The notes under the pieces: model-generated
The model's database searches: none
What the model was told of the DNA's origin: nothing
What the model saw: the letters and a program-made list of their open reading frames with translations, nothing else
Source: Minisyncoccota bacterium
GTDB taxonomy: Bacteria; Patescibacteriota; Minisyncoccia; Phycocordibacterales; CALRHW01
Direction of reading: 5' to 3'
Assembly (NCBI GenBank): GCA_046350795.1
Contig: JAXLZT010000001.1
Coordinates: 484,705-548,704, forward strand
DNA length: 64,000 nucleotides
Program-made: the position numbers and the translations under genes
Part shown: positions 1 through 64,000 of the stretch, one piece after another
Numbering within the stretch: the first letter of the stretch is position 1
How the letters are laid out: every line of letters starts with the position of its first letter

Positions 1-1
1 G

Positions 2-361
2 TATATATCAGAACCAGAAGCATTTAATCCAGTAAACATTACGGGACTTATTGGTAGCTTTAGACAGTATAGCTCACCACATCTTAATGGTTTTAAGCTT
101 GGCAAATGTACAAGTTTTGATTATCCTTGGCAGGATTTTCGTGGTACTCGTACAACTCATTTTCAGAAGAAGTTTCTTAGTGCATATAAACAGCGCTCAT
201 ATTTTCAAGCGCCATATAAACACTTGGGTTGTGATCCTTATATTCTAAATACAGAAGAGCTCGCAACGATATATCATTTCCCTGGAAGCGTCGCAACCAC
301 ACCTACTATTCAAAAGACAATGTCAAAGAAGGGCGAAGCGCCACCAAATCTTCCTATTTAA
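2..361 (+). CDS. hypothetical protein, C-terminal 119 codons (5-prime end outside window)
   Basis: The reading frame is open from position 2 to a TAA at 359-361. It is not in the ORF track because no start codon lies inside the window. I recognise no family. Confidence 0.3.
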   Translation, partial: YISEPEAFNPVNITGLIGSFRQYSSPHLNGFKLGKCTSFDYPWQDFRGTRTTHFQKKFLSAYKQRSYFQAPYKHLGCDPYILNTEELATIYHFPGSVATTPTIQKTMSKKGEAPPNLPI

Positions 362-379
362 TTTTTACAGTCTTAGATT

Positions 380-1354
380 ATGAATCAAAATCGCTTTTTT
401 ACTTTTTTGGAAAATAATAGGATTTTTAGTAGCATTTTGCTTTCTGTTGTTGTAATAGGAACATTGTGTACGCATCTTTTTTTCTGGACCGCCCCATTTT
501 CTTTTTCATCTCAGTCTGTCTTCATTATAGAAAAGGGAACTTCTATCTCTGTTGTAGCAAAAGACCTTGCGGAAAAAAATATTATTCGTTCACCACTGTT
601 TTTTAAGATCATGGTGGTACTCATTGGGCGTGGAAATGGTGTAAAAGCGGGTGATTATTTTTTTACAAAACCTCAGAATATATATGAAGTCGCTAGCCGT
701 CTCATAAAAGCTGAGTATGGTTTTGAGCCAGTAAAGGTTACTATCCCCGAAGGTTCAAACATTTTTCAAATATCGTCTATCTTAGAAAAAAAATTAATAA
801 ATTTTGATTCCAGTATTTTTTTAAGTAAAGCAAAAGAAGGATATGTTTTTCCAGATACTTATTCGCTTTTGCCAAATATGAATGCAGAAGAGGTGCTCGC
901 TGTTATGGAGAAAAATTTTTTTGATAAGACCAAAGATTTAAAAGAAGAAATAAAAAATTCTGGTAAGACTCTTGATGAAATAATAACGATGGCATCTATT
1001 TTAGAAGAAGAAGCGCGTGTGACTGAGACCCGTGAGATACTTTCCGGAATTTTGTGGAAAAGAATAGAAATGGGTATGCCTTTACAGGTAGATGTAACAT
1101 TTCAATACGTCAATGGAAAAAACACTTATCAACTATCAAAAGATGATTTAGATATTGATTCACCATACAATACCTATAAATACGCAGGACTTCCGCCTAC
1201 ACCTATATCAAATCCTGGTTTGGATTCTATAAAATCAGCTTTAAATCCAAAAGAAACACCGTATCTATATTTTCTTTCTGATCGCAACGGTGTGATGTAT
1301 TATGGAAAGAACTTTGAAGAGCATAAGAGAAACAGAGCTTTGTATTTAAATTAA
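380..1354 (+). CDS. mltG: endolytic murein transglycosylase MltG (YceG-like)
   Basis: N-terminal transmembrane anchor, YceG-like domain layout and the C-terminal conserved region (GLPPTPISNPG). Confidence 0.8.
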   Translation: MNQNRFFTFLENNRIFSSILLSVVVIGTLCTHLFFWTAPFSFSSQSVFIIEKGTSISVVAKDLAEKNIIRSPLFFKIMVVLIGRGNGVKAGDYFFTKPQNIYEVASRLIKAEYGFEPVKVTIPEGSNIFQISSILEKKLINFDSSIFLSKAKEGYVFPDTYSLLPNMNAEEVLAVMEKNFFDKTKDLKEEIKNSGKTLDEIITMASILEEEARVTETREILSGILWKRIEMGMPLQVDVTFQYVNGKNTYQLSKDDLDIDSPYNTYKYAGLPPTPISNPGLDSIKSALNPKETPYLYFLSDRNGVMYYGKNFEEHKRNRALYLN

Positions 1355-1372
1355 TCAGATAATCAGAACAAA

Positions 1373-2200
1373 ATGAAATCAGTCACAATCAAAAAATCAA
1401 ATGGTAGCATGGAAGTTTTTGAAAGAGCAAAACTAGAGAATTCTTTATTAAAATCTGGCGCTACAACACACAACACTGATTTGATTGTGCGCCATATAGA
1501 GGAGGAGTTGCATGATGGTATGAGTACTACTCAGATATATACACACGCTTTTAATTTACTTAAAAAATTTGAGAAACCTACCGCTATCAGATATTCGCTT
1601 AAAAGAGCGATAATGGATTTGGGTCCAAGCGGTTTTCCTTTCGAAGATTTTATAGCAGAAATTTTTAAAAGTAAGGGATATACAGCACTCACTGGTCAGC
1701 ACGTGCAAGGTAATTGTGTAGAGCATGAAGTAGACGTGGTCGCTTACAATGAAAACAAGCTCATCATGTGTGAAGCTAAATTTCACAATGAGCTTGGTAT
1801 GCGTTCTGATTTAAAAGTGGCTCTCTATGTAAAGGCTCGTTTTGATGATCTGTCTGGGAAAGAGTATACAGAATACGGCATGCCAAGAAAGCTAGATGAA
1901 GGTTGGCTCATTACAAATACAAAATTTACGGCTACAGCTCTAGATTATGGTATGTGTAATGGTCTACGTATGGTGAGTTGGAATTTTCCTGCAAAAGGCA
2001 ATTTGCAAGATATGATAGAGGATGGTGATTTACACCCGATCACATGTTTGCGTAGTTTAAAACAAAATCAGATAAAAGAGCTTATTTCTCAAAATGTGGT
2101 TTTGTGCAAAACTCTTTTGGAAAAAAAGGATTTGTTGAAAAATATGGGATTGAATGACGAGCAAATATTAGAAGTGGAAGAAGAAATTAACCTTTTATAA
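1373..2200 (+). CDS. ATP-cone domain fused to a Mrr-like PD-(D/E)xK restriction-endonuclease-fold domain
   Basis: The N-terminus resembles an ATP-cone (NrdR-like). The central region carries D-x12-E-A-K (VDVVAYNENKLIMCEAKFH), the classic nuclease core. Confidence 0.55.
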   Translation: MKSVTIKKSNGSMEVFERAKLENSLLKSGATTHNTDLIVRHIEEELHDGMSTTQIYTHAFNLLKKFEKPTAIRYSLKRAIMDLGPSGFPFEDFIAEIFKSKGYTALTGQHVQGNCVEHEVDVVAYNENKLIMCEAKFHNELGMRSDLKVALYVKARFDDLSGKEYTEYGMPRKLDEGWLITNTKFTATALDYGMCNGLRMVSWNFPAKGNLQDMIEDGDLHPITCLRSLKQNQIKELISQNVVLCKTLLEKKDLLKNMGLNDEQILEVEEEINLL

Positions 2201-2202
2201 AA

Positions 2203-2991
2203 ATGTCAGATTATTATCCAGTAAAGAAAAAAAGAAATTCTGCTTGGAATTATGGCGGAGAAAAATGGAAACTAAGTCGTTCCAAGATAGATTTGTTTTC
2301 TGAATGCCCACGTTGTTTTTATTTGGACAACAAGCTCGGTATTATTCGTCCAAAATTTCCAGCTTTTACCCTAAACGTTGCGGTGGATGGATTGTTAAAA
2401 AAAGAGTTTGATATCCATCGAGCAAAAAAGACATCTCATCCTCTCATGGATACATATGGTATAGACGCTGTGCCTTTTTCTCATAAAGACGTAGACACTT
2501 GGCGAGAAAACTTTGAGGGTGTGCAATTTTTGCATAAACCCACAGGACTTTTGGTATCTGGCGCAATAGACGACGTGTGGGTAAATAAAGAAGGCGAACT
2601 TTTAGTAGTTGATTATAAAGCTACAGCCAAAGACGGGGCCATAGATGATCTCGATGATACAAAATGGCATGATCAATATCGTAGGCAGATGGAAGTGTAT
2701 CAATGGTTGCTTCGACAAAACGGATTTAAAGTATCAAATACTGGATATTTTGTTTATGTAAATGGAAAAAAAGACAAAGAATCTTTTGATGGCAAGCTAG
2801 AATTTGATGTAACAATCATACCTTATACCGGTTCAGACAATTGGATTGAAAAGAAGCTTGAAGATATTAAAAAATGCCTAGAATCAAAAAATATTCCAAA
2901 GTCAGGTGAGGGTTGTGAGTATTGCGCTTATATAGATTTGATAGAAAAAGAGACAAAGGATACAAAAGATACAAAAGGAACATTGTTTTAG
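2203..2991 (+). CDS. PD-(D/E)xK family nuclease with two Cys pairs (Cas4/RecB-like)
   Basis: D..DYK...EVYQ core motifs. An N-terminal CPRC and a C-terminal CEYC give four Cys, typical of an Fe-S cluster nuclease. Confidence 0.55.
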   Translation: MSDYYPVKKKRNSAWNYGGEKWKLSRSKIDLFSECPRCFYLDNKLGIIRPKFPAFTLNVAVDGLLKKEFDIHRAKKTSHPLMDTYGIDAVPFSHKDVDTWRENFEGVQFLHKPTGLLVSGAIDDVWVNKEGELLVVDYKATAKDGAIDDLDDTKWHDQYRRQMEVYQWLLRQNGFKVSNTGYFVYVNGKKDKESFDGKLEFDVTIIPYTGSDNWIEKKLEDIKKCLESKNIPKSGEGCEYCAYIDLIEKETKDTKDTKGTLF

Positions 2992-3012
2992 TTGTCATGC
3001 TAGAATTGGCTA

Positions 3013-3264
3013 ATGAAATTTAAAGACAGGGTTCTTTTGGTTGTAGCAAAAATACCAAAGGGGAAAGTGCTCACGTATAAAGAAGTAGCACAAAAAGCTG
3101 GCAATACAAAAGCTAGTCGTGCTGTGGGCAATATTTTAAATAAAAATTATAATCCCAAGATACCATGTCATAGGGTCGTGCGCTCCGATGGAAAAATAGG
3201 TGGCTACAATAGGGGTCGCGCAGAAAAAATCAGAAAATTAAAGTCAGAAGGAGTAAAAATTTAA
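3013..3264 (+). CDS. methylated-DNA-protein-cysteine methyltransferase, DNA-binding/C-terminal domain protein
   Basis: The PCHRVV active-site cysteine motif in a stand-alone 83-aa domain. Confidence 0.75.
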   Translation: MKFKDRVLLVVAKIPKGKVLTYKEVAQKAGNTKASRAVGNILNKNYNPKIPCHRVVRSDGKIGGYNRGRAEKIRKLKSEGVKI

Positions 3265-3271
3265 TCTTGTC

Positions 3272-3895
3272 ATGTCTAAAAAGATATCAGAAAAAGAAAT
3301 AAATGATAGAAAAGAAAAGCTGAAAGAAATTCGTGATGAAGTGATCAATTTTACAGTGTCTGATCTCTGTAAAGAAAGAATAAAAAATAAAACTTTCCCA
3401 GTACTTGGAGAGGGTAGTCATTTTGCTGATATTGTGTTTATCGGAGAAGCTCCAGGGAAAAATGAATCAATGACAGGTAGGCCTTTTGTAGGTGCTTCGG
3501 GAAAAGTCTTGGATGAACTTTTACTTTCTGCTGGTATTCCTCGCGAAGACGTATATATTACAAATATAGTAAAAGACAGACCGCCACAAAATCGCGATCC
3601 TCTGCCAGAAGAAATAGAAATGTATGCACCCTTTTTAGATAGGCAGATAGAAATAATTCAGCCAAAAGTTATAGCCACTCTCGGACGTTTTGCAATGATG
3701 TATATTATGAAAAGATATGGGTTGGAATCTAAATTAGATCTAATTTCTAATATTCATGGCAAGATATTTGAAGCAAAAACCCCTTATGGTAAAGTGAAAA
3801 TGGTTCCTTTGTATCATCCGGCCGTGGCGGTATACAACAACAAGACAAAGGATTCCTTAAAAGAAGATTTTCAGACACTAAAACAATTTATATGA
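3272..3895 (+). CDS. uracil-DNA glycosylase, family 4
   Basis: GEAPG...RPFVGASGKVL motif block typical of family 4 UDG. Confidence 0.8.
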   Translation: MSKKISEKEINDRKEKLKEIRDEVINFTVSDLCKERIKNKTFPVLGEGSHFADIVFIGEAPGKNESMTGRPFVGASGKVLDELLLSAGIPREDVYITNIVKDRPPQNRDPLPEEIEMYAPFLDRQIEIIQPKVIATLGRFAMMYIMKRYGLESKLDLISNIHGKIFEAKTPYGKVKMVPLYHPAVAVYNNKTKDSLKEDFQTLKQFI

Positions 3896-5664
3896 CAAAC
3901 CAATACAAGACAGAGTGGAATTTGAAGCAATTTTATTCATCTATAGATGATCCTAAAATAGAGAAAGATATAAAAAAGCTAGAGAAAAAATACAGTGATT
4001 TTGAAAAGAAATATAAAGACAAAACTGACTATTTAAAGAATCCAAAGAAACTTTTAGTTGCTCTGAAGGAGTTTGAGGGGTTAAATTCTGAGCCTTTTTA
4101 TCCTTCTCTTTATACTTTTTTGTCTTCTGATTTAAATAGCGCTGACGAAAAAGTGCAGGCTTTTTCAAACGCTCTGTCTATGCGTTTGGCTAAAGTTGAT
4201 AACAAGGTTTTATTTTTCCCTCTGGCTGTAAGTAAAATACCAAAGCCTTTTCAAAAAAAGATTTTGGCAGATAAAAGATTTTCTTATTTTAAATATAATT
4301 TGAAGCTGTCTTTTGATAGTGCAAAATACGACCTTACTTTGCCGGAAGAAAAAATATTAAATCTAAAATCACTACCAGCTCACAGTCTGTGGGTTCAAGG
4401 TGTTGAAAAAAGTCTAAATGACAAGACTGTTGAATTTAATGGAAAGACGATTCCTCTTTCAGAAGCGTCCGTAAAAGTGCATACATTAAAGACTCAAGAA
4501 AGATATGAGTTGCATAAAAAAATACTAGAAAAGATAAAAGAAGTCGCTGATTTTAGTACTTCTGAGATCAATTCTGTTTATATAAATAAAAAAATAAATG
4601 ATGAGCTCAGGGGGTATAGTAAGCCATATTCAGCGACCCTACTTTCTCATCAAATATCAGAAAAGACACTCTCCCAGCTAAGAGAATCTGTAAAAAAATG
4701 GCAAAAAGTAAGTCATGATTTTTTTGGTATCAAAGCAAAGCTTTTAAAGCTTGATTTTCTTCAATATCCAGATAGGGCTATAAGCATAGAAGAAAATAAA
4801 AAGAAAATTTCTTTTGATGAGGCTTTAAATATACTTCTTACTTCCTTTGAAAAATTTGGTCCTTGGTATAAAGAAAAATTAGTTTCTTTTCTTGAAAATG
4901 GACAGGTAGATGTTTTTCCTAAATTTGGCAAAACAAGTGGTGCTTATTGTTTGGGTGGCAACAATCAACCGACTTTTATCTTGCTAAATCATATAGATAA
5001 TTTTGAATCAGTAATGACTTTTGGTCATGAAATGGGACACGCTTTTCATACTGAGTTAAGCAAGAAACAAGGCCCATCTTATCAAGGTTATTCTACAGCT
5101 GTGGCAGAAGTGGCGAGTACTTTTTTTGAAAATATAGTTTTTGAGGAAAGTCTTAAAAACTTAACAAAAAAAGAACAGATTTTCGCTTTGCATGACAAGA
5201 TAAGTGACGATATCCAAACAATCTTTAGGCAAATGGCTTGCTTTGAGTTTGAGCTGGAGCTTCACGATACTATTCGTGCAAAAGGTGCCGTAAGCAAAGA
5301 AGAAATATCTGCAATGATGAACAAGCATATGCGATCATATCTTGGACCGGTATTTAAGCTTACTCCAGATGATGGATATTTCTTTATTATTTGGTCTCAT
5401 ATCAGAAGATTTTTCTATGTTTATTCTTATGCATATGGACAAATAGTGAGTAAGGCTCTATACAAAAAATATTGCGAAGACAAAAATTTTTCAAAAAAGA
5501 TAGAGCAGTTTTTGAGCGCTGGATCAAGCAAAAGTCCAGAGCAAATATTTAAAGATATAGGTATAGATACCACAAAAAGTGATTTCTTTGAGGTTGGTTT
5601 GAAAAGTATAGGAGAAGATATAAAGAGACTTGAAACATTAGCGAAGGAAGAAAAATTGATATAA
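3892..5664 (+). CDS. pepF: oligoendopeptidase F (M3 family metallopeptidase)
   Basis: HEMGH zinc motif, about 590 aa with M3B layout, and a 4-nt overlap with the upstream gene. Confidence 0.8.
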   Translation: MTNQYKTEWNLKQFYSSIDDPKIEKDIKKLEKKYSDFEKKYKDKTDYLKNPKKLLVALKEFEGLNSEPFYPSLYTFLSSDLNSADEKVQAFSNALSMRLAKVDNKVLFFPLAVSKIPKPFQKKILADKRFSYFKYNLKLSFDSAKYDLTLPEEKILNLKSLPAHSLWVQGVEKSLNDKTVEFNGKTIPLSEASVKVHTLKTQERYELHKKILEKIKEVADFSTSEINSVYINKKINDELRGYSKPYSATLLSHQISEKTLSQLRESVKKWQKVSHDFFGIKAKLLKLDFLQYPDRAISIEENKKKISFDEALNILLTSFEKFGPWYKEKLVSFLENGQVDVFPKFGKTSGAYCLGGNNQPTFILLNHIDNFESVMTFGHEMGHAFHTELSKKQGPSYQGYSTAVAEVASTFFENIVFEESLKNLTKKEQIFALHDKISDDIQTIFRQMACFEFELELHDTIRAKGAVSKEEISAMMNKHMRSYLGPVFKLTPDDGYFFIIWSHIRRFFYVYSYAYGQIVSKALYKKYCEDKNFSKKIEQFLSAGSSKSPEQIFKDIGIDTTKSDFFEVGLKSIGEDIKRLETLAKEEKLI

Positions 5665-5665
5665 T
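5657..5665 (+). promoter_or_regulatory. extended -10 promoter element (TGaTATAAT) for alaS, giving a leaderless or near-leaderless transcript
   Basis: TG-n-TATAAT ends 9 nt before the alaS ATG, and no Shine-Dalgarno is present. It lies within the 3-prime end of pepF. Confidence 0.4.
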
Positions 5666-5674
5666 ATTGCTTAT

Positions 5675-7489
5675 ATGAATTCACAGGAAATAAGGCAGAA
5701 ATTTCTAGAGTTTTTTAAAAGTTTGCCCGGAAAAGAGCATGTTGTTTTGCCGTCTGCTTCTCTCGTGACGTCTGATGAAAAGGGCACCACAGACAACACC
5801 CTTTTCAATACTGCTGGCATGCAGCCACTTATCCCTTATCTTCTCGGCGAAAAGCATCCGGACGGCACTCGCTTGGCAAGTGTGCAAAAATGCCTACGTA
5901 CTACAGACATGGATGATATTGGTGACAACACCCACGCTACTTTTTTTGAAATGCTCGGCAACTGGTCACTCGGAGATTATTGGAAAAAAGAGGCGATAGA
6001 GTGGAGCTATAAATTTTTGACTTCTAAAGAAAATGGGCTCGGCCTTGATCCTGAGCGTCTATACGTAACGGTCTTTGCTGGTAACGAGAATTCTCCTCAA
6101 GATACAGAATCAGCAGAAATATGGAAAAAAGTAGGTGTGCCTGAGCATAGGATATTTTACAAAGATGCTGCTTCAAATTGGTGGCCTGCTGTAAAACCTG
6201 AAAAAAAGGATGGTTGGACTGGTCCGACTGGTCCATGCTCTGAGATGTTTTATGACATTACAAAAGATGGTGTCGGTGAAATAAAAAATGTTGAAGAGTT
6301 TCAGAAAGCAGAAGATCAGCAAAAACTTGTAGAGATCTGGAATGACGTTTTCATGGAGTTTGAGAAAAAAGACGGGGAGATAGTCGGAAATCTTGTACAA
6401 AAAAATGTGGATACTGGCGCGGGTCTAGAGAGACTTTGTATGGTTATACAAGGTATAAACAATATTTTTGAAACAGATCTATTTAAAGATTTGATAAGTT
6501 TGACCTCAGAGCTGACTACTGACGTAAAAGCGCAGAGAATAATAGCAGATCATATACGTACGTCTGTCTTTTTGATTGCTGATGGTGTAGTACCATCAAA
6601 CACAGACAGAGGATATATACTACGCCGACTTCTTCGTCGCGCCATTTTTTATGCAAACAAAAAGGATTTATCTCCAGAAGAAGTGCGTGTCTTGGTGCAA
6701 AGTGTCGCTCACAAATACAGAGAAAATTATCCCGATGTGCATCACAAAGTTGGCATTATAGAGCAAGTGATAAATGATGAGGTGGTGAAATTTAAAAAAA
6801 CCCTTGCGGATGGAGTGAAGCAATTTGGAAAGATAGCTGCCGGTACACACATTATTTCTGGCAAAGATGCTTTCATACTATTTTCTACATACGGTTTCCC
6901 TATAGACATGACTGTAGAGCTTGCTAAAGAAAGTGGTGTAGGAGTAGATAGGACTGCATTTGAAGAAGAATTTAAAAACCACCAAGCCCTATCTCGTGCA
7001 GGTGCAGAGCAAAAGTTTAAAGGAGGACTAGCTGATACGAGTGAGGTGTCTTTGCGATATCATACAGCCACACATTTACTACATCAGGCACTTCATGATG
7101 TGCTAGGAGATCATGTAGAGCAAAAGGGCTCAAATATTACTTCTGAGCGACTGCGTTTTGATTTTGCGCATCCACAAAAAATGACAGACGAAGAAAAAAA
7201 GCGTGTCGAAGATATAGTAAATGAAAAAATCAGCGCGGGACTACCAATGCAGTCAGTCATACTTCCAAAAGAAAAAGCACTTGCCACTGGTGCACGACAT
7301 TTTTTCAATGAAAAATACGGCGATGAGGTGAGTATTTATTTTATCGGCGAATCACTCGACACAGCATATTCAAAAGAATTTTGTGGTGGACCCCATGTAA
7401 AAAATACTAGCGAGCTGGGTCACTTTAAAATCGCAAAAGAAGAAGCAGTGTCTGCAGGTGTGCGTAGAATAAAAGCTATTTTAGAATAA
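5675..7489 (+). CDS. alaS: alanine--tRNA ligase, catalytic plus editing domains, lacking the C-terminal C-Ala domain
   Basis: N-terminal class II AlaRS motifs (FFEMLGNWS) and the HxxxH editing region are present. At 604 aa it is far shorter than the usual ~870 aa. Confidence 0.85.
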   Translation: MNSQEIRQKFLEFFKSLPGKEHVVLPSASLVTSDEKGTTDNTLFNTAGMQPLIPYLLGEKHPDGTRLASVQKCLRTTDMDDIGDNTHATFFEMLGNWSLGDYWKKEAIEWSYKFLTSKENGLGLDPERLYVTVFAGNENSPQDTESAEIWKKVGVPEHRIFYKDAASNWWPAVKPEKKDGWTGPTGPCSEMFYDITKDGVGEIKNVEEFQKAEDQQKLVEIWNDVFMEFEKKDGEIVGNLVQKNVDTGAGLERLCMVIQGINNIFETDLFKDLISLTSELTTDVKAQRIIADHIRTSVFLIADGVVPSNTDRGYILRRLLRRAIFYANKKDLSPEEVRVLVQSVAHKYRENYPDVHHKVGIIEQVINDEVVKFKKTLADGVKQFGKIAAGTHIISGKDAFILFSTYGFPIDMTVELAKESGVGVDRTAFEEEFKNHQALSRAGAEQKFKGGLADTSEVSLRYHTATHLLHQALHDVLGDHVEQKGSNITSERLRFDFAHPQKMTDEEKKRVEDIVNEKISAGLPMQSVILPKEKALATGARHFFNEKYGDEVSIYFIGESLDTAYSKEFCGGPHVKNTSELGHFKIAKEEAVSAGVRRIKAILE

Positions 7490-7516
7490 AACAAAGTAGA
7501 GTATAATAAATGCACG

Positions 7517-8710
7517 ATGGAAGAGATCAATTTGATTCTTGATGTGGGTAACGGTAGTGTTGCCGGCGCTCTGGTACTATTTAAAGAAGGCCTTGCCCCA
7601 AAAATAATTTACTCAAAGCGTCTACCGCTTTCACTTGAAAAAAAGAAAGAAACAGAAAATCTTTTCGGCTCAGTTACACGTATCTTAGAAGAAGTGGTGT
7701 CTCTGATAGCTAAAGATGGTGTGACAGAGATGCATAAGGCGGGTATATCACAAAAAAAAGTTAAGCACACCTTTTGTGTACTTTCTTCTCCTTGGTATAT
7801 TTCAAAAACTAAGATTCTTAAAATAGAAAATCGCGAGCCTATTTCTATAAATAAAAATTTTGTAGATGAACTATTACAAAAAGAACAAGAAATATTTGAA
7901 AATGAAGTTTCAGAAAAAAAATACGGTAATCTCTCAAAAAACGATATAGAAGTAATAGAGAAAAAAATAATCCAGACAAAGCTCAATGGATATCAGACTA
8001 TAGATCCATTTAAAAAGCGTGCACGGCAGATAGAGCTAGCTATATTTATGAGCGTTGCTTCAAAAAAGATTGTAAACTCTATAGAAAATATAGTCGGAAA
8101 ATATTTCTACTCAAAACATATGGGCCTTTTCTCCTACTCTTTTGTGGAGTACAACGTAGTTAGTGATATATTTTCTAATGAATCAGATTTTGTGTTTATG
8201 GACATATCTGCTGAGGTGACCGACATTTCTTCTGTGGAAAAACACGTGCTTATGGAAACAATTTCTTTTCCCGCGGGTAGGAATAATCTAATAGCAAAAG
8301 TGGCCGAAGACTTTGGTGTGCTACCAGAAATAGCTCTGTCTTTTATAAAAATGAATGCTAGTGGTCACGCAGAGCAAGAATCTTCAGAAAAAATCCATAT
8401 GGCTTGTGAAAAAGCAAAAAAAGAATGGAATGACTATTTCTTTAAATGTTTATCTGATATCGCAAAAGGGTGTACACCATCAAAAATATTCCTAACAGTA
8501 GATTCTGATGTTGCGCCACTCTTCACTTCTTTTATAAAAGAAAATCTTTCTCTTGCGCAAAAAAATACAACCGATTTTCAGCCGATACCTGTAGTGCTTT
8601 TAGATGAAGAAAAACTTTCTCAGTTTGTAGAGTTTGGTGTGGCGACAACAAGAGATCCGTTTCTAGCAATAGAGAGTGTGTTTTTCAACAAATTATTTAC
8701 AACATTGTAA
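7517..8710 (+). CDS. hypothetical protein, possible actin-like (ASKHA) ATPase fold, PilM/FtsA-like N-terminus
   Basis: The N-terminal LILDVGNGSV resembles the phosphate-1 motif of actin-like ATPases; the similarity is weak. Confidence 0.3.
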   Translation: MEEINLILDVGNGSVAGALVLFKEGLAPKIIYSKRLPLSLEKKKETENLFGSVTRILEEVVSLIAKDGVTEMHKAGISQKKVKHTFCVLSSPWYISKTKILKIENREPISINKNFVDELLQKEQEIFENEVSEKKYGNLSKNDIEVIEKKIIQTKLNGYQTIDPFKKRARQIELAIFMSVASKKIVNSIENIVGKYFYSKHMGLFSYSFVEYNVVSDIFSNESDFVFMDISAEVTDISSVEKHVLMETISFPAGRNNLIAKVAEDFGVLPEIALSFIKMNASGHAEQESSEKIHMACEKAKKEWNDYFFKCLSDIAKGCTPSKIFLTVDSDVAPLFTSFIKENLSLAQKNTTDFQPIPVVLLDEEKLSQFVEFGVATTRDPFLAIESVFFNKLFTTL

Positions 8711-8732
8711 AAATTATTTATAATTTAGAATT

Positions 8733-10121
8733 ATGGCAAAGAAAATAGTACAAGACGTATTACCTCCAGAAAATAAAACAATCAGAAATATTCCAATATC
8801 AAGAAGACAGTCTACAATCACTCGATCAGTGCCACCCTCATCTTCTGCACGTCGAGACACTGTATCTCAAGATATTTTTGAGTCTAAACAGCTTGATAGT
8901 AGGCGACCAGAAAGAAAAAGAGAGCAACCTCAGACATATTCTAATGATTTTATTTCTCCACCAAAATTTACACAAAAAAGGAGTTTCTTTTCAAGAAAGG
9001 GTATTTGGGCCTCTTCATTTATATTTCTGATTTTATTAGCGTTTGCTACTTCATTTTTGTTTGTTAGTGCGAGCATCGAGGTGAGACCAAAAATAGAAAA
9101 AGCAAATCTAAGCATAGCTCTTTTGGCAAAAAAATCTCCACAAGCAGGTGAGCTTGGTTTTGATATTGTTACTATATCTAGGGAACTAGGTAAAAATGTA
9201 GAAGCTTCGGGTGAAGAAAAAATAGAAAAAAAAGCCTCCGGCAGAATAGTTATTTTTAATAAGTACAGCAAGTCATCTCAAAAGCTAGTAGCAAACACTC
9301 GTTTTGAAAACACAAAAGGTCAAATATATAGAATAGCTGAAGCTGTCACTATTCCTGGATATACTGTAAGTGGCGGTGAGACAGTACCTGGTAGTGTTAC
9401 TGTTACTGTGTATGCAGATCAACCAGGAGATTCATATAATTCTGGTTTGACAGATTTTACTATCCCAGGATTTAAGGGTGATCCTAGATTTAATACTATT
9501 TTCGCTAGATCTGATACTCCTATGCAGGGTGGTTTTTCCGGAATGATGAAAAAAGTCACTCCAGAACTACTTAAAAGTGCGGAAGCAGATCTAGAAACAA
9601 AACTAAAGGACCAACTTACGATAGAAGTAAAATCCCAGATCCCGGATGACTATATATTGTTTCCTGGAGCGGTTTCCTTTTCTTTTGAATCGTCTCCTCA
9701 AACAGAAGTATCAGATAATTCAGTAAAGGTGAATAGAAAGGGTACTATCGTCGGTATGATTTTTAATAAAGACCTACTCAACTCTCAGCTTGCAAAAAAC
9801 ACCCTTACACCAGCAGGATCGGGGGAAGTATATGTAGAAAATCTTGAAGAGCTTACCCTGGTTTTGCCAGAAGATGTAAAAATAGGTGGCAATATGGATA
9901 AAGACGTTTCCTTTACCCTAAAGGGTCCTGTAAAGTTTATTTGGACTTTTGACCAAAATAAGCTTAAGCAGGATTTAGCTGGAAAACCCAAGAAAAACCT
10001 AGGTTCTGTGCTTGCTTTATACCCAGCTATAGAAAAAGCAAAGGTAACCCTGAGACCTTTTTGGAAGTTTTCATTTCCAAAAAATATTGATAAAATAACG
10101 GTAAATATAAATACAAAATAA
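8733..10121 (+). CDS. hypothetical membrane-anchored protein
   Basis: A roughly 100-aa low-complexity basic N-terminus, one transmembrane helix (IWASSFIFLILLAFATSFLFV), then a large extracytoplasmic domain. Confidence 0.4.
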   Translation: MAKKIVQDVLPPENKTIRNIPISRRQSTITRSVPPSSSARRDTVSQDIFESKQLDSRRPERKREQPQTYSNDFISPPKFTQKRSFFSRKGIWASSFIFLILLAFATSFLFVSASIEVRPKIEKANLSIALLAKKSPQAGELGFDIVTISRELGKNVEASGEEKIEKKASGRIVIFNKYSKSSQKLVANTRFENTKGQIYRIAEAVTIPGYTVSGGETVPGSVTVTVYADQPGDSYNSGLTDFTIPGFKGDPRFNTIFARSDTPMQGGFSGMMKKVTPELLKSAEADLETKLKDQLTIEVKSQIPDDYILFPGAVSFSFESSPQTEVSDNSVKVNRKGTIVGMIFNKDLLNSQLAKNTLTPAGSGEVYVENLEELTLVLPEDVKIGGNMDKDVSFTLKGPVKFIWTFDQNKLKQDLAGKPKKNLGSVLALYPAIEKAKVTLRPFWKFSFPKNIDKITVNINTK

Positions 10122-10130
10122 TGAAGGTGG

Positions 10131-10158
10131 TTGACTAAATTCTATATTTTGTTAGTAT
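10131..10158 (+). promoter_or_regulatory. sigma70-type promoter (TTGACT-16-TAGTAT) for the infA-rpmJ-rpsM-rpsK-rpsD-rpoA-rplQ cluster
   Basis: Near-consensus -35 and -10 boxes with a 16-nt spacer, about 25 nt upstream of infA. Confidence 0.5.
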
Positions 10159-10180
10159 ATTTCGCATTGCCTATATTGTA

Positions 10181-10399
10181 ATGGATAAAATCAAAGAAAA
10201 GAGCCAGATTGTAGGAATTGTCACAGAAGCCTTGCCAAATACTTTTTTTAAAGTTAAATTGGAGGGCCAGGAAGAAGAGATACTTACATACCTCGCCGGT
10301 AAGATGCGACTTCATAGAATTCGCGTACTTATCGGAGATAAAGTGGCTGTGGAGCTTGACCAATACGGTGGTAAAGGTAGGATAGTAAAACGTTTATAA
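10181..10399 (+). CDS. infA: translation initiation factor IF-1
   Basis: S1-like fold sequence across all 72 aa. Confidence 0.95.
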
Positions 10400-10430
10400 A
10401 AAGGGTTAAAGGTAGGTAAATATTTACATA

Positions 10431-10547
10431 ATGCGAGTTAGAGCTTCAGTTAAAAAAATTTGTGCAAAATGTCAAACCGTTCGAAGGAAGGGTTATGTAT
10501 ACGTTGTGTGCAAAAGCAATCCTCGCCATAAGCAGAGACAAGGATAA
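10431..10547 (+). CDS. rpmJ: 50S ribosomal protein L36
   Basis: Hand translation gives [38 protein letters not shown] (38 aa, C-x2-C...C...H zinc ribbon). It is below the 60-aa cutoff of the ORF track. Confidence 0.95.
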
Positions 10548-10559
10548 TTTAAATAAAAT

Positions 10560-10940
10560 ATGAGAATTTTAGGTATTACAATTCCAGAAGGAAAGAGATT
10601 GGAGATAGGACTTACAACACTATATGGTATTGGACGTCCTTTGGCTCACAAGATTTTAGAAGAGGCAAAAATCGATTTTGGAAAAAAACCAAAGGATCTA
10701 TCAGTAGATGATGAAAATACTATCAGAAGTATTATTGAAAAATTTAAAATCGAAGGAGATCTAAAACGCGAAGTTGCTGGTAATATAAAGCGCCTAAAAG
10801 ATATCAAGGCATATAGAGGTACTCGTCACGCTCGAGGTCTACCTTCTCGGGGTCAGCGTACAAAGACCAATTCTCGTACTCGTCGAGGAAACGTACGAAA
10901 GACGATGGGAAGTGGTAAGCGTGCGGTAGAAAAGAAGTAA
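10560..10940 (+). CDS. rpsM: 30S ribosomal protein S13
   Basis: Full-length match to the S13 family. Confidence 0.95.
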   Translation: MRILGITIPEGKRLEIGLTTLYGIGRPLAHKILEEAKIDFGKKPKDLSVDDENTIRSIIEKFKIEGDLKREVAGNIKRLKDIKAYRGTRHARGLPSRGQRTKTNSRTRRGNVRKTMGSGKRAVEKK

Positions 10941-10951
10941 TAAAAATAAAA

Positions 10952-11383
10952 ATGGGAAAGAAAAGAATCGTAAAAAAGGGTGAGACTGAGACAGTAGATT
11001 CTGGAGAAAAAGCTCCAGTGGTTTCTTCTAAAAAGAAGATTGATACAGGAATTTTATTTGTTCAGTCTACATACAACAACACAAAAGTTGTTCTTACAGA
11101 TGTTAAAGGTAACACTCTTTGTTGGTCTTCTAGCGGTTCTCTAGGATTTAGAGGTGCAAAGAAAGGCACACCTTTTGCTGCTGCAAAAATAGGCGAGCTT
11201 ATTGGTACAAAAGCTGCGACTATGGGAGTAAAAGAAGTGGCTGTTGTGGTAAAAGGAGTGGGTTCTGGTCGAGAATCATCTATCAGAGGTTTTATTGCAA
11301 AAGGAATTAACATTTTATCAATAAAAGATGTGACTCCGGTGCCTCACAACGGCCCGAAGCCACCTAAGCCACGTCGAGTTTAA
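10952..11383 (+). CDS. rpsK: 30S ribosomal protein S11
   Basis: Full-length match to the S11 family. Confidence 0.95.
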   Translation: MGKKRIVKKGETETVDSGEKAPVVSSKKKIDTGILFVQSTYNNTKVVLTDVKGNTLCWSSSGSLGFRGAKKGTPFAAAKIGELIGTKAATMGVKEVAVVVKGVGSGRESSIRGFIAKGINILSIKDVTPVPHNGPKPPKPRRV

Positions 11384-11404
11384 ATAAATATTGATTTAAT
11401 TTTT

Positions 11405-12016
11405 ATGATCATAGGACCAAGATACAAAATAGCGCGCAGACTAGGAGCTCCTGTATTTGAGAAAACTCAAACACAGAAGTATGTCTTGTCTCAAACACGA
11501 AAATCAAAAAATGGTGCTCGTGGACCAAAACAGAAAACAGATTTTGGTATGCAGATGAATGAAAAGCAAAAAGCGAGATTTACATATTTGCTTAGTGAAA
11601 AACAATTTTCGAATTATGTTAAAAAAGCTATGTCTGCACAAGGTACAGACAATGTCGGCGCGCTTTTTGAACTACTTGAGCGACGCTTAGACAACGTAGT
11701 GCTTCGTGGTGGTTTTGGACACACACGTTTACTTGCTCGACAAATGGTTTCTCATAATCATATAAAAGTAAACGGACATATTGTAAATATTCCATCATTT
11801 AAAGTTTCAGTAGGGGATGTAATCACTATACGAGATGGAAGTGCAAAAAAACCTCTCTTCGCAGGTCTAGAAGAAAAACTTCAAGCAAAAACAGCTCCTT
11901 CTTGGCTCAAAGTAGATTCAGTAAAGAAACAGATAGAAGTACAGGGTATACCAAAGATGGATCAGGGAGAGCTTCTGTTTGATTTAAATTCCGTTATCGA
12001 ATTTTACAGCCGATAG
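11405..12016 (+). CDS. rpsD: 30S ribosomal protein S4
   Basis: S4 N-terminal and S4 domains. Confidence 0.95.
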   Translation: MIIGPRYKIARRLGAPVFEKTQTQKYVLSQTRKSKNGARGPKQKTDFGMQMNEKQKARFTYLLSEKQFSNYVKKAMSAQGTDNVGALFELLERRLDNVVLRGGFGHTRLLARQMVSHNHIKVNGHIVNIPSFKVSVGDVITIRDGSAKKPLFAGLEEKLQAKTAPSWLKVDSVKKQIEVQGIPKMDQGELLFDLNSVIEFYSR

Positions 12017-12079
12017 TAGATAGGGTTGCCAGATTCTAAAATTAATGTATAATTTACGAGTTAAATAATTTAAATCATT

Positions 12080-13036
12080 ATGGTCCATCACAGCATTGTA
12101 TTGCCTTCAAAGCCAAAGATCGTATCAGAAGATAAGTTTTCTGCTGTCTATGAAATAGACGGACTTTATCCAGGGTATGGTCACACTTTAGGCAACTCTC
12201 TACGTCGCATCATTCTTTCTTCTCTACCAGGTGCGGCTATCACTTCTGTAAAAATAAATGGCGTAAGTCATGAGTTTTCTGTATTAGAAGGAGTGAAGGA
12301 AGATGTTATAAACATCCTTTTAAATCTAAAAAAGGTGCGTATTGCTATGCACTCTGAAGAGCCTCAAACTCTTACTCTAAAAGTAAAGGGTGTACAGGAA
12401 GTAACAGCAAAAGATATAGAAGCTAGTGGTCAGGTGTCTATACTAAATCCTGATTTGGTTATCGCTCACATTACAGACAAAAATACTGAGCTTTCAATGG
12501 AGATAACTGTAGAAAAAGGACTTGGATATGTTTCAAAAGAAGTGATTCAAAAAAATCGTGTTGATATAGGCACTATCACTCTTGATGCAGTATTTTCTCC
12601 GATCAAAAAAGTAAGTTATGAAGTAGAAAATATGCGTGTTGGTGATCGTACAGATTTCAACAGACTTCGCATTTCTATAGAAACAGACGGAACAATGACT
12701 CCTCATGAAGCTCTAGAAAAGTCTATTGAAATAAGTATCAACCAATTGAAAGCTATCATTGGCTTCAAAGAAGAAGAGATGCCAGAATCTCCAAAGTCTG
12801 CTTCTGAAGAGTCAGAAGAAAAGAAAGAGATTGATCCAGAATTTTTGAAAACTCGTATTGAGTCTCTAAACCTTTCAGCGCGCACAATGAATGCTTTGAC
12901 TTCTGCAAATATTCGCACTGCAGGTGGTCTCGTGAGAAAGAAAGAAAAAGATATTGCAGAAATAGAAGGTCTTGGTACAAAGGGTGTACTTGAGATCAAG
13001 AAAGTATTGAAAGAATACGGCGTAACATTAAAGTAA
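12080..13036 (+). CDS. rpoA: DNA-directed RNA polymerase subunit alpha
   Basis: Alpha N-terminal domain and C-terminal domain sequence. Confidence 0.95.
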   Translation: MVHHSIVLPSKPKIVSEDKFSAVYEIDGLYPGYGHTLGNSLRRIILSSLPGAAITSVKINGVSHEFSVLEGVKEDVINILLNLKKVRIAMHSEEPQTLTLKVKGVQEVTAKDIEASGQVSILNPDLVIAHITDKNTELSMEITVEKGLGYVSKEVIQKNRVDIGTITLDAVFSPIKKVSYEVENMRVGDRTDFNRLRISIETDGTMTPHEALEKSIEISINQLKAIIGFKEEEMPESPKSASEESEEKKEIDPEFLKTRIESLNLSARTMNALTSANIRTAGGLVRKKEKDIAEIEGLGTKGVLEIKKVLKEYGVTLK

Positions 13037-13051
13037 GATTTAAATAATCCC

Positions 13052-13399
13052 ATGCGACATCACAGCTCAAAAAAGAAATTCGGTCTAAAAAGAAATCAGA
13101 GAAACGCTCTTGTTGCATCTCTCGCACTTTCTCTTATCCTTAATGAAAAAATAAAAACAACAGAAGTAAAAGCAAAGGCTTTGCGACCAGTTGTAGAAAA
13201 GTTAGTTTCAAAAGGAAAGACAAACTCTGTAGCTTCAAGAAGACTTCTTTCAGCTAGAGTTGGTGATGAGGGCGCAAAAAAGCTTGTAGATGTATTGGGT
13301 CCAAAGTATAAAGATAGAAAAGGTGGATACACAAGAATAGTAAAGCTAGGTACTCGTCCAAGTGACCGAGCATCTATGGCCGTTATCGAATTTGTATAA
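13052..13399 (+). CDS. rplQ: 50S ribosomal protein L17
   Basis: Match to the L17 family. Confidence 0.95.
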   Translation: MRHHSSKKKFGLKRNQRNALVASLALSLILNEKIKTTEVKAKALRPVVEKLVSKGKTNSVASRRLLSARVGDEGAKKLVDVLGPKYKDRKGGYTRIVKLGTRPSDRASMAVIEFV

Positions 13400-13404
13400 T
13401 ATTT

Positions 13405-13749
13405 ATGAAACACACAATAGACGCAACTGACAAAAGATTGGGAAGAGTAGCTAGTGAAGCTGCAAAGATTTTATCTGGAAAACAAACTACTCACTACGTA
13501 CGTAACGCTGTAGAGGGGGTGACTGTAAACATCATAAATGCTTCAAAGGTAAAAATTGATGTTAAGAAACTAAAAGAAAAAGAATATATTACTTATACTG
13601 GTTTTCCAGGAGGATTGAAAAATAAGACAGCCCTACAGCTTATGGCTAAAAAAGGTTACTCAGGTCTTTTTGTAGAAGCTGTATATGGTATGCTTCCGAT
13701 CAACAAGCTTCGAGCAAAAATAATAAAGAATCTAATCGTTACTGAATAA
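13405..13749 (+). CDS. rplM: 50S ribosomal protein L13
   Basis: Match to the L13 family. Confidence 0.95.
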   Translation: MKHTIDATDKRLGRVASEAAKILSGKQTTHYVRNAVEGVTVNIINASKVKIDVKKLKEKEYITYTGFPGGLKNKTALQLMAKKGYSGLFVEAVYGMLPINKLRAKIIKNLIVTE

Positions 13750-13750
13750 T

Positions 13751-14149
13751 ATGAATACAGAAAAATACATAGAAACAATTGGTAGACGAAAAACTTCTGT
13801 AGCTCGAGTCAGAATGACAGAAGCTTCAAAAAATACTATTGTCATAAACGACAAAGAGTACGATGTTTATTTCCCAACTACAGCATTGAGAATCGTAGGG
13901 AAAGAAGCTCTAGCGACATCAAAAACTCCAATAAAATTTAAAATTACTGCTGTTATAAAAGGCGGAGGTATTAGTTCTCAAGCTCAAGCTCTAAGACATG
14001 GTATTTCTCGTGGTCTTGTAGAGTTTGATGCTGAGCTACGAAAGAGTCTAAAATCTTCTGGTTTGCTAAAGCGAGATGCTCGTGCAAAAGAACGACGCAA
14101 ATTCGGTCTCAAGAAAGCTCGAAAGGCTCCTCAGTGGTCAAAGCGCTAG
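13751..14149 (+). CDS. rpsI: 30S ribosomal protein S9
   Basis: S9 family with the C-terminal KKxRKAPQ(W/F)SKR. Confidence 0.95.
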   Translation: MNTEKYIETIGRRKTSVARVRMTEASKNTIVINDKEYDVYFPTTALRIVGKEALATSKTPIKFKITAVIKGGGISSQAQALRHGISRGLVEFDAELRKSLKSSGLLKRDARAKERRKFGLKKARKAPQWSKR

Positions 14150-14152
14150 TTT

Positions 14153-14183
14153 TATAAAAAAATAGGACGGTCCGTGTGGACCG
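14153..14183 (-). terminator. intrinsic terminator for the minus-strand GC-rich small gene (CGGTCC-gtgt-GGACCG followed by a T8 tract on the minus strand)
   Basis: A perfect 6-bp GC stem with a 4-nt loop. The U-tract lies on the minus strand only, with an A-tract on the plus side. Confidence 0.6.
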
Positions 14184-14215
14184 CCCTTGGTTGTGGCTTC
14201 TTCCGACTTGTCAGC

Positions 14216-14377
14216 TCACAGCCAGATCGGCTGCGGGAGCTTGGGGCTGGAGATGATGCGACCCAAGTAGACCTTGACGTGAAGCGTCTTGGACGACTTG
14301 CGTCCCTTGTCATCGAAGTGGTGGACGACCACTTCCGCCTTCGTTCTCGTCTTGTTCTTGCTGATGATCTTGACCAT
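14216..14377 (-). CDS. hypothetical small basic protein (53 aa) in GC-rich cassette A
   Basis: Hand translation gives MVKIISKNKTRTKAEVVVHHFDDKGRKSSKTLHVKVYLGRIISSPKLPQPIWL. GGGG Shine-Dalgarno 6 nt upstream. Codons end in G/C (aag, gtc, atc, ctc), unlike the neighbours. The unit has its own promoter and terminator. The ORF track only showed the longer overlapping frames at 14152..14481 (-) and 14174..14407 (+), which look non-coding. Confidence 0.5.
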   Translation of the reverse strand: MVKIISKNKTRTKAEVVVHHFDDKGRKSSKTLHVKVYLGRIISSPKLPQPIWL

Positions 14378-14410
14378 TTCGGACCCCTTTCAGAAGTGTA
14401 CGAATGACAT

Positions 14411-14429
14411 GTGACTGAACACCAGTCAC
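14411..14429. promoter_or_regulatory. perfect inverted repeat GTGACTG-N5-CAGTCAC at the 5-prime end of the cassette-A transcript, upstream of grpE
   Basis: A 7-bp perfect palindromic arm pair lying between the cassette-A -10 box and its Shine-Dalgarno, and roughly 100 nt upstream of grpE. Confidence 0.45.
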
Positions 14430-14435
14430 AATACA

Positions 14436-14463
14436 AGTATAACATGTATATATATTTTGTCAA
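14436..14463 (-). promoter_or_regulatory. sigma70-type promoter TTGACA-16-TATACT (minus strand) for cassette A
   Basis: Consensus -35 box with 5/6 match in the -10 box and a 16-nt spacer. Confidence 0.55.
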
Positions 14464-14533
14464 GTAGAACGAATAACTCAATTTTGCCTATAATATTGAA
14501 ACCATGGTCGTGTTTTGATAACATACTGTTGTT

Positions 14534-15115
14534 ATGAAGGATAAAAATCTATCTAAAAACGAAAACGAAGAGCAAATGGACGAAGAAATCGTTTTTGAAA
14601 ATGATGCTGAATTTGCAGAAAAAGATCCAAAGCAATCTCTCGACAAACTCCGTAAAAAATTAAAAGAAACAGAAGCAGAAAAACAAGAATACCTAGACGG
14701 ATGGCAGAGAGCCAAAGCTGATTTCATAAATTCACGCAAAAGAGACGCAGATCTCCAAGCTGATATAATAAAATTCGCAAACGAAAATTTAATTTCAGAT
14801 ATCATTCCAGTCCTCGACAGCTTTGATATGGCGATGCAAAACAAAGAAGCTTGGGAAAAGGCACCAAAAGATTGGAGAGTCGGAGTCGAGTATATTTACA
14901 ATCAACTTTTAGGAGTACTCACTCAAAATGGATTAAAACAATTCAACCCAATAGGGCAAAATTTTGATCCAAAACTCCATGAAGCCGTCGACACAATAGA
15001 AACGAATGATTCAGGTGAAGATGGGAAAATTTTGGAGGTTTTGCAAAAAGGTTATAGTCTTAATGAAAAGCAAATACGTTCGGCAAAAGTAAAAACCGGT
15101 AAATTTGTAGGATAA
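14534..15115 (+). CDS. grpE: nucleotide exchange factor GrpE
   Basis: GrpE coiled-coil and beta domain; operon context with dnaK-dnaJ. Confidence 0.9.
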
Positions 15116-15140
15116 ATTAATAACTAATACAAATAAAATT

Positions 15141-17045
15141 ATGGCAAAAGTAATAGGAATTGATTTGGGAACAACAAACTCTGCTGTGGCTGTAATGGAA
15201 GTCGGTGGACCAAAAATACTTGAGAACGCTGAGGGTGCACGTACTACACCTTCTATTGTTGCTATATCAAAAAGCGGTGAGCGCACAGTCGGTCTACTTG
15301 CAAAGCGCCAAGCTGTAACAAATCCAAAGAATACAATTTTCGGAATCAAGCGCTTTATCGGTCACACATTTGAAGATCCAGCAGTACAAAAAGACAAAGC
15401 GACAGTGCCGTATGACATTAGCGCTTCGGGAGACGGCGGTGTGCTCGTAAAAATGGGCGACAAAGACTACAGACCAGAAGAAATATCTGCAATGATTTTG
15501 TCTAAACTAAAAGCAGATGCAGAAGCTCGTCTCGGCGAAAAAGTTACAGAAGCTATCATCACTGTGCCTGCGTATTTCAATGATGCACAAAGAAAAGCAA
15601 CAAAAGATGCGGGAAAAATCGCTGGCTTGGATGTAAAAAGAATCATCAATGAGCCTACAGCTGCGGCTCTCGCATACGGATTTAATAAAAAGAAAGACGA
15701 AAAGATTGTTGTCTTTGATTTTGGAGGAGGAACATTTGATATTTCTGTACTCGAAGTGGGTGGTGACGTGGTAGAAGTAAAATCAACAGACGGCGACAGT
15801 CATCTCGGAGGAAAAGATATTGATCAAAAGATTATTCATTTCCTTGCTGATGAATTTAAAAAAGAAAACGGCATTGATCTCACAAAAGATGCTTTTGCTC
15901 TACAGCGTCTAGATGAAGCTGCAGAAAAAGCAAAAATCGAGCTATCTACTGCCGTAGAAACAGAAATAAATATTCCTTTCATTACATCTGATGCTTCCGG
16001 CCCAAAACATTTTGTCATGAAAATGACTCGCACAAAGCTAGAGGAGCTCTGCGCTGAGTTTATCGACCGCGCTATCATGATCACAAAGCGCGCAATGGAA
16101 GCTTCTCCTTTCAAGATGGCTGAAATAAACGAAGTTGTGCTCGTAGGAGGACAGACTCGTATGCCAAAAATTCAACAAGCTGTAAAAGAGCTTTTTGGAA
16201 AAGAGCCAAATCTATCTATCAATCCTGACGAAGTGGTAGCGCTCGGTGCTGCACTACAAGGAGGTATCATTACAGGAGATGTAAAAGATGTTTTGCTTCT
16301 CGACGTTATTCCTCTTTCTCTTGGTATTGAAACAATGGGTGGCGTAGCTACGCATCTCATTTCAAAAAACACTACTATCCCTGCTTCAAAGTCACAAACT
16401 TTTTCTACTGCCGCTGACAGTCAAACATCTGTGGAGATTCACATCGTGCAAGGTGAGCGACCAATGGCGAGCGACAACAAAAGCCTCGGTAAATTTATTC
16501 TCGACGGCATTCCACCAGCGCCTCGCGGTGTGCCTCAGGTAGAAGTGACTTTTGATATTGATGCCAACGGTATTTTGAGCGTAAAAGCAAAAGACAAAAC
16601 TACTGGCAAGGAGCAGTCTATCCGCATCGAAGCAAGCTCTGGTCTTTCAAAAGAAGAGATTGATAGAATGCAAAAAGAAGCAGAAATGCATGCCACAGAA
16701 GATGCAAAGAAAAAAGAAATCATTGAAGCAAAAAATATTGCTGAGCAAATGATTTATACTGCAGAAAAATCTCTAAAAGATAATGAGGGAAAAATCAGTG
16801 ATGAAATAAAAGCAGGTGTAAACGAAAAGGTTACCGCTCTAAAAGCTGTAAAAGATGGTACTGACAAGGAAGCTATCATGAAAGCAACGACTGAACTTTC
16901 TACAGAAATGCAGAAAATAGGCGAATATATGGCCAAAAATGCCCCTCAGAGTGCTCCAAATGCTGGCAACGACTCAACTACCGAAGGCCCTGTTAGAGAC
17001 GCTAATTTTGAGGAAAAGAAGGATGGCGAAGCACCTAAGGCTTAA
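15141..17045 (+). CDS. dnaK: molecular chaperone DnaK (Hsp70)
   Basis: IDLGTTNS and the other Hsp70 signatures; 634 aa. Confidence 0.97.
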
Positions 17046-17052
17046 ATAAAAT

Positions 17053-18135
17053 ATGGCAAAAGATTTTTACGAAACACTTGGCGTAAAAAAAGACGCTTCA
17101 AAAGACGAGATAAAAAAAGCGTTTCGTAAGCTCGCGCATCAATATCATCCAGACAAACAAGGTGGTGATGAAAAAAAGTTTAAAGAAGTAAACGAAGCAT
17201 ATAGCGTGCTTTCTGATGACAAAAAAAGATCAGAGTACGATACATACGGACAAACTTTTGGCGGAGGTGGCCCGGGCGCTGGTGGTTTCGGTGGAGGTTT
17301 CAGTGGCCAAGGTTTTGGTGACTTCGATTTCTCTCAATTTACAGGCGGACAAGGTTTTGATTTTGGAGATATTTTTGGTGACATCTTTGGTGGCGGACAG
17401 CGAGCACGTACAAAACGCGGACGCGATATTTCTATCGACATAGAGCTCACATTTTCTGAGTCTGTTTTCGGCGTAAACAGAAAAATTCTTTTAAACAAAA
17501 CATCTAGCTGTGAAAGATGTAAAGGTGAAGGCGGTGAGCCAGGTACAGAGATGCACACTTGCAAGACTTGCAATGGCAAAGGAAAAATTCGCGATGTAAA
17601 ACGCACTATCCTTGGATCTATTGCGACCGAGCGTATTTGTGAAGATTGTCGCGGAAAAGGCAAGACTCCAAAAGAAAAATGTAAAGAGTGTAAAGGTCTT
17701 GGCGTAGTGAAAAAAGAGCAAGAGATCGACCTAAAAATCCCTGCGGGAATAGATGATGGAGAAATGATGCGCATGACTGGCGCAGGTGAAGCTGTCGCTG
17801 GTGGCGTGCCTGGAGATTTGTATATAAAAATTCATGTAAAAAAGCATCCAATTTTCCGCAAAGAAGGCAACAATCTAGTGATGGACATGAATATCAAGCT
17901 CTCTGACGCGCTTTTGGGAGGTGTGCGTACCGTGAGTACTTTAGATGGAGATATAAAAGTGACTATTCCAGAAAATATTACTTTCGGTGAGATACTTCGT
18001 GTAAAAGGAAAAGGTGTACCTACAGACAAAAGTCATCGCGGAGATATTTTGATAAAAATAAATATAGAGCTACCACGCCGACTTTCAAAAGAAGCCAAAA
18101 AGCTCGTCGAGCAACTCAAAAAAGAGGGGGTGTAG
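17053..18135 (+). CDS. dnaJ: molecular chaperone DnaJ
   Basis: J-domain HPD, Gly/Phe-rich linker and four CxxCxGxG zinc-finger repeats. Confidence 0.95.
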
Positions 18136-18148
18136 GAAATCTTTATCA

Positions 18149-18176
18149 TTTGACCCCTGCACCTCGACCATATATT
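18149..18176 (+). promoter_or_regulatory. candidate promoter (TTTGAC-16-TATATT) for GC-rich cassette B
   Basis: Hexamer matches about 55 nt upstream of the cassette-B ATG. Confidence 0.35.
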
Positions 18177-18229
18177 ATTCCGTCAGGTTAAGGTCTTTTA
18201 CCCCCAAACTCCGAAAGGAAAGAAGCATC

Positions 18230-18628
18230 ATGCCGAAAAAAGAAAAACGCAAAGTTTCCGGTGTGCTTGGAAGGCGAGCGCTTCGCCTCCCACTTCAGCT
18301 CGAAAGGCTCAAACACCCGGATTCCTGGCTTGAGCGAATGGTGGCACGTATGTGGCATAAAGAGAATGCTGTTCTTCCTGCACCGTTCCCGTTTGTGCTC
18401 GGTGCTCAACCACCAGCTTTCTCGGGCAGGGTCAGAGCCATTCTGAATGAGGGCAACCCCAGCCGTCGTGACGTTGAAATCGTCAACTCGACTATCCAGT
18501 GGCTTGGTACCGGGGTCGGTATCTGTTTCTGTAGGGAGGTCGTAGAGACCTACAATCGAGAACTGGTGAAGCGCAGGCAAGCACGACGACGCAAGATGCA
18601 GAAAGCATCTGGCACGAAGACCTCCTAA
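18230..18628 (+). CDS. hypothetical basic protein (132 aa) in GC-rich cassette B
   Basis: A GC-rich ORF with G/C-ending codons and Lys/Arg-rich termini. Upstream promoter-like hexamers and its own terminator are present. The equally long antisense ORF 18188..18580 lacks these signals. Confidence 0.45.
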   Translation: MPKKEKRKVSGVLGRRALRLPLQLERLKHPDSWLERMVARMWHKENAVLPAPFPFVLGAQPPAFSGRVRAILNEGNPSRRDVEIVNSTIQWLGTGVGICFCREVVETYNRELVKRRQARRRKMQKASGTKTS

Positions 18629-18646
18629 CGGGGGTTTTCTTTTTTA
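18619..18646 (+). terminator. intrinsic terminator of cassette B (GACCTCC-taac-GGGGGTT followed by a T-rich tract)
   Basis: Stem with a G-U wobble followed by TTTTCTTTTTT; the stop codon sits in the loop. Confidence 0.5.
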
Positions 18647-18654
18647 TAAAAAAC

Positions 18655-18683
18655 TTTCAAAACCCGCGCCATTCTGCTATTAT
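18655..18683 (+). promoter_or_regulatory. candidate promoter (TTTCAA-17-TATTAT) for trpS, giving a leaderless transcript
   Basis: The -10 box ends 7 nt before the trpS ATG and there is no Shine-Dalgarno. Confidence 0.35.
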
Positions 18684-18690
18684 TTCCAAT

Positions 18691-19677
18691 ATGAAATCAG
18701 GAAAAAAGATACTCGTGTCTGGTGTAAAACCAACCGGTCGACCGCATATTGGCAACTATTTCGGCGCGATGAAACAAATGGTTGATTTGCAAGATGAGCA
18801 CGACTGTCATCTTTTTATTGCCGACCTACATGCACTCACATCAGTAAATGACGCGATAGAGCTTTCACAAAGCACTCTTGATCTAGCCATCGACTACCTC
18901 GCTATCGGCCTCGACCCTAAAAAAGTCACAATATACAAACAATCAGACATACCTCAGACGGCTGAGCTGGCTTGGATTTTCAACTGCATCACCACAATGC
19001 CATACCTCATGCGCGCGCATGCTTTCAAAGACGCCGAAGCAAAAAATCATGAAATAAATGTTGGAGTTTTTGATTATCCTCTACTAATGTCAGCAGATAT
19101 TTTACTTCCAGAAGCAGACGTAGTACCTGTAGGCGCCGACCAAAAACAGCATATAGAAATAGCTCGCGACACAGCAGAAAAATTCAACCGACTTTTTGGC
19201 GAGACTTTCAAAATGCCCGAAGCTTTGATTGTAAAAGACGTCATGACTGTCCCAGGCACAGACGGACAAAAGATGAGTAAAAGCTATGGCAACACTATTT
19301 GCCTTTTTGCTAGCGACGACGAGATCATGAAGGCTGTAATGAAAATACCGACAGATTCAAAGGGTGTAGATGAGCCAAAAAATCCTGATGAATGCAAAGT
19401 TTTTGCACTGCACAAACTTTTTGCCAGCGCAGATGAGCTAGCTGACATTCGTGCAAGATATGAAAAGGGTGGACTCGGATACAAAGAATCAAAAGAAATT
19501 CTCGCGCGTAACATTTCAGCATTTATCACGCCACTTCGCACAAAACGCGAGAAGATAGCGCAAGACACAGAATTTATCATGGACATTTTGAAAGATGGAG
19601 GAAAAAAGATGCACATGCACGCAGAAAAGAAAATGAATGAAATCCGCACAAAGGTGGGATTGGCTTTTAAGCAGTAA
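18691..19677 (+). CDS. trpS: tryptophan--tRNA ligase
   Basis: HIGN motif (GRPHIGNYFG) and KMSKS (KMSKSYGN). Confidence 0.95.
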   Translation: MKSGKKILVSGVKPTGRPHIGNYFGAMKQMVDLQDEHDCHLFIADLHALTSVNDAIELSQSTLDLAIDYLAIGLDPKKVTIYKQSDIPQTAELAWIFNCITTMPYLMRAHAFKDAEAKNHEINVGVFDYPLLMSADILLPEADVVPVGADQKQHIEIARDTAEKFNRLFGETFKMPEALIVKDVMTVPGTDGQKMSKSYGNTICLFASDDEIMKAVMKIPTDSKGVDEPKNPDECKVFALHKLFASADELADIRARYEKGGLGYKESKEILARNISAFITPLRTKREKIAQDTEFIMDILKDGGKKMHMHAEKKMNEIRTKVGLAFKQ

Positions 19678-19707
19678 TCAAGATATTTAAAAATTAGGCA
19701 AACAAAA

Positions 19708-19740
19708 ACCCCGCAACAACGCAGACTCGGGGTCTTTGTT
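19708..19740. terminator. bidirectional terminator between trpS (+) and the cassette-C gene (-): ACCCCG...CGGGGT with T-rich flanks
   Basis: A GC stem flanked by A-tracts and T-tracts on both strands, sitting between the convergent stops. Confidence 0.45.
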
Positions 19741-19758
19741 GATGCGGAGTGTCTCTCA

Positions 19759-20256
19759 TCACCACGTGTAGTAGAACCTGGGATCCGTGGCAGGCGAGTA
19801 TCGATCCCCTGGGTACTTGTCTTCATTCCGGATAATTGCACCGCTTTTGCTGAGTTCAAACTGCATGTGACTCGCATTGGCGGTATATCCGTGATCGGTC
19901 GGAGTGATCTCGTTGAATGCGTACGAGATGTGCCGACCCGCTTCGTCCAAGACATACATAGCCACGTCGCGCTTGCCGAGAAGAGCCCCGTCAGAAAGAA
20001 GCCCAATCTGGTCGTAGCCCTCAAGCGAAGCAGGCATGTCCTTTTCGTTGAGGACAAACCAGAACTGACCCATTCGGCCGATCTTGGTGCCGTCTCCCAG
20101 TGTCTGGTACTCCTGCAAGATCGGCTTAATGCCAATCTGCTGGTTCACCTGGATAGCGTTGGCTTCCAGGTAGTTGATTCGCATCCTCAAATTGTGCGAA
20201 TTGCAGATCGAATCAACCGCAAACAGAAAGAGGACGAAAATCAGAGCATTCTTCAT
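19759..20256 (-). CDS. hypothetical secreted protein (165 aa, signal peptide) in GC-rich cassette C
   Basis: N-terminal signal-like sequence MKNALIFVLFLFAVDSIC. AAGGAG Shine-Dalgarno 8 nt upstream of the ATG. GC-rich codon usage. Confidence 0.55.
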   Translation of the reverse strand: MKNALIFVLFLFAVDSICNSHNLRMRINYLEANAIQVNQQIGIKPILQEYQTLGDGTKIGRMGQFWFVLNEKDMPASLEGYDQIGLLSDGALLGKRDVAMYVLDEAGRHISYAFNEITPTDHGYTANASHMQFELSKSGAIIRNEDKYPGDRYSPATDPRFYYTW

Positions 20257-20329
20257 TGGTACTTCTCCTTGTTGGTGAGGTATTTCAAACTACGTGTCAG
20301 AATTGAAACGTAGGAACAGTCTTGCCACT

Positions 20330-20358
20330 ACTTTAGCACCTTTTTGGCTATATGTCAA
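20330..20358 (-). promoter_or_regulatory. sigma70-type promoter TTGACA-17-TAAAGT (minus strand) for cassette C
   Basis: Consensus -35 box. The leader carries CTACGT...ACGTAG and TTCAA...TTGAA stems. Confidence 0.45.
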
Positions 20359-20456
20359 GCTAGTAAGAAGTTCTATTTTGCCCATATTTCTGTTATTATT
20401 CCTCATATATTTAATAAAACAGCCCGGCGAAACCGGTGCGACGAAAAAACAAAACC

Positions 20457-21851
20457 ATGGAAAGAACTTTAGTGAGAGAACTCAAAAATCATATCGGCAA
20501 AGAAGTGCTACTCAAGGGCTGGGTGGATATTCGTCGTGATCACGGCAAGCTCATTTTCATAGACATGCGCGACGCGTCTGGAAAAGTGCAAATGGTTGCG
20601 CTTCCAAATCACACAGAAGCACACGCTCTCGCAAACACAGTGCGCACAGAATGGGTCATTGAAGTCAAAGGAAAAGTAAATCCTCGCCCAGAAAAAATGG
20701 TAAAAGCGGGTGAGCTCAACGGAGAGCTTGAAATAGAAATCCTCGACATGAAAGTGCTCAACGAAGCACAGACACCTCCTTTTGACGTGGGCTCTGACGG
20801 TCGCGACATCAACGAAGAGACTCGTCTCAAGTATCGCTACCTTGATTTGCGCCGACCGAGAATGCAAGCAAACATTCGCAACCGCCACAAAGCGATACAG
20901 TTTGTGCGCGAGTTTTACACGCGCGAAGGTTTTACAGAAGTCGAGACACCATATCTGACCAAGTCTACACCTGAGGGCTCTCGCGACTACATTGTGCCTT
21001 CTCGCCTAGATCAAGGTAAATTTTACGCCCTCCCACAATCTCCTCAGCAATACAAACAGCTCCTCATGTCCGCTGGCTTTGAAAGATATTTTCAGATTGC
21101 TCGATGTTTCCGCGACGAAGACACACGAGGCGACAGACAGCCTGAGTTTACACAAATAGATATTGAAATGAGTTTTGCTGTACAAGAAGACGTGATGGCA
21201 ATGAATGAAAAAATGATCACAGAGCTTGTGCAAAAGCTTTATCCAGAGAAAAAAATCACAGCGCTTCCTTTTCCACGACTTTCATACAAAGAAGCTATGG
21301 AAAAGTACGGCAATGACAAGCCTGATTTGCGCGTAGACAAGAATGATCCAAATGAGCTCGCATTTTGCTGGGTTATAGACTTCCCATTTTTTGAAAAGAC
21401 AGATGAGGGCGGTTGGACATTTACTCACAATCCTTTTTCTGCGCCAAAGCCTGAGTACGTGCCAGATTTACTCGCAAAGAAAAATATAGAAGGCATCGTC
21501 GCTGCACAGTATGACATGGTGCTCAATGGCTTTGAAATAGGTGGCGGAGGAATACGCAACCACACTCCTGCAATGCTTCGCGCTGTGTTTGAAATAATGG
21601 GATATGAGGCGGAGAGGATAGAGAAAAACTTTGGTCATATGTTAGAAGCTTTCGCTTCTGGTACACCTCCACATGGAGGTCTAGCTTTTGGCTTTGATAG
21701 ATTGATTATGCTCCTACAAAACGAGCCGAATATTCGCGAGGTCATAGCTTTTGCCAAAACAGGCGAAGGCCGTGATCCAATGATGCAGTCACCAGCCGAG
21801 GTTGCGGGTGCGCAGTTGAAAGAGTTGGGGATTAAGGTGGTCATGGACTAA
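20457..21851 (+). CDS. aspS: aspartate--tRNA ligase, bacterial type but lacking the GAD insertion domain
   Basis: QSPQ (LPQSPQQYKQ), motif 2 FRDED and motif 3 GGGG.R are present. The segment between DKPDLR and WVIDFPFFE is only about 15 aa, against about 130 aa in E. coli. The ORF track starts at a GTG at 20436; the ATG at 20457 gives MERTLV. Confidence 0.9.
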   Translation: MERTLVRELKNHIGKEVLLKGWVDIRRDHGKLIFIDMRDASGKVQMVALPNHTEAHALANTVRTEWVIEVKGKVNPRPEKMVKAGELNGELEIEILDMKVLNEAQTPPFDVGSDGRDINEETRLKYRYLDLRRPRMQANIRNRHKAIQFVREFYTREGFTEVETPYLTKSTPEGSRDYIVPSRLDQGKFYALPQSPQQYKQLLMSAGFERYFQIARCFRDEDTRGDRQPEFTQIDIEMSFAVQEDVMAMNEKMITELVQKLYPEKKITALPFPRLSYKEAMEKYGNDKPDLRVDKNDPNELAFCWVIDFPFFEKTDEGGWTFTHNPFSAPKPEYVPDLLAKKNIEGIVAAQYDMVLNGFEIGGGGIRNHTPAMLRAVFEIMGYEAERIEKNFGHMLEAFASGTPPHGGLAFGFDRLIMLLQNEPNIREVIAFAKTGEGRDPMMQSPAEVAGAQLKELGIKVVMD

Positions 21852-21916
21852 AAATTACAGGAATCAAAGTTTAATTGGTTAATTTCAAATTAAAGGTTTT
21901 GGTCTTAACTTTTAAT

Positions 21917-21944
21917 TTGCATTATTTGTATTATATGCTATACT
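21917..21944 (+). promoter_or_regulatory. sigma70-type promoter TTGCAT-16-TATACT for fic and the downstream hsd genes, giving a leaderless mRNA
   Basis: The -10 box ends 6 nt before the fic ATG and there is no Shine-Dalgarno. Confidence 0.5.
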
Positions 21945-21950
21945 CGACCT

Positions 21951-23087
21951 ATGGCAGACAAATACAAGTCAGGAACGCATAAGCAACATGAGGGCTACAA
22001 GAGCTTTCAGCCATCTTTGGTTAATAAGAGTTTTGAGTGGACAGACAAGCGTATTGATGTCCTTCTTGCTGATGCCATGAGATATCTCGGCGAGCTCAAC
22101 GCTTTTTCAAAGTTGGTCCCTGACGTGGATTTTTTCATAAAAATGCACATCGCAAAAGAAGCTACTACCTCAAGCAAAATTGAGGGTACACAGACAAAAC
22201 TCGATGAGGCACTTCTCCCTGAACTTGAAATTGATCCAGAAAAAAGAAACGACTGGGAAGAAGTTCAGAACTATGTAAAAGCCATCAACTACTCAATTGC
22301 AGAACTTGAAAGGCTACCCCTATCAATACGGCTTGCAAGAGATACGCATAAAGTTTTACTTTCTAGTGTTCGTGGATATACAAAACTTCCAGGAGAAGTT
22401 CGCCGAAGCCAGAACTGGATCGGTGGTGCAACCCTCAAAGATGCGGTATTTATTCCACCTCACCATGAAGAAGTTGGTGAACTCTTGAGTGATCTTGAAA
22501 GGTTTTGGCACAACAAAGAGGTTGATATTCCAGATCTTATAAAGATCGCCATCTCGCACTATCAATTCGAAACCATCCACCCATTCCTCGATGGTAATGG
22601 TCGTATTGGTCGACTGCTCATTACTCTTCACTTGGTGAGCCTTGGTATTCTTCAGAAGCCAACACTCTACATCTCAGATTTCTTCGAAAAGCATCGTCCG
22701 CAATATTACGATGGTCTTTCGCGTGTTCGCGAAACGAACGACATTGAGCACTGGTTGAGATTCTTTCTTACTGGTGTGCTTGAGACCGCAAAGAATTCAA
22801 GACAGACACTCGAGAAGATTATTGACCTTAGAAAGAAGTACGAAACAACAATCGAAAAAGGCATGGGCATCAAACGCCAAAAGCTTGGTAAGGAACTTTT
22901 GCGTTGCTTGTTCTCACAGCCAGTTGTAACGATTCGAGACATCGAGTCAATGCTCTCGGTGACATTCCCGACAGCGTCTGCAATAACAAAAGATTTTGTT
23001 AAGCTGGGTTTGTTCTCAGAGAAGACTGGGCTTAAGAAGGATCGAATCTTCTACCTTACCGAATACATTAATCTCTTTAATAAATAA
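21951..23087 (+). CDS. fic: Fic family protein (AMPylase/adenylyltransferase), class II with an N-terminal inhibitory motif
   Basis: Canonical [12 protein letters not shown] Fic motif. An upstream SSKIEG matches the [ST]xxxE[GN] inhibitory-helix motif. Confidence 0.85.
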
Positions 23088-23095
23088 TAAACATC

Positions 23096-25012
23096 ATGGA
23101 AAATTTCAACCAAAAAACATCAATGATCTGGAGTATAGCCGACATCTTACGTGGTGGCTGGAAACAGCATGAATACCAGGATGTGATATTGCCTTTGGTG
23201 GTTTTGAAGCGCCTCGATTCTATCCTTGCCGACACTAAAGCTTCGGTCCTCGAGAAATACAATGAGTATAAAGGCAAAGTGAATGACCTTGATCCTATCC
23301 TCAAGAAAACTTCAGGGACAGCCTTCTACAATATCTCTGATTACGATTTCAAAACTATTCTTGGAGAGCCAAAGCATCTCGCAAAGAACTTCAAGCAGTA
23401 CATTAACGGGTACAGCAAGAATATCCAGGACATCTTTGAGAAGTTTGATTTCAGCAAACAGCTCGAGCGTCTCGAAGGTGGTGATCTCTTGTTTTACGTG
23501 ATTCAGGAATTGAATAAAGTTGATTTGCACCCTTCAAAGGTAGACAACTATCAAATGGGACACATCTTTGAAGAACTTCTCCGAAAGTTTTCTGAAATGT
23601 CCAACGAAACCGCTGGAGAGCACTACACCCCACGAGACGTGATCGGACTTATGACCGAGATGCTCTTCTCGCCTGATAAGAAGGACCTCAAGAAACCTCA
23701 CGTTATAAAAAAGATTTATGACCCTGCCTGTGGTACAGGTGGCATGCTTTCTGTTGCTAAGGATTACATTCTCGAAAACATAAATAAAGAAGCTGACATT
23801 TTCCTTTACGGCCAAGAACTTAACTCGGTGACGTATGCAATGGCTAAGTCAGACATGCTTATCAAGGGTGATAATCCTGATCTAATTCGAGGTGGTGAAA
23901 AGGACCATTCAAAAGCAAGTACACTCGCCAACGATCAATTCTTTGCAGAAGTATTTGACTACGGACTAAGTAATCCACCCTACGGAGTTGATTGGAAGAA
24001 GGATAAGGATGCTGTAGAGCGTGAAGCATCTCGTGGATACGCTGGTAGGTTTGGTGCAGGAACTCCTCGCATTTCTGATGGACAACTTTTGTTCCTACAG
24101 CATCTCATTTCAAAGATGAAACCTGAAAAAGATGGCGGCTCACGTATTGCGATCGTTCACAACGGGTCCCCACTATTTACCGGTGATGCTGGTAGCGGAG
24201 AAAGTGAAATCCGCCGATGGATTCTTGAAAAGGATCTGCTCGAAGCAATCGTCGCATTGCCTGATCAGCTTTTCTATAACACAGGAATTAATACATACCT
24301 TTGGTTTATCACCAACAGAAAATCAAAAGAAAGAAAAAGTAAGGTTCAGCTTATTGATGCTCGCACCCTCTTCAAGAAAACTCGCAAGAGTCTTGGTAGT
24401 AAGCGACATGAGATTGACACTGAACACAAAAAACAAATTTTGGATCTGTACGAGAAATTTGAAGAAAATGAATACTCAAAGATTTTCAAGACAACAGACT
24501 TTGCATACAGACAGATCACCATTGAGCGCCCTCTCCGCCTCAAGCTTGATTTCACTCCAGAGAAAATAAAGGAGATTACCGAAACTCTTGATCCAAGCGC
24601 TATTAAAGCTGGCGTAAAGACACTCATAGAATCTTTTGAGAATCAGATATATATGAGCAAGAAGGTATTCGAAGAAGCTTTTGATAAAAGGGTTGAACAG
24701 TATGTATCAGGCAAGCTTACCGCCGCACTCTACAAAAAAATTATTTCTACCTTTAGCGAAAGTGATCCAGAGGCGGACATTGTACTTGATAAGAATGGCG
24801 ACCCAGAGGCCGACACGTCTTTGCGTGATTTTGAGAATGTTCCGTATGAGATGGATATCAAAGAATATTTTGATAAAGAGGTAAAGCCATACGTGCCTGA
24901 TGCTTGGATCAATGAATCAGTCCGAGATCACAAAGACGGTAAGGTTGGTATCGTGGGCTACGAGATTCCATTCACTCGCCACTTCTACAAGTACGAAGCC
25001 CACGAAGCTTAG
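23096..25012 (+). CDS. hsdM: type I restriction-modification system methyltransferase subunit HsdM
   Basis: N6-adenine methyltransferase motif IV NPPYG (LSNPPYGVDW); HsdM N-terminal and C-terminal regions. Confidence 0.9.
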   Translation: MENFNQKTSMIWSIADILRGGWKQHEYQDVILPLVVLKRLDSILADTKASVLEKYNEYKGKVNDLDPILKKTSGTAFYNISDYDFKTILGEPKHLAKNFKQYINGYSKNIQDIFEKFDFSKQLERLEGGDLLFYVIQELNKVDLHPSKVDNYQMGHIFEELLRKFSEMSNETAGEHYTPRDVIGLMTEMLFSPDKKDLKKPHVIKKIYDPACGTGGMLSVAKDYILENINKEADIFLYGQELNSVTYAMAKSDMLIKGDNPDLIRGGEKDHSKASTLANDQFFAEVFDYGLSNPPYGVDWKKDKDAVEREASRGYAGRFGAGTPRISDGQLLFLQHLISKMKPEKDGGSRIAIVHNGSPLFTGDAGSGESEIRRWILEKDLLEAIVALPDQLFYNTGINTYLWFITNRKSKERKSKVQLIDARTLFKKTRKSLGSKRHEIDTEHKKQILDLYEKFEENEYSKIFKTTDFAYRQITIERPLRLKLDFTPEKIKEITETLDPSAIKAGVKTLIESFENQIYMSKKVFEEAFDKRVEQYVSGKLTAALYKKIISTFSESDPEADIVLDKNGDPEADTSLRDFENVPYEMDIKEYFDKEVKPYVPDAWINESVRDHKDGKVGIVGYEIPFTRHFYKYEAHEA

Positions 25013-25082
25013 AGGAAATAGAGATTGATATAGAAAAGAGTCGAGAATGAATTGCTCACTCTCCTAAAGCAACTATAAACAT

Positions 25083-25409
25083 ATGGCTGACATTAAACTG
25101 CCACAATTAAATAACAAAGAAGAAGTTCTTACTTTCCTAAAGGAAGCGCCTGTCCAACTTGCAGAAGTTGTTACTGGAATTCTCGGATCTGAATCTACCG
25201 AATGGAAGATGTCTGCTGGCCGCATTATCCAAAGTGCGTTAAAAGGTAATCTTCTAACATGCCTTGGCAATGAACTAAAAAAGTATAAAGACAAAGGTGA
25301 AATTAAAGATGATTTCCTTGCAACAGATGCGACCAGAATGGCTTTAAATGAGATCTTAAAGATGATCGATGGTAATGATATTCGGATGAGATTAAATTTC
25401 GTGCAATAA
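25083..25409 (+). CDS. hypothetical protein (108 aa) between hsdM and hsdS
   Basis: ORF only; AT-rich. It may be the 5-prime half of a gene disrupted before the next ORF. Confidence 0.3.
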   Translation: MADIKLPQLNNKEEVLTFLKEAPVQLAEVVTGILGSESTEWKMSAGRIIQSALKGNLLTCLGNELKKYKDKGEIKDDFLATDATRMALNEILKMIDGNDIRMRLNFVQ

Positions 25410-25461
25410 AATCAATTTTTATAAGTGGTATCAATACTAATTCAACAAACGAAGATGAGTT

Positions 25462-25818
25462 TTGGCATACGAATTTTTACGCACTGCTGTAGGTGTTTCT
25501 GGTACTGAAGTTTTGATACTTAAAGCAAATTTCGCAATAGCAAACAAGCAATATGTAAATGATGTTGGAATATTGATTGAAAAAAATGCTTCTCCACACT
25601 CTAGACAAGGATGGGCAAATATAGTTTCAAAACAAATGGGCCTACAAGGGTTTAATACTCTTGTGAGTAAGTATGAAGAAAATCTTGAAAAGCTTGGACT
25701 CATTTCTCCAAGAAATTATGACAACCGATTTTCAAGTGAATTTATTCCAACAAATAAGTTTCGTCTAAGTGAGATGGGTTATAAATTCTGCCAGTTCATG
25801 ACTAAATATGAGAAATAA
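25462..25818 (+). CDS. hypothetical protein (118 aa), TTG start, overlapping the hsdS start by 11 nt
   Basis: The ORF lies in a different frame from the previous one, 53 nt downstream. It has a weak TTG start and no clear Shine-Dalgarno. Confidence 0.3.
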   Translation: MAYEFLRTAVGVSGTEVLILKANFAIANKQYVNDVGILIEKNASPHSRQGWANIVSKQMGLQGFNTLVSKYEENLEKLGLISPRNYDNRFSSEFIPTNKFRLSEMGYKFCQFMTKYEK

Positions 25819-27133
25819 TATGCAAACACTCAAACTTACAAAGAAATATGAAAAGTACCCTGAATATAAAGATTCAGGGGTTGAGTGGTTTGGAAAAGTT
25901 CCGAAAGACTGGCAAGTTGGACCGCTTAGATCTGTATTAGTTGAGAGAGTAGAGAAAAACAAAAAACTCGTAACTGACAATATTCTTTCAGTAATGAAAG
26001 ATGTTGGTGTAATTAGGTACGCGGATAAGGGTGATGTTGGCAATAAGAGTTCTGATCGGCCTGAGAATTATAAGATAGTTCACGCTGGAGACATTGTCTT
26101 AAACAGTATGAATCTTGTAATTGGTTCTGTGGGACAATCAAAAGAGCTTGGTGTTACAAGTTCTGTATATATTATTTACTATCCAAGAAACAAAGAAATA
26201 TTTGCTGATTATTACCATTACTTATTTAGAAATAAATCGTGGCAAAAAACCTTAGGGAGACTTGGTAAAGGAATAATGGAATTGAGAGAATCCATAAATT
26301 CAGATCTCCTAAAGATAGAGCCGGTTCCTATACCTCCCTTTAATCAACAGAAAGCAATAGTAGCCTTTCTTGATAAAAAAACTTCTTATATTGATCGAAT
26401 CATCGAGAACAAACAAAAATTAATTGAGCTTTTGCGTGAGAAACGCACATCGGTTATTAATAATGCCGTTACAATAGGTCTTACTCAGAAAGTTGAGCTT
26501 GTTGAAAGTGGTATTGCTTGGATTGGGAAGATGCCAAAGGGATGGAGATTAGACAAGATCAAGAGAGTTGCTCTTATAAATAAAAAGACTCTATCAGAAA
26601 ATACTAACCCTAATTTTTCCTTCAAATATTTTGATATTGGATCGGTTGATGAAGAAGAAGTGTCTAATGTTGAAAGTGAAATAACTTTTGAAAAAGCACC
26701 GAGCCGAGCAAGAAGAATTGTTAGTGTTGGAGACTCAATAATTGCCACCGTCAGAACATATCTCAAAGCAATCGCTTACTTCGATAAGTTAGATACTGAT
26801 ACAGTAGCTTCTACTGGTTTTGCTGTCTTAACCCCCAAAAAAGAATTGATTCCAAAATATCTTTTTTATTATCTACAATCAGATAGATTCATTAACCAAG
26901 TAATCATTAAGTCAAAAGGTATAGGCTATCCGGCAATTACACCTTTTGATCTTGGTTCTTTAGAAATAATCTACCCTGATAAAAACATCCAACAATCAAT
27001 TGTTACCTATCTTGATGAAAGTGTAAATAAATATAATTCAATTATTGAAAAAGCCGAAAAATCAATAAATCTTTTAAGCGAGTTTAAGTCTTCACTGATA
27101 TCAAGTGTGGTAACAGGAAAAATTAAAGTATAA
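25808..27133 (+). CDS. hsdS: type I restriction-modification system specificity subunit HsdS
   Basis: Two target-recognition domains separated by conserved central and C-terminal helical repeats (LxxKRxxLI...) typical of HsdS. Confidence 0.85.
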   Translation: MRNNMQTLKLTKKYEKYPEYKDSGVEWFGKVPKDWQVGPLRSVLVERVEKNKKLVTDNILSVMKDVGVIRYADKGDVGNKSSDRPENYKIVHAGDIVLNSMNLVIGSVGQSKELGVTSSVYIIYYPRNKEIFADYYHYLFRNKSWQKTLGRLGKGIMELRESINSDLLKIEPVPIPPFNQQKAIVAFLDKKTSYIDRIIENKQKLIELLREKRTSVINNAVTIGLTQKVELVESGIAWIGKMPKGWRLDKIKRVALINKKTLSENTNPNFSFKYFDIGSVDEEEVSNVESEITFEKAPSRARRIVSVGDSIIATVRTYLKAIAYFDKLDTDTVASTGFAVLTPKKELIPKYLFYYLQSDRFINQVIIKSKGIGYPAITPFDLGSLEIIYPDKNIQQSIVTYLDESVNKYNSIIEKAEKSINLLSEFKSSLISSVVTGKIKV

Positions 27134-27137
27134 ATAT

Positions 27138-28379
27138 ATGTTCGGACCAACTTTTGACGATTATTATAGAAAAGCTATCGAGATGTTCAATCAAGACATC
27201 TTGAGGGAGTCTGATGAGCAAATTTTAGGATCAGAAATAGATGATCTTGCAAATTTCTATTGTCAGAAATATGCCCTGGTCCCATTAGTATTCGATCCAG
27301 CAGATTTATCGTATGAAATGAAAAAAGAGGTTCGTCGAGTACCCGCTCATCAGCGTGATGAATTTTATCGATACCAGGGTGATACAGAATTTGAATATGA
27401 ATCCGCAGTGCTTTCTTTTCCTATTCAAGCTAATCCAAATTTAGACTGGTTGAAAAAGTTATCGGGGCCAGTGCATCATATGGATGGATTTGACCAAAGA
27501 GTAGTATACGGTCCCAGTGAGATTTCTTATTCCTTTGATGTTAAGTGGTATGGTGGCCATTCAAGCGAAGATAGTATTGCGAACGAAATTAATACAAAAT
27601 CACAAAGAATCATTGAGAGTCTAAACCAAAAGAACTCTAGTATTGAATCTGGCAATGCAGCACTTCTGAGAACAATCAAAGATGGAATCACTAAACGCAA
27701 AGAAAAATTATTAAGTGATAAGGAGAAATTGAGCACGCTTACTCAGAAAATAAAAATACCTCTAAAACAAAAAACTAATCCCTCTGCTACGAAGATTCAA
27801 GTAGATGTTAAAAAGTTTGTCCATGTTGTAAAGCCAACACCTAAATTACCAGCAGAATATACGCTTGAGGAATCGATCCTGAAAGATATTTTGGGATTTG
27901 TTGATAATCAATGCAGAACATTTGAGAGAACTCCTGGTGCTTATAAGCAATTAGGAGAAGAGCAACTTCGTGATGTAATCCTTTCTGCGCTAAATGGTAT
28001 TTTTGAAGGCAATGCTACTGGAGAAACTTTCGTCAAAAAAGGAAAAACTGATATACATCTTAAAATTGAGAAAGGAGAAATTTTGATTTTTGAATGTAAA
28101 AACTGGGATGGAGAAAAGATATATCTAGAGACCATAGACCAATTGATGGGATACGTTACCTGGAGACAAAACTATGGCGTTGTGATCATGTTTTCGAAAA
28201 ATAAAGATTTTTCAAAAATACTAGCTCAAATACCAGACATTATTCAAAAGCATACGCAATATAAATCAGGATTCAAACAGTTAAACAGCAACCATTTTGT
28301 ATCCGACCACACTCTTCCCGAGGATTCTGGTAAGACAATAAAGGTACATCACTTGATATATAACATTTACAGCGAATAA
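27138..28379 (+). CDS. hypothetical protein with a C-terminal PD-(D/E)xK nuclease-like core, in the hsdS-hsdR slot (candidate abortive-infection or defence effector)
   Basis: C-terminal ...KTDIHLKIEKGEILIFECKNWDGE...QLMGY gives D-x14-E-C-K in a beta-strand context. No P-loop is present. It is tightly packed between hsdS and hsdR with a 1-nt gap. Confidence 0.45.
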   Translation: MFGPTFDDYYRKAIEMFNQDILRESDEQILGSEIDDLANFYCQKYALVPLVFDPADLSYEMKKEVRRVPAHQRDEFYRYQGDTEFEYESAVLSFPIQANPNLDWLKKLSGPVHHMDGFDQRVVYGPSEISYSFDVKWYGGHSSEDSIANEINTKSQRIIESLNQKNSSIESGNAALLRTIKDGITKRKEKLLSDKEKLSTLTQKIKIPLKQKTNPSATKIQVDVKKFVHVVKPTPKLPAEYTLEESILKDILGFVDNQCRTFERTPGAYKQLGEEQLRDVILSALNGIFEGNATGETFVKKGKTDIHLKIEKGEILIFECKNWDGEKIYLETIDQLMGYVTWRQNYGVVIMFSKNKDFSKILAQIPDIIQKHTQYKSGFKQLNSNHFVSDHTLPEDSGKTIKVHHLIYNIYSE

Positions 28380-28380
28380 T

Positions 28381-31350
28381 ATGACAACAAAAACAAACAC
28401 AAAAGAATCAGGATTTGAAGAATTTATTGAGCAAGAGCTCAAGTGTCTTCATTCATACCGAACCCGATCAACCTCTTCATATAACAAAGAGCTTTGTATG
28501 GATACCGAGTTGGTCCTCGAGTTTATTCATACAACACAGAAAGATAGTTGGGATAAATTAGTTGAACAATATGGTGGCGATGTTGCCAATCGATTCTTGG
28601 CTAGACTAGATGAAGAGCTTCTTTCTCGTGGTCTTTTGAGCGTACTTCGTGAGGGTGTGAGAGATCGTGGTGTTACGATTAAGCTCGCATATTTCAAACC
28701 TGAAAACGATAGAAACCCCGAGACACTTGCCGACTACGCAGGGAATATCTTGAGCGTAATGCGCCAGGTCAAATATAGTGCCAAGAACGAGAACTCTATC
28801 GACATGGTTATCTTTGTAAATGGTCTTCCTCTCTTTACCGCTGAACTCAAGAATCAATTCACTGGACAGAATGTTATCAATGCAATTTCACAATACAGAA
28901 CTGATCGTGATCAGAAAGAAAAGTTGCTTGGATTTAAGAGATGCCTCACACACTTTGCGGTGGATACCGAACAGGCATACATGACCACTCGCCTCACAGG
29001 GCTTACTACCTACTTCCTACCATTCAACAAAGGTAACAATGGATCATCAGGTAATCCCGATGCACCAAAAGGAAAATATAAAACTCATTATCTCTGGGAA
29101 GAAATCTGGGCAAAGTATAGTATCTTTGATTTGATCGGAAATTTTATACAGGATGTGACCGAAGAGAAAGAGGATAAGAACGGTAAAAAGCAAAAGGTGG
29201 AGAAAGTTATCTTCCCTCGATACCACCAGCTTGAGACAGTAAAGAGAATCGTAGAAGATGCCAAAGCCAATGGTGCAGGTAAAAACTATTTGATTCAGCA
29301 CAGTGCAGGGTCCGGAAAGAGTAATACTATCGCATGGACAGCGCACAGACTTGCCGAACTTCATGCTGTTGAAGGAAAGAATGTATTTGACGGAGTAATT
29401 GTTGTAACTGATCGACGAGTGCTTGATAGACAGCTTTCAGATACCGTTAAAAGCTTTAGCCAGGTAACTGGTCTAGTTAAGCATGTAGAAAATGGTGGTA
29501 AAGAGCTTAAAGAATCACTCGAATCAGGAGTGAAAATCATTACAACAACCTTGCAGAAGTTTCCAGTTATCGTTGATGCCATAGAAAAAGTTGAGGGTAG
29601 AAAGTTTGCCGTAATCATTGATGAGGCGCACTCATCACAATCAGGAGAATCGGCGGCCGATTTGCGACAGGTCCTCACACTTGATGAAGCTGAAAAAGAA
29701 AGTCAGGAAGAAGAGAAAGCATTTAAGACAATTGAAGATCAGATCGTTGAGCGTATGAAGGCGCGAAAAGTTGCGTCTCCAAATTTGTCATTCTTTGCCT
29801 TTACAGCTACTCCAAAGCAAAAGACTCTTGAATTATTCGGTACGGAAGACGTGGTGACTGGTAAATTCGGTCCTTTTTCACTGTACTCGATGAAGCAAGC
29901 CATTGAAGAAAAATTCATTCTTGATGTGCTTAAGAATTACACAACCTACGAAACCTACTTCGGACTTTTGAAGAAAGTAGAAGATGACCCTGAGTTCGAC
30001 AAGAAAAAGGCTCAGCGACTTATGGTTGGATATGTTGAGCGACATGAGCATGCTATTGATAAAAAGGTGGCTATTATGGTTGAACACTTCGAGGAAAAGA
30101 TCGCCTCGCTTATTAATGGCAAGGCAAAAGCTATGGTGGTGACCAAGTCTCGACTCCATGCGGTCCGTTATAAGATTGCATTTGATAAGTATCTTAAAGA
30201 AAAAGGATACACACACAAAGCGTTGGTAGCTTTCTCTGGAACAGTTAAGGATGTTGATACCAAACTTGAATACACCGAAGGTCAGATGAATAAGGTTCCT
30301 GAAAGTCAGACTGCCGAGGAATTCAAAAATGATGATTACAAGTTTCTGATCGTAGCCGAGAAGTTCCAGACTGGATTCGACCAGCCACTATTGTCGGTAA
30401 TGTATGTAGATAAGAAACTTGGTGGTGTTGGTGCGGTCCAGACTTTGTCTCGACTTAATCGAACCACATACAACAAAGAAGAAACCTTTGTTCTTGATTT
30501 CGTAAACCAGACTGATGATATCAAGGATGCCTTCCAACCTTACTACACAACTACTGTTCTCTCAGAAGCGACAGATCCAAACATCCTGCATGATCTTGAG
30601 CGAGATGTGCGTGGGTTTAAGTTCTTCACTGATTTTGAGGTTAATGGCTTTATCGATGAACTCTATTCAAGAGCAACTCCTGACAAGCTCAATTATATTA
30701 TCGACGGCGTAGTCTCTCGCATCAACGAAGAAAACCTTACTGAAGAAGAAATGGAGAGTTTCAAGTCTACGGTATTTGATTATCTCAAGAAGTACGCATT
30801 CATCTCACAGATTGTAACCTTCGAAGATCCTCAGCTGGAAAAGTTGTTCATATTCTTGAAGTATTTGATTAGAAAGCTTCCTAAGCGTGAAAACCCACTA
30901 CCATATGAGGTCCTTCAGGCAATAGATATGGAAACATACCGAGTGGAAAAGAAAGGTGAAATGCATCTTCAACTCGAAAATGCTGAAGGCCTTATTGAGC
31001 CTATGGGCGGTGGCGATTCAAAGAGTCAAACCGAAGAAGAGAAAGATGCACTGTCTCGAATTATTAAGGAAGTAAATGAAAGATATGGAACCAACTTCAA
31101 TGATGGTGACCGAGTGATCCTTAATGATTTGAGTAAGCGACTACTTGAAAGCGAGATCCTTCAGGGTTCAGTGATGAACAACAGCAAAGATGCCGCTAAG
31201 TTGAAATTTGATCAACTCTTCCAGGACGAGCTCGTGAGCGTGCTTGATAAGCACTTTAGCTTGTATCAAAAGTTGGACCAGAGTCCAGAGCTCAAGAAGT
31301 TCGTGCAAGAACGAGTGTTCGAATTTGTGGTTAAGAAAATGAAAAAATAA
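28381..31350 (+). CDS. hsdR: type I restriction enzyme R subunit HsdR
   Basis: Walker A (SAGSGKSNT) and DEAH-like (VIIDEAHSS) helicase motifs; 989 aa with an HsdR N-terminal nuclease region. Confidence 0.9.
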   Translation: MTTKTNTKESGFEEFIEQELKCLHSYRTRSTSSYNKELCMDTELVLEFIHTTQKDSWDKLVEQYGGDVANRFLARLDEELLSRGLLSVLREGVRDRGVTIKLAYFKPENDRNPETLADYAGNILSVMRQVKYSAKNENSIDMVIFVNGLPLFTAELKNQFTGQNVINAISQYRTDRDQKEKLLGFKRCLTHFAVDTEQAYMTTRLTGLTTYFLPFNKGNNGSSGNPDAPKGKYKTHYLWEEIWAKYSIFDLIGNFIQDVTEEKEDKNGKKQKVEKVIFPRYHQLETVKRIVEDAKANGAGKNYLIQHSAGSGKSNTIAWTAHRLAELHAVEGKNVFDGVIVVTDRRVLDRQLSDTVKSFSQVTGLVKHVENGGKELKESLESGVKIITTTLQKFPVIVDAIEKVEGRKFAVIIDEAHSSQSGESAADLRQVLTLDEAEKESQEEEKAFKTIEDQIVERMKARKVASPNLSFFAFTATPKQKTLELFGTEDVVTGKFGPFSLYSMKQAIEEKFILDVLKNYTTYETYFGLLKKVEDDPEFDKKKAQRLMVGYVERHEHAIDKKVAIMVEHFEEKIASLINGKAKAMVVTKSRLHAVRYKIAFDKYLKEKGYTHKALVAFSGTVKDVDTKLEYTEGQMNKVPESQTAEEFKNDDYKFLIVAEKFQTGFDQPLLSVMYVDKKLGGVGAVQTLSRLNRTTYNKEETFVLDFVNQTDDIKDAFQPYYTTTVLSEATDPNILHDLERDVRGFKFFTDFEVNGFIDELYSRATPDKLNYIIDGVVSRINEENLTEEEMESFKSTVFDYLKKYAFISQIVTFEDPQLEKLFIFLKYLIRKLPKRENPLPYEVLQAIDMETYRVEKKGEMHLQLENAEGLIEPMGGGDSKSQTEEEKDALSRIIKEVNERYGTNFNDGDRVILNDLSKRLLESEILQGSVMNNSKDAAKLKFDQLFQDELVSVLDKHFSLYQKLDQSPELKKFVQERVFEFVVKKMKK

Positions 31351-31358
31351 TCTTATTT

Positions 31359-31835
31359 ATGAAAAAACTGACAGAAGAATTTGTTCAGAAACAAGTAGAA
31401 AAATATCTGCATGATAAGGGTTGGAATCACAACCTTAAATCAAAGGGCTTGCGTGAACATGGCTGCGATATTGTGGTATCAGATGGTAATAATAAATACA
31501 AAGCGCGCCGATTTTTCATAGAATGTAAGGGTCGATCTTACTCAAAACACGCTCGTTCAATTGCAGATACAAATATGCTGTATGGTTTAGGTCAATTGGT
31601 AACTAGAATGAAGGTGATAGCTAAACATGCTTACAAATATGGTTTGGCTCTTCCGAAGGAAAGTGCAGACATTGCACTCCGTAGGATACCGTGGCAAGTT
31701 GCACGTCAACTCTGTTTAAGTATTTTTTCAATAGACGATTCTGGTATAGTTACAGAATATTCACCAAAAGATTTTAAAAAATTTAATAAAAAACAACCCT
31801 CAAGCACGCGTAATCACAAATACCGGTGTAGGTAA
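31359..31835 (+). CDS. small PD-(D/E)xK-fold protein, YraN/UPF0102-like
   Basis: HGCDIVVSDGNN...FFIECKGR matches the D...ExK core and resembles the GEIDLI...VEVKxR block of YraN-type endonucleases. It has a C-terminal extension. Confidence 0.35.
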   Translation: MKKLTEEFVQKQVEKYLHDKGWNHNLKSKGLREHGCDIVVSDGNNKYKARRFFIECKGRSYSKHARSIADTNMLYGLGQLVTRMKVIAKHAYKYGLALPKESADIALRRIPWQVARQLCLSIFSIDDSGIVTEYSPKDFKKFNKKQPSSTRNHKYRCR

Positions 31836-32253
31836 AAAGCTAGATGAGATAGGTCTGCCGTACGAGATTGTAGAGGGTCGAGCAAATACTGATATAAATG
31901 GTGTGACTATAGAAGCGTTTGATGGAAAACATGAAGAGATTTTCCTCGAGATTGGTCAGGTGCAAAATACTGGATATTTTATAGACAACACACTCTTCTA
32001 TCCCGGTGACTCTTTTCACAATCCAGAAAAGCCAGTGGATATACTCGCTCTTCCTGTAGCTGGCCCGTGGTGTAAAATCTCTGATGCAATCAGATATGCT
32101 CTCGCAGTAAAGCCAAAGAAAGCTTTTCCTGTGCATGATGGAATATTGCAAAAAGATCGCATAGGTAGCTCTCACAAAGTACCTGAAAAAGTACTTGCCG
32201 AAAACGGCATTGAGTTTGTGATTATGAATGAGGGGGATGAGATGATACTGTAG
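31750..32253 (+). pseudogene. 5-prime-truncated remnant of an MBL-fold metallo-hydrolase gene
   Basis: The open frame (from 31750; GTG at 31903) encodes only a C-terminal MBL-fold half (...DILALPVAGPW...KKAFPVHDG...). The N-terminal HxHxDH region is missing, and the upstream part overlaps the preceding ORF out of frame. Confidence 0.45.
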
Positions 32254-32279
32254 ACTTATTCTTATTTTAGTGGTACAAT
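32251..32279 (+). promoter_or_regulatory. candidate promoter TAGACT-17-TACAAT for GC-rich cassette D
   Basis: Hexamers with a 17-nt spacer about 55 nt upstream of the cassette-D ORF. Confidence 0.35.
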
Positions 32280-32320
32280 CTTCCAAGTTACATTTGTACC
32301 TTATCAACAAACTTCAGTTC

Positions 32321-32367
32321 GCCATAGCCTACAGTGGCTTTAAATAGGCCTTTGTCGGCTATGGCGA
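32321..32367 (+). promoter_or_regulatory. leader stem-loop: 10-bp perfect inverted repeat CGCCATAGCC...GGCTATGGCG enclosing an ATG of the cassette-D ORF
   Basis: Perfect 10-bp arms separated by about 27 nt; an in-frame ATG lies inside the 3-prime arm. Coordinates are approximate (+/-2). Confidence 0.45.
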
Positions 32368-33125
32368 CACAGTGTTGCCCGCTAGCACTTCACAATGCCA
32401 TCCGTTTTACACGGACTGGCTCTACAGGAGACTGCCTAATGGGCACCTCAAATCCATCCTTTCAGACCAGCCAGATGCGTAAGGTTGAGGATACGCTACA
32501 TGAACAAGGGGTTACCCCAGAGATTCTGCAGAGAAACCTACTCGAGGGGGGTTATCTGTCGGACATTGCAGAAGCTGCGGCGTTTGGAGTACTTCCTTCT
32601 CGTAAGGAACTGCGCAATCTCTATGGTTTGAATGCGAAGACAAATCCACATCACAGCATCGTGATCAACTACGGCACGAAGAAGAATCCGAGAACACTCG
32701 GGGAGATGATCAGTTCGATAGAAGAGCTCCTTTGTGATCGTGATTCGAGTGGCTCCACGAAGACCTTTCGGGAACAGGGTCGCGTTGAGTATTTCACTCT
32801 TGTTGCAAACTTCCCCAATAAACTTCCTGATCCGAAAGCACTTCATCGCTTTCTGTCAGCGGAACCCGGCGGGAAACTCTGGATGTACGGAGGAATCGAA
32901 CACCTCGTGCATATCGACTGGAGTCAAACTTCGATTTTGGGGCCAAAGGCCCAGCTCTATGCACCAGGAGGAGCAATCCACTTCGGAAGAAATGATGAGG
33001 ACGTGCTCGTACCATACCTCACAATTAATCAGCATGGTAAGAAGTGGCTACGGTGGGAACTCAACCCATTTAGGAATGGTGTTGTTGAACTCAAGATCCT
33101 GCTTGTACGCAAGGTCAGCAACTGA
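32334..33125 (+). CDS. hypothetical protein (up to 263 aa) in GC-rich cassette D
   Basis: A GC-rich ORF whose start could be the GTG or one of the downstream ATGs. It has its own promoter-like hexamers and a strong terminator. No recognisable domain. Confidence 0.5.
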   Translation: MALNRPLSAMATQCCPLALHNAIRFTRTGSTGDCLMGTSNPSFQTSQMRKVEDTLHEQGVTPEILQRNLLEGGYLSDIAEAAAFGVLPSRKELRNLYGLNAKTNPHHSIVINYGTKKNPRTLGEMISSIEELLCDRDSSGSTKTFREQGRVEYFTLVANFPNKLPDPKALHRFLSAEPGGKLWMYGGIEHLVHIDWSQTSILGPKAQLYAPGGAIHFGRNDEDVLVPYLTINQHGKKWLRWELNPFRNGVVELKILLVRKVSN

Positions 33126-33139
33126 AGAAAGAACACGAG

Positions 33140-33169
33140 CCCGATCGCAATTGTGCGGTCGGGCTTTTC
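33140..33169 (+). terminator. intrinsic terminator of cassette D (CCCGATCGCA-attg-TGCGGTCGGG followed by CTTTTC)
   Basis: A 10-bp stem with one G-U pair, followed by a U-rich tract. Confidence 0.55.
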
Positions 33170-33191
33170 AATATATGTTAGTATTATTTTT

Positions 33192-33959
33192 ATGCTCACC
33201 GTAAAAACCCCAGTATTTGAAGGCCCGCTAGACCTGCTACTATCGCTCATCGAAAAGCGCAAGCTTTTTATAAACGACATCTCGCTTTCAAAAGTAACAG
33301 ATGATTATATTTCATACATAAACTCACCGGAAGGCAATCAAAATATTTCTCTCGGCGCCCGCGCTCACTTTATACTCGTCGCTTCGACACTTCTCCTCAT
33401 CAAATCAAAATCTCTTTTGCCGACACTTAGTCTGACAGAAGAAGAGCAAGTAAGTATCGAGGATCTCGAGGCGCGACTAAAAGAATACAAAAGAATAAAA
33501 GAGCTCAGTGTGCACGTGCGCGAAAGATTTGGCCGACACATTCTTTTTACAAAAATTCCACGCAAAAATGTGGCACCTGTTTTTTCTCCTGAAAAAAGTA
33601 TCACTGTCAGTGGACTTTTGATGGCTATAAAAGACGTCATAAAAAATATTCCGAAAATAGAGGCAATACCGAAAGCTGTTGTAAAAAAAGTTATTAGCCT
33701 AGAAGAAATGATAGAGCGACTGACAGACAGAGTAAAAGCTGGTCTCAAAATGAGTTTTAGAGAATTTGCCGGAGCTCATGGAAAAGGTGCGGGCAAAGTA
33801 ATCCCGCGTGAAGAGCGTGTCAATATCATCGTGAGCTTTCTCGCTATGCTAGAACTCGTAAAACAGGGTATTATAAACGTACATCAGGAAGACAGACACA
33901 ATGACATACACATGGAAACACAAGACGTGTCATTGCCTTCATATGGTTCACAAAATTAA
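33192..33959 (+). CDS. scpA: segregation and condensation protein A
   Basis: N-terminal FEGPLDLLLSLI motif. The ATG at 33192 (MLTVKTPV...) is preferred over the track start at 33153, which overlaps the cassette-D terminator. Confidence 0.85.
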   Translation: MLTVKTPVFEGPLDLLLSLIEKRKLFINDISLSKVTDDYISYINSPEGNQNISLGARAHFILVASTLLLIKSKSLLPTLSLTEEEQVSIEDLEARLKEYKRIKELSVHVRERFGRHILFTKIPRKNVAPVFSPEKSITVSGLLMAIKDVIKNIPKIEAIPKAVVKKVISLEEMIERLTDRVKAGLKMSFREFAGAHGKGAGKVIPREERVNIIVSFLAMLELVKQGIINVHQEDRHNDIHMETQDVSLPSYGSQN

Positions 33960-33971
33960 CATCGCAAAATA

Positions 33972-34523
33972 ATGACCACAGATTTACTCATAGAAGCATT
34001 ACTTTTTTTCAAAAATGAGCCGATAACGGTGAAAAAAATCGCGCAAGCGATAGAAAAAACGGAAAAAGAAGTAGAGACAGCGCTCGCGCAAATAGAAACA
34101 TCTTTTTCTGGTCGTGGCATACGACTCATGCGAAATGGTGATGAAGTCATGCTCGCTACAGCGCCAGAAGCAAGCGATCTCATCGCAAAAATAACAAAAG
34201 AAGAGCTGACTCGCGATCTCGGTAAAGCCGGCCTCGAAGTCCTCTCAATCATTTTATACAAAGGGCCAATATCTCGCCGAGAAATAGACTACATTCGCGG
34301 AGTAAATTCTAATTTTATTTTACGCAACCTGCTCGTGCGCGGTCTCGTAGAAAAAACTGAAAGCAAAGAAGGCGAGCGAAGCTTTACATACAAGCCGACC
34401 TTCGAACTTCTTTCATATATGGGGATAAATAAAATCGAAGATATGCCAGAATATACAGATATGAAAAAAGAGCTAGAAGTTTTTGACGAAAATCTAAACA
34501 AGGAAAGTGATGTGGAACAATAA
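33972..34523 (+). CDS. scpB: segregation and condensation protein B
   Basis: Tandem winged-helix ScpB domains (IEALLF...EPITV...). Confidence 0.85.
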   Translation: MTTDLLIEALLFFKNEPITVKKIAQAIEKTEKEVETALAQIETSFSGRGIRLMRNGDEVMLATAPEASDLIAKITKEELTRDLGKAGLEVLSIILYKGPISRREIDYIRGVNSNFILRNLLVRGLVEKTESKEGERSFTYKPTFELLSYMGINKIEDMPEYTDMKKELEVFDENLNKESDVEQ

Positions 34524-35460
34524 AGAGATCTCAGACAAAATAGTGGTGCCAATGGTCTCACTAGCGATTATACTCGTGCTCTTTTTGCTGTACTGGGGAT
34601 CAATGAAAAGTGTAAAAACTGATTCTATAATCCAATCAATAGCACAAAAAGAAAAATATAATGAGGAGGCTTTTGATGATATAAAAATTTCTGCAAAATC
34701 AGCGATGGTCTGGGATATAAAAAACCATAAAGCTATTTATTCATATAACCCAGATTTGGTTTTGCCTTTAGCTTCTCTTACAAAAGTGATGATGGCGATC
34801 ACAGCAAGTGACCTAGTGCCAGCATACACAGTGGTACCTATTAAAAAAGAATTTTTGGCAGAGGAGGGCGACTCTGGTTTTAAGGTAGATGAAAATTGGC
34901 GACTAAAAGATTTGCTTGATTTTAGCTTGATTACTTCATCAAACGACGGCGCACGAGCGATAGCTTCTGTAGCTGGCGCTATTAGTGGTGGCGCTTCTAC
35001 ATATGACATAGGACGAAAAGAGTTTGTAGACAGAATGAATGAGAAAGCAAAAAAAATAGGCCTCGACTCAATGTATTTTTCAAATGAAAATGGTCTAGAT
35101 GCAAATGCTTCTTTAGGTGGTGCTTATGGAAATGTAAAAGATGTGGTCAAACTTTTTGAATATGCTTTAAAGACAACTCCACATATTATTGAACCAACAA
35201 AAAAGAGTAGTGCCGTAATAAAATCAATAGACAATGTAGATCACGTCGCCAACAACACCAATTATGAAGTAAATTTAATACCTGGAATCATCGCCTCAAA
35301 GACTGGATACACAGCGCTCGCTGGTGGCAATTTGGCAATAGTTTTTGATGCTGAGCTTGGCCGACCAATGATCATTTCTGTGCTCGGATCGACCCTAGAA
35401 GGCCGATTTACTGATGTAGATAAGCTTATAAAAGCTAGCAGGACATATTTAGCGCAGTAG
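34507..35460 (+). CDS. D-alanyl-D-alanine carboxypeptidase (serine-type, PBP5/DacA-like)
   Basis: SxxK (ASLTK), SxN (SSN) and KTG motifs; N-terminal membrane anchor. Confidence 0.8.
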   Translation: MMWNNKEISDKIVVPMVSLAIILVLFLLYWGSMKSVKTDSIIQSIAQKEKYNEEAFDDIKISAKSAMVWDIKNHKAIYSYNPDLVLPLASLTKVMMAITASDLVPAYTVVPIKKEFLAEEGDSGFKVDENWRLKDLLDFSLITSSNDGARAIASVAGAISGGASTYDIGRKEFVDRMNEKAKKIGLDSMYFSNENGLDANASLGGAYGNVKDVVKLFEYALKTTPHIIEPTKKSSAVIKSIDNVDHVANNTNYEVNLIPGIIASKTGYTALAGGNLAIVFDAELGRPMIISVLGSTLEGRFTDVDKLIKASRTYLAQ

Positions 35461-35491
35461 GATATAATGGTCTAAATCAAGCCCAAATCAT

Positions 35492-36577
35492 ATGATAATA
35501 CTAGACGTAGTAAAAGTTTTCTTACCTTCTGTTGTGGCCTTTATCGTAGGTATAGGCATCACTCCTTTTGTGACAAATATTTTGTACAAAAAGGAAATGT
35601 GGAAAAAGCAGAGCGTACAAAAAACTATTGATGGCAGAGAAGCGGTCATATCTGCTTCACTTCACAAGGACGAAGTAAAAAAGACTCCGCGCATGGGTGG
35701 TATCGTCGTCTGGGCTTCTGTTTTTTTTACAGCATCAATTTTTTGGATATTAGGAAATGGGCTCGGTGTGGGCGCTTTTGAAAAACTTGATTTTTTGAGT
35801 CGAAATCAGACTTGGATTCCACTTTTTACACTTATTTTTGGAGGACTTGTGGGTTTTATAGATGATTTTCTTGGAACACAGGGCGGGGCAGGCAAGGGAG
35901 GATACATCGGTGGAGGACTTTCTTTGAAAAAAAGACTGCTTGTGGTGGGCGGTATCAGTCTCGTATTTGCTTTATGGTTTTATTTCAAGCTAGACATACA
36001 TTCTATCGGTATTCCTTTTATCGGTGATGTATTTATCGGTCTATTTTTTATTCCGCTTTTTGTATGTGTGGTCATAGGTATTTATTCTGGCGGAGTGATA
36101 GACGGTCTAGATGGACTATCTGGTGGAATACTCGCTTCATGTTTTGCTGCATATGCCGGTATCGCTTTTTATCAAAATCAAATCAATCTCGCTGCTCTCT
36201 GTGCTGTGATAGTGGGTGCGATACTCGCTTTTCTGTGGTTCAACATACCTCCGGCAAGATTTTATATGTCAGAGACTGGTATGATGGGTCTCACGATGAC
36301 TCTCGGTGTCGTCGCTTTTATGACGGACTCGCTTGGTCTAGGACACGGTGTCATCGTGCTTCCTATCATTGCTTTGCCACTAGTGGTGACTTCGCTTTCA
36401 AATATCATCCAGCTGACGTCTAAGAAGCTACGCAATGGCAAGAAAGTATTTTTGGTCGCGCCTATCCATCATCATTTCCAAGCTATTGGCTGGCCTGCAA
36501 CAAAAGTAACGATGCGATTTTGGATTATTGGAATAATTTCTGCGATTTTAGGAATGATCATTGGACTTATTGGTTAG
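35492..36577 (+). CDS. mraY: phospho-N-acetylmuramoyl-pentapeptide-transferase
   Basis: Polytopic membrane protein with KKTPRMGG and DD/HHH motifs; mraY-ftsW-murG context. Confidence 0.9.
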   Translation: MIILDVVKVFLPSVVAFIVGIGITPFVTNILYKKEMWKKQSVQKTIDGREAVISASLHKDEVKKTPRMGGIVVWASVFFTASIFWILGNGLGVGAFEKLDFLSRNQTWIPLFTLIFGGLVGFIDDFLGTQGGAGKGGYIGGGLSLKKRLLVVGGISLVFALWFYFKLDIHSIGIPFIGDVFIGLFFIPLFVCVVIGIYSGGVIDGLDGLSGGILASCFAAYAGIAFYQNQINLAALCAVIVGAILAFLWFNIPPARFYMSETGMMGLTMTLGVVAFMTDSLGLGHGVIVLPIIALPLVVTSLSNIIQLTSKKLRNGKKVFLVAPIHHHFQAIGWPATKVTMRFWIIGIISAILGMIIGLIG

Positions 36578-36618
36578 GGGTCACAAAAGTGCGGTGAGTT
36601 TTTTGAAAATATATTGAC

Positions 36619-37707
36619 ATGAAAAAAACAGTAGACAAACCACTCCTCATATCCATCATTATACTCGTTGTCGCCGGTTTTTTTATTTTTAGTTCTGCTT
36701 CGCTCGGCTTACTTGCGCGTGAAGGCGCAAAATTTTCAAACGTCGCTTTTTCTCAGGCTTTTTATGGGCTCTTTCTCGGCACTATTTTACTCATTGTCAC
36801 TTTGCGCATACCAGTTACTTTTTGGCGCAAAAATGCACTCTGGCTTTTTATAGCTTCTCTAGCATTGACGTCTCTTGTTTTTATCCCTGGTATTGGTTTT
36901 GAACATGGAGGAGCAAAAAGATGGATTGCGCTCGGATCTTTTTCTTTTCAACCGTCTGAATTTTTGAAAATAGGATTTATTATTTATATTGCAGCTTGGC
37001 TTTCTAGCATCAAACAAAATGTAAAAACATTTCAGTATGGTTTTATCCCTTTTGTAGTTGTCACAGGCATACTCGGCGCTGTTTTGCTCAATCAGCCAGA
37101 TACTGACACTTTTTTTGTAACATTTTTAGCGGGACTTTCTATGTTTTTTGTTGGTGGTGCACGCATTAAACACATTGTATTCATTTTTCTCATTGCCATG
37201 ATCGGTTTTGTAATAATAGCTACGATGCGACCGTATCTTATGAATAGACTTGTCACTTTTTTCAACCCTAGTCATGATTCACTTGGCTCCAGCTACCAGA
37301 TACAACAATCTCTCATCGCTATCGGCTCAGGTGGTCTCACTGGTAAAGGATTTGGGCAAAGTGTGCAAAAATTTAGCTTTTTACCTGAGCCTATTGGAGA
37401 TTCTATATTTGCGGTAGCGGGAGAAGAATTTGGATTTATAGGTAGCACGCTTATTGTCATTATGTTTGCTTTTTTTGCTTTTCGAGGGCTAAAAATAGCA
37501 GGGCATACGACCGATACTTTTGGTGGACTTATGGCTGTAGGAATTGTTATACTGATCGTGTCGCAAGCATTTATCAATATCGCTTCGATGCTCAACGTTT
37601 TCCCTCTGTCGGGCATACCTTTGCCTTTTGTTAGTCACGGTGGTACGGCTCTGATGATGACGCTCGCTGAGGTGGGGATATTGCTCAACATTTCAAAGAA
37701 AAAATGA
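36619..37707 (+). CDS. ftsW: SEDS family peptidoglycan glycosyltransferase FtsW/RodA
   Basis: Ten-transmembrane SEDS topology with conserved C-terminal motifs; mraY-murG context. Confidence 0.85.
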   Translation: MKKTVDKPLLISIIILVVAGFFIFSSASLGLLAREGAKFSNVAFSQAFYGLFLGTILLIVTLRIPVTFWRKNALWLFIASLALTSLVFIPGIGFEHGGAKRWIALGSFSFQPSEFLKIGFIIYIAAWLSSIKQNVKTFQYGFIPFVVVTGILGAVLLNQPDTDTFFVTFLAGLSMFFVGGARIKHIVFIFLIAMIGFVIIATMRPYLMNRLVTFFNPSHDSLGSSYQIQQSLIAIGSGGLTGKGFGQSVQKFSFLPEPIGDSIFAVAGEEFGFIGSTLIVIMFAFFAFRGLKIAGHTTDTFGGLMAVGIVILIVSQAFINIASMLNVFPLSGIPLPFVSHGGTALMMTLAEVGILLNISKKK

Positions 37708-38831
37708 AAATACTTTTTACCGGTGGTGGATCGGGAGGCCACTTTTATCCAATCATTTCTATAGCTCAGGAGATAAACAGGCTAAGTAAAGAAAATCGTC
37801 TTCTTGCCCCTGAACTTTATTTTATGTCGCCACAGCCATATGATGCTGGCGTGCTTTTTGATAACAATATAATTTACAAAAAAAATTCTGCGGGAAAGGT
37901 GAGACGATATTTTTCTATACTCAACTTTTTTGATGTTTTCAAAACTATTTGGGGCGTGTTGCAATCTATTTTAGATATTTACTTTATTTATCCTGACGTC
38001 GTGTTTGGAAAAGGTGGATACGCTAGCTTTCCTGCGCTTTTTGCAGCACGATTTTTACGTATACCGGTAGTGATACATGAGTCTGATACTGTACCGGGTA
38101 AGGTAAATAAATGGGCGGGCAAGTTTGCACAGCGCATAGCGGTGTCGTATCCAGAGGCAGCAGAGTTTTTCCCAAAAGATAAAGTGGCATATACTGGCAA
38201 TCCAATACGCCAAGAGCTTGCTATGCCACTCAAAGAGGGTGCTTTTGATTTTCTAAAACTCGAGTCAGGTGTACCTGTCATTTTGGTTCTCGGTGGATCT
38301 CTAGGGTCTCAAATCATCAACGATACTATTATTGATGCCATACCAACACTTGTAAAAAATTACCAGATCATACATCAGACTGGAAAAAGAAATCTGCGAG
38401 ATGTGATCGGTCGCACAAGCGCAATGCTTTTAAATAATCCTCACAAAAGTCGATACAAAGCATATGATTATCTCGATGTGCTAGCTATGCGCATGGCCGC
38501 TGGTGCTGCAAATGTGATAGTATCTCGAGCTGGATCTGCAATATTTGAAATAGCGTCTTGGGGTGTGCCATCCGTGCTTATACCGATCACGGATTCCAAT
38601 GGAGATCATCAGCGCAAAAACGCTTTTGCATATGCTCGAAGCGGTGCATGTTTGGTAATAGAAGAGCTCAATCTCACACCAAATATTTTAGTATCAGAAG
38701 TACAAAGAATACTCGACAATCCTGAAGTAAGTGAAAAAATGCGTAATAGTGCAAATGCTTTTATAAAAAGAGACGCTTCTGAGCTTATTGCAAAAGAAAT
38801 ACTCGGCATAGCACTCAAGCATGAAAAATAA
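37704..38831 (+). CDS. murG: undecaprenyldiphospho-muramoylpentapeptide beta-N-acetylglucosaminyltransferase
   Basis: N-terminal GGGSGGHFYP motif; GT28 fold. Confidence 0.9.
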   Translation: MKILFTGGGSGGHFYPIISIAQEINRLSKENRLLAPELYFMSPQPYDAGVLFDNNIIYKKNSAGKVRRYFSILNFFDVFKTIWGVLQSILDIYFIYPDVVFGKGGYASFPALFAARFLRIPVVIHESDTVPGKVNKWAGKFAQRIAVSYPEAAEFFPKDKVAYTGNPIRQELAMPLKEGAFDFLKLESGVPVILVLGGSLGSQIINDTIIDAIPTLVKNYQIIHQTGKRNLRDVIGRTSAMLLNNPHKSRYKAYDYLDVLAMRMAAGAANVIVSRAGSAIFEIASWGVPSVLIPITDSNGDHQRKNAFAYARSGACLVIEELNLTPNILVSEVQRILDNPEVSEKMRNSANAFIKRDASELIAKEILGIALKHEK

Positions 38832-38832
38832 A

Positions 38833-40308
38833 ATGGCCGAAAAAATGTCAGAAAATAATTCACAAAAAACAGTCACTCGCTTTGCGCCGTCACCGACAGG
38901 CTTTTTGCATATTGGTGGAGTGCGCACAGCTCTTTTTGCATACCTTTGGGCACGCAAAAACAACGGCACTTTTATCCTGCGCATTGAAGATACTGATAAA
39001 GAGCGGGAAGTAGCTGGATCTATCAAACACATCACTGAGTCTTTAGAGTGGCTTGGCCTAGAGTGGGACTACGGCCCAGACAAACCAGGCCCTTTTGGAT
39101 CTTGTATACAGTCAGAGCGCACCAATACTCACAAAGAGTTTGCACAAAAGCTCATAGACAAAGGTCTGGCATATCCAGATCCGTATACACAAGAAGAGGT
39201 GGCTGCTTTTCGTACAAAAGCACAAGAAGAAAAGCGACCATTTCTTTTTCGCGATCATAGACCAGAAACTTTTGAAAAATGGGACGGCACAAAACCCCTT
39301 CGCTTTAAAGTACCTGAAATAAAAAGATACAAATGGCATGACGAAGTGCGTGGTGATCTAGAAGCGGGCGAAGAAGCGCTTGATGATTTTGTGCTTATAA
39401 AAGCAGATGGATATCCTACATACAATTTTGCACACATTGTAGATGATTTTTTGATGGGTGTGACCCATATCATGCGTGCAGACGAATACATTTCTAGTAT
39501 GCCTAGATTTTTGAGCCTGTATGATGCGCTAGAAATACCATATCCAAAGTTTGTGACACTACCACCGATCCTGCGTGATGATCGTACAAAAAAGCTAGGC
39601 AAACGCGATGGTGCAAAAGATATTTTTGATTACAAATCAGAGGGATATTTGCCTGAAGCGATGGTCAACTTTCTTGCGCTCACTGGCTGGAATCCAGGCA
39701 CAGAAAAAGAAATGTTTGATCGCACAGAGCTCATGGATGCTTTTGAGCTAAATAAAATACAAAAAGCTGGTGCGGTCTTTAATGAAACAAAACTCCTCTG
39801 GCTCAATCATGAATGGATAAAAAAGACGCCGGTAGAAAAACTCCACACGACTATCAACAACACGATTGTGGCCTTTAATCCAAAATTTGTCATATCTCAA
39901 AATGTTTTAGAAAAAATCACACCGATCATAGTGGAGCGTGTGCAAAAATGGAGTGATCTGACGGAAATGCTTAAATTAGGCGAATTAGACTATGTCTTTA
40001 CACGACCGGCCATAGATAAAGAAAAACTAAAATGGAAAGACGAGGCGGATTTTGAAAACACAAAAGCTCATTTAGAAAAAGCCATCGAACAATTTAGCGC
40101 TCTCTCTGATGCCGACTGGGAAAATGTCGACGCTCTAAAAAATTCTGTTTGGGATTATGCCACAGAAAAGGGTCGCGGTGCCGTCCTTTGGCCTATTCGT
40201 TTTGCTCTCACAGGAAAAGAAAAGTCTCCGGATTCTTTTATCGTTGCTAGCATCATAGGTAAAACAGAAACCCTCGCTCGCCTCAAAAGCGCTATAGATT
40301 TGATATAA
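38833..40308 (+). CDS. gltX: glutamate--tRNA ligase
   Basis: HIGG (PTGFLHIGGVRTA) and KLGKR (KMSKS-like). The start is set at the ATG just after the murG stop; the track start at 38821 overlaps murG. Confidence 0.9.
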   Translation: MAEKMSENNSQKTVTRFAPSPTGFLHIGGVRTALFAYLWARKNNGTFILRIEDTDKEREVAGSIKHITESLEWLGLEWDYGPDKPGPFGSCIQSERTNTHKEFAQKLIDKGLAYPDPYTQEEVAAFRTKAQEEKRPFLFRDHRPETFEKWDGTKPLRFKVPEIKRYKWHDEVRGDLEAGEEALDDFVLIKADGYPTYNFAHIVDDFLMGVTHIMRADEYISSMPRFLSLYDALEIPYPKFVTLPPILRDDRTKKLGKRDGAKDIFDYKSEGYLPEAMVNFLALTGWNPGTEKEMFDRTELMDAFELNKIQKAGAVFNETKLLWLNHEWIKKTPVEKLHTTINNTIVAFNPKFVISQNVLEKITPIIVERVQKWSDLTEMLKLGELDYVFTRPAIDKEKLKWKDEADFENTKAHLEKAIEQFSALSDADWENVDALKNSVWDYATEKGRGAVLWPIRFALTGKEKSPDSFIVASIIGKTETLARLKSAIDLI

Positions 40309-40317
40309 TAAACACAT

Positions 40318-41580
40318 ATGAAAAAAGTGTTTATTAGCCTTTTGCTTTTTGCTATGCTTTTTTTGCATCCATTTGGTGCAAAAAGCGCAACTGTAGAAGA
40401 ATTACAGCAAAGCATAGAAGAAAAAAGTAAACAAATAGAAACACTAAATAAAGAGATCGAGCTAATTGATAAAAAAATACAAACAACAGCGAGTACAGGT
40501 CAAACTTTACAAAGTGCAATTAAAATACTCGATACTTCTGCCAGCAAATTAAATACAGAAGTAAAAGTAACAGAAAGTAAGATAACAAAAACCGATCTAA
40601 ATATAGAACAAATCGGACTAGAGATTGGTGCCAAAGAACAAAAAATAGAGCGAAATAAGCAAACCATTGCGAAAACATTACGAGAAATAAATAGCTCCGA
40701 AGACAACTCTATTTTAGAGATTGTACTTTCTGGTACAGATCTGGCTGATATGTGGGACAACGTAGCAAAGGTGGAGAGATTTCAAAATAGTATGAAGGAG
40801 CAGATATATGAGCTCACTGGATACAAGACCGAGCTAGAAAAAAAGAAAGCTGAAACAGAGGATTTAAAAAAAGATTTACAGAGTCTAAAAAATCAGCTAG
40901 TTGATAAAAAAACTGTCATTGATATAAACAAAAAAGAAAAATCTACCCTTCTTTCGCAAACAAAAAACGAAGAAGCCAACTATCGTAAAATTTTAACAGA
41001 AAAAAAAGCTCTTGCTGATTCATTTCAAAATGAAATTTTCAATATTGAGTCAAAGATAAAGACAATCATTGATCCAAACAGTATTCCTGCTGTTGGTAAA
41101 GGTGTATTATCCTGGCCAACTGACAATGTGTTTATTACTCAATACTTTGGAGATACAGCTTTTTCTCGCACAGGTGTTTACAATGGAAAAGGTCACAATG
41201 GTATAGATTTTCGAGCACCGGTAGGTACACCTATAAAAGCTGTACTTTCGGGTGTAGTAGAAGAAGTCGGAAATACTGATGTTTTGCCAAAATGCCTATC
41301 ATACGGTAAATGGGTATTTATCCGTCATAACAACGGCCTATCGAGCGTATACGGCCATTTAAGCCTTATAAAAGCCAAAGCTGGAGATGTGGTAAAGACG
41401 GGGGATATTATAGGCTATGCTGGTCAAACCGGCTATGCTTTTGGGCCTCATTTACATCTAAGCCTATTTGCTAGTCAGGGTGTAAGCGTACAGCCCCTGG
41501 TCAACAGTGTAAATTGTAAAAATGCTCGCATTCCTATTGCTAGTCAAAATGCTTACTTAAATCCTTTACCGTATTTCTAG
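40318..41580 (+). CDS. M23 family metallopeptidase with N-terminal coiled-coil (EnvC/LytM-like)
   Basis: Signal or anchor sequence, a long coiled-coil, and C-terminal HxxxD (GHNGID) and HLH (GPHLHLS) motifs. Confidence 0.85.
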   Translation: MKKVFISLLLFAMLFLHPFGAKSATVEELQQSIEEKSKQIETLNKEIELIDKKIQTTASTGQTLQSAIKILDTSASKLNTEVKVTESKITKTDLNIEQIGLEIGAKEQKIERNKQTIAKTLREINSSEDNSILEIVLSGTDLADMWDNVAKVERFQNSMKEQIYELTGYKTELEKKKAETEDLKKDLQSLKNQLVDKKTVIDINKKEKSTLLSQTKNEEANYRKILTEKKALADSFQNEIFNIESKIKTIIDPNSIPAVGKGVLSWPTDNVFITQYFGDTAFSRTGVYNGKGHNGIDFRAPVGTPIKAVLSGVVEEVGNTDVLPKCLSYGKWVFIRHNNGLSSVYGHLSLIKAKAGDVVKTGDIIGYAGQTGYAFGPHLHLSLFASQGVSVQPLVNSVNCKNARIPIASQNAYLNPLPYF

Positions 41581-42653
41581 TGAAATCTCTTGTATAAACA
41601 ATAAACGAAATACCAAAAAGGGCTTATCACAACATCATAAAGTTTATCGTGTTGTACTACATTTCCACCAAATCTTTTTTTAAACTTTGTCAGTCCACCC
41701 CAGCTGTCGCTCCCATCATCAACATGGCTCACACCACCAAAATTGTACCAATGATACCCCTTTTCTTTTAAATATTTTATCGTCGCCATCTGTGCTCCAT
41801 ATGCTGGCATGACTTTTCTGTTTTCATTACTAGTACCACCAAAAATATACATAGCCGTGTCGCCATACAAAATTACCAGATTTGCAGAAAGTATTTTTCC
41901 AGAATGAGACGAGAGTACGAGTATTGCATTTTTATCTTTATCACAATGATTAAAAATATTTTTGTAATATTCCTGTGAATGTAAATGAAAACCGTCACGA
42001 TCCGCCGTCTCTTTTAAAATAGAATAGAAAGTGCTGAAATGAGAGGAAAAATTTTCCTCTATTATCTGATTGCTCACTTCATTTTTTTCTGAAAGACGCA
42101 CACAGTAACGTGTGTTTTTGTGCATATCGCGCAAGATGTCTTGCTCAGATTGATGTAAATCTAAATACCATTCTAAACGAGGTTGAAATTGCGCCGAATG
42201 ATATGTGTAGCTTGGCGCAAGATGAAATACCTTATCAAATTGTTCTTTTTGGTATTTTTTTGAAACAGTAAAATCTGCTCTAACAAAAATAGCATCTTCT
42301 TTTTTTGCCAAATCAATCAAAAATTTTCTTATCTCATTAAGCAGGGAAGTAGTAACATCACAAAAAAGCACCGGGCCATATGGTATATAAAGAAAACTTT
42401 TTTTAAAAGCTGTGGGAAATTTTATCACCTGAAAACTACCGATAGTGGATTGTGTAACATCATCTGTAATTAAAAACCTCCACACCTTTCTACCGGTACT
42501 TTTCTGCCATTCTCCATAGAAAAAAGCCTGCGTAAAAGGGGTTGATGGGTAAAATCGTGACGGATCAAACTCACTTTCTTTTGTGGATTCTTTTATTGTC
42601 ATTGATGAAAAATTGTATGATACTATAATATAGACATTATTATTACAATACAA
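41577..42653 (-). CDS. FemAB family peptidoglycan aminoacyltransferase
   Basis: FemX-like N-terminus (PFTQAFFYGEWQK) and GNAT-like duplication. The start is more likely the second ATG (about 42602, MTIKEST). Confidence 0.75.
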   Translation of the reverse strand: MYCNNNVYIIVSYNFSSMTIKESTKESEFDPSRFYPSTPFTQAFFYGEWQKSTGRKVWRFLITDDVTQSTIGSFQVIKFPTAFKKSFLYIPYGPVLFCDVTTSLLNEIRKFLIDLAKKEDAIFVRADFTVSKKYQKEQFDKVFHLAPSYTYHSAQFQPRLEWYLDLHQSEQDILRDMHKNTRYCVRLSEKNEVSNQIIEENFSSHFSTFYSILKETADRDGFHLHSQEYYKNIFNHCDKDKNAILVLSSHSGKILSANLVILYGDTAMYIFGGTSNENRKVMPAYGAQMATIKYLKEKGYHWYNFGGVSHVDDGSDSWGGLTKFKKRFGGNVVQHDKLYDVVISPFWYFVYCLYKRFH

Positions 42654-42978
42654 TGCAAAAAGACAATCAAAATAAAGGCTTTATAATGACGATTATTTTA
42701 ATAATCGTTGCGATAGTTATATTAAAATTCGTTTTCCATATTGATATTACTGACATCTTCAACTACGTCAGCCATGTCGTTACTTTTCTTTGGGGCAAAA
42801 TATCTGGCATTTTTAATTAAATTCGTTTAGTATTCTGGTTTCATGAAGGCTTTAAAAATTGCGCTATTCATATTGCTGGTGCCTATTTATGGTCCACTAT
42901 ACGTTTTTTTACATTACACCTTTTCTTGGTGGGAAGGTCTTTTAGATTAAAAAACAAGACCTGTGTTAAAATATATCT

Positions 42979-43848
42979 GTGAAAAAACAAACAATCATAA
43001 TACTGTTTGTGGTGTTGATACTGTCGATTTTTACATTTTTGTATATAAAATCAGACCTCATTTCAACACCAATAGAAAATCGTCTTAAAAACGCCGAATC
43101 TTTTGTGCGAGAAAAGATCTTTCAAATATCAAAAGAAATTTCAAATCCCGGACCGCTTTTTGGTAATAGAAAATCTTCAAACGTAATACTCACAAAAGCG
43201 GGCGTGCTCATGTGGACCAACATTGAGCGTAAGCAAAACTCTGAATACGGGGCTCTAAAAGAAAACGTTGATTTAAATAAAATCGCACAACTACGCCTAG
43301 AAGATATGTTTGCAAAACAATATTTTGAACACGTCTCACCCACAGGCGAAAGCGCTTCTGACGTTGCTGATGAAGTAGGATATGAATATATCGCTGTGGG
43401 AGAAAATATTGCTTTAGGAAATTTTGATAACGATGAAGCTCTTGTTCAGGCATGGATGAATAGTCCCGGACATCGCGCCAATATTTTAAATAAAAAATAT
43501 CGAGAAATAGGTATCGCTACTAAAAAAGGCATGTATGATGGTGATGAGGTGTGGATTGCTGTACAGATTTTTGGTCGCCCACTTTCTGACTGTACTGAGC
43601 CTTCAGCTATATTAAAAAACAATATAGAAAAAAACCAAAATGAAATAGAAGAATTAAAAAAAGAAGCTTCAGATATGTATGCTGTGCTTCAGTCATTAAA
43701 AAATCACAGTTCTCAAGAATACAATTCAAAAGTAGATGAATATAATGCTATTGTTAATAAGGTAAATGATAAAGTGGCAAAGACAAAAGATCTCATCGCA
43801 CAATACAACGAACAAGCAAAAATATTTAATACCTGTTTAGAAAATTAA
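42979..43848 (+). CDS. CAP/SCP domain protein (YkwD-like), membrane-anchored, with a C-terminal coiled-coil
   Basis: N-terminal transmembrane helix and a CAP domain block (GENIALG...W..SPGHRANIL). Confidence 0.75.
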   Translation: MKKQTIIILFVVLILSIFTFLYIKSDLISTPIENRLKNAESFVREKIFQISKEISNPGPLFGNRKSSNVILTKAGVLMWTNIERKQNSEYGALKENVDLNKIAQLRLEDMFAKQYFEHVSPTGESASDVADEVGYEYIAVGENIALGNFDNDEALVQAWMNSPGHRANILNKKYREIGIATKKGMYDGDEVWIAVQIFGRPLSDCTEPSAILKNNIEKNQNEIEELKKEASDMYAVLQSLKNHSSQEYNSKVDEYNAIVNKVNDKVAKTKDLIAQYNEQAKIFNTCLEN

Positions 43849-43849
43849 A

Positions 43850-44992
43850 ATGAAAAAATTTCCAGAAAAATTTTTGTGGGGAAGCTCAACCGCGTCTTAT
43901 CAAGTAGAAGGCGGTATAGAAAACAATGATTGGGCGCAAGCTGCCCGAGAGGGGAAAGTGCCTGTGTGTGGTCGCGCTTGTGATCATTACAATCTATATG
44001 AACAAGATTTCGACATTATTCAAAAACTTGGTCACAATACTCACAAAATATCGATAGAATGGTCTAGGATCGAGCCAGAAGAGGGGATTTTTAATGAAGA
44101 AGAAATCGACCACTACCGTCGTGTTATAGACTCTCTACATCGTAGAAATATAAAGCCGATAATAAATCTTTGGCATTTCACTATTCCTATTTGGTTTTCA
44201 AAAATGGGAAGTTTCCAAAATAATAAATCGACTTTTTATTTTGCACGATACTGCAAATATGTTACAGAAAAACTTGGTGACAAATCCGACACTTGGGTCA
44301 CCATAAACGAGCCAATGGTCTGGTCTTCTGGATCATACTTACGTGGTCAATGGCCTCCATTTAAAAAAAGTATTTTTTCTTACCTAAAGGTAATAAAAAA
44401 TCTAGCGAAAGCACACAATACGGCTTATATAGAAATGAAAAAGGTTAAACCAAAAATACAAATTGGTATTTCTAAAAACAATATGTATTTTCATTCAAAT
44501 CTAAACCCAATCAATATATTTAAAGCACATTTCATGAGATGGTTTTGGAATCGTCGTTTTCTCAATAAAATAAATGATTATCAAGATTTTATCGGAGTAA
44601 ATCATTATTTTCATAAAAAATTTGGTGATAAAGAAAGTTATCCAAAATCAGATATGGGTTGGGATATATATCCTCCGGCTTTGTATCATGTACTCATAGA
44701 ATTAAGACGCTACAAAAAACCAATAATAGTCACCGAAAATGGTATCGCAGATGAATCAGATACAAAAAGGGGAGCTTTTATAAGAGATTATGTTGGGTCA
44801 GTACATAAGGCCATAGAACACGGTGTAGATGTGCGCGGATATTTACATTGGTCACTTTTAGACAATTATGAATGGGCTTTTGGATTTGAAAAAAGATTTG
44901 GTCTAGTAGAGGTAAATTACAACACATTAAAAAGAACGGTTCGTCAATCTGCATTTGAATATAAGAAAATCTGTGATGCAAATGCGCTGTAA
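43850..44992 (+). CDS. glycoside hydrolase family 1 (beta-glucosidase-like)
   Basis: Acid/base TINEP and nucleophile VTENG motifs. At 380 aa it is short for GH1. Confidence 0.75.
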   Translation: MKKFPEKFLWGSSTASYQVEGGIENNDWAQAAREGKVPVCGRACDHYNLYEQDFDIIQKLGHNTHKISIEWSRIEPEEGIFNEEEIDHYRRVIDSLHRRNIKPIINLWHFTIPIWFSKMGSFQNNKSTFYFARYCKYVTEKLGDKSDTWVTINEPMVWSSGSYLRGQWPPFKKSIFSYLKVIKNLAKAHNTAYIEMKKVKPKIQIGISKNNMYFHSNLNPINIFKAHFMRWFWNRRFLNKINDYQDFIGVNHYFHKKFGDKESYPKSDMGWDIYPPALYHVLIELRRYKKPIIVTENGIADESDTKRGAFIRDYVGSVHKAIEHGVDVRGYLHWSLLDNYEWAFGFEKRFGLVEVNYNTLKRTVRQSAFEYKKICDANAL

Positions 44993-45013
44993 ATATGTTT
45001 TAATAAAGTATAT

Positions 45014-45904
45014 ATGATGGGTTTTTCATTATTGTTCGTTGTCATAGCTCAATTCTTAAATGCAATAGTCGCTGTATTAGACAAACACATAATTAAAAAT
45101 TCCAAGCCGGTCGTTTACGCATTTTATGTCAGCATACTCTCTGGTATTGCTATTATTATGGTGCCTTTCGGCATAGTCTCGATACCTGATCCTATTATTA
45201 TCTATCTTTCTTTAGCTGCCGGTATATGCTACCTTGCATCTATTTTATTTTTATATGATTCACTTAGAATTTCTCTGCCGTCTGAAGTCATACCTGTAGT
45301 CGGTGCAGTATCTGCGGTATCTACATTTGGTTTTAGTTATTGGATACTTGGTGTACTACTTCCAGATGACTTTTTGCTTGCATTTACACTCCTTATATTA
45401 GGAATGCTTTTTATTTCTCACTTTGAATTTACAAAAAAATCTTTCGTCTATGTGGTGCTTTCTGGAGTCTTTTTTGGAGCGTCTACTGTTATTATAAAAA
45501 AGATATTTACTCTGGATGATTCTTTTGCCAACGGATTTTTCTGGTCACGTATGGCAAACGTTGTCGTAGCAATGCTTTTATTGCTCTGGCCAAACAATCT
45601 AAAAGCTATAAAAAAGGATTTGCACCGCTCACCAGCAAAAGGGAAGTTTGTGATCCTAAACAACAAGCTTTTGGCCGGACTAGCTTTTATTTGCATCCTT
45701 TTCGCTATAAAACTAGGTGATGTATCTCTAGTAAACGCACTTTCAAGCCTTCAATATGTATTTTTGCTTATCTTGTCGCTAATATTTTATAAAAAAATAC
45801 CCGGCCATTTCTCAAAGATGAAATATAAGGATGAAATGATTCATAAAATATTTTCTACAGCCCTTATCATTCTTGGCTTTATTGTTTTGTTTACAAAATT
45901 CTAA
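45014..45904 (+). CDS. polytopic membrane protein (about 10 transmembrane helices, DMT/EamA-like)
   Basis: Hydrophobicity pattern only. Confidence 0.4.
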   Translation: MMGFSLLFVVIAQFLNAIVAVLDKHIIKNSKPVVYAFYVSILSGIAIIMVPFGIVSIPDPIIIYLSLAAGICYLASILFLYDSLRISLPSEVIPVVGAVSAVSTFGFSYWILGVLLPDDFLLAFTLLILGMLFISHFEFTKKSFVYVVLSGVFFGASTVIIKKIFTLDDSFANGFFWSRMANVVVAMLLLLWPNNLKAIKKDLHRSPAKGKFVILNNKLLAGLAFICILFAIKLGDVSLVNALSSLQYVFLLILSLIFYKKIPGHFSKMKYKDEMIHKIFSTALIILGFIVLFTKF

Positions 45905-45906
45905 CC

Positions 45907-46911
45907 ATGCAAAAGTTTAGAAAATTTATTTTTTGGAGCGGGGTAGTGCTGACGATTATTTTTGCAATTCTTTTTTCTCTTTCTTTTACAAAAATTCCTT
46001 CAAAAATCACCTATGGTGTAACATTTAGCAAACTGCATTCAGAAGAGTTGAAACTCGATTGGAAAAAGGTCTTTCTCGCTTCTTTGGACGATTTAAAGAT
46101 CAGACAGTACAGACTTTCTGCGCATTGGGATAAGACCGAAATCCAAAAAGACAGCTACAACTTCGCCGATTTAGATTTTCAAATGAATGAAGCAAAAAAA
46201 AGAGATGCGAAGGTTATTTTGGCTGTCGGTAGACGCCTTCCAGGATGGCCAGAATGCCATGATCCAGAATGGACTAAAAATATTTCAAAAGAAGAAAAAC
46301 AGAAAGAACTGCTTACTTATATCGAAGACGTTGTAAATCGATACAAAGATTATCCAAATCTCATGTATTGGCAGGTAGAAAACGAACCTTTTTTAGTGTT
46401 GTACGCTCGACATAGTTGCGGAGATTTTTTTGACGCAGATTTTTATGATAAAGAAACTGCATTGGTGCGACAACTTGATCCTAATACCCCAATTTTTATT
46501 ACTGACAGCGGGGAACTGAGTTTGTGGTATCAGGCTTACACTCGGGCCGATGCTTTTGGCACAAGTATATATTTATATGTCTGGAATCATACTTTAGGCC
46601 AAATCAGATACCCTATCGTCCCAGCTTTTTTTAGAATCAAGCACAATATCATTAAAATGCTTTTTAAAGACAAACCTGCCATCATAAGCGAGCTTTCTAC
46701 CGAGCCATGGCTCTTAAAACCGATTATAGAGACTCCTATAAATGAACAACTAGAGCAAATGAACTTAGACAGGTTTAGTAGTATGATTTCGTTTGCATCA
46801 AAAACAGGATTTGATACGCAATATTTGTGGGGCGTAGAGTGGTGGTATTACATGAGAGAAAATGGTCATCCAGAGTTTTGGAACCTGGCCAGAGAGCTCT
46901 ATAAAAAATAA
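45907..46911 (+). CDS. membrane-anchored glycoside hydrolase, GH5/GH26-like (beta-mannanase or endoglucanase-like)
   Basis: N-terminal transmembrane helix, a WQVENEP catalytic-acid motif and a TIM-barrel-like layout. Confidence 0.5.
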   Translation: MQKFRKFIFWSGVVLTIIFAILFSLSFTKIPSKITYGVTFSKLHSEELKLDWKKVFLASLDDLKIRQYRLSAHWDKTEIQKDSYNFADLDFQMNEAKKRDAKVILAVGRRLPGWPECHDPEWTKNISKEEKQKELLTYIEDVVNRYKDYPNLMYWQVENEPFLVLYARHSCGDFFDADFYDKETALVRQLDPNTPIFITDSGELSLWYQAYTRADAFGTSIYLYVWNHTLGQIRYPIVPAFFRIKHNIIKMLFKDKPAIISELSTEPWLLKPIIETPINEQLEQMNLDRFSSMISFASKTGFDTQYLWGVEWWYYMRENGHPEFWNLARELYKK

Positions 46912-47076
46912 ATAAACCCAAGGGAAGTGGTCCTTAATTTAAAGGGCTTTTTTCCTAGGCCTACGTGTCGTAAAAGATATATTGTGCGACGTATATATAA
47001 AAGTTATCCACAGGTCCCCCCTAAAGAAAAAGCCGGGCAAACCCGGACCTCATCTTTTAAAAATATTCTGATTATT

Positions 47077-47412
47077 TTATTCTCCGTACATTTCTGTGCG
47101 AATATTTTTTAGCTTCGCAATAATTTCTGGATCTTTAATCAGACTGAATCTAGGGAAAGTATGACCTTCTTTTGTTACATCCCCCATCCACATATCTAAA
47201 GGTCTTAAATCAAAAAGTTTACCTGCTTTAAAAACAGATGCTTCGTAAAGCGGTCGGTACACGACCATGTTGGCATCTTCTGGTCGACAATCATCCTCAG
47301 TATGTACACCCACACCCACAACCTCATATGCGTAATCATTAAAAGCCTTGGCAGAGTCGTGTTTGTAATGATAGTAAAAACCTTTTTCGGGAACTTTATC
47401 TGGTATTTTCAT
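47077..47412 (-). CDS. DUF1653 family protein
   Basis: GFYYHYKH...YEVVGV...VVYRPLY...RPL..F matches the DUF1653 consensus pattern. Confidence 0.6.
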   Translation of the reverse strand: MKIPDKVPEKGFYYHYKHDSAKAFNDYAYEVVGVGVHTEDDCRPEDANMVVYRPLYEASVFKAGKLFDLRPLDMWMGDVTKEGHTFPRFSLIKDPEIIAKLKNIRTEMYGE

Positions 47413-47470
47413 ATCTTTTATTATAACACAACAAAAAAGACCCCCGTTAGGAGATCTTTTTTGTAGAATA

Positions 47471-47950
47471 TTATTCTATTGTAATACCGTCATCAGCTCT
47501 CATGGCAAGATTTTGTGTTTTTGCCCAACAAGGAGATGAAGGCAACCAATCACGAGTACCGTTTTTACTATACAAGTGACGAGCGTAGGCTAGATTGTCT
47601 TCCATCTTATGTAGATCTAGACCCATCTTTTTTGCCTTATCAGCGTGATAAAATTCATTAATCTGCATCACGCCCACGTCTTTGTTGTTTTTCTTTCCAC
47701 GAAGAACCTGTCCATTCGTATCTGTTTGTCTAAACTGAGACTCGCATCGAGCGACTTCAGCCAAAATAGGAATGTCTGAGAAATAGTTTCTTACGTAAGC
47801 TTCAGTTGATACTGGTTTCTCAGTCTCCTCTTTTGTTCGCTCAATTACTTGAGGCTCTGTTTTAGGTGTTAAAGGAACTTGTGAGTCTACTGGCGTACCA
47901 GTCATACCCGCTAAAACCAAATACAAACTAACCGCTGTCATATTTAACAT
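47471..47950 (-). CDS. lytic transglycosylase, SLT domain, secreted
   Basis: Signal-like N-terminus; the catalytic E-S (CESQF) and GVMQIN motif. Confidence 0.7.
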   Translation of the reverse strand: MLNMTAVSLYLVLAGMTGTPVDSQVPLTPKTEPQVIERTKEETEKPVSTEAYVRNYFSDIPILAEVARCESQFRQTDTNGQVLRGKKNNKDVGVMQINEFYHADKAKKMGLDLHKMEDNLAYARHLYSKNGTRDWLPSSPCWAKTQNLAMRADDGITIE

Positions 47951-48066
47951 ATATTTGCTTACTTAGATTATTCCCTTTCGGGCTTATCTAAATAAAAAAC
48001 TCAGCGCTAACTGAGATGTATATATAATAGCATATTGCAAGCCTCCTGTCAATGACAAAATGGTTT

Positions 48067-48987
48067 TTATGTGGTATAAATATGGCTTATTTTATGGGTT
48101 TTTTGGCATTCTGGCGAACAAAAAGTAGCTCCATTTTGATCAGCTTTACAATCCTCACAGCAAATAAAGTGCTCGTGGCAGGTATCTAGGGTGCAATTTG
48201 TGTAATTTTCAGATGGTTTTTGGCATATTCCACATCTTCCAATGACGGTATGGTTGTCTGGAGAGTCAAAAGTCATTACTTTTCTCTTATCAAACACGTA
48301 TAAAGAGCCTTTAAATGCTTTTCCTGGATACTTTTCCATATAACTAACAATTCCTCCATCTAACTGATATACATCCTTAAAACCCTCTTTTACGAGAAAT
48401 CCAGAGGCCTTTTCACACCTTACTCCCCCAGTACAGACAGGCACAACTGTTTTATCTTTTAGATGTGATATTTTTTCTATTATTTGCGGTAAATCTCGAA
48501 AATTTTTCATGCCTGGTAGCACAGAACCCTCAAAATGACCGACTTTGTATTCATAATCATTGCGCATGTCTATAATATGAATGTCTTTGTTTGAAATTAT
48601 CCATTCATGAAGTTGGTCTGGAGAAAGTCTTTTTCCTGTAGTGATATTTGGATTTACGTCTATTTTTAACGAGTCACTGACCAAATCTTTTCGCACTTTT
48701 ATTGAAAGTCTAGGAAAAGCATCACCTGTACCAGCACTTCTCTTTATATGAGTATCTTTAAAACGTGGGTCGGCAAGAAAAACCTCTAGATATTTTTCTA
48801 CATTTTCCTTTGTGCCTTCGAGGGTGGCATTGATACCTTCTTTTGCAACTATTATGCGTCCCTTCAAAGAAAGGTCCTCACACAAACGTTTTTGCTCAAG
48901 CCTTAAAACATCAGGATCTTTTATATCCGTATATTTGTAAAAAAGTAGAATTTCAAATTTTACTTCGCCTTTCATATTAAAGACCAA
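48067..48987 (-). CDS. trhO: tRNA uridine(34) hydroxylase TrhO (rhodanese-like, UPF0176/YceA)
   Basis: Rhodanese active-site CTGGVRCEK and the UPF0176 N-terminal domain. Confidence 0.8.
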   Translation of the reverse strand: MVFNMKGEVKFEILLFYKYTDIKDPDVLRLEQKRLCEDLSLKGRIIVAKEGINATLEGTKENVEKYLEVFLADPRFKDTHIKRSAGTGDAFPRLSIKVRKDLVSDSLKIDVNPNITTGKRLSPDQLHEWIISNKDIHIIDMRNDYEYKVGHFEGSVLPGMKNFRDLPQIIEKISHLKDKTVVPVCTGGVRCEKASGFLVKEGFKDVYQLDGGIVSYMEKYPGKAFKGSLYVFDKRKVMTFDSPDNHTVIGRCGICQKPSENYTNCTLDTCHEHFICCEDCKADQNGATFCSPECQKTHKISHIYTT

Positions 48988-49002
48988 ATACTAACATTTA
49001 TT

Positions 49003-50490
49003 TTATTGTGAGCCAACTTCTATCGTGTCACCATCAGAAAGACCGGAAATTACTTCCACTTCACCATCTTGTGACACAATTCCCAAAACAACTTCTACTT
49101 CTTGAGCCTTTTCACCATCAACCATTTTTTTCACAAAATTTTTGTCACCTTTCTTTGTAACTACAAAAAGTGGCACAGACAGTATGCTAGTTTTTTTAGC
49201 TGTTTCAATATCCAGATTTGCAGTCAATCCACTTTTTACCAGAGAAGATCCGGTATTGAAAGCTATCTTCACTTTATAATTTACAACTCCATCTACGATT
49301 GTTTCTCCCGGATCAATATAAGACACTGTACCACTAAAGGTTTGTCCCGGATAAGCATCTAAAGTAATGGAAACCGGATTACCAACTGATATTTTACCAA
49401 TATTTACCTCAGAAACGTTTGATTCTATTTCGAGTTTATTATCAGAAATCACGGAAACAATCGCAGATCCAGCACTTACTATTTCTCCCTTTTCTACATC
49501 TTGTTTTGTTACAACTCCGTCAAAAGGAGCGGTGATGCGAGTCTTTGCGATTTGTGATTGTATATTTTGGATGTTTGCTTCTATTTGCAATTTGCGAGCA
49601 TTTTGCGCAGACACAGAATCAGATCCGGTTTGTGTTTCACTAGCTCTAGCAGAATTTATTTTTTCTTGAGCAGAAATCATATTTGAAAGAACGGTGTTAA
49701 TCGTTGTTCTCGCGGTAGACATATCACTCTTGTAATCAGAAATCACTGCAACACTATCACTGTCAGAAGGGGTAATCTCAAATATTGCCAAAGAGACTTC
49801 ATCCACAAATGTTTTAACTTCTTGTAAATGCTCTTTTGATTTGGCAATCAATGCATCTGTATTGTCTTGCGATAATGAATCAATCTCGGTTTTCCATTCT
49901 GATAGTACCTTTGATATTTTACTTCTGTTTTTATTTATAGAAACTTTTGTACTAAAATTTATAGTAAAATAAAAAACACTATTACCGTTGTGCATAGATG
50001 GTCTAAAATTTGCATCTATTGAGTTTGGATTTTCAAAAAACTGATCTACACTCTCTCTAATTACGTTGTCAGCCTTTGTAAATGAATCCAACATTACAGC
50101 TCGAGCATTTGCTATAGCATCAGATATTGCGACACTGTCCGCTGCACCGTTTGCATTTTCTTCAGCCAAATCTGCTTTTGCCTTCAAAAGATCAGCTTGC
50201 AACTCACTACTATCTAATTCTACAAGGGTTTGTCCTGCTACTACCCTACTACCCACATCCACCAAAGCGACTGCCACCTTGCCACTTTTTTCAAAACCAA
50301 GATCTACAGAATCCACTGCTTTCGTCTTTCCAGAAGCAAGCACAGACTGCGTAATGTCTTTTCTCTCAGCTTTTATGTAAGTAACACCACTATCTTTTTT
50401 ATTAAATAAAAAGAAACCAGCAATGATTATCACCAAGATCACCGCAACTATTATTGAATATTTATTTTTTAGTATTTTTTTAATTTTCAT
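49003..50490 (-). CDS. efflux transporter periplasmic adaptor subunit (HlyD/MacA family)
   Basis: Transmembrane anchor, lipoyl/beta-barrel/coiled-coil layout; the downstream ABC pair. Confidence 0.8.
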   Translation of the reverse strand: MKIKKILKNKYSIIVAVILVIIIAGFFLFNKKDSGVTYIKAERKDITQSVLASGKTKAVDSVDLGFEKSGKVAVALVDVGSRVVAGQTLVELDSSELQADLLKAKADLAEENANGAADSVAISDAIANARAVMLDSFTKADNVIRESVDQFFENPNSIDANFRPSMHNGNSVFYFTINFSTKVSINKNRSKISKVLSEWKTEIDSLSQDNTDALIAKSKEHLQEVKTFVDEVSLAIFEITPSDSDSVAVISDYKSDMSTARTTINTVLSNMISAQEKINSARASETQTGSDSVSAQNARKLQIEANIQNIQSQIAKTRITAPFDGVVTKQDVEKGEIVSAGSAIVSVISDNKLEIESNVSEVNIGKISVGNPVSITLDAYPGQTFSGTVSYIDPGETIVDGVVNYKVKIAFNTGSSLVKSGLTANLDIETAKKTSILSVPLFVVTKKGDKNFVKKMVDGEKAQEVEVVLGIVSQDGEVEVISGLSDGDTIEVGSQ

Positions 50491-50494
50491 AATT

Positions 50495-51169
50495 TTATTG
50501 TTTTATATCTGAAACTATTTCTCCGTCTGAAAGCCTGATTATTCTATCTGTTTGTTTTGCGTATTCATCTTCGTGTGTAACCATTATTATTGTTTGACCC
50601 TCTTTATGTAATTCTTTAAAAGTTTTGATTACTGTTTCAGCGGTCTCACTGTCTAGATTGGCTGTCGGCTCGTCGGCAAATATAATCTGCGGACTGTGTC
50701 CTATGGCTCGAGCAATACTGACACGCTGTTGCTCTCCCCCAGAAAGCTGACTCGGTAGATTGCCAAACTTGTCTCCAAGCCCCACTTTTATCAATGCTTT
50801 ACCGGCTTTTTCTCTGGCCTTTATTTTTGTATCCCCCATCATAAGGAGCGGAAGCATTACATTTTCTATTGCAGAAAGCTCTGGTAAAAGTGCATAGTCT
50901 TGGAAGATATAACCCAAGCGCTCTAGTCTAAACTGTGTTCGCTCTCTGTTGTCCAAATCTATCACTGAAACCCCATCCATTATTATACTGCCAGAATTTG
51001 GTTTATCGAGTAGACCCATTTGATATAGTAGGGTGCTTTTTCCAGATCCAGATCTACCTGTGATAGATAAAAATTGCCCCTCTGGCACTTCAAAACTCAT
51101 GCCCTTTAGTACGACAAGCTCTTTGCCACCGCTATGAAAAGATTTTACTAATTTTTCTACTTTTATCAT
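50495..51169 (-). CDS. ABC transporter ATP-binding protein (MacB/LolD-like)
   Basis: Walker [10 protein letters not shown], signature LSGGEQQR and Walker B. Confidence 0.9.
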
Positions 51170-51177
51170 GTTTGTTT

Positions 51178-52482
51178 TTACCTTCCTAAAATCGCATCAA
51201 GTGTGTTTTGTTTTACAACTATCTTTGCAGGAATATATCCAGCGACTAAAGTAGCTATAAAAAGAATACCGGCTCTGATGAGTGTGCCGCTTAGTGTAGC
51301 TACAAGTATACCGTCACTAAATGGAAAATTGATAGGATGTGCTGCTATGTATGGTTTTAAAATAAAGAAAAGTATAGCAGCGCCGACCAACGTACCCATA
51401 ATAGCGTAAAAAAGTGACTGTAAAATATATGCGAATTCTATTGCAGTAGAATGTATACCTATGCCTTTCAAAATACCGATAAATTTTCTTCGAGTGATAG
51501 CGTTGATAAAAATAACGATAAAAATAGTGATCGAAGCTACCACGAGACCTATTGAACTCACCGCGTTTCCAAGAATAGCAAAAGTGTCTTTAATATCTTT
51601 CAAAAATTTTGGAATTCCCTCTTCAAATGTTTGCACTTTGGCGTATTGCCCAACACCAGCCGCAAGCATAGCATCTCTTACTACGACCGGATCAGAGCCC
51701 GGTTTCAGCTTTATAGATATTTCACCAACATTATAATCAGTACGACCCATGAGCCCACGGAGCTGAGTATCTGTCATAAACACGCGCCGACTCACCTCGT
51801 CTACTTTTGTTTTTAAAATTCCTTTTACAAAAACCTCACGAGTCACACCATTTATAACTAAACGTACTTTATCCCCCACCTCTACATCTGAAAGCGTTGT
51901 AAATCCAGGTGATTCAATCGGTAAATATTTTTTAAGCAAATAATGTCCTAAAAGTACTTGATCATAATCATCAGCGTTTAGATATGATCCCTCGACGATT
52001 AAATCTTTTATTCCCGTTACGGCGTTTTCATCATCAGGATTTATTCCAGCTATGATAGTACTCGCGCTATCTATTAAATCTGTCTCCTTAACGCGTGTTT
52101 TATAGTTGGCTTCTACCTTACCGCCTTGTATATATCTAGCAGATACAGCCTCAGTCCATGGCAGACTCTTTGCCACATTTATTACATATGGACTATTTTC
52201 TATATATGTTTTTTCTTTAAGTGTAGAAACTATTACATCACTGAGATACTTACCCTTTACAGCTTGCACAGATCCCTCTATCAAACCAACCAAAATACCA
52301 CTCACAACCACCAGATTTAAAAAAGTAAGTGTCATAACAAACACAATCAGAACAGTCGTCCATTTATTACTATGACGTACCTGTCTATTTGCCAAGAAAA
52401 AACCGAGTCGAGCCGATATGATTGTGTTCTTTAATCTTTTTTTGAAGCTAACCTTACTTCCAATATTTTTTGTAGAATTCAT
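51178..52482 (-). CDS. ABC transporter permease (FtsX/MacB-like)
   Basis: N-terminal transmembrane helix, large periplasmic domain and a C-terminal FtsX three-helix bundle. Confidence 0.8.
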   Translation of the reverse strand: MNSTKNIGSKVSFKKRLKNTIISARLGFFLANRQVRHSNKWTTVLIVFVMTLTFLNLVVVSGILVGLIEGSVQAVKGKYLSDVIVSTLKEKTYIENSPYVINVAKSLPWTEAVSARYIQGGKVEANYKTRVKETDLIDSASTIIAGINPDDENAVTGIKDLIVEGSYLNADDYDQVLLGHYLLKKYLPIESPGFTTLSDVEVGDKVRLVINGVTREVFVKGILKTKVDEVSRRVFMTDTQLRGLMGRTDYNVGEISIKLKPGSDPVVVRDAMLAAGVGQYAKVQTFEEGIPKFLKDIKDTFAILGNAVSSIGLVVASITIFIVIFINAITRRKFIGILKGIGIHSTAIEFAYILQSLFYAIMGTLVGAAILFFILKPYIAAHPINFPFSDGILVATLSGTLIRAGILFIATLVAGYIPAKIVVKQNTLDAILGR

Positions 52483-52540
52483 TCTGAGCTATTATTGCAT
52501 AAAACAACTCATTTTTCAAATAATAAAATTAACCTTTTTC

Positions 52541-52798
52541 TTAAAAGAAATTCATTTTTTGAGAAAACTTTTTTGCACGAGTCACGACATCTATTTTTAC
52601 TTTTTCTATAAAAGGAAATCTCTGTAAAAATTTTTCTAGTAATCTACGAGCTCTTTCTGAACGCAAAGAGAGTACATACAAACCAAGGGCCAAAAAAAGA
52701 ATACCCTGAATAATAGGCAAAAACAGACCCGCAACACCCACAATAAGTAGGATTGTTCCTAGGGTATATATTAAGCTGGTTTTTATTTTTATAATCAT
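52541..52798 (-). CDS. YbaN family inner membrane protein (DUF454)
   Basis: 85 aa with two transmembrane helices and the GLFLP...G.LFL pattern. Confidence 0.55.
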   Translation of the reverse strand: MIIKIKTSLIYTLGTILLIVGVAGLFLPIIQGILFLALGLYVLSLRSERARRLLEKFLQRFPFIEKVKIDVVTRAKKFSQKMNFF

Positions 52799-52821
52799 TT
52801 TATTTTATGTTTCTGCGGACT

Positions 52822-53226
52822 TTATTGAATGAGATTTTTGCAGTTTGCACCCAATTTGTATCCGGCTTTTTCTGCTTCAGCGATTGAAGAAAAAGTTATT
52901 TTATTTTCTTCCACTATCCTTTTGGCACCGGCGCAAGATGGAAAATAATAATTTTTACCCTTTTTTGAGGCAATTACCACGCCTCCTGCAGTCTCTGATA
53001 CTTTTTTAGACGTTGATATAGCAGGAATATTACTGATTTCTCCTTTAATTTCTGGATTTTTAGGTGTTTCAAATGCGCCGAGTATTATAGGTGTCCTCTC
53101 TTGCCTATTTGCTGAAATTTTACCCAAACCAAACGATGAAATAGCTACTAAAATGAGGATTATTAAAGGAAAACCGAATTTATAGAGATGGGGCTTGATT
53201 TTTAAGAGATTATCTTTTATACTCAT
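52822..53226 (-). CDS. membrane-anchored protein with a C-terminal Ada-ZnBD-like domain
   Basis: YYFPSCAGAKRI..EN.ITFSS..EAEKAGYK...C resembles the Ada metal-binding-domain motif, but only 2 of the 4 Cys are present. Confidence 0.35.
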   Translation of the reverse strand: MSIKDNLLKIKPHLYKFGFPLIILILVAISSFGLGKISANRQERTPIILGAFETPKNPEIKGEISNIPAISTSKKVSETAGGVVIASKKGKNYYFPSCAGAKRIVEENKITFSSIAEAEKAGYKLGANCKNLIQ

Positions 53227-53267
53227 TTAACAACATTTTAACAGATAAAAGCATTTAAAAATAGAGT

Positions 53268-53540
53268 ATGGCAACCAAAAAAGCCGGTGGTTCAACCAAA
53301 AACGGCAGAGATTCAAATCCTAAATACCTCGGTGTGAAAATCACCCCAGGATCAGTCGCAAAAGCTGGTTCTATTTTGGTACGACAAAGAGGTACTGACG
53401 TAATAGCCGGCAAAAACGTAAGCATGGGAAAGGATCATACACTCTTTGCTCTCAAAGAAGGTGTTGTCCGATTTGCAAACACTAGAAAGACTCACTTTGA
53501 TAACTCAATTAAAGTAAAGAAAATAGTGCACGTAGGGTAA
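53268..53540 (+). CDS. rpmA: 50S ribosomal protein L27
   Basis: L27 family ([10 protein letters not shown]...). Confidence 0.95.
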
Positions 53541-53542
53541 AT

Positions 53543-53668
53543 AAAAAGTAAGGTCTGACAAAACAGAAAGCCTCTCCAGCGAGAGGCTTTCTTCGTCCTC
53601 GACCGAAAATTTGCCCTTGGCAAAACCAAGCTTTTCGGTCTGCGAATGTTTGTCAGACCTTACTTTTT
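53543..53668. terminator. nested multi-hairpin element between the convergent rpmA and rplI genes (probable bidirectional terminator; an sRNA is not excluded)
   Basis: Outer 20-bp perfect inverted repeat AAAAAGTAAGGTCTGACAAA / TTTGTCAGACCTTACTTTTT. It encloses GAAAGCCTCTC-cagc-GAGAGGCTTTC (11-bp perfect), CGACCGAAAA...TTTTCGGTC and TTTGCC-ctt-GGCAAA. Confidence 0.5.
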
Positions 53669-54106
53669 ATTATTAACCACCACCACAAACTGAGCACTTT
53701 TATCCCCTACTTTTACAGTCACTTTGTGTTCACCAGTTTCTTTTATCGGCTTTGGTAGATCAATAAAATCAGCAATTATATCTAAATGAGCTTGCTCCTT
53801 GAGAGCAGTCACAAGAGCTTCTTTATGGATACTTGAGAAAAGATGACCCTTATCATTAGCCTTTTCTGTAAACTCTATTTTTGTGCCACCTATAGCTTGC
53901 ATGTTTTTAGCCAAAAGTTCTGCTTGAACCTTTTTCTCTTGTTCATCTTGAGCCTTTAGCATGTCTACTTTTTTTAACGCACTAGGACTAGCTATTTCTG
54001 CAAGCTTTTGTGGAATGAGGAAGTTGAGAGCGTATCCATCTGATACATTCTTTACATCGTATTTCTGACCTATTTTCGGAACATTTTTTAGGAATATTAC
54101 TTTCAT
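53660..54106 (-). CDS. rplI: 50S ribosomal protein L9
   Basis: L9 N-terminal (MKVIFLKNVPKIGQKYDVKNVSDGYA.NFL.P) and C-terminal domains. Confidence 0.9.
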   Translation of the reverse strand: MKVIFLKNVPKIGQKYDVKNVSDGYALNFLIPQKLAEIASPSALKKVDMLKAQDEQEKKVQAELLAKNMQAIGGTKIEFTEKANDKGHLFSSIHKEALVTALKEQAHLDIIADFIDLPKPIKETGEHKVTVKVGDKSAQFVVVVNNKK

Positions 54107-54143
54107 GGTGTTTTTTAAAATAATTGATGACTACAGAGTTTTA

Positions 54144-55415
54144 TCATTTTTTGAGCAATAATTCAACCGCCGCTTTCATTTGTGGATCTATCCCCTTTGC
54201 AACATCATCAGCGGTCCTTTTTACTTCAATATCCGGCTTCAAACCACCATCTGATATTGATTTACCGTTTGGTGTAAGCCATCTAGCAATAGTGACCTTT
54301 AATGATGTGTCTGGAGTGATCTTTACTAGTTCTTGCACAGAACCTTTTCCATATGAATTACTTCCTACAAGCTTTGCCACACCGTGCTCTTGTAGAGCGC
54401 CTGCCAATATTTCACTTGCTGAAGCAGATCCTCCATCTATGAGTACAGCCATTTTTAAATTTTTATTAAAGATACTAAAACCCTTACTCCTGTGAACAAC
54501 CTCTTCGTTTTTAGCACCAAAGTTTTCTCGAACAACAACATCACCAAGAGGTAAAAACCAACTTGCCATATCTATAGACGCTTCCAAAAAACCACCCGGA
54601 TTACCTCGTAAGTCGAGTACTAGTTTATTGGTCTTTGAAGCCACAAACTCTCTGAGAGCTTTTCTAAAAAGATCAGCAGAGACTGCAGAAAAATTGTAGA
54701 GTTCAATTACAAACACACCATCATTCCTTAAATAAGACTTTATTGTTGGAATATCTATGGTCGCACGGACTACAGATATTTCGATAGGAGTGTCTTTACC
54801 ATTTCTTAATATAGTAAATTTTACTTTTGTGCCACCCTTTCCACGAATCAATTTTACTGCTTCATCAGAATTGATTGTGTTTGTATAGACATCATCTATC
54901 TTCAAGATTTTATCACCAGCAAGAATACCAGCTTTTTGTGCAGGAGTCCCCTTTAAAGGAGATATAACTGTAAGCACATCATCACGCATTCCTATTTCCA
55001 TTCCCACACCTTGAAAATTACCACTTATATCATTTTCAAATATTTCAGCATCAGCTGGTGGAAAAAACATTGTGTAAGGGTCCTTAAAAGAACTAGCCAG
55101 TCCTTCTATTGCTCCCCACACCTTTTCTTGATCAGAAATATTGGGAGTACTTGAACTAAAACCAACGTGTTTCTCATTGAGTACACTCCAAGCTTTCCAA
55201 AATGGAGAAAAATCTGCTTTTACAAAAATATCTGGGTTTTTATTTTCAATATTTGCCAAAGACACAGATCCGGCACCCCTGTGTGAACCCACGTAAACTC
55301 CGCAAAAAAAAGAAGCTCCTATTATAAGGAGAGATGCGATAATAGAAATTTTATATTTGGAAAACCAAGGCTTCATTTGTTGTACTATTATCTCAAAGTA
55401 GCTTCTTGTGGTCAA
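54144..55415 (-). CDS. carboxy-terminal processing protease (S41 family)
   Basis: N-terminal transmembrane helix, a PDZ domain and the S41 catalytic domain. Confidence 0.8.
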   Translation of the reverse strand: MTTRSYFEIIVQQMKPWFSKYKISIIASLLIIGASFFCGVYVGSHRGAGSVSLANIENKNPDIFVKADFSPFWKAWSVLNEKHVGFSSSTPNISDQEKVWGAIEGLASSFKDPYTMFFPPADAEIFENDISGNFQGVGMEIGMRDDVLTVISPLKGTPAQKAGILAGDKILKIDDVYTNTINSDEAVKLIRGKGGTKVKFTILRNGKDTPIEISVVRATIDIPTIKSYLRNDGVFVIELYNFSAVSADLFRKALREFVASKTNKLVLDLRGNPGGFLEASIDMASWFLPLGDVVVRENFGAKNEEVVHRSKGFSIFNKNLKMAVLIDGGSASASEILAGALQEHGVAKLVGSNSYGKGSVQELVKITPDTSLKVTIARWLTPNGKSISDGGLKPDIEVKRTADDVAKGIDPQMKAAVELLLKK

Positions 55416-55453
55416 TCATCTATTGCATTATAATTATTGTTGAATAAATCCAC

Positions 55454-56368
55454 ATGATATATAGATATTCTCACAAAGGTGTAACTTGGATAGATATAGA
55501 CCATCCAACTGATGAGGATATTGAAACGATAGTCAAAGAGTTTGGTATCGATCCACAGATAGCAAAAGAAATATCTGCACCAACCAACAAGCCTCGTGTA
55601 GAGCTAAGCGCTGATTATATTTATTTAGTTTTACATTTCCCTGTCTTTAAGCATAGCCATAAAGAAAAGACAGACCAAGAAGTCGATTTTATTATCGGTA
55701 AAGATTTTTTGATTACAGCGAGGTATGACACGGTAGATGCCATTCACAAGTTTGGTAAAAAACTAGAAGTCAGCGCCATTTTAGATAAAAAAAATATAGA
55801 GTACCCTATCGGATACATTTTTTACATTATTCTAAAAGAAATTTATCACTCTATTTTTGACGAGCTCGCTTTTATAGAAAGTTGGATAAAAGAAGTCGAG
55901 ACAAAAATATTTAAGGGTAACGAACGTGAAATGGTTTTTGCCTTATCAAATGTAAGTCGCACACTTTTAGATTTCAAAAAAATCACTGATATGCACAAAG
56001 AGGTTTTGATTACACTAGAAATAGCGGGCAAAAGACTTTTTGGTGATCATTTTCCATATTATACTCGCACCGCGCTCGAGGAATATCATAAAATACAAAA
56101 TGCCATTAAAAGCAATATGGAGGTAGTGGTCGAGCTCCGCGAGACAAACAACTCCCTACTAGACACAAAGCAAAACGAAATTACAAAAATTCTTACTATT
56201 TTAGCTTTTATTGCTGTCCCACTCTCACTTATAGTCTCAGTTTTTCAAATAGACACTGTATCTCGCCCCATCATAGGTACACCTTATGATTTTTGGATAT
56301 TGATTAGCTTTATATTCCTCGCTGGTGCTACAATGTTCTCATTCTTTAAATTTAAAGGCTGGCTATAA
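55454..56368 (+). CDS. CorA-like divalent cation transporter family protein (divergent, lacks GMN)
   Basis: Cytoplasmic alpha/beta domain and two C-terminal transmembrane helices. The first helix, LTILAFIAVPLSLIVSVFQID, aligns to CorA LT.....FLPLT.I.GIYGMNF, but the GMN is replaced. Confidence 0.45.
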   Translation: MIYRYSHKGVTWIDIDHPTDEDIETIVKEFGIDPQIAKEISAPTNKPRVELSADYIYLVLHFPVFKHSHKEKTDQEVDFIIGKDFLITARYDTVDAIHKFGKKLEVSAILDKKNIEYPIGYIFYIILKEIYHSIFDELAFIESWIKEVETKIFKGNEREMVFALSNVSRTLLDFKKITDMHKEVLITLEIAGKRLFGDHFPYYTRTALEEYHKIQNAIKSNMEVVVELRETNNSLLDTKQNEITKILTILAFIAVPLSLIVSVFQIDTVSRPIIGTPYDFWILISFIFLAGATMFSFFKFKGWL

Positions 56369-56378
56369 TTACACTGTC

Positions 56379-57770
56379 ATGATTACATTCTGGAATACAC
56401 TGACAAAACAAAAAGAGGAATTTTTCCCTATCAAAGACAAGGTGGTGGGTATGTACAACTGTGGCCCGACTGTATATGACTACGCTCATTTGGGCAATCT
56501 TCGCTCATATGTACTAGCAGATATTTTAAAAAGAACCCTTACATTTAATAAATACAGAGTAAATCAGATTATCAATATCACTGATGTAGGACATCTGGTC
56601 GGCGATGGTGATGAAGGTAAAGACAAAATAGAAGAGGGGGCAAAAAAACAACAAAAAACCGCTTCAGAAATAGCTAGCTTTTATACAGAAGCTTTTTTGG
56701 CTGATTTGAAAAAATTAAATATAAATACTGATGAGATCTCGTTTCCTAGAGCATCAGAACATATAAAAGAGCAAATAAATTTGATAAAGACATTAGAAGA
56801 ACGTGGATTTGCTTACAAAACCTCAGATGGTATGTATTTTGATACGGCAAAATTTAGAGCATATGGAAAGCTGGGCAATATAGACTTGGCACATCTACGC
56901 GAGGGAGCACGTGTCACTATAAACTCTCAGAAAAAAAATATTACAGATTTTGCTTTGTGGAAATTTTCTCAGCCACATGAAAAGCGACAGCAGGAATGGC
57001 CTTCTCCGTGGGGTTTGGGTTTTCCCGGCTGGCATATAGAGTGTTCTGCTATGTCTATGAAATATCTCGGCGAGACTTTTGATATACACACAGGAGGTAT
57101 CGATCACATCCCTACTCACCACAACAATGAAATAGCTCAATCAGAAAGTGCTACCGGTAAACAATATGTTAGATATTGGTTGCATAATGCTTTTGTAAAT
57201 GTTGAAGGTGGAAAGATGGCAAAATCAGAAGGCAACTTTTTACGTCTGCAAAGTATAATTGATAAAAATATAAATCCTCTGAGTTATCGCTACTGGCTTC
57301 TTACTGCTCATTATCGACAGCCTGTCACTTTTTCTTGGGAAGCACTTGAGAGTGCCAATGTTGCTTTCATGAAGCTAGCGCGAGCGTATTCTACTTTACC
57401 TGGATTAGGAAAAGTACACGTCGGCTACTTGAAAAAATTTAAAGATTTTATAAACGACGATCTAGACACTCCTCAAGCCGTAGCGCTCATATGGGAAATG
57501 ATGAAAGATAAAAGCGTGACTGATAGACAAAAACGAGCCACTTTAAACGAGTTTGATAAAGTTTTGGGTCTAAATCTCAAAGGACTTGCGAAAGAACTAA
57601 AAAATGCTGATAAAGATGTGCCAGATGTGGTCAAATCCATTGTCTCAGAGCGTGAAAAAGCTAGAAAAAATAAAGATTGGAAAAAGTCAGACGAGCTACG
57701 TGATGCGATACTAAAGGAAGGCTTTGAAGTCAAAGATACTGATAAGGGAGCTGAGGTGAGGAGGATTTAA
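56379..57770 (+). CDS. cysS: cysteine--tRNA ligase
   Basis: HLGN ([10 protein letters not shown]) and KMSKS (KMAKSEGN). The start is chosen at [15 protein letters not shown], the typical CysRS N-terminus; the track start at 56325 overlaps the upstream gene. Confidence 0.9.
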
Positions 57771-57774
57771 AAAC

Positions 57775-57835
57775 AATACCTAAAAAAGCCTGAAACGCTC
57801 GGCTCGACAGCCTCGCGACCCCCTTTTTAGGTATT
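57775..57835 (+). terminator. long hairpin terminator after cysS (AATACCTAAAAAA ... TTTTTAGGTATT enclosing a 36-nt GC-rich core)
   Basis: A 12-bp inverted repeat including A-tracts and T-tracts. The GC-rich interior carries a GGCT-cgac-AGCC substem. Confidence 0.45.
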
Positions 57836-57892
57836 ATTTTTACCCCTCCACAGCTTAACCACACTTTATCAAGTTTTTAAACTTTAAAGACT

Positions 57893-59302
57893 TTGAGCTT
57901 GCATGTTACTATTGTGGCAATGGCAAACGAACCTTTTAAACGCGCAATGCGTGTACCACCACAAAGTATAGAAGCTGAGATGGCACTTCTCGGCTCTATT
58001 ATGCTTCGCCCAGAAGCTATACATGAAATAGTAGACACCATCAACAGTGGCTCTTTTTATTCTGAACGCAACAGAATAATATATGACACAATGGTTGAGT
58101 TGTTTAAAAAAGGCGAACCAATTGATTTGCTTTCACTCTCTTCTAGACTAAAAGAAAAAAATCTTCTCGATCAAGTGGGCGGTAACAGCTATCTAACCGA
58201 ACTCGTACATGTCGTTCCCTCTTCTGCAAATATAAAACACTATGGCGACATAGTGCATAAAAAAAGAATGATGCGTGACCTAATCGAAGCCTCAGAATTT
58301 ATTTGCCAACTAGGTTTTGAAGAGGCAGAAGAACTCGAACACATTTTAGATAAAGCAGAAAAAAAGATTTACGATGTGACAAATGTGTCTGGTGCACACA
58401 AATTTGTCGAACTAAAAGATACTTTAAATGAAGCCTGGGAGCGTCTCGACAAGCTTCACAATTCAAAAGGTGAAATGCGCGGTGTACCATCTGGTTTTCC
58501 AGATCTGGACAACCTGCTAGCTGGTTTCCAAAAATCCGACCTTATCATTTTGGCAGCTCGACCATCTGTGGGAAAAACCTCCCTTGCTCTCGATATAGCT
58601 CGCCAAGCTGCGATAAACCACAATGTGCCAGTTGGTATTTTTTCTTTGGAGATGAGTTCACAACAGCTCGTAGACAGAATGCTTTCCTCTCAAGCAAGCG
58701 TGGATGCTTGGAAACTACGCACAGGACGACTCACAGATGAAGCTGACTTTGCGTCTATCCGACAATCTCTAGACAAGCTTGCTACAGCACCTATTTTCAT
58801 AGACGATCAGCCAGGCAACAATATTCTCAAAATGCGTTCTGTGGCAAGACGACTAAAACGCGAAAAAGGTCTGGGTCTTATTGTTGTAGACTATTTACAG
58901 CTTATGATCCCTACTGGCGCTCGAGCAACCGACTCTATGGTGCAACAAGTTACAGAGATTTCTCGTTCGTTAAAAAATCTAGCTCGCGAACTAGATGTAC
59001 CTGTCATTGCCCTATCTCAGCTCTCTCGTGCTGTAGAACAACGCGGTGGCAAGCCTCGCCTTTCTGATTTACGTGATTCTGGATCCATAGAACAAGATGC
59101 TGACGTGGTGATGTTTATTCATCGTGAAGACAAATTTAAAGATCAAGCAGAACGTACAAATATCGCAGAAATTCTAATAGAAAAGCATCGAAATGGCCCG
59201 ACTGGAAAAGTAGACTTATATTTCAATGAAAAGAAATCCACTTTTCAAAGCATCGCAAAAGATAATTTTGGTGGAGCAGACAAAGAGTTTTCTAATTTTT
59301 AA
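57893..59302 (+). CDS. dnaB: replicative DNA helicase DnaB
   Basis: N-terminal domain (PPQSIEAEMALLGSIM) and RecA-like domain with Walker A SVGKTS. The true start may be the ATG at 57920 (MANEPF). Confidence 0.9.
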   Translation: MSLHVTIVAMANEPFKRAMRVPPQSIEAEMALLGSIMLRPEAIHEIVDTINSGSFYSERNRIIYDTMVELFKKGEPIDLLSLSSRLKEKNLLDQVGGNSYLTELVHVVPSSANIKHYGDIVHKKRMMRDLIEASEFICQLGFEEAEELEHILDKAEKKIYDVTNVSGAHKFVELKDTLNEAWERLDKLHNSKGEMRGVPSGFPDLDNLLAGFQKSDLIILAARPSVGKTSLALDIARQAAINHNVPVGIFSLEMSSQQLVDRMLSSQASVDAWKLRTGRLTDEADFASIRQSLDKLATAPIFIDDQPGNNILKMRSVARRLKREKGLGLIVVDYLQLMIPTGARATDSMVQQVTEISRSLKNLARELDVPVIALSQLSRAVEQRGGKPRLSDLRDSGSIEQDADVVMFIHREDKFKDQAERTNIAEILIEKHRNGPTGKVDLYFNEKKSTFQSIAKDNFGGADKEFSNF

Positions 59303-59330
59303 ATTTTTCTAATTTTTAAATTCTAAAAAC

Positions 59331-59948
59331 ATGAATTCGCTTCAAAAACTCACTTCACTTTTTGCAGAATTCCCTGGTATCGGTCCACGCCAAGCAAGAC
59401 GTTTTGCTTATTTTTTATTGACCAGAAATCAAACATATTTAAATGAAATCTCTGATCTAATAATAAAAATAAAGAAAGAAATAAATATCTGCACGTCTTG
59501 TTTTAGATTTTTTTTCCAAAATCATTCTGGATCAGACGTCTGCGATATTTGTTTAAGCAAAAATAGAGACACTTCCATACTTACTATCGTCAGTCGAGAT
59601 GTAGACTTTGAAAATATTGAAAAAACCGGTGTCTATAATGGAAAATATTTTATACTTGGCGGATCTGTACCGATATTAGATCAAATGCCGGAAAATAAAA
59701 TAAGAATAAAAGAACTAATGAAAAGTGTAGAGAAGCGCGCAGATGAGGGTCTACGTGAAATAGTACTTGCTTTAAACGCAAACCCAGAAGGAGAAAATAC
59801 TGGAGAATATATAAAAAAAATGCTGGCTTTACTGACCGAAAAACATGAATTAAAAATCTCAACACTTGGTCGCGGATTGTCTACTGGTACCGAGCTTGAA
59901 TACTCTGATGCAGAGACTTTAAAAAACGCTTTAAAAAATCGGCAATAG
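59331..59948 (+). CDS. recR: recombination protein RecR
   Basis: HhH motif, C4 zinc finger and Toprim domain. Confidence 0.9.
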   Translation: MNSLQKLTSLFAEFPGIGPRQARRFAYFLLTRNQTYLNEISDLIIKIKKEINICTSCFRFFFQNHSGSDVCDICLSKNRDTSILTIVSRDVDFENIEKTGVYNGKYFILGGSVPILDQMPENKIRIKELMKSVEKRADEGLREIVLALNANPEGENTGEYIKKMLALLTEKHELKISTLGRGLSTGTELEYSDAETLKNALKNRQ

Positions 59949-59978
59949 ATTGGGTTAAATTAAAAATACAAGTTAAGA

Positions 59979-60016
59979 GGGGCCCGCGCATACCGCGCGG
60001 GCCCCTTTCTATTTCG
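59979..60016. terminator. bidirectional terminator (GGGGCCCGCGC-atacc-GCGCGGGCCCC) between recR (+) and the cassette-E gene (-)
   Basis: An 11-bp perfect GC stem with T-rich tracts on both strands. Confidence 0.6.
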
Positions 60017-60039
60017 TCTGCTCCCGAAACCAGAGCTCC

Positions 60040-60492
60040 TCAGGTCTCCCAGTGCGGGATTCCAGTGAAGTCGATCTCCTTCTTCTCCTCGGGAGTCTCC
60101 TTGATCACCCCGAGCGCGGCAGCCCTCTCTTCTGCTGCCTTTTTCGCGTCTTCGACGGCATCCTCCACCCCCTTGATCAGGTCAGAGACCTTCAGTCGCC
60201 CAACTTCGAGGCGCTTGATCTGCTGATCGATCACGGTGCTGGAAATCTCAACGCCCACCAGATCCGACACATCGAGGTAGAACTCCTCGATGGCTGAAGG
60301 ATCGACCGACATGCTGACCTTGGAGGCACCCGCACCTCGCAACATGTCGGTGTCGACATGTGCTTCGAAGGCGAGCGCATCATTCCTCACAAAGGCGTCA
60401 GCCAGGTCATCTTCGATACCAAAGACTTCGATCAGAGACGCCGCGATCTTCTCCCTGACCGTCTCCGCTTTCTTTCTTGCTTCCGTGGCCAT
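60040..60492 (-). CDS. hypothetical acidic protein (150 aa) in GC-rich cassette E
   Basis: An ATG (MATEARKK...) preceded by a GGAGA Shine-Dalgarno with an 8-nt spacer. The track start at 60507 is an upstream TTG. GC-rich codons; own promoter and terminator. Confidence 0.5.
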   Translation of the reverse strand: MATEARKKAETVREKIAASLIEVFGIEDDLADAFVRNDALAFEAHVDTDMLRGAGASKVSMSVDPSAIEEFYLDVSDLVGVEISSTVIDQQIKRLEVGRLKVSDLIKGVEDAVEDAKKAAEERAAALGVIKETPEEKKEIDFTGIPHWET

Positions 60493-60558
60493 AGTGGCGT
60501 TCTCCAAGTATACGGAGGTTTACTGATCTGTGGGTTGCCAACGTGACAATCCGATATA

Positions 60559-60587
60559 ATTTATATCAGAAAATACAATTTTGTCAA
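60559..60587 (-). promoter_or_regulatory. sigma70-type promoter TTGACA-17-ATAAAT (minus strand) for cassette E
   Basis: Consensus -35 box, AT-rich -10 box, 17-nt spacer. Confidence 0.45.
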
Positions 60588-60606
60588 ATAAAATCGTGAT
60601 CCATAG

Positions 60607-60633
60607 AAATCAAAAACCGCCCTTTCAGGCGGT
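60607..60633. terminator. bidirectional terminator downstream of rplU (ACCGCC-ctttca-GGCGGT with A-tract and T-tract)
   Basis: A stem flanked by AAAAA and TTTTT. Confidence 0.5.
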
Positions 60634-60639
60634 TTTTGA

Positions 60640-60957
60640 TTATTTTATTGCTTCTATTTTTACCTTAAAAAATGGCTGTCTATGACCGTTTTTCTTTAAA
60701 TATCTACTCTTTTGTTTATATTTTATGACCTCTACCTTTTTTGCTCGGCCAGCTTCAGTAAAAGAAGCCACCACAGAAGCACCGTCTATAAAAGGAGTAC
60801 CAATAGTTGTATCTTTGCCGTTGTCCACTAGTAAAACCTTATCGAAGGTGATCTTATCACCTGCTTTAAAATCACCAGGAAGCTTCTCAATAGTGAGAAT
60901 GTCCCCTGCTTTTACCTGATATTGCTTACCGCCTGTTTGTATAACTGCAAATTCCAT
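60640..60957 (-). CDS. rplU: 50S ribosomal protein L21
   Basis: L21 family (MEFAVIQTGGKQYQV...). Confidence 0.95.
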   Translation of the reverse strand: MEFAVIQTGGKQYQVKAGDILTIEKLPGDFKAGDKITFDKVLLVDNGKDTTIGTPFIDGASVVASFTEAGRAKKVEVIKYKQKSRYLKKNGHRQPFFKVKIEAIK

Positions 60958-60966
60958 AGTCGTTAT

Positions 60967-60994
60967 ATTCTACATAAATAGCCCAAAAATGCAA
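60967..60994 (-). promoter_or_regulatory. promoter TTGCAT-16-TAGAAT (minus strand) for rplU
   Basis: Hexamers just upstream of the rplU ATG. Confidence 0.45.
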
Positions 60995-61003
60995 GAAAGT
61001 TTG

Positions 61004-61283
61004 GAAAAAAGGGAAGCCCCGGAGACGCGATGCATCAATCCGGGGCAGAGCGTTACACCCAGCTTGGCGACAGGGCGATCACGCTCTAGATACTGACTGG
61101 ATCACCTCCCGTTCTTGGATCCAAGGGCTTCAAGGCCAGATCTGCCTGATCCTGAAGCTTTGTGGCGAGATGGAAAACCCACGATAGTCTTCATGGTGAT
61201 AACTCCTCTGGCGCATTGCGCCGGTTGTTCACACATTGGTGCTAACCCGTTTATAAGTATAAACAGACAAACAAAAAATACAA
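61004..61283 (-). other. GC-rich cassette F, a compact minus-strand transcription unit (promoter TTGTAT-16-TATACT, leader hairpin, roughly 250-nt transcript, intrinsic terminator): sRNA or small-peptide mRNA
   Basis: -35 at 61278-83 and -10 at 61256-61. GGCGC-aat-GCGCC hairpin at 61210-22. Terminator CCCCGGAGA...TCCGGGG plus T-tract at 61004-45. Internal palindromes CAGATCTG and CTTGGATCCAAG. Confidence 0.45.
61102..61194 (-). CDS. candidate 30-aa peptide inside cassette F (MKTIVGFPSRHKASGSGRSGLEALGSKNGR)
   Basis: GAGGAG Shine-Dalgarno 8 nt upstream of the ATG. The longer track ORF 61102..61290 begins upstream of the predicted transcription start. Confidence 0.25.
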   Translation of the reverse strand: MKTIVGFPSRHKASGSGRSGLEALGSKNGR

Positions 61284-61296
61284 CCCCCAATTCCCC

Positions 61297-62370
61297 CTAT
61301 TCGTCAGCTTCTGGTTTTTCTAAAACCATAGTTTCTATTCCCACAGCCTGACCAGTAATCCTTAGCACATCTTTATCCAATTTTTTAAATTCTTTTGAGC
61401 TTGCATTGAAATGATTGATGGTGGTCGCAAGAGAGTTGCCCATTTTTTGATGATAGTCATCATAGCTTTTGAGGTGCTTACCAAGCTCGTCGACGCGCTT
61501 GATAATATCCTTTGCAGTATCTTCTATTTGCATTGCTTTTAGTCCCTGCAAGACAGTCTGTAGATATGCCAAAAAGGAAGTTGGCGACACAATAATCACC
61601 TTATATTTCCCCGCAGCGCGTTGTATCAGATTTTCTGTATCTTCTTTTAGCGCCCCAATTTTATTTATCAAAAGATCATAATAAATGGCTTCGTGTGGAA
61701 TAAACATAAAAGCAAAATCCATCGTATTTTCATTTGGACGAATATACTTTGCTGTCTCGACGATACGATTTTTTAAATCATTTACAAAGACTTTTTCTAA
61801 ACGCTCTTTTTCCACCGTATTTTTTTCCTCAATAATTCTATTGTAATTTTCTAGAGAAAACTTTGAGTCAATAGGTATAACTTTATCTTTTACAAACACT
61901 GCAGCATCTACTATTTCTCCATCAGTAAAAGCGTACTGCATTTGATATGATCCTGGTGGCAATACATTTTTTAGCAAAGTTTCTAGATAATATTCCCCCA
62001 CTATTCCGCGTTGTTTTGGATTTTTTAAAATATCTTGAAGTGACTGTAGCTGATCTGCAAAAGACACTACCTGCTTATTGGTCTCATCAAGTTTTGTGAG
62101 GCTTTGTGTTACTTCTTTTATAAGTCGAGAAGACTCGGAAAATTGATTGCGCATGGATTCATTTACCTGTTTGCTTGTCTCCCCTATCTTTGCATCCACG
62201 GTGCGAGTAAGCTCATTCATTTGCTGTAAAAGCAGGTTGAAACCGGTATCATTTTTACCAGCATCAGAGCTTGCTACAGATGATTTTTGTTTAGAAATTA
62301 AAAACCATACAAAAAACACATTACCCAAAAAGGCCACTAGCAAGATAATTAATAGCATTTCAACTGACAT
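61297..62370 (-). CDS. rmuC: DNA recombination protein RmuC
   Basis: N-terminal transmembrane helix, coiled-coil and the RmuC C-terminal domain. Confidence 0.8.
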   Translation of the reverse strand: MSVEMLLIILLVAFLGNVFFVWFLISKQKSSVASSDAGKNDTGFNLLLQQMNELTRTVDAKIGETSKQVNESMRNQFSESSRLIKEVTQSLTKLDETNKQVVSFADQLQSLQDILKNPKQRGIVGEYYLETLLKNVLPPGSYQMQYAFTDGEIVDAAVFVKDKVIPIDSKFSLENYNRIIEEKNTVEKERLEKVFVNDLKNRIVETAKYIRPNENTMDFAFMFIPHEAIYYDLLINKIGALKEDTENLIQRAAGKYKVIIVSPTSFLAYLQTVLQGLKAMQIEDTAKDIIKRVDELGKHLKSYDDYHQKMGNSLATTINHFNASSKEFKKLDKDVLRITGQAVGIETMVLEKPEADE

Positions 62371-62406
62371 ACCAAAAATTATAGCAAATTGTTATACTAT
62401 TAGCAT

Positions 62407-62862
62407 ATGACATTACAACAACAAATTAGAGATGGTATAAAACAAGCAATGCTTTCAAAAGACAGTGTACGGCTCAATGTTCTCCGAGGACTTGTGTCTG
62501 CTTTTACAAATGAACTCGTAGCTCAAAAAAGAAAGCCTCAAGAGGAGCTAAATGACGAAGAAGCACTCAATGTTATTAAAAGAAGCGTAAAACAAAGAAA
62601 AGACTCTATAGATCAGTTTAAAGCTGGTGGACGTGATGATCTAGTGGCCTCAGAAGAATCAGAACTGGCTATTTTACAGACCTTTTTGCCAGCAACGATG
62701 AGTAAAGACGCTATACGAGCAATAGCAGAAAAAAAGAAAGCCGAGCTCGGTGTGACAGACAAATCTAAAATGGGAGTGTTTATGGGTGCAGTAATGAAAG
62801 AGCTAAAGGGCCAAGCTGATGGCGCTGATGTAAAGGAAGTCATAGAAAGCCTTTTCAACTAA
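62407..62862 (+). CDS. GatB/YqeY domain-containing protein
   Basis: The YqeY family pattern across the whole length. Confidence 0.8.
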   Translation: MTLQQQIRDGIKQAMLSKDSVRLNVLRGLVSAFTNELVAQKRKPQEELNDEEALNVIKRSVKQRKDSIDQFKAGGRDDLVASEESELAILQTFLPATMSKDAIRAIAEKKKAELGVTDKSKMGVFMGAVMKELKGQADGADVKEVIESLFN

Positions 62863-62891
62863 AATTCAAAATCCGATTATCCACAGCCTAT

Positions 62892-62920
62892 TTGACTTTT
62901 GCGTGTTTTTGTGATAGATT
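62892..62920 (+). promoter_or_regulatory. sigma70-type promoter TTGACT-17-TAGATT for cassette G
   Basis: Near-consensus hexamers. The leader carries a GGGGA-cgt-TCCCC hairpin at 62941-53. Confidence 0.5.
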
Positions 62921-62982
62921 GATACAGGATGTTATGGCGTGGGGACGTTCCCCTAGCCAATTTCACACACGGAGGTGTAAAG

Positions 62983-63300
62983 ATGGTTCTCAGACCACAG
63001 ACAGAGGTCGAGCGTCTTGCCACCTACTCGGTGGCAAAATTTCGGGCAAATCCGAGAATGGGTTTACCGATCGCTATCATAGAGGTGCTCCGCTATGCGG
63101 GAAGAGAGTACCTCTATGAGAACGTGCTCAACGAATGTCGTCGCAGAAGTCAGATCAAGAGACGAGCAAAGAGTGATGCGCTCAAGAACACGACGACACA
63201 AGAATCCAAGCCGTGCCAAAAAGTGACAAAATCACATACTGGCACGGACACTCCTTTCCTCCCAGGAATGGAACCAACAAAGAAGTACAGGCTCACCTAA
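62983..63300 (+). CDS. hypothetical basic protein (105 aa) in GC-rich cassette G
   Basis: An ATG (MVLRPQ...) 7 nt after a GGAGG Shine-Dalgarno. The track ORF begins upstream at 62929. GC-rich codons; a terminator follows. Confidence 0.5.
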   Translation: MVLRPQTEVERLATYSVAKFRANPRMGLPIAIIEVLRYAGREYLYENVLNECRRRSQIKRRAKSDALKNTTTQESKPCQKVTKSHTGTDTPFLPGMEPTKKYRLT

Positions 63301-63320
63301 CGGTGCGCCTTTTGTTTTAT
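63290..63320 (+). terminator. intrinsic terminator of cassette G (GGCTCACC-taac-GGTGCGCC followed by TTTTGTTTT)
   Basis: A stem with one mismatch followed by a U-tract. Confidence 0.45.
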
Positions 63321-63337
63321 ATTTAAAACCTAACAGA

Positions 63338-64000
63338 TTATTGCAAAAACAGAGAGTCTATCGACTTCAAAATAGCATCTTTATTTTTAATCCAAACATC
63401 AGTATAAGCATCTACACCAATCCTATAATGAGCATCAGGAGTCAGAGCAAAATAAGCACTCTGAGTAACTTCTTTTTTACTTGTCTGACCTACATATGTT
63501 CCACTTAAATAAAAGAAGTCTCTGTTATTGATTGATATTTTTTTAATAGATGTATTAGTAAGTCCCAAACTCACACTCAAATCATCAGCCAAAAGAAGCA
63601 AAACCATATCTGCACCCATCTCTTGTATTTTTTTATCCATTTCTTTATCTCTTTCTATTCTTTCAACCATTATTTTTGCATTTAGAGCATTTTTTATCGA
63701 AACATCAGAGAAAGAAACCTTGGAAGTTTTTTCTGAATTTTCTTTACCAAGAACACTCCAACCAGTTGGTAAATTTATCGAAAATTTTGAAACTGTGTCT
63801 ACGTATGGTACGGACTGAATAAGCGGAGTGACGTTTGATGTTTTTGTTTGGCTTTCATTTTCAACAGCTTTTGGTTTTTTTGTCTCATCGACAAAAGAAA
63901 TCTGTTTTGTGTTTTCTGGTAACTTTATTCCACTTGATTCCCCACCGGTCTTTTTATGTAAATTTTTATAAGCAAAAAAACCAATTAATATAAGGGCTAT
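63338..64000 (-). CDS. hypothetical membrane-anchored protein, partial (N-terminus beyond the window end)
   Basis: Hand translation shows the minus-strand frame stays open from the track ORF (63338..63670) to the window edge. It encodes ...IALILIGFFAYKN (a transmembrane segment) followed by a Ser/Thr/Lys-rich region. Confidence 0.45.
   Translation of the reverse strand: MALILIGFFAYKNLHKKTGGESSGIKLPENTKQISFVDETKKPKAVENESQTKTSNVTPLIQSVPYVDTVSKFSINLPTGWSVLGKENSEKTSKVSFSDVSIKNALNAKIMVERIERDKEMDKKIQEMGADMVLLLLADDLSVSLGLTNTSIKKISINNRDFFYLSGTYVGQTSKKEVTQSAYFALTPDAHYRIGVDAYTDVWIKNKDAILKSIDSLFLQ

What the first reader, a model, noticed from the sequence alone, without database searches (positions are those of the whole stretch)
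14153..63320. Seven GC-rich cassettes scattered in an AT-rich genome, each with its own promoter, leader hairpin and terminator
The seven cassettes span about 14153-14463 (-), 18149-18646 (+), 19708-20358 (-), 32251-33169 (+), 59979-60587 (-), 61004-61283 (-) and 62892-63320 (+). They run at about 50-58% GC against about 36-40% for the surrounding housekeeping genes. Each encodes a small ORF whose codons end overwhelmingly in G/C, the opposite of the host bias. Each also has a near-consensus sigma70 promoter (TTGACA-like -35 with a 16/17-nt spacer), its own GC-clamped intrinsic terminator and, in five of the seven, a short stem-loop in the 5-prime leader. The seven proteins share no obvious similarity with one another and match no family I recognise. 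The pattern looks like repeated capture of foreign genes from a high-GC donor, or a mobile promoter-terminator scaffold. For a CPR-type episymbiont a high-GC host such as an actinobacterium would be a natural donor.
Basis: seen in the sequence. Interest (0 to 1): 0.75.

Follow-up and report, generated by a model that had tools for sequence, protein, structure and literature searches.

The report
GC-rich orphan-gene cassettes in Paceibacterota
Seven small, GC-rich genes, each with its own strong promoter and terminator, sit between housekeeping genes of an AT-rich ultra-small (CPR) bacterium; they are fast-evolving, CPR-specific accessory genes rather than DNA captured from a high-GC host, and one carries an RNA leader absent from Rfam 15.

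Summary
Seven intergenic units reach 0.49-0.58 GC against a median of 0.38. Their GC3 is 0.51-0.87 against 0.22-0.45 for host genes. The best sigma-70 and terminator matches in the scanned regions lie at their ends.

The window is a Candidatus Paceibacterota MAG. In a relative (L005), S9-GrpE-DnaK-DnaJ-TrpS-AspS-ScpA are contiguous, so C1-C3 and the island carrying C4 are insertions. In L004 the C2 site holds a PemK toxin gene instead.

C5, C6 and C7 sit at the same positions in a sister species (L090) and are still GC-rich. There the flanking proteins are 85-98% identical, but C5 is 48% identical by BLAST (62% over aligned codons; dN/dS 0.32) and C7 about 29%. All nine same-species strains carry these three cassettes.

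I found no homologue in phages, plasmids or high-GC taxa. C4 belongs to a very divergent superfamily in which 27 of 28 members are GC-richer than their flanks. Most have near-perfect promoters and a conserved, covarying leader hairpin that is not in Rfam.

The cassettes are moron-like autonomous accessory units. I infer that their GC-richness is an intrinsic property. Their function is unknown. Capture from a high-GC host is not supported.

The parts
14153..14463 (-). Cassette C1. Promoter TTGACA-16-TATACT (14463-14436). 5'-terminal 7-bp hairpin (14429-14411). 53-codon ORF (14216-14377), GC3 0.87. Terminator hairpin (14187-14164) followed by a T-run. Lies between rpsI (S9) and grpE.
   Evidence: Absent from L005 and L006, where S9 and GrpE are 34-44 nt apart. 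Gene callers annotate the antisense 77-aa ORF instead. The coding strand is inferred from the orientation of the promoter and terminator. The unit could be a small RNA.
18146..18655 (+). Cassette C2. Promoter TTGACC-17-TATTAT (18150-18178). No leader hairpin. 132-aa basic-ended ORF (18230-18628), GC3 0.55. Terminator (18616-18646). Lies between dnaJ and trpS.
   Evidence: The boundaries come from the alignment with L004, where an unrelated PemK gene fills the same site. Annotated as MFO0718919.1, a singleton cluster.
19702..20358 (-). Cassette C3. Promoter TTGACA-17-TAAAGT (20358-20330). Leader hairpin (20313-20290). 165-aa ORF with a hydrophobic N-terminus that looks like a signal peptide (19759-20256), GC3 0.675. 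Terminator (19732-19702), shared head-on with trpS. Lies between trpS and aspS.
   Evidence: Only a self hit among 5.8 billion proteins. TrpS and AspS are adjacent in L005. The structure model is useless, with pLDDT 43.
32251..33169 (+). Cassette C4. Promoter TAGACT-17-TACAAT (32251-32279). Conserved leader RNA motif (32312-32406). SD and 228-aa ORF (32439-33125). Terminator (33137-33168). Lies at the end of an 11.3-kb Fic and type I R-M island, just before scpA.
   Evidence: leader z -4.9; covariance model hit, 55.7 bits on the sense strand against 27.1 antisense; protein family; superfamily and motif.
59976..60587 (-). Cassette C5. Promoter TTGACA-18-TAAATT (60587-60558). Leader hairpin (60552-60532). 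150-aa acidic ORF (60040-60492), GC 0.57, GC3 0.72. 14-bp terminator hairpin (60008-59976). Lies between rplU (L21) and recR.
   Evidence: The orthologue in L090 has a conserved promoter, leader (U-A to C-G compensatory change), SD and terminator, but a divergent body that includes a 24-codon duplication. dN/dS is 0.32.
61005..61285 (-). Cassette C6. Weak -35 (TTGTAT) and -10 TATACT (61283-61256). 30-codon ORF (61102-61194) whose stop lies inside GGAGGTGATCC. About 110 nt of conserved non-coding 3' region, ending in the terminator (61044-61005). Lies between rmuC and rplU.
   Evidence: In L090 the -10 element and the 3' region are about 93% identical, with 1-2-nt indels, so that region is non-coding. 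The ORF keeps its length of 30 codons but not its sequence. It may be a small RNA or a dual-function RNA.
62892..63320 (+). Cassette C7. Promoter TTGACT-17-TAGATT (62892-62920). Leader hairpin (62935-62959). SD GGAGGTG and 105-aa ORF (62983-63300; annotated as 123 aa from 62929), GC3 0.54. Terminator (63290-63318). Lies after yqeY.
   Evidence: z -2.6. L090 has a GC-rich 126-aa gene at the same site with only marginal similarity (27% over 66 aa, E 2e-4), and the core of the leader hairpin is conserved there.

Best explanation
The seven units are autonomous, single-gene accessory expression cassettes. They resemble phage 'morons' but sit in the chromosome of a Candidatus Paceibacterota (CPR) bacterium. 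They belong to CPR-restricted orphan families that evolve quickly.

Anatomy seen in the sequence:
- a sigma-70 promoter, strong in six of the seven;
- in most cassettes, a stem-loop at or near the 5' end of the transcript;
- a Shine-Dalgarno site;
- a GC-rich ORF;
- a strong intrinsic terminator.
Each unit would therefore be transcribed on its own and kept separate from the neighbouring housekeeping operons.

Evolutionary behaviour shown by comparison:
- The units occupy intergenic hot spots of a conserved backbone.
- They are fixed within the species.
- They are inherited vertically between sister species. Their promoter, leader and terminator stay conserved, while the protein diverges roughly 3 to 30 times faster than its neighbours.
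- Over longer distances they are lost, replaced, or diverge beyond recognition. Relatives carry cassettes of their own, built the same way.

Inferred:
- The GC-richness is a maintained property of this class of gene and not a donor fingerprint. Either selection on the mRNA or GC-biased gene conversion could maintain it.
- The 5' stem-loops stabilise or regulate the mRNA.
- In C4 the leader is a conserved RNA element. It may switch between two pairings and so control a very strongly transcribed gene.
- The proteins probably act in fast-changing interactions with a host, a phage or competitors. Their biochemical function is unknown.
For: Anatomy.

Origin of the window: a Candidatus Paceibacterota MAG, on a contig of 562,216 bp. 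The neighbouring loci come from Patescibacteria.

Insertions into a backbone:
- L005 has S9-GrpE-DnaK-DnaJ-TrpS-AspS-ScpA-ScpB contiguous.
- In L004 the C2 site holds a PemK gene with sharp homology breaks.

Relatives carry their own cassettes: L006 has three GC-rich units with promoters matching at least 10 of 12 positions, leaders and terminators. They lie at equivalent sites but show no protein similarity.

Vertical inheritance with fast protein evolution, from L090:
- DnaB is 98% identical, YqeY 95%, RmuC 94%, L21 93% and RecR 85%.
- C5 is 48% identical by BLAST, or 62% over aligned codons.
- For C5, dS is 0.82 and dN/dS is 0.32. For the flanking genes, dS is 0.50-1.40 and dN/dS is 0.011-0.098.
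- Regulatory elements are conserved and show compensatory changes.

Fixed within the species: nine strains at 99.2-99.6% identity all carry C5, C6 and C7.

C4 superfamily:
- 36 ORFs are linked by BLASTP.
- 27 of 28 are GC-richer than their flanks, with means of 0.535 and 0.412 and p = 4e-8.
- 29 of 36 have promoters matching at least 10 of 12 positions, and 12 match perfectly. Control windows reach this level in 3% of cases.
- The leader hairpin shows 9-21 double substitutions at five inner-stem pairs, and its G.U pairs are conserved on the sense strand only.
- The covariance model scores higher on the sense strand.

No homologues elsewhere.
Against: - No expression data exist. Promoters, transcription starts and terminators are consensus matches only.
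- Maintenance of GC-richness is shown across a family only for C4.
- For C5 my rough calculation allows neutral decay from an ancestor with GC3 of 0.84-0.94, so an old capture from a very GC-rich donor is not excluded.
- C1, C2, C6 and C7 were never validly searched against the large protein databases. Their only search was the concatenated query, which failed even to find itself.
- C1 and C6 may be small RNAs rather than protein genes. The C1 strain differences fall mostly on codon positions 1 and 2 of the proposed frame.
- Only one sister genome fragment (L090) supports vertical inheritance of C5-C7.
- The cassettes are not in a phage, so 'moron' is an analogy and not a membership.
Confidence: 0.6

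Rival explanations
1. The cassettes are pieces of foreign DNA captured repeatedly and recently from a high-GC donor, such as an actinobacterial host. Their GC-richness is the donor's composition, not yet ameliorated.
For: - GC3 of up to 0.87 in a genome with GC3 of about 0.25-0.3.
- C1-C3 are absent from L005 and L006.
- CPR genomes in the fetched loci carry ComEC-type uptake genes (L085).
- For C5 alone, neutral decay from an ancestor with GC3 of 0.84-0.94 would fit. This is my own estimate.
Against: - No homologue in any high-GC taxon for C3, C4 or C5.
- C5-C7 are orthologous in a sister species, with dS like that of the backbone.
- Members of the C4 superfamily are GC-richer than their flanks in 27 of 28 different genomes and are deeply divergent from one another.
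- The promoters are AT-rich, near-consensus and lie inside the variable segment.
Confidence: 0.12
2. The cassettes are cargo that is repeatedly re-introduced from an unsampled, GC-richer mobile reservoir specific to CPR bacteria, such as a phage, plasmid or transformation pool. They enter by recombination in the conserved flanks. GC-richness and rapid 'divergence' would then reflect allele replacement and not in-place evolution.
For: - Replacement at the same site, by unrelated or barely related genes (C2 against PemK in L004; C7 against g126 in L090, with saturated dS of 2.1).
- The same architecture recurs in many genomic contexts for the C4 superfamily.
- The cassettes fit the phage moron definition given in PMC4378225.
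Against: - No matches in 50,697 phage records, 72,556 plasmids or IMG/VR.
- No integrase, transposase or repeats at the junctions.
- The dS of C5 equals that of its neighbours, and its non-coding parts are collinear with L090. This argues for descent in place.
- No presence/absence polymorphism among nine strains.
Confidence: 0.15
3. Some units, C1 and C6 in particular, are structured small RNAs or dual-function RNAs. Their GC-richness reflects RNA structure, and their short ORFs are incidental or secondary.
For: - C6: the conserved part is the non-coding 3' 110 nt, about 93% identical to L090 with 1-2-nt indels. The 30-codon ORF sequence is not conserved.
- C1: the ORF has only 53 codons. Strain differences fall mainly on codon positions 1 and 2. 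An antisense ORF is what gene callers pick.
- GC-rich islands in AT-rich genomes are a classic signal of non-coding RNA. This rests on general knowledge.
Against: - No Rfam match, even at E <= 1.
- C1 has extreme three-base periodicity (GC by codon position 0.44, 0.35, 0.87) and a Shine-Dalgarno site.
- The C6 ORF keeps exactly 30 codons and its start context in L090.
- C2, C3, C4, C5 and C7 are clearly coding. Their long ORFs span the transcript, C5 has dN/dS of 0.32, and C4 has a conserved protein family.
Confidence: 0.3

Closest known systems
Morons of lambdoid and Mu-like phages (Juhala and Hendrix concept; definition as quoted in PMC4378225)
   Same: A single coding region flanked by its own promoter and terminator. 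It is inserted between two genes that are adjacent in related genomes, its nucleotide composition differs from its neighbours, and no recombinase target is recognisable at the junctions.
   Different: These units lie in the chromosome between ribosomal, chaperone, tRNA-synthetase and repair genes, not in a phage or prophage. They are GC-richer than their surroundings. At least three are inherited vertically between sister species. In the one family that could be tested, the deviant composition recurs across many genomes and so is not just a sign of recent arrival.
Lineage-specific orphan (ORFan) genes and small genomic islets at intergenic hot spots of bacterial genomes
   Same: Short, fast-evolving genes with no detectable homologues beyond close relatives. 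They sit at recurrent insertion points in a syntenic backbone and turn over between species.
   Different: Bacterial ORFans are typically AT-richer than their genome and weakly expressed (general knowledge). These are GC-richer and carry near-consensus promoters, structured leaders and strong terminators.
Integron gene cassettes
   Same: Single-gene modular units. The C4 leader hairpin, with a conserved outer stem, an internal loop and a variable inner stem, looks superficially like an attC site.
   Different: Integron cassettes lack promoters, carry attC at the 3' end, are arrayed next to intI, and have GTTRRRY cores. None of this applies here. In addition, the conserved G.U pairs of the C4 hairpin point to an RNA of the sense strand.
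5' stabiliser hairpins and cis-regulatory leaders (for example the ompA 5' UTR, the B. subtilis aprE leader, and riboswitch or attenuator leaders)
   Same: A stem-loop at or near the 5' end of a monocistronic mRNA. In C4 there is a conserved helix, and its 3' arm may also be able to pair with a downstream box.
   Different: There is no match to any Rfam family. No ligand or protein partner is known. The alternative pairing is only weakly supported (4.14 of 5 pairs against 3.46 in shuffles).

Membership tests
Phage moron | Single ORF flanked by its own sigma-70-type promoter and factor-independent terminator | tested here: met
   Sequences. Promoter and terminator scans. The -35 of C6 is weak.
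Phage moron | Lies between two genes that are adjacent in a related genome | tested here: met
   L005 has S9|GrpE, DnaJ|TrpS and TrpS|AspS adjacent, and AspS|ScpA adjacent as well. For C5-C7 the only available relative (L090) also carries cassettes.
Phage moron | Nucleotide composition differs from the adjacent genes | tested here: met
Phage moron | Resides in a phage or prophage genome | tested here: not met
   The flanks are housekeeping genes. There are no PHROG hits and no phage or viral-contig matches.
Integron gene cassette | Promoterless ORF followed by an attC site with R''/R' cores, in an array next to intI | tested here: not met
   Each unit has its own promoter. The units are scattered and lie on both strands. 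They share no imperfect palindromes or repeats. No integrase was found among the annotated flanks.
Recent horizontal transfer from a high-GC (actinobacterial) donor | Closest homologues lie in high-GC taxa | tested here: not met
   C3 finds only itself. C5 has one CPR sister homologue. The C4 homologues are hypothetical proteins; the single member carrying a taxon name is Candidatus Parcubacteria, and three further members looked up sit among housekeeping genes on unclassified metagenome contigs. C1, C2, C6 and C7 were not validly searched (one search failed).
Recent horizontal transfer from a high-GC (actinobacterial) donor | Absent from the same positions in close relatives | tested here: inconclusive
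   C1-C3 are absent or replaced in L004, L005 and L006. C5-C7 are present, GC-rich and syntenic in L090.
Known RNA families (Rfam 15) for the leaders or for C1/C6 | Covariance-model match at or near the gathering score | tested here: not met
   No hit at gathering threshold in the window. At E <= 1 there are no hits in the C1-C3 and C4 regions; in the C5-C7 region there are only eight hits well below gathering score, all over the C5 terminator or the rplU 3' end and its terminator, none over a leader, C6 or C7.
Diversity-generating retroelement target gene | Variable repeat paired with a template repeat near a reverse transcriptase | tested here: not met
Known anti-phage defence or toxin-antitoxin proteins | Match to a PADLOC or Pfam model | tested here: not met
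   Only the unrelated L004 gene at the C2 site is a PemK toxin.

The most novel reading that the evidence does not exclude
CPR bacteria of the Paceibacterota/Parcubacteria type carry a dedicated class of self-contained, very strongly transcribed gene cassettes. The GC-richness of these cassettes is actively maintained against the genome's AT bias, either by selection at the mRNA level or by GC-biased conversion at recombination hot spots. The cassettes encode hyper-divergent proteins used in fast-changing interactions. At least one large superfamily, which includes C4, is controlled by a structured leader RNA that matches no Rfam 15 family and was not found in a limited literature search, and this RNA may act as a switch.
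Probability: 0.3. Interest if true: 0.75.

Novelty: new variant of a known kind. Interest (0 to 1): 0.6.

Why it matters
CPR bacteria have tiny genomes, and most of their lineage-specific genes have no known function. This work identifies a recognisable architecture for such genes: a near-consensus promoter, a 5' hairpin, a GC-rich ORF and a terminator, placed in intergenic hot spots.

That architecture gives a simple way to find the fast-evolving part of these genomes, and it is the part most likely to mediate contact with hosts, phages or competitors.

If the GC-richness persists against a strong AT bias, it offers a natural test case for separating selection on mRNA from biased gene conversion in bacteria.

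The conserved leader hairpin of the C4 superfamily is a candidate new cis-regulatory RNA. It already has about 45 sequences and clear covariation, so it is ready for experimental probing.

Tried and rejected
- Concatenated query. One 863-aa query made of all seven proteins returned nothing from the 5.8-billion-protein search, not even the proteins themselves. I treat this as a tool artefact. It cost one of the three searches and is not evidence of absence.
I replaced it with a DNA pattern scan of the leader. That scan fixes the core of the hairpin by design, so the invariance of CATAGCC/GGCTATG carries no information.
- Phage or plasmid origin. tblastn against phages and plasmids, and three IMG/VR scans, found nothing.
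- Defence or toxin-antitoxin function. PADLOC, Pfam and PHROGs found nothing.
- Structure.
  - A profile search of PDB sequences found only spurious designer-PPR hits.
  - The afdb50 library was unavailable.
  - The C3 single-sequence model was useless, with pLDDT 43.
- DGR or a shared scaffold. No repeats link the cassettes.
- Positional orthology. C2 and C3 show no significant protein similarity to the L006 cassettes at equivalent sites. Only the bidirectional trpS/C3 terminator is shared.
- Hidden membership of the C4 superfamily. A profile HMM finds only C4, plus a marginal hit to the truncated g99 of L090.
- Alternative pairing in the C4 leader. It is only modestly better than shuffles, so I report it as tentative.
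- Assembly chimera. Rejected, because independent assemblies agree.
- Literature. The searches found no description of such cassettes in CPR.

Full report
**1. The observation**

In 300-nt bins the window runs mostly at 0.28-0.46 GC. The seven places reach 0.49-0.58. A 200-nt scan against the window median of 0.38 flags exactly these seven, plus three short bumps inside AlaRS, DnaJ and AspS.

Each place holds an ORF with deviant codon composition. GC3 is 0.87 (C1), 0.55 (C2), 0.675 (C3), 0.51-0.52 (C4), 0.72 (C5) and 0.54 (C7). The non-overlapping host ORFs range from 0.22 to 0.45. C6 has only a 30-codon ORF.

The total number of promoter-like matches in the scanned regions is no higher than in shuffled sequence. 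Even so, four of the eight matches with at least 10 of 12 positions lie immediately upstream of cassettes in the correct orientation. C4 and C7 score 9 of 12. The longest terminator hairpins lie at the cassette 3' ends.

Predicted leaders fold into a 5'-proximal hairpin in C1, C3, C4 (z -4.9) and C7 (z -2.6). The fold is weak in C5 and C6, and C2 has none.

The proteins do not resemble one another. They match no Pfam, PHROG or PADLOC model. There are no tRNAs and no Rfam families in the window.

Independent assemblies carry the same arrangement, so this is not a chimera.

**2. Where the window comes from, and what surrounds the cassettes**

Exact look-ups place the cassette proteins in a Candidatus Paceibacterota MAG, with locus tags U0522_027xx-029xx on a contig of 562,216 bp. 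The closest DnaK loci among 185,579 species genomes are all Patescibacteria.

The cassettes sit between housekeeping genes:

| Cassette | Position |
|---|---|
| C1 | S9, C1, then GrpE-DnaK-DnaJ |
| C2 | DnaJ, C2, TrpS |
| C3 | TrpS, C3, AspS |
| C4 | Fic and type I R-M island plus two unknown genes, C4, ScpA-ScpB |
| C5 | RecR, C5, L21 |
| C6 | L21, C6, RmuC |
| C7 | YqeY, C7, unknown gene |

**3. Accessory insertions into a conserved backbone**

In L005 (a Parcubacteria genome, DnaK 82% identical) the genes S9, GrpE, DnaK, DnaJ, TrpS, AspS, ScpA and ScpB follow one another with gaps of 4-47 nt. C1, C2, C3 and the whole 11.3-kb island that ends with C4 are therefore extra DNA.

In L004 (DnaK 96% identical) the DnaJ|TrpS site holds an AT-rich PemK/MazF-like toxin gene instead of C2. 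The alignment shows homology stopping 10 nt after the dnaJ stop codon and resuming about 45 nt before the trpS start. About 510 unrelated bases lie in between. The promoter, ORF and terminator are therefore all part of the exchangeable segment.

No integrase, transposase, target duplication or shared repeat accompanies any cassette. This rules out the proposed mobile promoter-terminator scaffold.

**4. Relatives have cassettes of their own**

L006 (DnaK 86% identical) lacks C1. At the equivalent DnaJ-TrpS-AspS spacers it carries three GC-rich single-gene units. Each has a promoter matching at least 10 of 12 positions, a leader hairpin, a Shine-Dalgarno site and a terminator. Their proteins show no significant similarity to C2 or C3.

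None of the 80 DnaK loci from other species encodes a homologue of any window cassette.

**5. Three cassettes are inherited vertically and evolve fast**

C5 has a single homologue, P0033. It lies on L090, a contig syntenic with window positions 57.9-63.7 kb.

Protein identities there are 98% for DnaB, 95% for YqeY, 94% for RmuC, 93% for L21 and 85% for RecR. The gene at the C5 position is only 48% identical by BLAST, or 62% over aligned codons. The gene at the C7 position shows only 27% identity over 66 aa by tblastn (E 2e-4), or 29% over aligned codons. The C6 spacer is again GC-rich. All of these genes are GC-rich in L090 too: the C5 homologue has GC3 of 0.66 and the C7-site gene 0.69.

The nucleotide alignment of C5 shows a conserved promoter, leader hairpin (with a U-A to C-G compensatory change), ribosome-binding region, first ten codons and terminator. 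The body of the ORF is divergent, and L090 carries a 24-codon tandem duplication.

For C5, dS is 0.82, within the range of its neighbours (0.50-1.40). Its dN is 0.26 against 0.015-0.09 for the neighbours. This gives dN/dS of 0.32 against 0.011-0.098. C5 therefore descended in place with its neighbours, is translated, and is under weak or partly diversifying constraint.

In C6 the -10 element and the 3' 110 nt are about 93% identical, with 1-2-nt indels and a compensatory change in the terminator. The 30-codon ORF keeps its length but not its sequence.

Nine same-species strains, at 99.2-99.6% nucleotide identity, all carry C5, C6 and C7. SNP density inside the cassettes is not clearly above that of the flanks. 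The cassettes are thus fixed within the species.

**6. Where the genes come from**

- C3 has no relative among 5.8 billion clustered proteins.
- C5 has only the sister-species homologue.
- There are no matches in phage genomes, plasmids or IMG/VR.
- C1, C2, C6 and C7 could not be validly searched, because the concatenated query failed.

An exhaustive HMMER search for C4 found 15 distant hypothetical proteins. The only one with a taxon name is Candidatus Parcubacteria. In four other genomes these homologues are again single genes, inserted between different housekeeping genes:
- NUDIX and IleRS;
- RNase H and ComEC;
- SpoU and a deacetylase;
- an unknown gene and DnaK.

Nothing points to Actinobacteria or any other high-GC group.

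**7. The C4 leader and its superfamily**

The Parcubacteria homologue (L084) shares about 100 nt of 5' leader with the window at the nucleotide level, although the two proteins are only about 30% identical.

A metagenome scan with the hairpin core returned 120 stretches. About 45 of them are one motif:
- an outer stem, (G)GTAGTCATAGCC pairing with GGCTATGACTAC(C);
- an A-rich/U-rich internal loop;
- an inner stem-loop of variable sequence;
- a few bases downstream, a GGTAGYCC.CTRGCA box or a related alternative.

In the sense orientation an ORF of 70 aa or more follows within about 7-110 nt in nearly all instances, usually of about 190-260 aa. The few exceptions mostly sit at contig ends. Thirty-six of these ORFs, including C4, form one BLASTP-linked and extremely divergent superfamily with no Pfam match.

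RNAalifold on 42 leaders predicts the hairpin. It shows 9-21 double substitutions at five inner-stem pairs. It also shows G.U pairs that are conserved on this strand only (40 of 42 and 33 of 42 sequences). This argues for an RNA of the sense strand.

A covariance model finds the motif only at the three C4-type cassettes in 1.27 Mb of Patescibacteria sequence. It always scores higher on the sense strand. The motif is absent from Rfam 15.

The 3' arm may alternatively pair with the downstream box. The evidence is modest: 4.14 of 5 pairs against 3.46 in shuffles.

Two family-wide properties matter for the finding:
- The ORF is GC-richer than its flanks in 27 of 28 genomes. The means are 0.535 and 0.412, and flank GC ranges from 0.33 to 0.57 (p = 4e-8).
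- In 29 of 36 loci a promoter matching at least 10 of 12 positions lies 28-51 nt upstream of the hairpin. Twelve of these match TTGACA-N16-18-TATAAT perfectly. Control windows reach this level in 3% of cases.

The core CATAGCC/GGCTATG was fixed by my search pattern, so its invariance carries no information.

**8. Interpretation**

Shown by the data: the units are self-contained, monocistronic accessory cassettes at intergenic hot spots. They are restricted, as far as detectable, to CPR genomes. They are fixed within the species, orthologous but fast-diverging between sister species, and replaced or unrecognisable at greater distance.

Their anatomy and genomic behaviour match the definition of phage morons (PMC4378225), except that they are not in a phage. 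I therefore say they work like morons. I do not file them as morons.

Inferred: the GC-richness is an intrinsic, maintained feature. The C4 superfamily shows it in almost every host background despite deep divergence. C5 and C7 keep it across a dS of 0.8 or more.

For C5 alone, my rough calculation allows neutral decay from an ancestor with GC3 of 0.84-0.94. Old capture from a very GC-rich donor cannot be excluded on composition alone.

What could maintain the GC is untested. One candidate is selection on mRNA stability or structure in very strongly transcribed units. Another is GC-biased gene conversion at recombination hot spots.

The 5' hairpins probably stabilise or regulate the transcripts. 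For C4 the leader is a candidate cis-regulatory RNA.

Function remains unknown. C3 has a hydrophobic N-terminus that looks like a signal peptide. C2, C7 and C1 are strongly basic, at least in part. C5 is acidic. The structure models gave nothing usable. C1 and C6 may be small or dual-function RNAs.

**9. Verdict**

The interpretation as repeated capture from a high-GC, possibly actinobacterial, host is not supported.

The finding is a new variant of a known kind: moron-like or orphan accessory cassettes, here chromosomal, GC-rich and CPR-specific. Attached to it is a candidate RNA motif that matches no Rfam 15 family, together with its protein superfamily.

Interest is moderate to high (0.6). 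The pattern is striking and reproducible across genomes, but there are no expression or functional data.

Noticed in passing
window 32312-32406; loci L084, L085, L091-L210: A conserved leader RNA hairpin: outer stem GTAGTCATAGCC/GGCTATGACTAC, an internal loop, a covarying inner stem and a downstream box. There are about 45 instances in metagenome contigs, each upstream of a GC-rich ORF of about 200 aa from one hyper-divergent superfamily. Most sit behind near-perfect sigma-70 promoters. The motif is not in Rfam 15.
   Followed up: yes
window 59990-59994: The 5-nt loop of the C5 terminator hairpin is inverted between strains. The window has ATACC, while L211, L214 and L217 have GGTAT. The stems are identical. 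This is a hairpin-loop inversion polymorphism.
   Followed up: partly
window 61092-61102 and L090 about 2660-2672: The stop codon of the 30-codon C6 ORF lies inside GGAGGTGATCC. By my own knowledge of the 16S sequence, this is a perfect complement of the usual 16S rRNA 3' tail. It is conserved in the sister species and is followed by about 100 nt of conserved non-coding sequence. No suitably spaced start codon follows.
   Followed up: partly
window 5117-7200: Against strain L002 the window is 98.7% identical over 10.8 kb. The exceptions are 6901-7200, with 71 differences in 300 nt, and 5117-6077, which is only 88.7% identical. These stretches span the end of a peptidase M3 gene and most of the AlaRS gene (5675-7489), so they probably mark a recombination tract.
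   Followed up: no
window 18691-31350: TrpS, AspS, Fic, HsdM and HsdR have GC3 of 0.40-0.45. The ribosomal and other genes elsewhere in the window have 0.22-0.33. The whole block, not only the cassettes, is compositionally shifted.
   Followed up: no
window 21852-33152: An 11.3-kb island lies between aspS and scpA, which are adjacent in L005. It carries a Fic protein, type I restriction-modification genes (HsdM, two ORFs of 441 and 413 aa, HsdR), several unknown ORFs, and C4 at its end.
   Followed up: partly
window 20436-21851: AspS is only 471 aa and matches the 590-aa bacterial model in two stretches, so it appears to lack the insertion domain. The L005 orthologue is 570 aa.
   Followed up: no
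L004 2989-3402: A lone PemK/MazF-like toxin gene (Pfam E 3e-13) occupies the DnaJ|TrpS hot spot in the closest other species. No obvious antitoxin ORF is present in the 45 nt upstream.
   Followed up: partly
L090 about 3330-3400: The C5 orthologue carries a 72-nt (24-codon) in-frame tandem duplication near its 5' end.
   Followed up: partly
L006 12005-12086 (-): A promoter matching 10 of 12 positions (TTGACT-18-TATACT) is followed about 25 nt later by an 11-bp terminator hairpin. This may be a very short transcription unit or small RNA beside a cassette.
   Followed up: no
window 14174-14407 (+): Gene callers in public assemblies annotate a 77-aa ORF (P0012) antisense to the proposed C1 gene. 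The NCBI record has no gene call for the 53-aa ORF.
   Followed up: partly
L090 2-301: A further GC-rich gene (GC 0.54), truncated at the contig end, lies beyond the C7 site where the window has an AT-rich 110-aa gene. It gives a marginal hit (E 0.001 in a tiny database) to the C4-superfamily profile.
   Followed up: no

Follow-up and report, generated by a model that had tools for sequence, protein, structure and literature searches.

Morons are autonomous units of promoter, ORF and terminator lying between adjacent genes of lambdoid prophages, a concept that goes back to Hendrix and Juhala. In this study we analysed a 64-kb stretch of Paceibacteria (CPR) DNA, here called the window, which holds a unit of similar layout that we named Cassette A. 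Like a moron it consists of one small ORF that has a sigma-70-type promoter and a factor-independent terminator to itself, all recognised in silico, and it is wedged between two genes, rpsI and grpE, that are adjacent in relatives (54-74 nt apart). Its composition deviates from the surroundings (52-60% GC in the island vs 38% in the window; GC3 0.87 vs 0.25), it is present in some strains and absent from others, and its product is an orphan, as is usual for the accessory products of morons. Unlike a moron, Cassette A does not reside in a prophage but in a cellular chromosome, between the rpoA-rplQ-rplM-rpsI operon and the grpE-dnaK-dnaJ operon. No phage gene was found nearby, and searches of phages, IMG/VR and PHROG gave no match. 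Judged from its sequence, Cassette A has the architecture of a moron without the residence in a phage. With moderate confidence we favour the reading that it is a recently acquired, strain-variable and autonomous moron-like micro-gene in the rpsI-grpE spacer of one Paceibacteria species.

Lineage-specific small protein genes without homologues, the ORFans of bacteria, have been reviewed (PMC12315717, PMC11293555). Cassette A shares several of their properties: its gene has no homologue outside one species, is short, atypical in composition, unannotated and fast-evolving, and an external (horizontal) origin is plausible. It differs from them in that the compositional contrast to the host is unusually extreme, in the full set of strong expression signals, and in being led by a Shine-Dalgarno (SD) motif though the host genes are without such motifs. 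Literature searches returned only general papers on ORFans and on leaderless translation. Type I toxin-antitoxin loci (hok/sok, tisB/istR, fst, txpA and others) are similar in that an intergenic ORF of less than 60 aa, variable between strains, stands behind a strong promoter and a structured 5' UTR and is followed by an intrinsic terminator. However, the peptide of Cassette A is hydrophilic and strongly basic (GRAVY -0.38, pI 10.6) and has no transmembrane helix, no repeated copies were found, and no antisense promoter overlapping its ORF or 5' UTR was detected. On the plus strand of the cassette a single promoter-like site was seen (14404-14432, 9/12 match), and it points away from the ORF; antisense transcription by read-through from rpsI would be possible.

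Contigs carrying the locus were gathered from ENA, Logan and NCBI MAGs by exact look-up of the flanking RpsI and GrpE proteins. The identical 384-nt rpsI-grpE spacer recurred within one Paceibacteria (CPR) species, on at least ten contigs from independent metagenomes or MAGs. It measured 384 nt in the window, L002-L004, L006-L008, L010, L011 and L091, and all the 384-nt spacers were free of indels. Since these assemblies were independent and came from different projects, the idea of an assembly chimera or a synthetic insert was dropped. A comparison of GrpE with one genome per species placed the host in the Patescibacteria, of the Parcubacteria/Paceibacteria type. Most of the 80 relatives also have rpsI next to grpE. 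In L012-L017, which are the nearest of them (GrpE 65-89% identical), the spacer was AT-rich and merely 54-74 nt long, and we concluded that approx. 345 nt (14150-14495, minus strand), reaching from the rpsI stop codon to the ancestral grpE promoter, are a lineage-specific insertion. Homology across the window, L012 and L001 was limited to the grpE-proximal ~40 nt. These hold the grpE promoter-like sequence TTGAAA-17-TAACAT (14496-14524, plus strand), which lies outside the cassette, 9 nt before the grpE ATG, and is conserved in L001 and L012.

In a sister strain (L001/L005) the spacer was 137 nt long and its sequence unrelated to Cassette A. The same slot was occupied there by an element of 91 nt that folds into two hairpins and is closed by a stem of 17 bp (z = -7.8), for which no Rfam match was obtained and of which a 94%-identical copy was found elsewhere in the distant genome L017. 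The presence of this unrelated element identified the rpsI-grpE slot as an insertion hotspot. Cassette A itself occurred once only, both in the window and in every locus, and neither terminal inverted repeats nor flanking direct repeats were found at its ends. A MITE or IS-type element was therefore rejected, as terminal inverted repeats, a target-site duplication and further copies were all missing.

The first-pass annotation had described a self-contained expression unit on the minus strand, and promoter, hairpin, SD motif, ORF and terminator were indeed found there in this order. The sigma-70-type promoter, TTGACA-16 nt-TATACT with an extended -10 TG, lies where it had been placed, at 14436-14463 (-35 at 14463-14458, -10 at 14441-14436), and matches the consensus at 11 of 12 positions. 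Four sites with at least 11/12 matches occur on the two strands of the window (128 kb) vs 1.8 expected; the other three directly precede host gene starts. The 7-bp palindrome GTGACTG-N5-CAGTCAC was confirmed as perfect at 14411-14429. It starts 7 nt past the -10 box, which would put its first nucleotide at +1 and its last at +19 of a transcript predicted to be ~275 nt long. The sequence is unique in the 64-kb window, where 0.05 matches are expected, and the hairpin forms in both the MFE and the centroid fold of the predicted transcript. Directly 3' of it, in frame with the main ORF, follows a mini-ORF of six codons, MSFVHF* (14390-14410, minus strand), which is probably incidental.

The SD motif, earlier read as GGGG, is part of AAGGGG at 14384-14389, and the ATG follows 6 nt downstream. 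In the MFE fold this putative SD pairs with a downstream CCCC, which counts against the micro-gene reading. The ORF MVKIISKNKTRTKAEVVVHHFDDKGRKSSKTLHVKVYLGRIISSPKLPQPIWL (14216-14377, minus strand; 53 aa, 6.1 kDa) has exactly the sequence quoted in the first-pass annotation. The intrinsic terminator spans 14156-14187 on the same strand. It had been described as a CGGTCC/GGACCG stem with a T8 tract; the terminator is there, but its stem is 10 bp long (14187-14164, with 7 G-C pairs, one G.U pair and a 4-nt loop) and the run consists of seven T (14162-14156). As it is the sole hairpin downstream of rpsI, it probably ends the rpoA-rpsI operon as well, from the opposite side, so that bidirectional use of the terminator is probable.

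In the reading that we favour, the near-consensus promoter would fire toward rpsI and the transcript would open with the 7-bp stem-loop. Hairpins at the 5' terminus of the ompA and ermC mRNAs protect the 5' end, and the simplest interpretation of the hairpin in Cassette A would be an mRNA stabiliser of this kind, which shields the 5' end from 5'-end-dependent RNases. The palindrome could also be the binding site for a regulator of Cassette A itself. AAGGGG would bring ribosomes to the ATG and a strongly basic protein of 53 aa would be made, with a predicted three-stranded beta sheet and a proline-rich tail. The GC-rich hairpin with T7 would stop transcription and probably also halt the converging ribosomal-protein operon. 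The coding sequence would originate from a GC-rich, SD-using source, and its composition would not yet have moved toward that of the host. For the product our best guess is a fast-evolving accessory protein engaged in conflict or interaction, e.g. binding nucleic acid or a partner at the phage/host interface.

Cassette A was not the only unit of this type. Three more GC-rich, self-contained units were found in the window. In each of them a TTGACA-type -35 is followed by a 5' UTR of 50-70 nt, an SD-like motif, a single ORF and, at the end, a hairpin terminator. The product of Cassette B (about 18150-18650, plus strand) has 132 aa and that of Cassette C (about 20358-19710, minus strand) 165 aa, with an N-terminus resembling a signal peptide; Cassette D (about 60587-59976, minus strand) encodes an acidic protein of 150 aa. 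NCBI has annotated the ORFs of cassettes B-D as hypothetical proteins. The protein of Cassette C, the sole sibling product searched, had no homologue. Apart from a 14-mer shared with rpsI, which was judged to be due to chance, and an AT-rich terminator tail, the four cassettes had no border or internal motifs in common, so that no shared insertion mechanism was visible. The dnaJ-trpS slot, which holds Cassette B in the window, was occupied by a PemK/MazF-type toxin gene in L092 and by a SET-domain gene in L001, and in L093 an extra 1.9 kb was present beside Cassette C.

All four cassettes have an SD-like motif. At the starts of host genes such motifs were found in none of 11 curated cases and in 2 of 41 in a crude count. 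The host thus does not seem to use SD-led initiation, and this has to be counted against the putative SD of Cassette A. In grpE, trpS, rplU and rmuC the ATG is preceded at 7-10 nt by a -10-like box, and their mRNAs may therefore be leaderless or nearly so.

The base composition by codon position of the 53-aa frame differed strongly from that of the host. GC1, GC2 and GC3 were 0.44, 0.35 and 0.87, and GC3 in host genes was 0.22-0.33 (about 0.25). A periodicity as strong as that of the 53-aa frame was not reached in any of 100,000 shuffles, and the periodicity coincided with the ORF. A cassette codon model, trained on the genes of cassettes C and D as two other foreign genes in the window, gave the 53-aa frame +21.9 bits, the best score of all six frames; with a host codon model no frame in Cassette A scored positive. 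It was also the only ORF having both its start and its stop inside the transcript predicted from start site to terminator. By composition and position the 53-aa frame is supported as the coding, or at least a coding-derived, frame. No gene caller has ever called this ORF, and NCBI and most others leave the spacer empty.

A single-sequence AlphaFold model of the 53-aa protein, of moderate confidence (mean pLDDT 72.7), showed a three-stranded antiparallel sheet (residues 2-7, 11-21 and 27-37), i.e. a beta meander with no helix, followed by a disordered proline-rich tail. A Foldseek comparison of the model with the PDB gave nothing significant; the best hit, at E = 0.5, was a generic beta meander. 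No homologue was found in a word-indexed search of 5.8 billion proteins. An exhaustive HMMER search of 1.84 billion representatives returned four hits, which were discarded as repeat-summed artefacts (satellite-like translations, a MucBP adhesin and a giant repeat protein): a resemblance over 15-35 residues had been summed across tandem repeats, and single stretches reached 20-27 bits. In Pfam the best score was that of PF21606, with 15.6 bits vs a cut-off of 27. PHROGs, NCBIfam and PADLOC gave no match, exact look-ups of the protein found nothing, and translated and DNA searches in JGI metagenomes, IMG/VR, phages, plasmids and 80 related genomes or 90 related loci detected no homologue. On this sequence evidence the 53-aa protein is a complete orphan, restricted to one lineage.

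Two alleles of Cassette A and one recombinant (L010) were found. The alleles differed by substitutions alone, 11 of them in the cassette and a further one in the spacer of the grpE promoter, and the 53-aa ORF was intact in both of them and in the recombinant. Eight nucleotide changes fell into the ORF, at codon positions 1, 2 and 3 in a ratio of 5/2/1. They resulted in five non-synonymous codons (R11G, V18I, H19C, F21L and L38G) and no synonymous one, as compared with 31 synonymous and 2 non-synonymous codons in the flanking host genes of the same strains (Fisher p = 4e-5). Purifying selection on the 53-aa peptide is therefore without support. Neutral drift fits the data, as the probability of observing no synonymous change was 0.08 for eight independent hits and 0.18 for five events. 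DGR-type mutagenesis as the origin of the clustered substitutions was dropped, because the changes were not adenine-specific. Divergence between the alleles was 3.1% for the cassette and 4.9% for the ORF vs 0-0.6% for the immediate flanks. In the promoter, hairpin, 5' UTR and SD there were no differences in 118 nt, vs 11 in the 228 nt elsewhere; the probability of such an avoidance of the expression signals was 0.010 when positions were treated uniformly and 0.044 when weighted by G/C sites. One difference in the terminator stem, at 14167, turned the G.U pair into G-C. Judged by these few alleles, the peptide looks to be either under diversifying selection or drifting freely, and the expression signals look constrained.

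The same variation is also compatible with a non-functional relic of foreign coding DNA. Cassette A would then lie in a hotspot, carry signals that arose by chance or hitch-hiking and make no useful protein; at most its terminator would be useful to the host, by ending the rpsI operon, and the codon periodicity of the donor would be kept only because the insert is young. The neutral-compatible set of replacements, the raised divergence relative to the flanks, the total lack of relatives of the product and the unrelated insertions that occupy the rpsI-grpE and neighbouring slots in other strains all agree with this. The state of the unit agrees less well with it: ORF, ATG, SD, the 11/12 promoter, hairpin and terminator are intact and in order in both alleles and have not suffered an indel, and the differences avoid the expression signals (P = 0.01-0.04). 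A streamlined CPR genome with an ancestral spacer of 54-74 nt should also tend to lose 345 nt of useless DNA, and the orderly layout recurs in three sibling cassettes. A young non-functional relic is a serious rival to the micro-gene reading, though we regard it as unlikely.

We consider it improbable that the product is instead a structured RNA of ~275 nt, acting as a trans or cis sRNA, possibly with a dual function, or as an antisense to rpsI read-through, with the ORF being secondary. The predicted minus-strand transcript folded far more stably than shuffled sequences (z = -4.8), and structured RNAs typically stand out as GC-rich islands where the genome is AT-rich. The opposite strand gave z = -4.3, as expected for a GC island with two strong hairpins. 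The promoter, 5' UTR and terminator are conserved and the peptide is not, and three of the four clustered changes at 14321-14326 either keep an internal 8-bp hairpin by wobble pairing or hit its loop. Yet three of seven changes at paired positions break pairs, and the fold was preserved no better by the allele changes than by random substitutions (fractions 0.10 and 0.19), in a comparison of two alleles. Rfam 15 gave no hit at gathering score in the window and no match for the region at E up to 10; the best sub-threshold hit reached 20 bits vs a cut-off of 64.5. Sub-threshold hits in the other GC islands were set aside as generic terminator hairpins, and ARAGORN found no tRNA or tmRNA. A non-coding RNA also leaves the three-base periodicity with GC3 of 0.87 unexplained. 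In this respect Cassette A can be compared with the dual-function sRNAs SgrS/SgrT, RNAIII/hld and SR1/SR1P. It resembles them as a structured transcript of similar length with its own promoter and terminator and a small ORF. Unlike in those systems, no target or seed region was identified, and its strong codon periodicity, foreign to the host, suggests that it began as protein-coding DNA and not as an RNA that gained an ORF.

The six frames of the insert hold two longer ORFs that overlap the 53-aa one, and the first-pass annotation had taken both for non-coding frames. The GTG at 14174 with which the 77-aa ORF (14174-14407, plus strand) starts falls within the terminator hairpin's loop. The other ORF, of 109 aa (14152-14481, minus strand), overruns the unit at both ends: its start precedes the -35 and its stop lies past the T tract. 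A real gene in either frame would be consistent with the allele changes, which fall mostly at third codon positions of these frames (synonymous/non-synonymous overlap codons 5/2 for 109 aa, 3/2 for 77 aa), and the 77-aa ORF has been called as a gene on three Logan contigs and one ENA contig. This third-position excess was not significant, the probability of at most one hit at a third position of the 53-aa frame being 0.19-0.46. The first-pass annotation had named conservation as a way to tell the frames apart; the variation gives the 53-aa peptide no positive support, but it does not significantly favour any other frame either. The cassette codon model gave only +6.9 bits for 77 aa and -31.5 for 109 aa vs the +21.9 of the 53-aa frame, and the base composition by codon position spoke against both (GC1 0.78 and GC3 0.47 in the 77-aa frame; GC2 0.87 in the core of the 109-aa frame). 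No homologue of either was found, the 77-aa protein matching only itself. We concluded that both overlapping ORFs are artefacts, and a longer ORF as the real gene, already disfavoured, is very improbable.

Equally hard to credit, and likewise already disfavoured, is that the palindrome is a repressor operator for grpE-dnaK-dnaJ that replaces CIRCE/HrcA, as the first-pass annotation had considered: it ends 66 nt upstream of the grpE -35 (14496), about 100 nt from the likely grpE start, belongs to the inserted DNA, where it takes up positions +1 to +19 of the mRNA predicted for the cassette, and is missing from L001, L005 and L012-L017, all of which retain the grpE-proximal promoter. In favour of the idea are a perfect and unique palindrome in the spacer upstream of a heat-shock operon, the back-to-back arrangement of the cassette and grpE promoters (-35 boxes 33 nt apart) and the lack of a CIRCE element, which the first-pass annotation had noted. 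The last point held: no match to TTAGCACTC-N9-GAGTGCTAA was found in the 64-kb window at up to three mismatches. Like CIRCE/HrcA, the locus has an inverted repeat upstream of the dnaK operon. Unlike CIRCE, the palindrome differs in sequence, spacing and position, lies inside another transcript, and neither overlaps nor directly follows a heat-shock promoter with which it would be conserved in relatives. A search for it elsewhere, which had been proposed, gave no copy outside the cassette in the window or in 95 fetched loci, and the hairpin module had no exact match in JGI metagenomes or IMG/VR. As the palindrome travels with the insert and is missing where the grpE promoter is kept, the operator idea remained unsupported.

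Returning to the micro-gene reading, we tentatively suggest that cassettes A-D may form one class, although we hold this wider view to be doubtful. They would be GC-rich, SD-dependent orphan units captured into core-operon spacers of SD-less, largely leaderless Paceibacteria, originating from a GC-rich partner or from an unsampled mobile pool. Their products would be under diversifying selection as a result of acting where the symbiont meets its host or its phages, and Cassette A would be the smallest and most extreme member.

If Cassette A is not expressed, it is a useful caution that textbook signals and a perfect codon periodicity can be retained in young foreign DNA and need not indicate a function today. 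If the 53-aa protein is made, its gene has been missed by every public annotation, and some assemblies call an antisense artefact in its place. It would then also be a clear-cut case of the gain of a foreign micro-gene by an ultra-small CPR genome, in the form of a self-sufficient unit whose signals are written in a style foreign to the host genes. Together with the sibling cassettes and the slot-specific insertions, it would make the spacers of core operons an accessory-gene compartment of these streamlined symbionts, and the insertions in them concrete candidates for host- or phage-interaction factors.

Besides Cassette A, the GC-rich insert in the rpsI-grpE spacer, the window contains three GC-rich, self-contained units with a single ORF each. 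Cassette B (18150-18650, plus strand) carries a 132-aa ORF (NCBI hypothetical protein MFO0718919.1), cassette C (19710-20358, minus strand) a 165-aa ORF with a signal-peptide-like N-terminus (MFO0718921.1, hypothetical protein) and cassette D (59976-60587, minus strand) a 150-aa acidic ORF (MFO0718961.1, hypothetical protein). In all three, a promoter of the TTGACA type precedes a long 5' UTR bearing a Shine-Dalgarno (SD)-like motif, and a hairpin terminator closes the unit; the GC3 of their ORFs was 0.55-0.72 compared with approx. 0.25 in the host. A homologue of the cassette C protein was sought among 5.8 billion proteins and none was found. The 14-mer AGCTCGAAAGGCTC is common to the 3' end of rpsI (14116-14129) and the interior of cassette B (about 18297-18310), probably by chance. 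Further compositional outliers were two plus-strand ORFs at 32361-33125 (GC3 0.51) and 62929-63300 (GC3 0.54), and a 59% GC stretch 5' of rplU (60959-61260), in which neither a convincing ORF nor a match to Rfam was found.

SD-like motifs were present in 4/4 of the GC-rich cassettes (A-D). Upstream of the curated host gene starts in the window (12080, 13052, 13405, 13751, 14534, 15141, 17053, 18691 and 59331, and on the minus strand 60957 and 62370) an SD motif was found in 0/11, and a crude count gave 2/41 host starts with the motif, against 9% at random positions. Because a -10-like box is located just 7-10 nt 5' of the ATG in grpE, trpS, rplU and rmuC, the sequence suggests leaderless or near-leaderless translation. 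In the Cassette A leader, a six-codon mini-ORF (MSFVHF and stop; 14390-14410, minus strand) begins directly 3' of the 5' hairpin, shares the frame of the 53-aa ORF, stops 4 codons upstream of it and overlaps the SD. This mini-ORF may be incidental, or it may act in translational coupling or regulation.

The dnaJ-trpS spacer (18136-18690) is a further variable slot besides rpsI-grpE. In the window it is occupied by cassette B, in the related locus L092 by an unrelated 132-aa PemK/MazF-type toxin gene (4699-5097, minus strand) and in the sister strain L001 by a SET-domain gene (8151 onward). Between cassette C and trpS, strain DRR685535 (L093:807-2763) has approx. 1.9 kb extra with three small genes, flanked on either side by approx. 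62 nt of the window (19680-19741), which may be a target site duplicated at the convergent terminator.

What occupies the rpsI-grpE slot of the sister strain is not Cassette A but an element of 91 nt (L001:4409-4499, also L005). Its predicted fold, at -42.5 kcal/mol and z = -7.8, consists of a 17-bp stem with two hairpins; an Rfam search gave no match. Partial copies were present at L017:5520-5584 and L092:6436-6461. A distant genome, whose GrpE is 69% identical, has a copy with 94% identity at another position; the element therefore resembles either a small, structured mobile element or an unrecognised ncRNA.

Divergence between the window and the related locus L002 was uneven: it amounts to 8.7% in rpoA and 13% in dnaK (compared spans 12080-13036 and 15141-17045), but to just 0.25-1.4% from rplQ to grpE. 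L010 is recombinant inside Cassette A, with the breakpoint between 14266 and 14317. The population is a mosaic, and the uneven divergence together with the L010 recombinant indicates that homologous recombination is frequent among diverged strains.

Follow-up and report, generated by a model that had tools for sequence, protein, structure and literature searches.

The genomes of Patescibacteria are very small and for the most part devoid of CRISPR, which raises the question of how these bacteria resist phages. The locus described here bears on that question: in a Candidatus Paceibacterota (Patescibacteria) MAG, a Type I restriction-modification (R-M) operon carrying several embedded genes lies between aspS and scpA. 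The MAG, an NCBI entry recognised through cluster members, bears the locus tags U0522_* and includes the proteins MFO0718926.1 and MFO0718928.1. The whole 64-kb stretch of DNA that was analysed is referred to as the window. What this block is, where it came from and whether it may still defend its host are considered below. It is probably an anti-phage island with several layers of defence, gained by horizontal transfer and organized around a Type I R-M chassis; the activities of its components are predicted.

Gene content and organization

The block (21951-31835) consists of Fic - HsdM - slot-1 pseudogene - HsdS - orf413 - HsdR - orf158, all encoded on the + strand (Table 1). A sequence-only reading of the window had proposed a single co-oriented block with this gene order, and all of its ORFs were recovered at the positions it gave. 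The seven genes are tightly spaced behind one conserved promoter, with gaps of 1-8 nt and the broken slot-1 gene as the sole exception, and the 3' end of the block meets a 5'-truncated MBL-fold gene. The GC mosaic noted in the same reading was borne out at values slightly under those given (0.421 for hsdM and 0.411 for hsdR, against 42-47%). The GC content of fic is 0.424, while that of the two ORFs making up the slot-1 gene (orf108/118), hsdS, orf413 and orf158 is 0.344, 0.336, 0.355 and 0.367, respectively.

Table 1. Features of the variable segment (positions are those of the window)
Feature	Position	Strand	Basis
Whole variable segment, aspS stop to scpA ATG, 11,340 nt	21852-33191	+	Synteny
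Conserved upstream region of island	21870-21950	+	Promoter, no SD, 6 nt to fic ATG
fic, SoFic-type class II Fic AMPylase (activity predicted), 378 aa	21951-23087	+	PADLOC, Pfam, PDB matches
hsdM, 638 aa	23096-25012	+	Pfam HsdM_N + N6_Mtase; PADLOC MTase_I
Slot-1 cargo pseudogene, 245-aa family (orf108 25083-25409 + orf118 25462-25818)	25083-25818	+	Homologue alignment
hsdS, two target-recognition domains	25820-27133	+	Pfam Methylase_S, PADLOC Specificity_I
orf413 (PDC-S54), 413 aa	27138-28379	+	PADLOC HMM
hsdR, 989 aa, apparently intact	28381-31350	+	Pfam, TIGR00348, motifs
orf158, small stand-alone PD-(D/E)xK nuclease-fold protein, 158 aa	31359-31835	+	Fold + residues
5'-truncated MBL-fold hydrolase remnant	31798-32253	+	Pfam Lactamase_B_3
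Inverted repeat, 20-nt arms, 9-nt loop	32319-32367	.	Repeat search
orf263, orphan ORF, GC 0.50, uncertain status	32334-33125	+	Variable segment

A promoter scan matched a -35 element (TTGCAT, 21917-21922), a 16-nt spacer and a -10 element (TATACT, 21939-21944) followed after 6 nt by the fic ATG; the spacer is 17 nt if the -35 is read in the TTTGCA register. TTTGCA is unvarying across four aligned islands including the present one, and by eye all four have a -10-like hexamer (TATACT, TATTAT or TAGGAT) 6 nt 5' of the ATG in the alignment, the 6-nt stretch itself differing in sequence. The leaderless promoter proposed earlier thus fits in its geometry and is kept in four islands, but it is not a special feature of fic, since leaderless-looking starts with no SD are the norm in this genome.

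Sister islands share a modular chassis

At least five further contigs of environmental origin carry the Fic-M-S-PDC-S54-R backbone, with a DNA identity of 75-88%. The intact operon of one of them, L090, spans 6798-16270 of its contig. The chassis of five such sisters can be written Fic-M-(slot)-S-PDC-S54-(slot)-R-(slot), with three cassette slots located between hsdM and hsdS, between the PDC-S54 gene and hsdR, and after hsdR. Cargo in these slots varies among the sisters (DUF2130; RhuM/PDC-S05; DUF4357/PDC-S14; HARE-HTH; SIR2-HerA). DNA homology with the sisters begins at 21870-21889 and ends exactly at the hsdR stop (31350). Within the chassis copies, fic always lies 8-12 nt 5' of hsdM and orf413 is found between hsdS and hsdR in 6/6 cases, 4 nt past the hsdS stop. 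Between the orf413 stop and the hsdR ATG there are 1-2 nt, the exceptions being a RhuM insertion and L176 (gap of 118 nt).

Three sisters (L090, L176 and, as fragments only, L002) have a large serine recombinase at a distance of 1.6-3.8 kb from the backbone that extends from Fic to HsdR. L087 and L089, which are unrelated R-M elements, have one as well. No serine recombinase was detected in the window by tblastn, nor were any of the sisters' left-arm genes, and the pairing of a recombinase with flanking att repeats that defines a large-serine-recombinase element is absent from the window.

Family scans together with this comparison uphold the earlier description of the locus as a defence island of the Type I R-M kind that carries cargo genes. 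The non-canonical genes amount to three intact ones plus a pseudogene, and not to the four of that reading, orf108 and orf118 being parts of one broken gene. The cargo is not unusually rich as had been suggested, sister islands of the lineage holding an equal or greater number of embedded genes, and gene embedding inside Type I R-M operons is already documented (PMC12255303, PMC11411939, bioRxiv 10.1101/2024.01.29.577857). Type I R-M loci had also been called hotspots for embedded abortive-infection and anticodon-nuclease cargo; PADLOC, Pfam and NCBIfam model scans detected no PrrC-type cargo and no PrrC/RloC-like similarity for any cargo ORF. Such HMM searches assigned fic to SoFic and orf413 to PDC-S54, but the slot-1 gene was left with no Pfam or PADLOC match and orf158 is absent from PADLOC.

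Restriction-modification genes

Domain and motif evidence identifies HsdM, an HsdS with two target-recognition domains (TRDs) and HsdR, placing the locus among Type I R-M systems. HsdM matches Pfam N6_Mtase (3.2e-62) and HsdM_N as well as PADLOC MTase_I (1.8e-257), and possesses DPACGTG at residue 209 (AdoMet) and NPPY at 293. HsdS contains Methylase_S in two stretches (Pfam) and matches PADLOC Specificity_I over residues 12-441 (3.2e-97); its start is probably the ATG at 25820, not 25808 as listed. Compared with the sisters, its 5' and 3' ends are conserved while the TRDs have been exchanged (32-51% identity). HsdR, with 87-97% identity to the sister proteins, carries the Pfam domains HSDR_N, SWI2_SNF2/ResIII and a T1R_D3-like domain (TIGR00348, 2.7e-61), with nuclease residues D141..E155xK157, GSGKS at 310 (Walker A) and DEAH at 414.

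At the 3' end of hsdM, a -1/+1 indel pair removes the last 22 codons, the remnant coding sequence running on to 25078 (TAA 25076-25078). HsdM is consequently 638 aa here versus 660 aa in five sisters, with its catalytic core entire; as it lacks the conserved 22-residue tail, the R-M system may be impaired. Including those of the adjacent slot-1 gene, four indels cluster in 25000-25460 (~460 bp). These could be consensus errors of the MAG assembly rather than true decay.

Embedded genes

The Fic protein matches the PADLOC SoFic model (3.5e-116, profile 5-359/361), contains the Pfam domains Fic_N and Fic, and aligns at full length with the SoFic structures 3zcn/9tcl (E ~1e-36; 41-377 against 42-367 of 3zcn). 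A Fic motif at residue 210 fits HPFx[D/E]GN[G/K]RxxR, and SSKIEG at residue 74, N-terminal to the Fic core, corresponds to the class II inhibitory helix motif (S/T)xxxE(G/N). The earlier assignment of a class II Fic at the head of the operon-like unit was therefore confirmed, classes being defined by the N-terminal inhibitory motif (PMC12249575). Its score against NCBIfam NF046030 (178.7 bits) falls under the 550-bit equivalog threshold, so it is a SoFic homologue and not an equivalog. By its sequence it is a SoFic-type class II AMPylase with predicted catalytic activity. SoFic, a class II Fic AMPylase of Shewanella oneidensis and a single-gene defence, has been published as an abortive-infection AMPylase (PMC12249575; bioRxiv 10.1101/2022.05.11.491447). 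The two agree in their architecture over the full length, and both have the Fic motif and, in the N-terminal part, the inhibitory helix motif. Unlike stand-alone SoFic, the present Fic is fixed as gene 1 of an R-M operon, and the fic-hsdM gap of only 8 nt leaves no space downstream for an AS1-like 47-aa antitoxin gene.

The slot-1 gene had been read as two small ORFs. Alignment with intact homologues (P0241-P0243; 245 aa, 72-89% identity, 100% coverage) shows a single 245-aa frame split by two 1-nt deletions, at ~25381 and ~25460. The family is rare (24 matches in 5.8 billion proteins), and nothing was found for it in Pfam, PADLOC, NCBIfam, PHROG or PDB, sequence and profile searches of the last returning noise only.

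orf413 matches the PADLOC candidate PDC-S54 end to end (3e-85, residues 6-411 to profile 13-407/410) and shares the defining trait of that set, embedding in Type I R-M, the PDC families (PADLOC phage defence candidates) having been defined by guilt-by-embedding (bioRxiv 10.1101/2024.01.29.577857). The protein consists of an N-domain (1-204), a disordered linker (~208-240) and a PD-(D/E)xK nuclease C-domain (245-413). In a fold test the C-domain has a restriction-endonuclease-like alpha/beta core, and in the predicted active site D305 and E319 are invariant and K321 occurs in at least 90% of sequences. The C-domain is thus a predicted BamHI/OkrAI-like PD-(D/E)xK nuclease. This modelled reading, together with the variable N-domain, is what the present work adds to the PDC-S54 listing. 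PDB searches by sequence and profile gave noise only for orf413, and Foldseek against PDB gave weak nuclease matches (E ~0.01), spurious polymerase-beta matches and no assignment of the N-domain. That the N-domain is a sensor is a guess from its lower conservation, with no confident structural match. PDC-S54, a family for which 187 members were counted, occurs both embedded and solitary: Pedobacter polaris and a Patescibacteria contig have solitary relatives (43-64% identity) with no R-M nearby, and more distant homologues adjoin a retron or, on plasmids, TA/R-M genes. A viral-contig scan returned three partial orf413 relatives. A literature search yielded no paper on PDC-S54 by name and no experimental support for PDC-S54, orf158 or orf245.

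The 158-aa ORF had been labelled a nuclease-fold protein, and both the PD-(D/E)xK fold and catalytic residues were found. It possesses a restriction-endonuclease-like alpha/beta core, and D37, E55 and K57 are invariant in the family, for which 204 members were counted. Family homology stops at 31796, the final 13 codons being MBL-derived DNA. PDB searches by sequence and profile gave noise only. Compared with known small stand-alone PD-(D/E)xK proteins (the HamA core, XisH-like and Hjc/NucS-type), orf158 belongs to none by sequence, with a sub-threshold match to NOV_C. HamA has a helicase partner, HamB, whereas orf158 has no such partner. It also differs from these proteins in its repeated position: of the Patescibacteria R-M loci examined, two others likewise have an orf158-type gene as the next gene after hsdR. 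A 162-aa gene of L001, considered as a further relative, was ruled out (no tblastn match at E <= 1e-5). The viral-contig scan recovered two relatives (43% identity) in phage-like contigs, so the role of orf158 need not be defence. The 158-aa nuclease and the rare 245-aa family of the hsdM-hsdS slot, absent from PADLOC, are two candidate defence families not yet catalogued.

Insertion between aspS and scpA

Synteny of trpS-aspS-scpA-scpB-pbp-mraY was compared over 160 related loci, 73 of which hold both aspS and scpA. The gap between these two genes is at most 150 nt in 30/73 and exceeds 1 kb in 15/73, the largest being 8.9 kb. The sequence-only reading had looked to relatives for adjacent aspS and scpA genes and an intact MBL gene. 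Direct adjacency was seen in many of them, but no intact MBL gene was, and neither an MBL nor an orf263 homologue was found at this junction in the 160 loci. A contig of another sample carrying scpA-scpB (L095) is 100% identical from 33192 on and unrelated immediately upstream of the scpA ATG. By these sequence comparisons, the block is an insertion at the aspS-scpA junction. The gaps of relatives were considered as defence hotspots and ruled out as such, their contents being aminopeptidases, a GNAT, transporters and similar genes. In L005 and L038, which hold the closest AspS relatives, downstream synteny differs and is uninformative.

The MBL remnant covers only positions 59-160 of the 160-position Lactamase_B_3 profile, and its residue 1 (31798) corresponds to residue 63-64 of homologues of 211-214 aa (best identity 60%). 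About 62 codons are gone, including HxHxDH (ITHEHGDH in homologues); having lost this motif and part of the N-terminal domain, the gene is a pseudogene. Its frame is open back to ~31747, overlapping orf158, so that the end of orf158 is fused to MBL codon ~63. It had been called a truncated host gene. The profile coverage and homologue alignment bear out the 5' truncation, but not the host origin: since it is absent from the 160 loci and L095 diverges upstream, the remnant lies in the variable segment and not in demonstrable host core. For orf263, no match was obtained in Pfam, PADLOC, NCBIfam or PHROGs, and neither a metagenome scan nor the phage database yielded a relative.

The window gave no match in an Rfam scan or a tRNA scan, so there is no tRNA attachment site. 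A metagenome scan with ScpA gave a best match of only 66% identity, and hence no species-level empty site was found. Direct and inverted repeat searches found neither att sites nor target duplications flanking the block. With no such marks and no species-level empty-site genome, the entry route of the island is inferred. An integrative element, or only its R-M module, would have entered the hotspot, and later deletions would have led to the loss of mobility genes and of the MBL 5' end.

It is highly improbable that the arrangement is ancestral and was lost by relatives, with the MBL a host gene cut by local deletion and not by island entry, for although the gap is variable (>1 kb in 15/73 loci, inspected ones holding aminopeptidases, a GNAT and others) and att repeats are lacking, no island gene, MBL or orf263 is present there in 160 related loci, the backbone is 75-88% DNA-identical to copies in unrelated contexts (three near a serine recombinase), the GC mosaic is unlike the flanks, and the contig with identical scpAB has a different upstream neighbour.

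Proposed function of the island

In the anti-phage island favoured here, the R-M complex would restrict unmethylated DNA and Fic would bring about abortive infection by AMPylation, in the way published for SoFic. The PDC-S54 protein would be an autonomous effector whose variable N-domain senses infection and whose C-terminal nuclease cuts nucleic acid, and orf158 would be an additional nuclease. Co-expression of all parts would provide a second layer against phages that escape restriction. The present copy may be eroding, as the four indels in hsdM and the slot-1 gene suggest.

Those indels, the missing recombinase and left-arm genes and the truncated MBL gene would also fit an inert relic, a decaying island past defending. 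This is unlikely, as Fic, HsdS, orf413, HsdR and orf158 retain their full length and every catalytic motif, the promoter is conserved, the catalytic core of HsdM is whole, and the indels are limited to 460 bp and may be due to assembly errors.

PrrC works as a latent nuclease kept in check by the EcoprrI Hsd complex and is released upon restriction inhibition. By analogy, PDC-S54, and perhaps Fic, may be a functional partner of R-M, the latent nuclease being checked by Hsd and freed on phage inhibition. The tight, invariant placement of orf413 between hsdS and hsdR, the position occupied by prrC, and the likewise fixed position of Fic before hsdM agree with such a role. PrrC is cited as almost exclusively R-M-embedded (bioRxiv 10.1101/2024.01.29.577857). 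Yet orf413 has no similarity to PrrC models, RhuM can separate it from hsdR with both retained, and other PDC-S54 members are solitary with no R-M nearby or, among the more distant ones, adjoin retron or TA genes. Moreover, the six embedded copies represent approximately one evolutionary event, because all belong to one chassis lineage. A partnership of this kind is rather improbable. Equally doubtful is its wider form, with Fic, R-M and PDC-S54 co-evolved and functionally coupled, PDC-S54 and/or Fic latent under Hsd and triggered once a phage anti-restriction protein disables it, and orf158 and the 245-aa family new defence genes specific to ultra-small bacteria. If true, a second and mechanistically different 'restriction guard' would stand beside PrrC.

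Comparison with known embedded systems

Known examples of embedding include RptR-HsdM-HsdS-DarTG2-HsdR of EPEC (PMC12255303) and the T1RM of V. cholerae VPI-2 with TgvAB (PMC11411939), and the site between hsdS and hsdR is an embedding hotspot (PMC12255303, PMC11411939). Like these and EcoprrI/PrrC, the present block is co-oriented and operon-like with cargo between hsd genes, especially at hsdS-hsdR, a site that here too behaves as a recombination hotspot whose cargo differs by genome. It differs from all three in its cargo (a SoFic-type Fic, PDC-S54, the 245-aa orphan and a small PD-(D/E)xK protein), in the use of three slots instead of one, in its Patescibacterium host and in the large serine recombinase near three sisters. 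An RptR-like repressor gene, found in the EPEC system, is absent. Conceptually, the island extends what is known of the embedding of defence genes in such operons and does not change it.

For the organism, this means that a Patescibacterium represented by a contig of ~0.56 Mb spends ~10 kb on a stacked defence operon. The comparison yields a testable list of parts, namely PDC-S54 with its predicted active site and the 158-aa and 245-aa families.

Genes of the island and the fic promoter

The island between aspS and scpA is probably a layered defence operon. Its layers would be Type I restriction, SoFic as an AMPylase acting by abortive infection, PDC-S54 as an autonomous nuclease whose variable domain does the sensing, and one more nuclease, a small one; the whole would have been gained horizontally on a modular backbone, later to be immobilised and partly eroded. 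Rival readings were judged separately, and their likelihoods need not sum to one.

Each ORF claimed by the sequence-only reading was present on the plus strand at the position predicted, and the block is operon-like, as junctions between island genes are only 1–8 nt. The GC mosaic it described was also borne out: 0.41–0.42 for fic, hsdM and hsdR against 0.34–0.37 for the slot-1 gene, hsdS, orf413 and orf158 (window mean 0.384). Pfam, PADLOC and NCBIfam scans showed the Type I R-M set to be complete, HsdM possessing the motifs DPACGTG and NPPY and HsdR possessing D141/E155/K157, GSGKS and DEAH. Fic is, as judged from its sequence, a SoFic-type class II enzyme, with a Fic motif at residue 210 and the class II motif SSKIEG at 74. 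It matches PADLOC SoFic end to end (3.5e-116) and solved SoFic structures over residues 41–377 (~1e-36), and scores under the NCBIfam equivalog cut-off. SoFic is a single-gene defence acting via AMPylation and abortive infection (bioRxiv 10.1101/2022.05.11.491447; PMC12249575).

Features of the island and large serine recombinases beside Type I R-M islands
Feature	Sequence	Position	Strand	Remark
Fic	window	21951-23087	+	
HsdM	window	23096-25012	+	
orf108	window	25083-25409	+	
orf118	window	25462-25818	+	
HsdS	window	25820-27133	+	ATG set by sister alignment
orf413	window	27138-28379	+	
HsdR	window	28381-31350	+	
orf158	window	31359-31835	+	
MBL-like ORF	window	end at 32253	+	
Inverted repeat	window	32319-32367		20-nt arms, 85% complementary, 9-nt loop; between MBL remnant and likely orf263 start
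orf263	window	32334-33125		
Serine recombinase	L002	18747-20452		fragments
Serine recombinase	L087	12901-14469		
Serine recombinase	L089	12984-13323		
Serine recombinase	L090	1498-3105		
Serine recombinase	L176	15841-17505		

The fic promoter reads TTGCAT, 16 nt, TATACT, 6 nt and then the ATG. Among four aligned islands TTTGCA is invariant, a 6-nt spacer of differing sequence separates a -10-like hexamer from the ATG, and no Shine-Dalgarno (SD) sequence precedes fic; to judge from this geometry, a leaderless fic mRNA fits. No SD-like sequence was found before any gene inspected at 18660-36600, and trpS and scpA share the promoter-to-ATG geometry of fic, with TATTAT-like hexamers 5–7 nt before the ATG. 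The SD-less start is thus a genome-wide habit rather than an island peculiarity, which suggests that leaderless initiation is widespread in this genome. Each of the four islands has an AT-rich, partly palindromic stretch just 5' of its -35 element (21885-21916 in the window; for example AGTTAATAGATTAACT in sister island L001), which may be an operator.

Indels at the hsdM 3' end and in slot 1

The two small ORFs of the sequence-only reading, orf108 and orf118, proved to be one broken 245-aa gene. As a joined query they retrieved 245-aa proteins spanning both halves (72–89% identity), and alignment to intact copies placed single-base deletions near 25381 and 25460. This family, orf245, has only 24 members among 5.8 billion proteins searched and no match in Pfam, PADLOC, NCBIfam, PHROGs or PDB. 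NCBI annotates the 118-aa half separately as a hypothetical protein (MFO0718926.1). In another Patescibacterium a relative, 50% identical, separates pheS from pheT; this insert (L093 10001-11090; L094 5537-6626) has a 121-aa partner ORF and is remote from any R-M system.

The hsdM 3' end (24995-25080) carries a -1 deletion (GAAGC-CCACG), a compensating +1 insertion ~40 nt on and an in-frame TAG between them, HsdM being 638 aa here versus 660 aa in every sister island. These four indels fall within 460 bp, with none in the other ~8.5 kb of coding sequence; either the genes are decaying at this spot or the MAG consensus is wrong there. That the island as a whole is an inert relic is possible, if less likely.

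The cargo genes orf413 and orf158

The orf413 product, annotated as hypothetical at NCBI (MFO0718928.1), matches PADLOC candidate PDC-S54 (3e-85); a Pfam scan gave no domain. PDC sets are made up of candidates defined by their place inside BREX, DISARM and Type I R-M operons (bioRxiv 10.1101/2024.01.29.577857); a literature search found no mention of PDC-S54. An AlphaFold model from a 68-sequence alignment (pLDDT 85.5) has an alpha+beta N-domain (1–204) closing in a long helix, a disordered linker and a C-domain (245–413). Across the alignment D305 and E319 never vary and K321 hardly does; the C-domain holds nearly every invariant column, and the N-domain is the variable part.

PrrC is an established case of a defence gene embedded in a Type I R-M operon, and PDC-S54 occupies its position, so that by analogy PDC-S54 might be a guard coupled to the Hsd complex. 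This idea is attractive but is weakened by stand-alone family members, and we think it rather improbable. Relatives are solitary near an integrase in Pedobacter polaris and in a Patescibacteria contig, and distant ones (25–30% identity) are found on plasmids, either adjoining a retron Ec67 RT or in the vicinity of hsdS, HigBA and a restriction enzyme. These stand-alone and defence-neighbour contexts argue for an autonomous, defence-associated family rather than an obligate Hsd subunit, as in the layered operon that we prefer.

The family of the nuclease-fold orf158 numbers 204 proteins (~145 aa), with invariant D37, E55 and K57; no PADLOC model matches orf158, and all matches with an informative organism name are from Patescibacteria. 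In a Taylorbacteria MAG (L089) a relative immediately follows the hsdR of a 70%-identical R-M system, and in L087 one comes after the hsdR of an EcoR124-type system that is unrelated, overlapping that gene by 17 nt. Another (L085) is flanked by an EcoRI-like R-M pair on one side and by a Shedu SduA_C gene on the other, and one of 43% identity is present in a phage-like contig.

A modular backbone

Contig look-ups for homologues revealed five further copies of the backbone. Their orders are Fic-M-S-413-R-DUF4357(PDC-S14)-162aa (L001), Fic-M-DUF2130-S-413-RhuM(PDC-S05)-R-HARE_HTH-398aa (L002/L003), Fic-M-orf245-S-413-R-SIR2-HerA (L090/L091) and Fic-M-DUF2130-S-413-R-HTH_36-recombinase (L176). 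DNA homology of the window to these sisters begins 62–81 nt before the fic ATG (21870-21889), breaks precisely at M|S and also within the HsdS target-recognition domains, and stops at the hsdR stop codon; such sharp limits indicate three cassette slots. Between islands HsdS is 32–51% identical, and Fic, M and R 87–97%. L090 and L176 each have a large serine recombinase 1.6–3.8 kb away from the Fic-to-HsdR backbone, L002 has one degraded to fragments, and a 110–117-aa gene 5' of fic is common to these three; recombinase and gene are both missing from the window. The elements in L002 and L087 end beside the same host genes (PF1765-like and hpf), which suggests a shared integration site.

The aspS|scpA locus and its scar

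Scans with AspS and ScpA gave 160 loci from related Patescibacteria, which show the synteny trpS-aspS-scpA-scpB-pbp-mraY. The aspS-to-scpA gap, counted in the 73 having both genes, is 150 nt or less in 30, 151–1000 nt in 28 and >1 kb in 15 (largest 8.9 kb); in the window it is 11,340 nt. Inserts of other genomes hold mostly metabolic genes, and none of the related loci has the island genes, the MBL gene or orf263 at this junction; that the arrangement is ancestral there is most improbable. A 1.65-kb contig of a different sample (L095, SRR14234072) is 100% identical to scpA-scpB (33192-34614), with its positions 1-232 unrelated to 32960-33191 and a different, minus-strand gene 5' of the scpA ATG. 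This divergence extends the variable segment to 33191 and indicates strain-level variation, or else a chimeric short contig. The trpS-aspS gap (780 nt, 19678-20456) contains a minus-strand 165-aa ORF (19759-20256, GC ~0.52) with a signal-peptide-like N-terminus; since many relatives have trpS next to aspS, this resembles another small insertion.

The MBL frame is open from ~31747, and its homology to full-length 211–214-aa proteins begins at 31798, their residue 63–64, so that ~62 codons are missing, the HxHxDH site among them. Homology to the orf158 family stops at 31796, the final 13 codons being MBL-derived DNA in another frame. These two limits define a sharp junction at ~31790-31800, in an A-rich run. 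Of the truncated host gene proposed from the sequence, the 5' truncation stands; its host origin is not supported, as MBL and orf263 are not conserved at aspS|scpA. In our reading, a deletion within the variable segment made this junction and took with it whatever came after orf158, and the mobility module known from sisters may have been included. No att-like repeats flank the island block. Four HMM libraries gave no match to orf263 (GC 0.50, GC3 0.51, well above its surroundings), and metagenome and phage searches yielded no relatives; this ORF could be either a foreign orphan gene or non-coding sequence.

Relation to known systems

That defence genes become embedded in Type I R-M operons, above all at hsdS|hsdR, is already established, further cases being DarTG2 (PMC12255303) and TgvAB (PMC11411939); SoFic is likewise characterised and PDC-S54 catalogued. 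What is new is this instance from a Patescibacterium, a backbone of three slots that in three sisters has a serine recombinase nearby, the model-based structural reading of PDC-S54 and, as candidate families not yet catalogued, orf158 and orf245.
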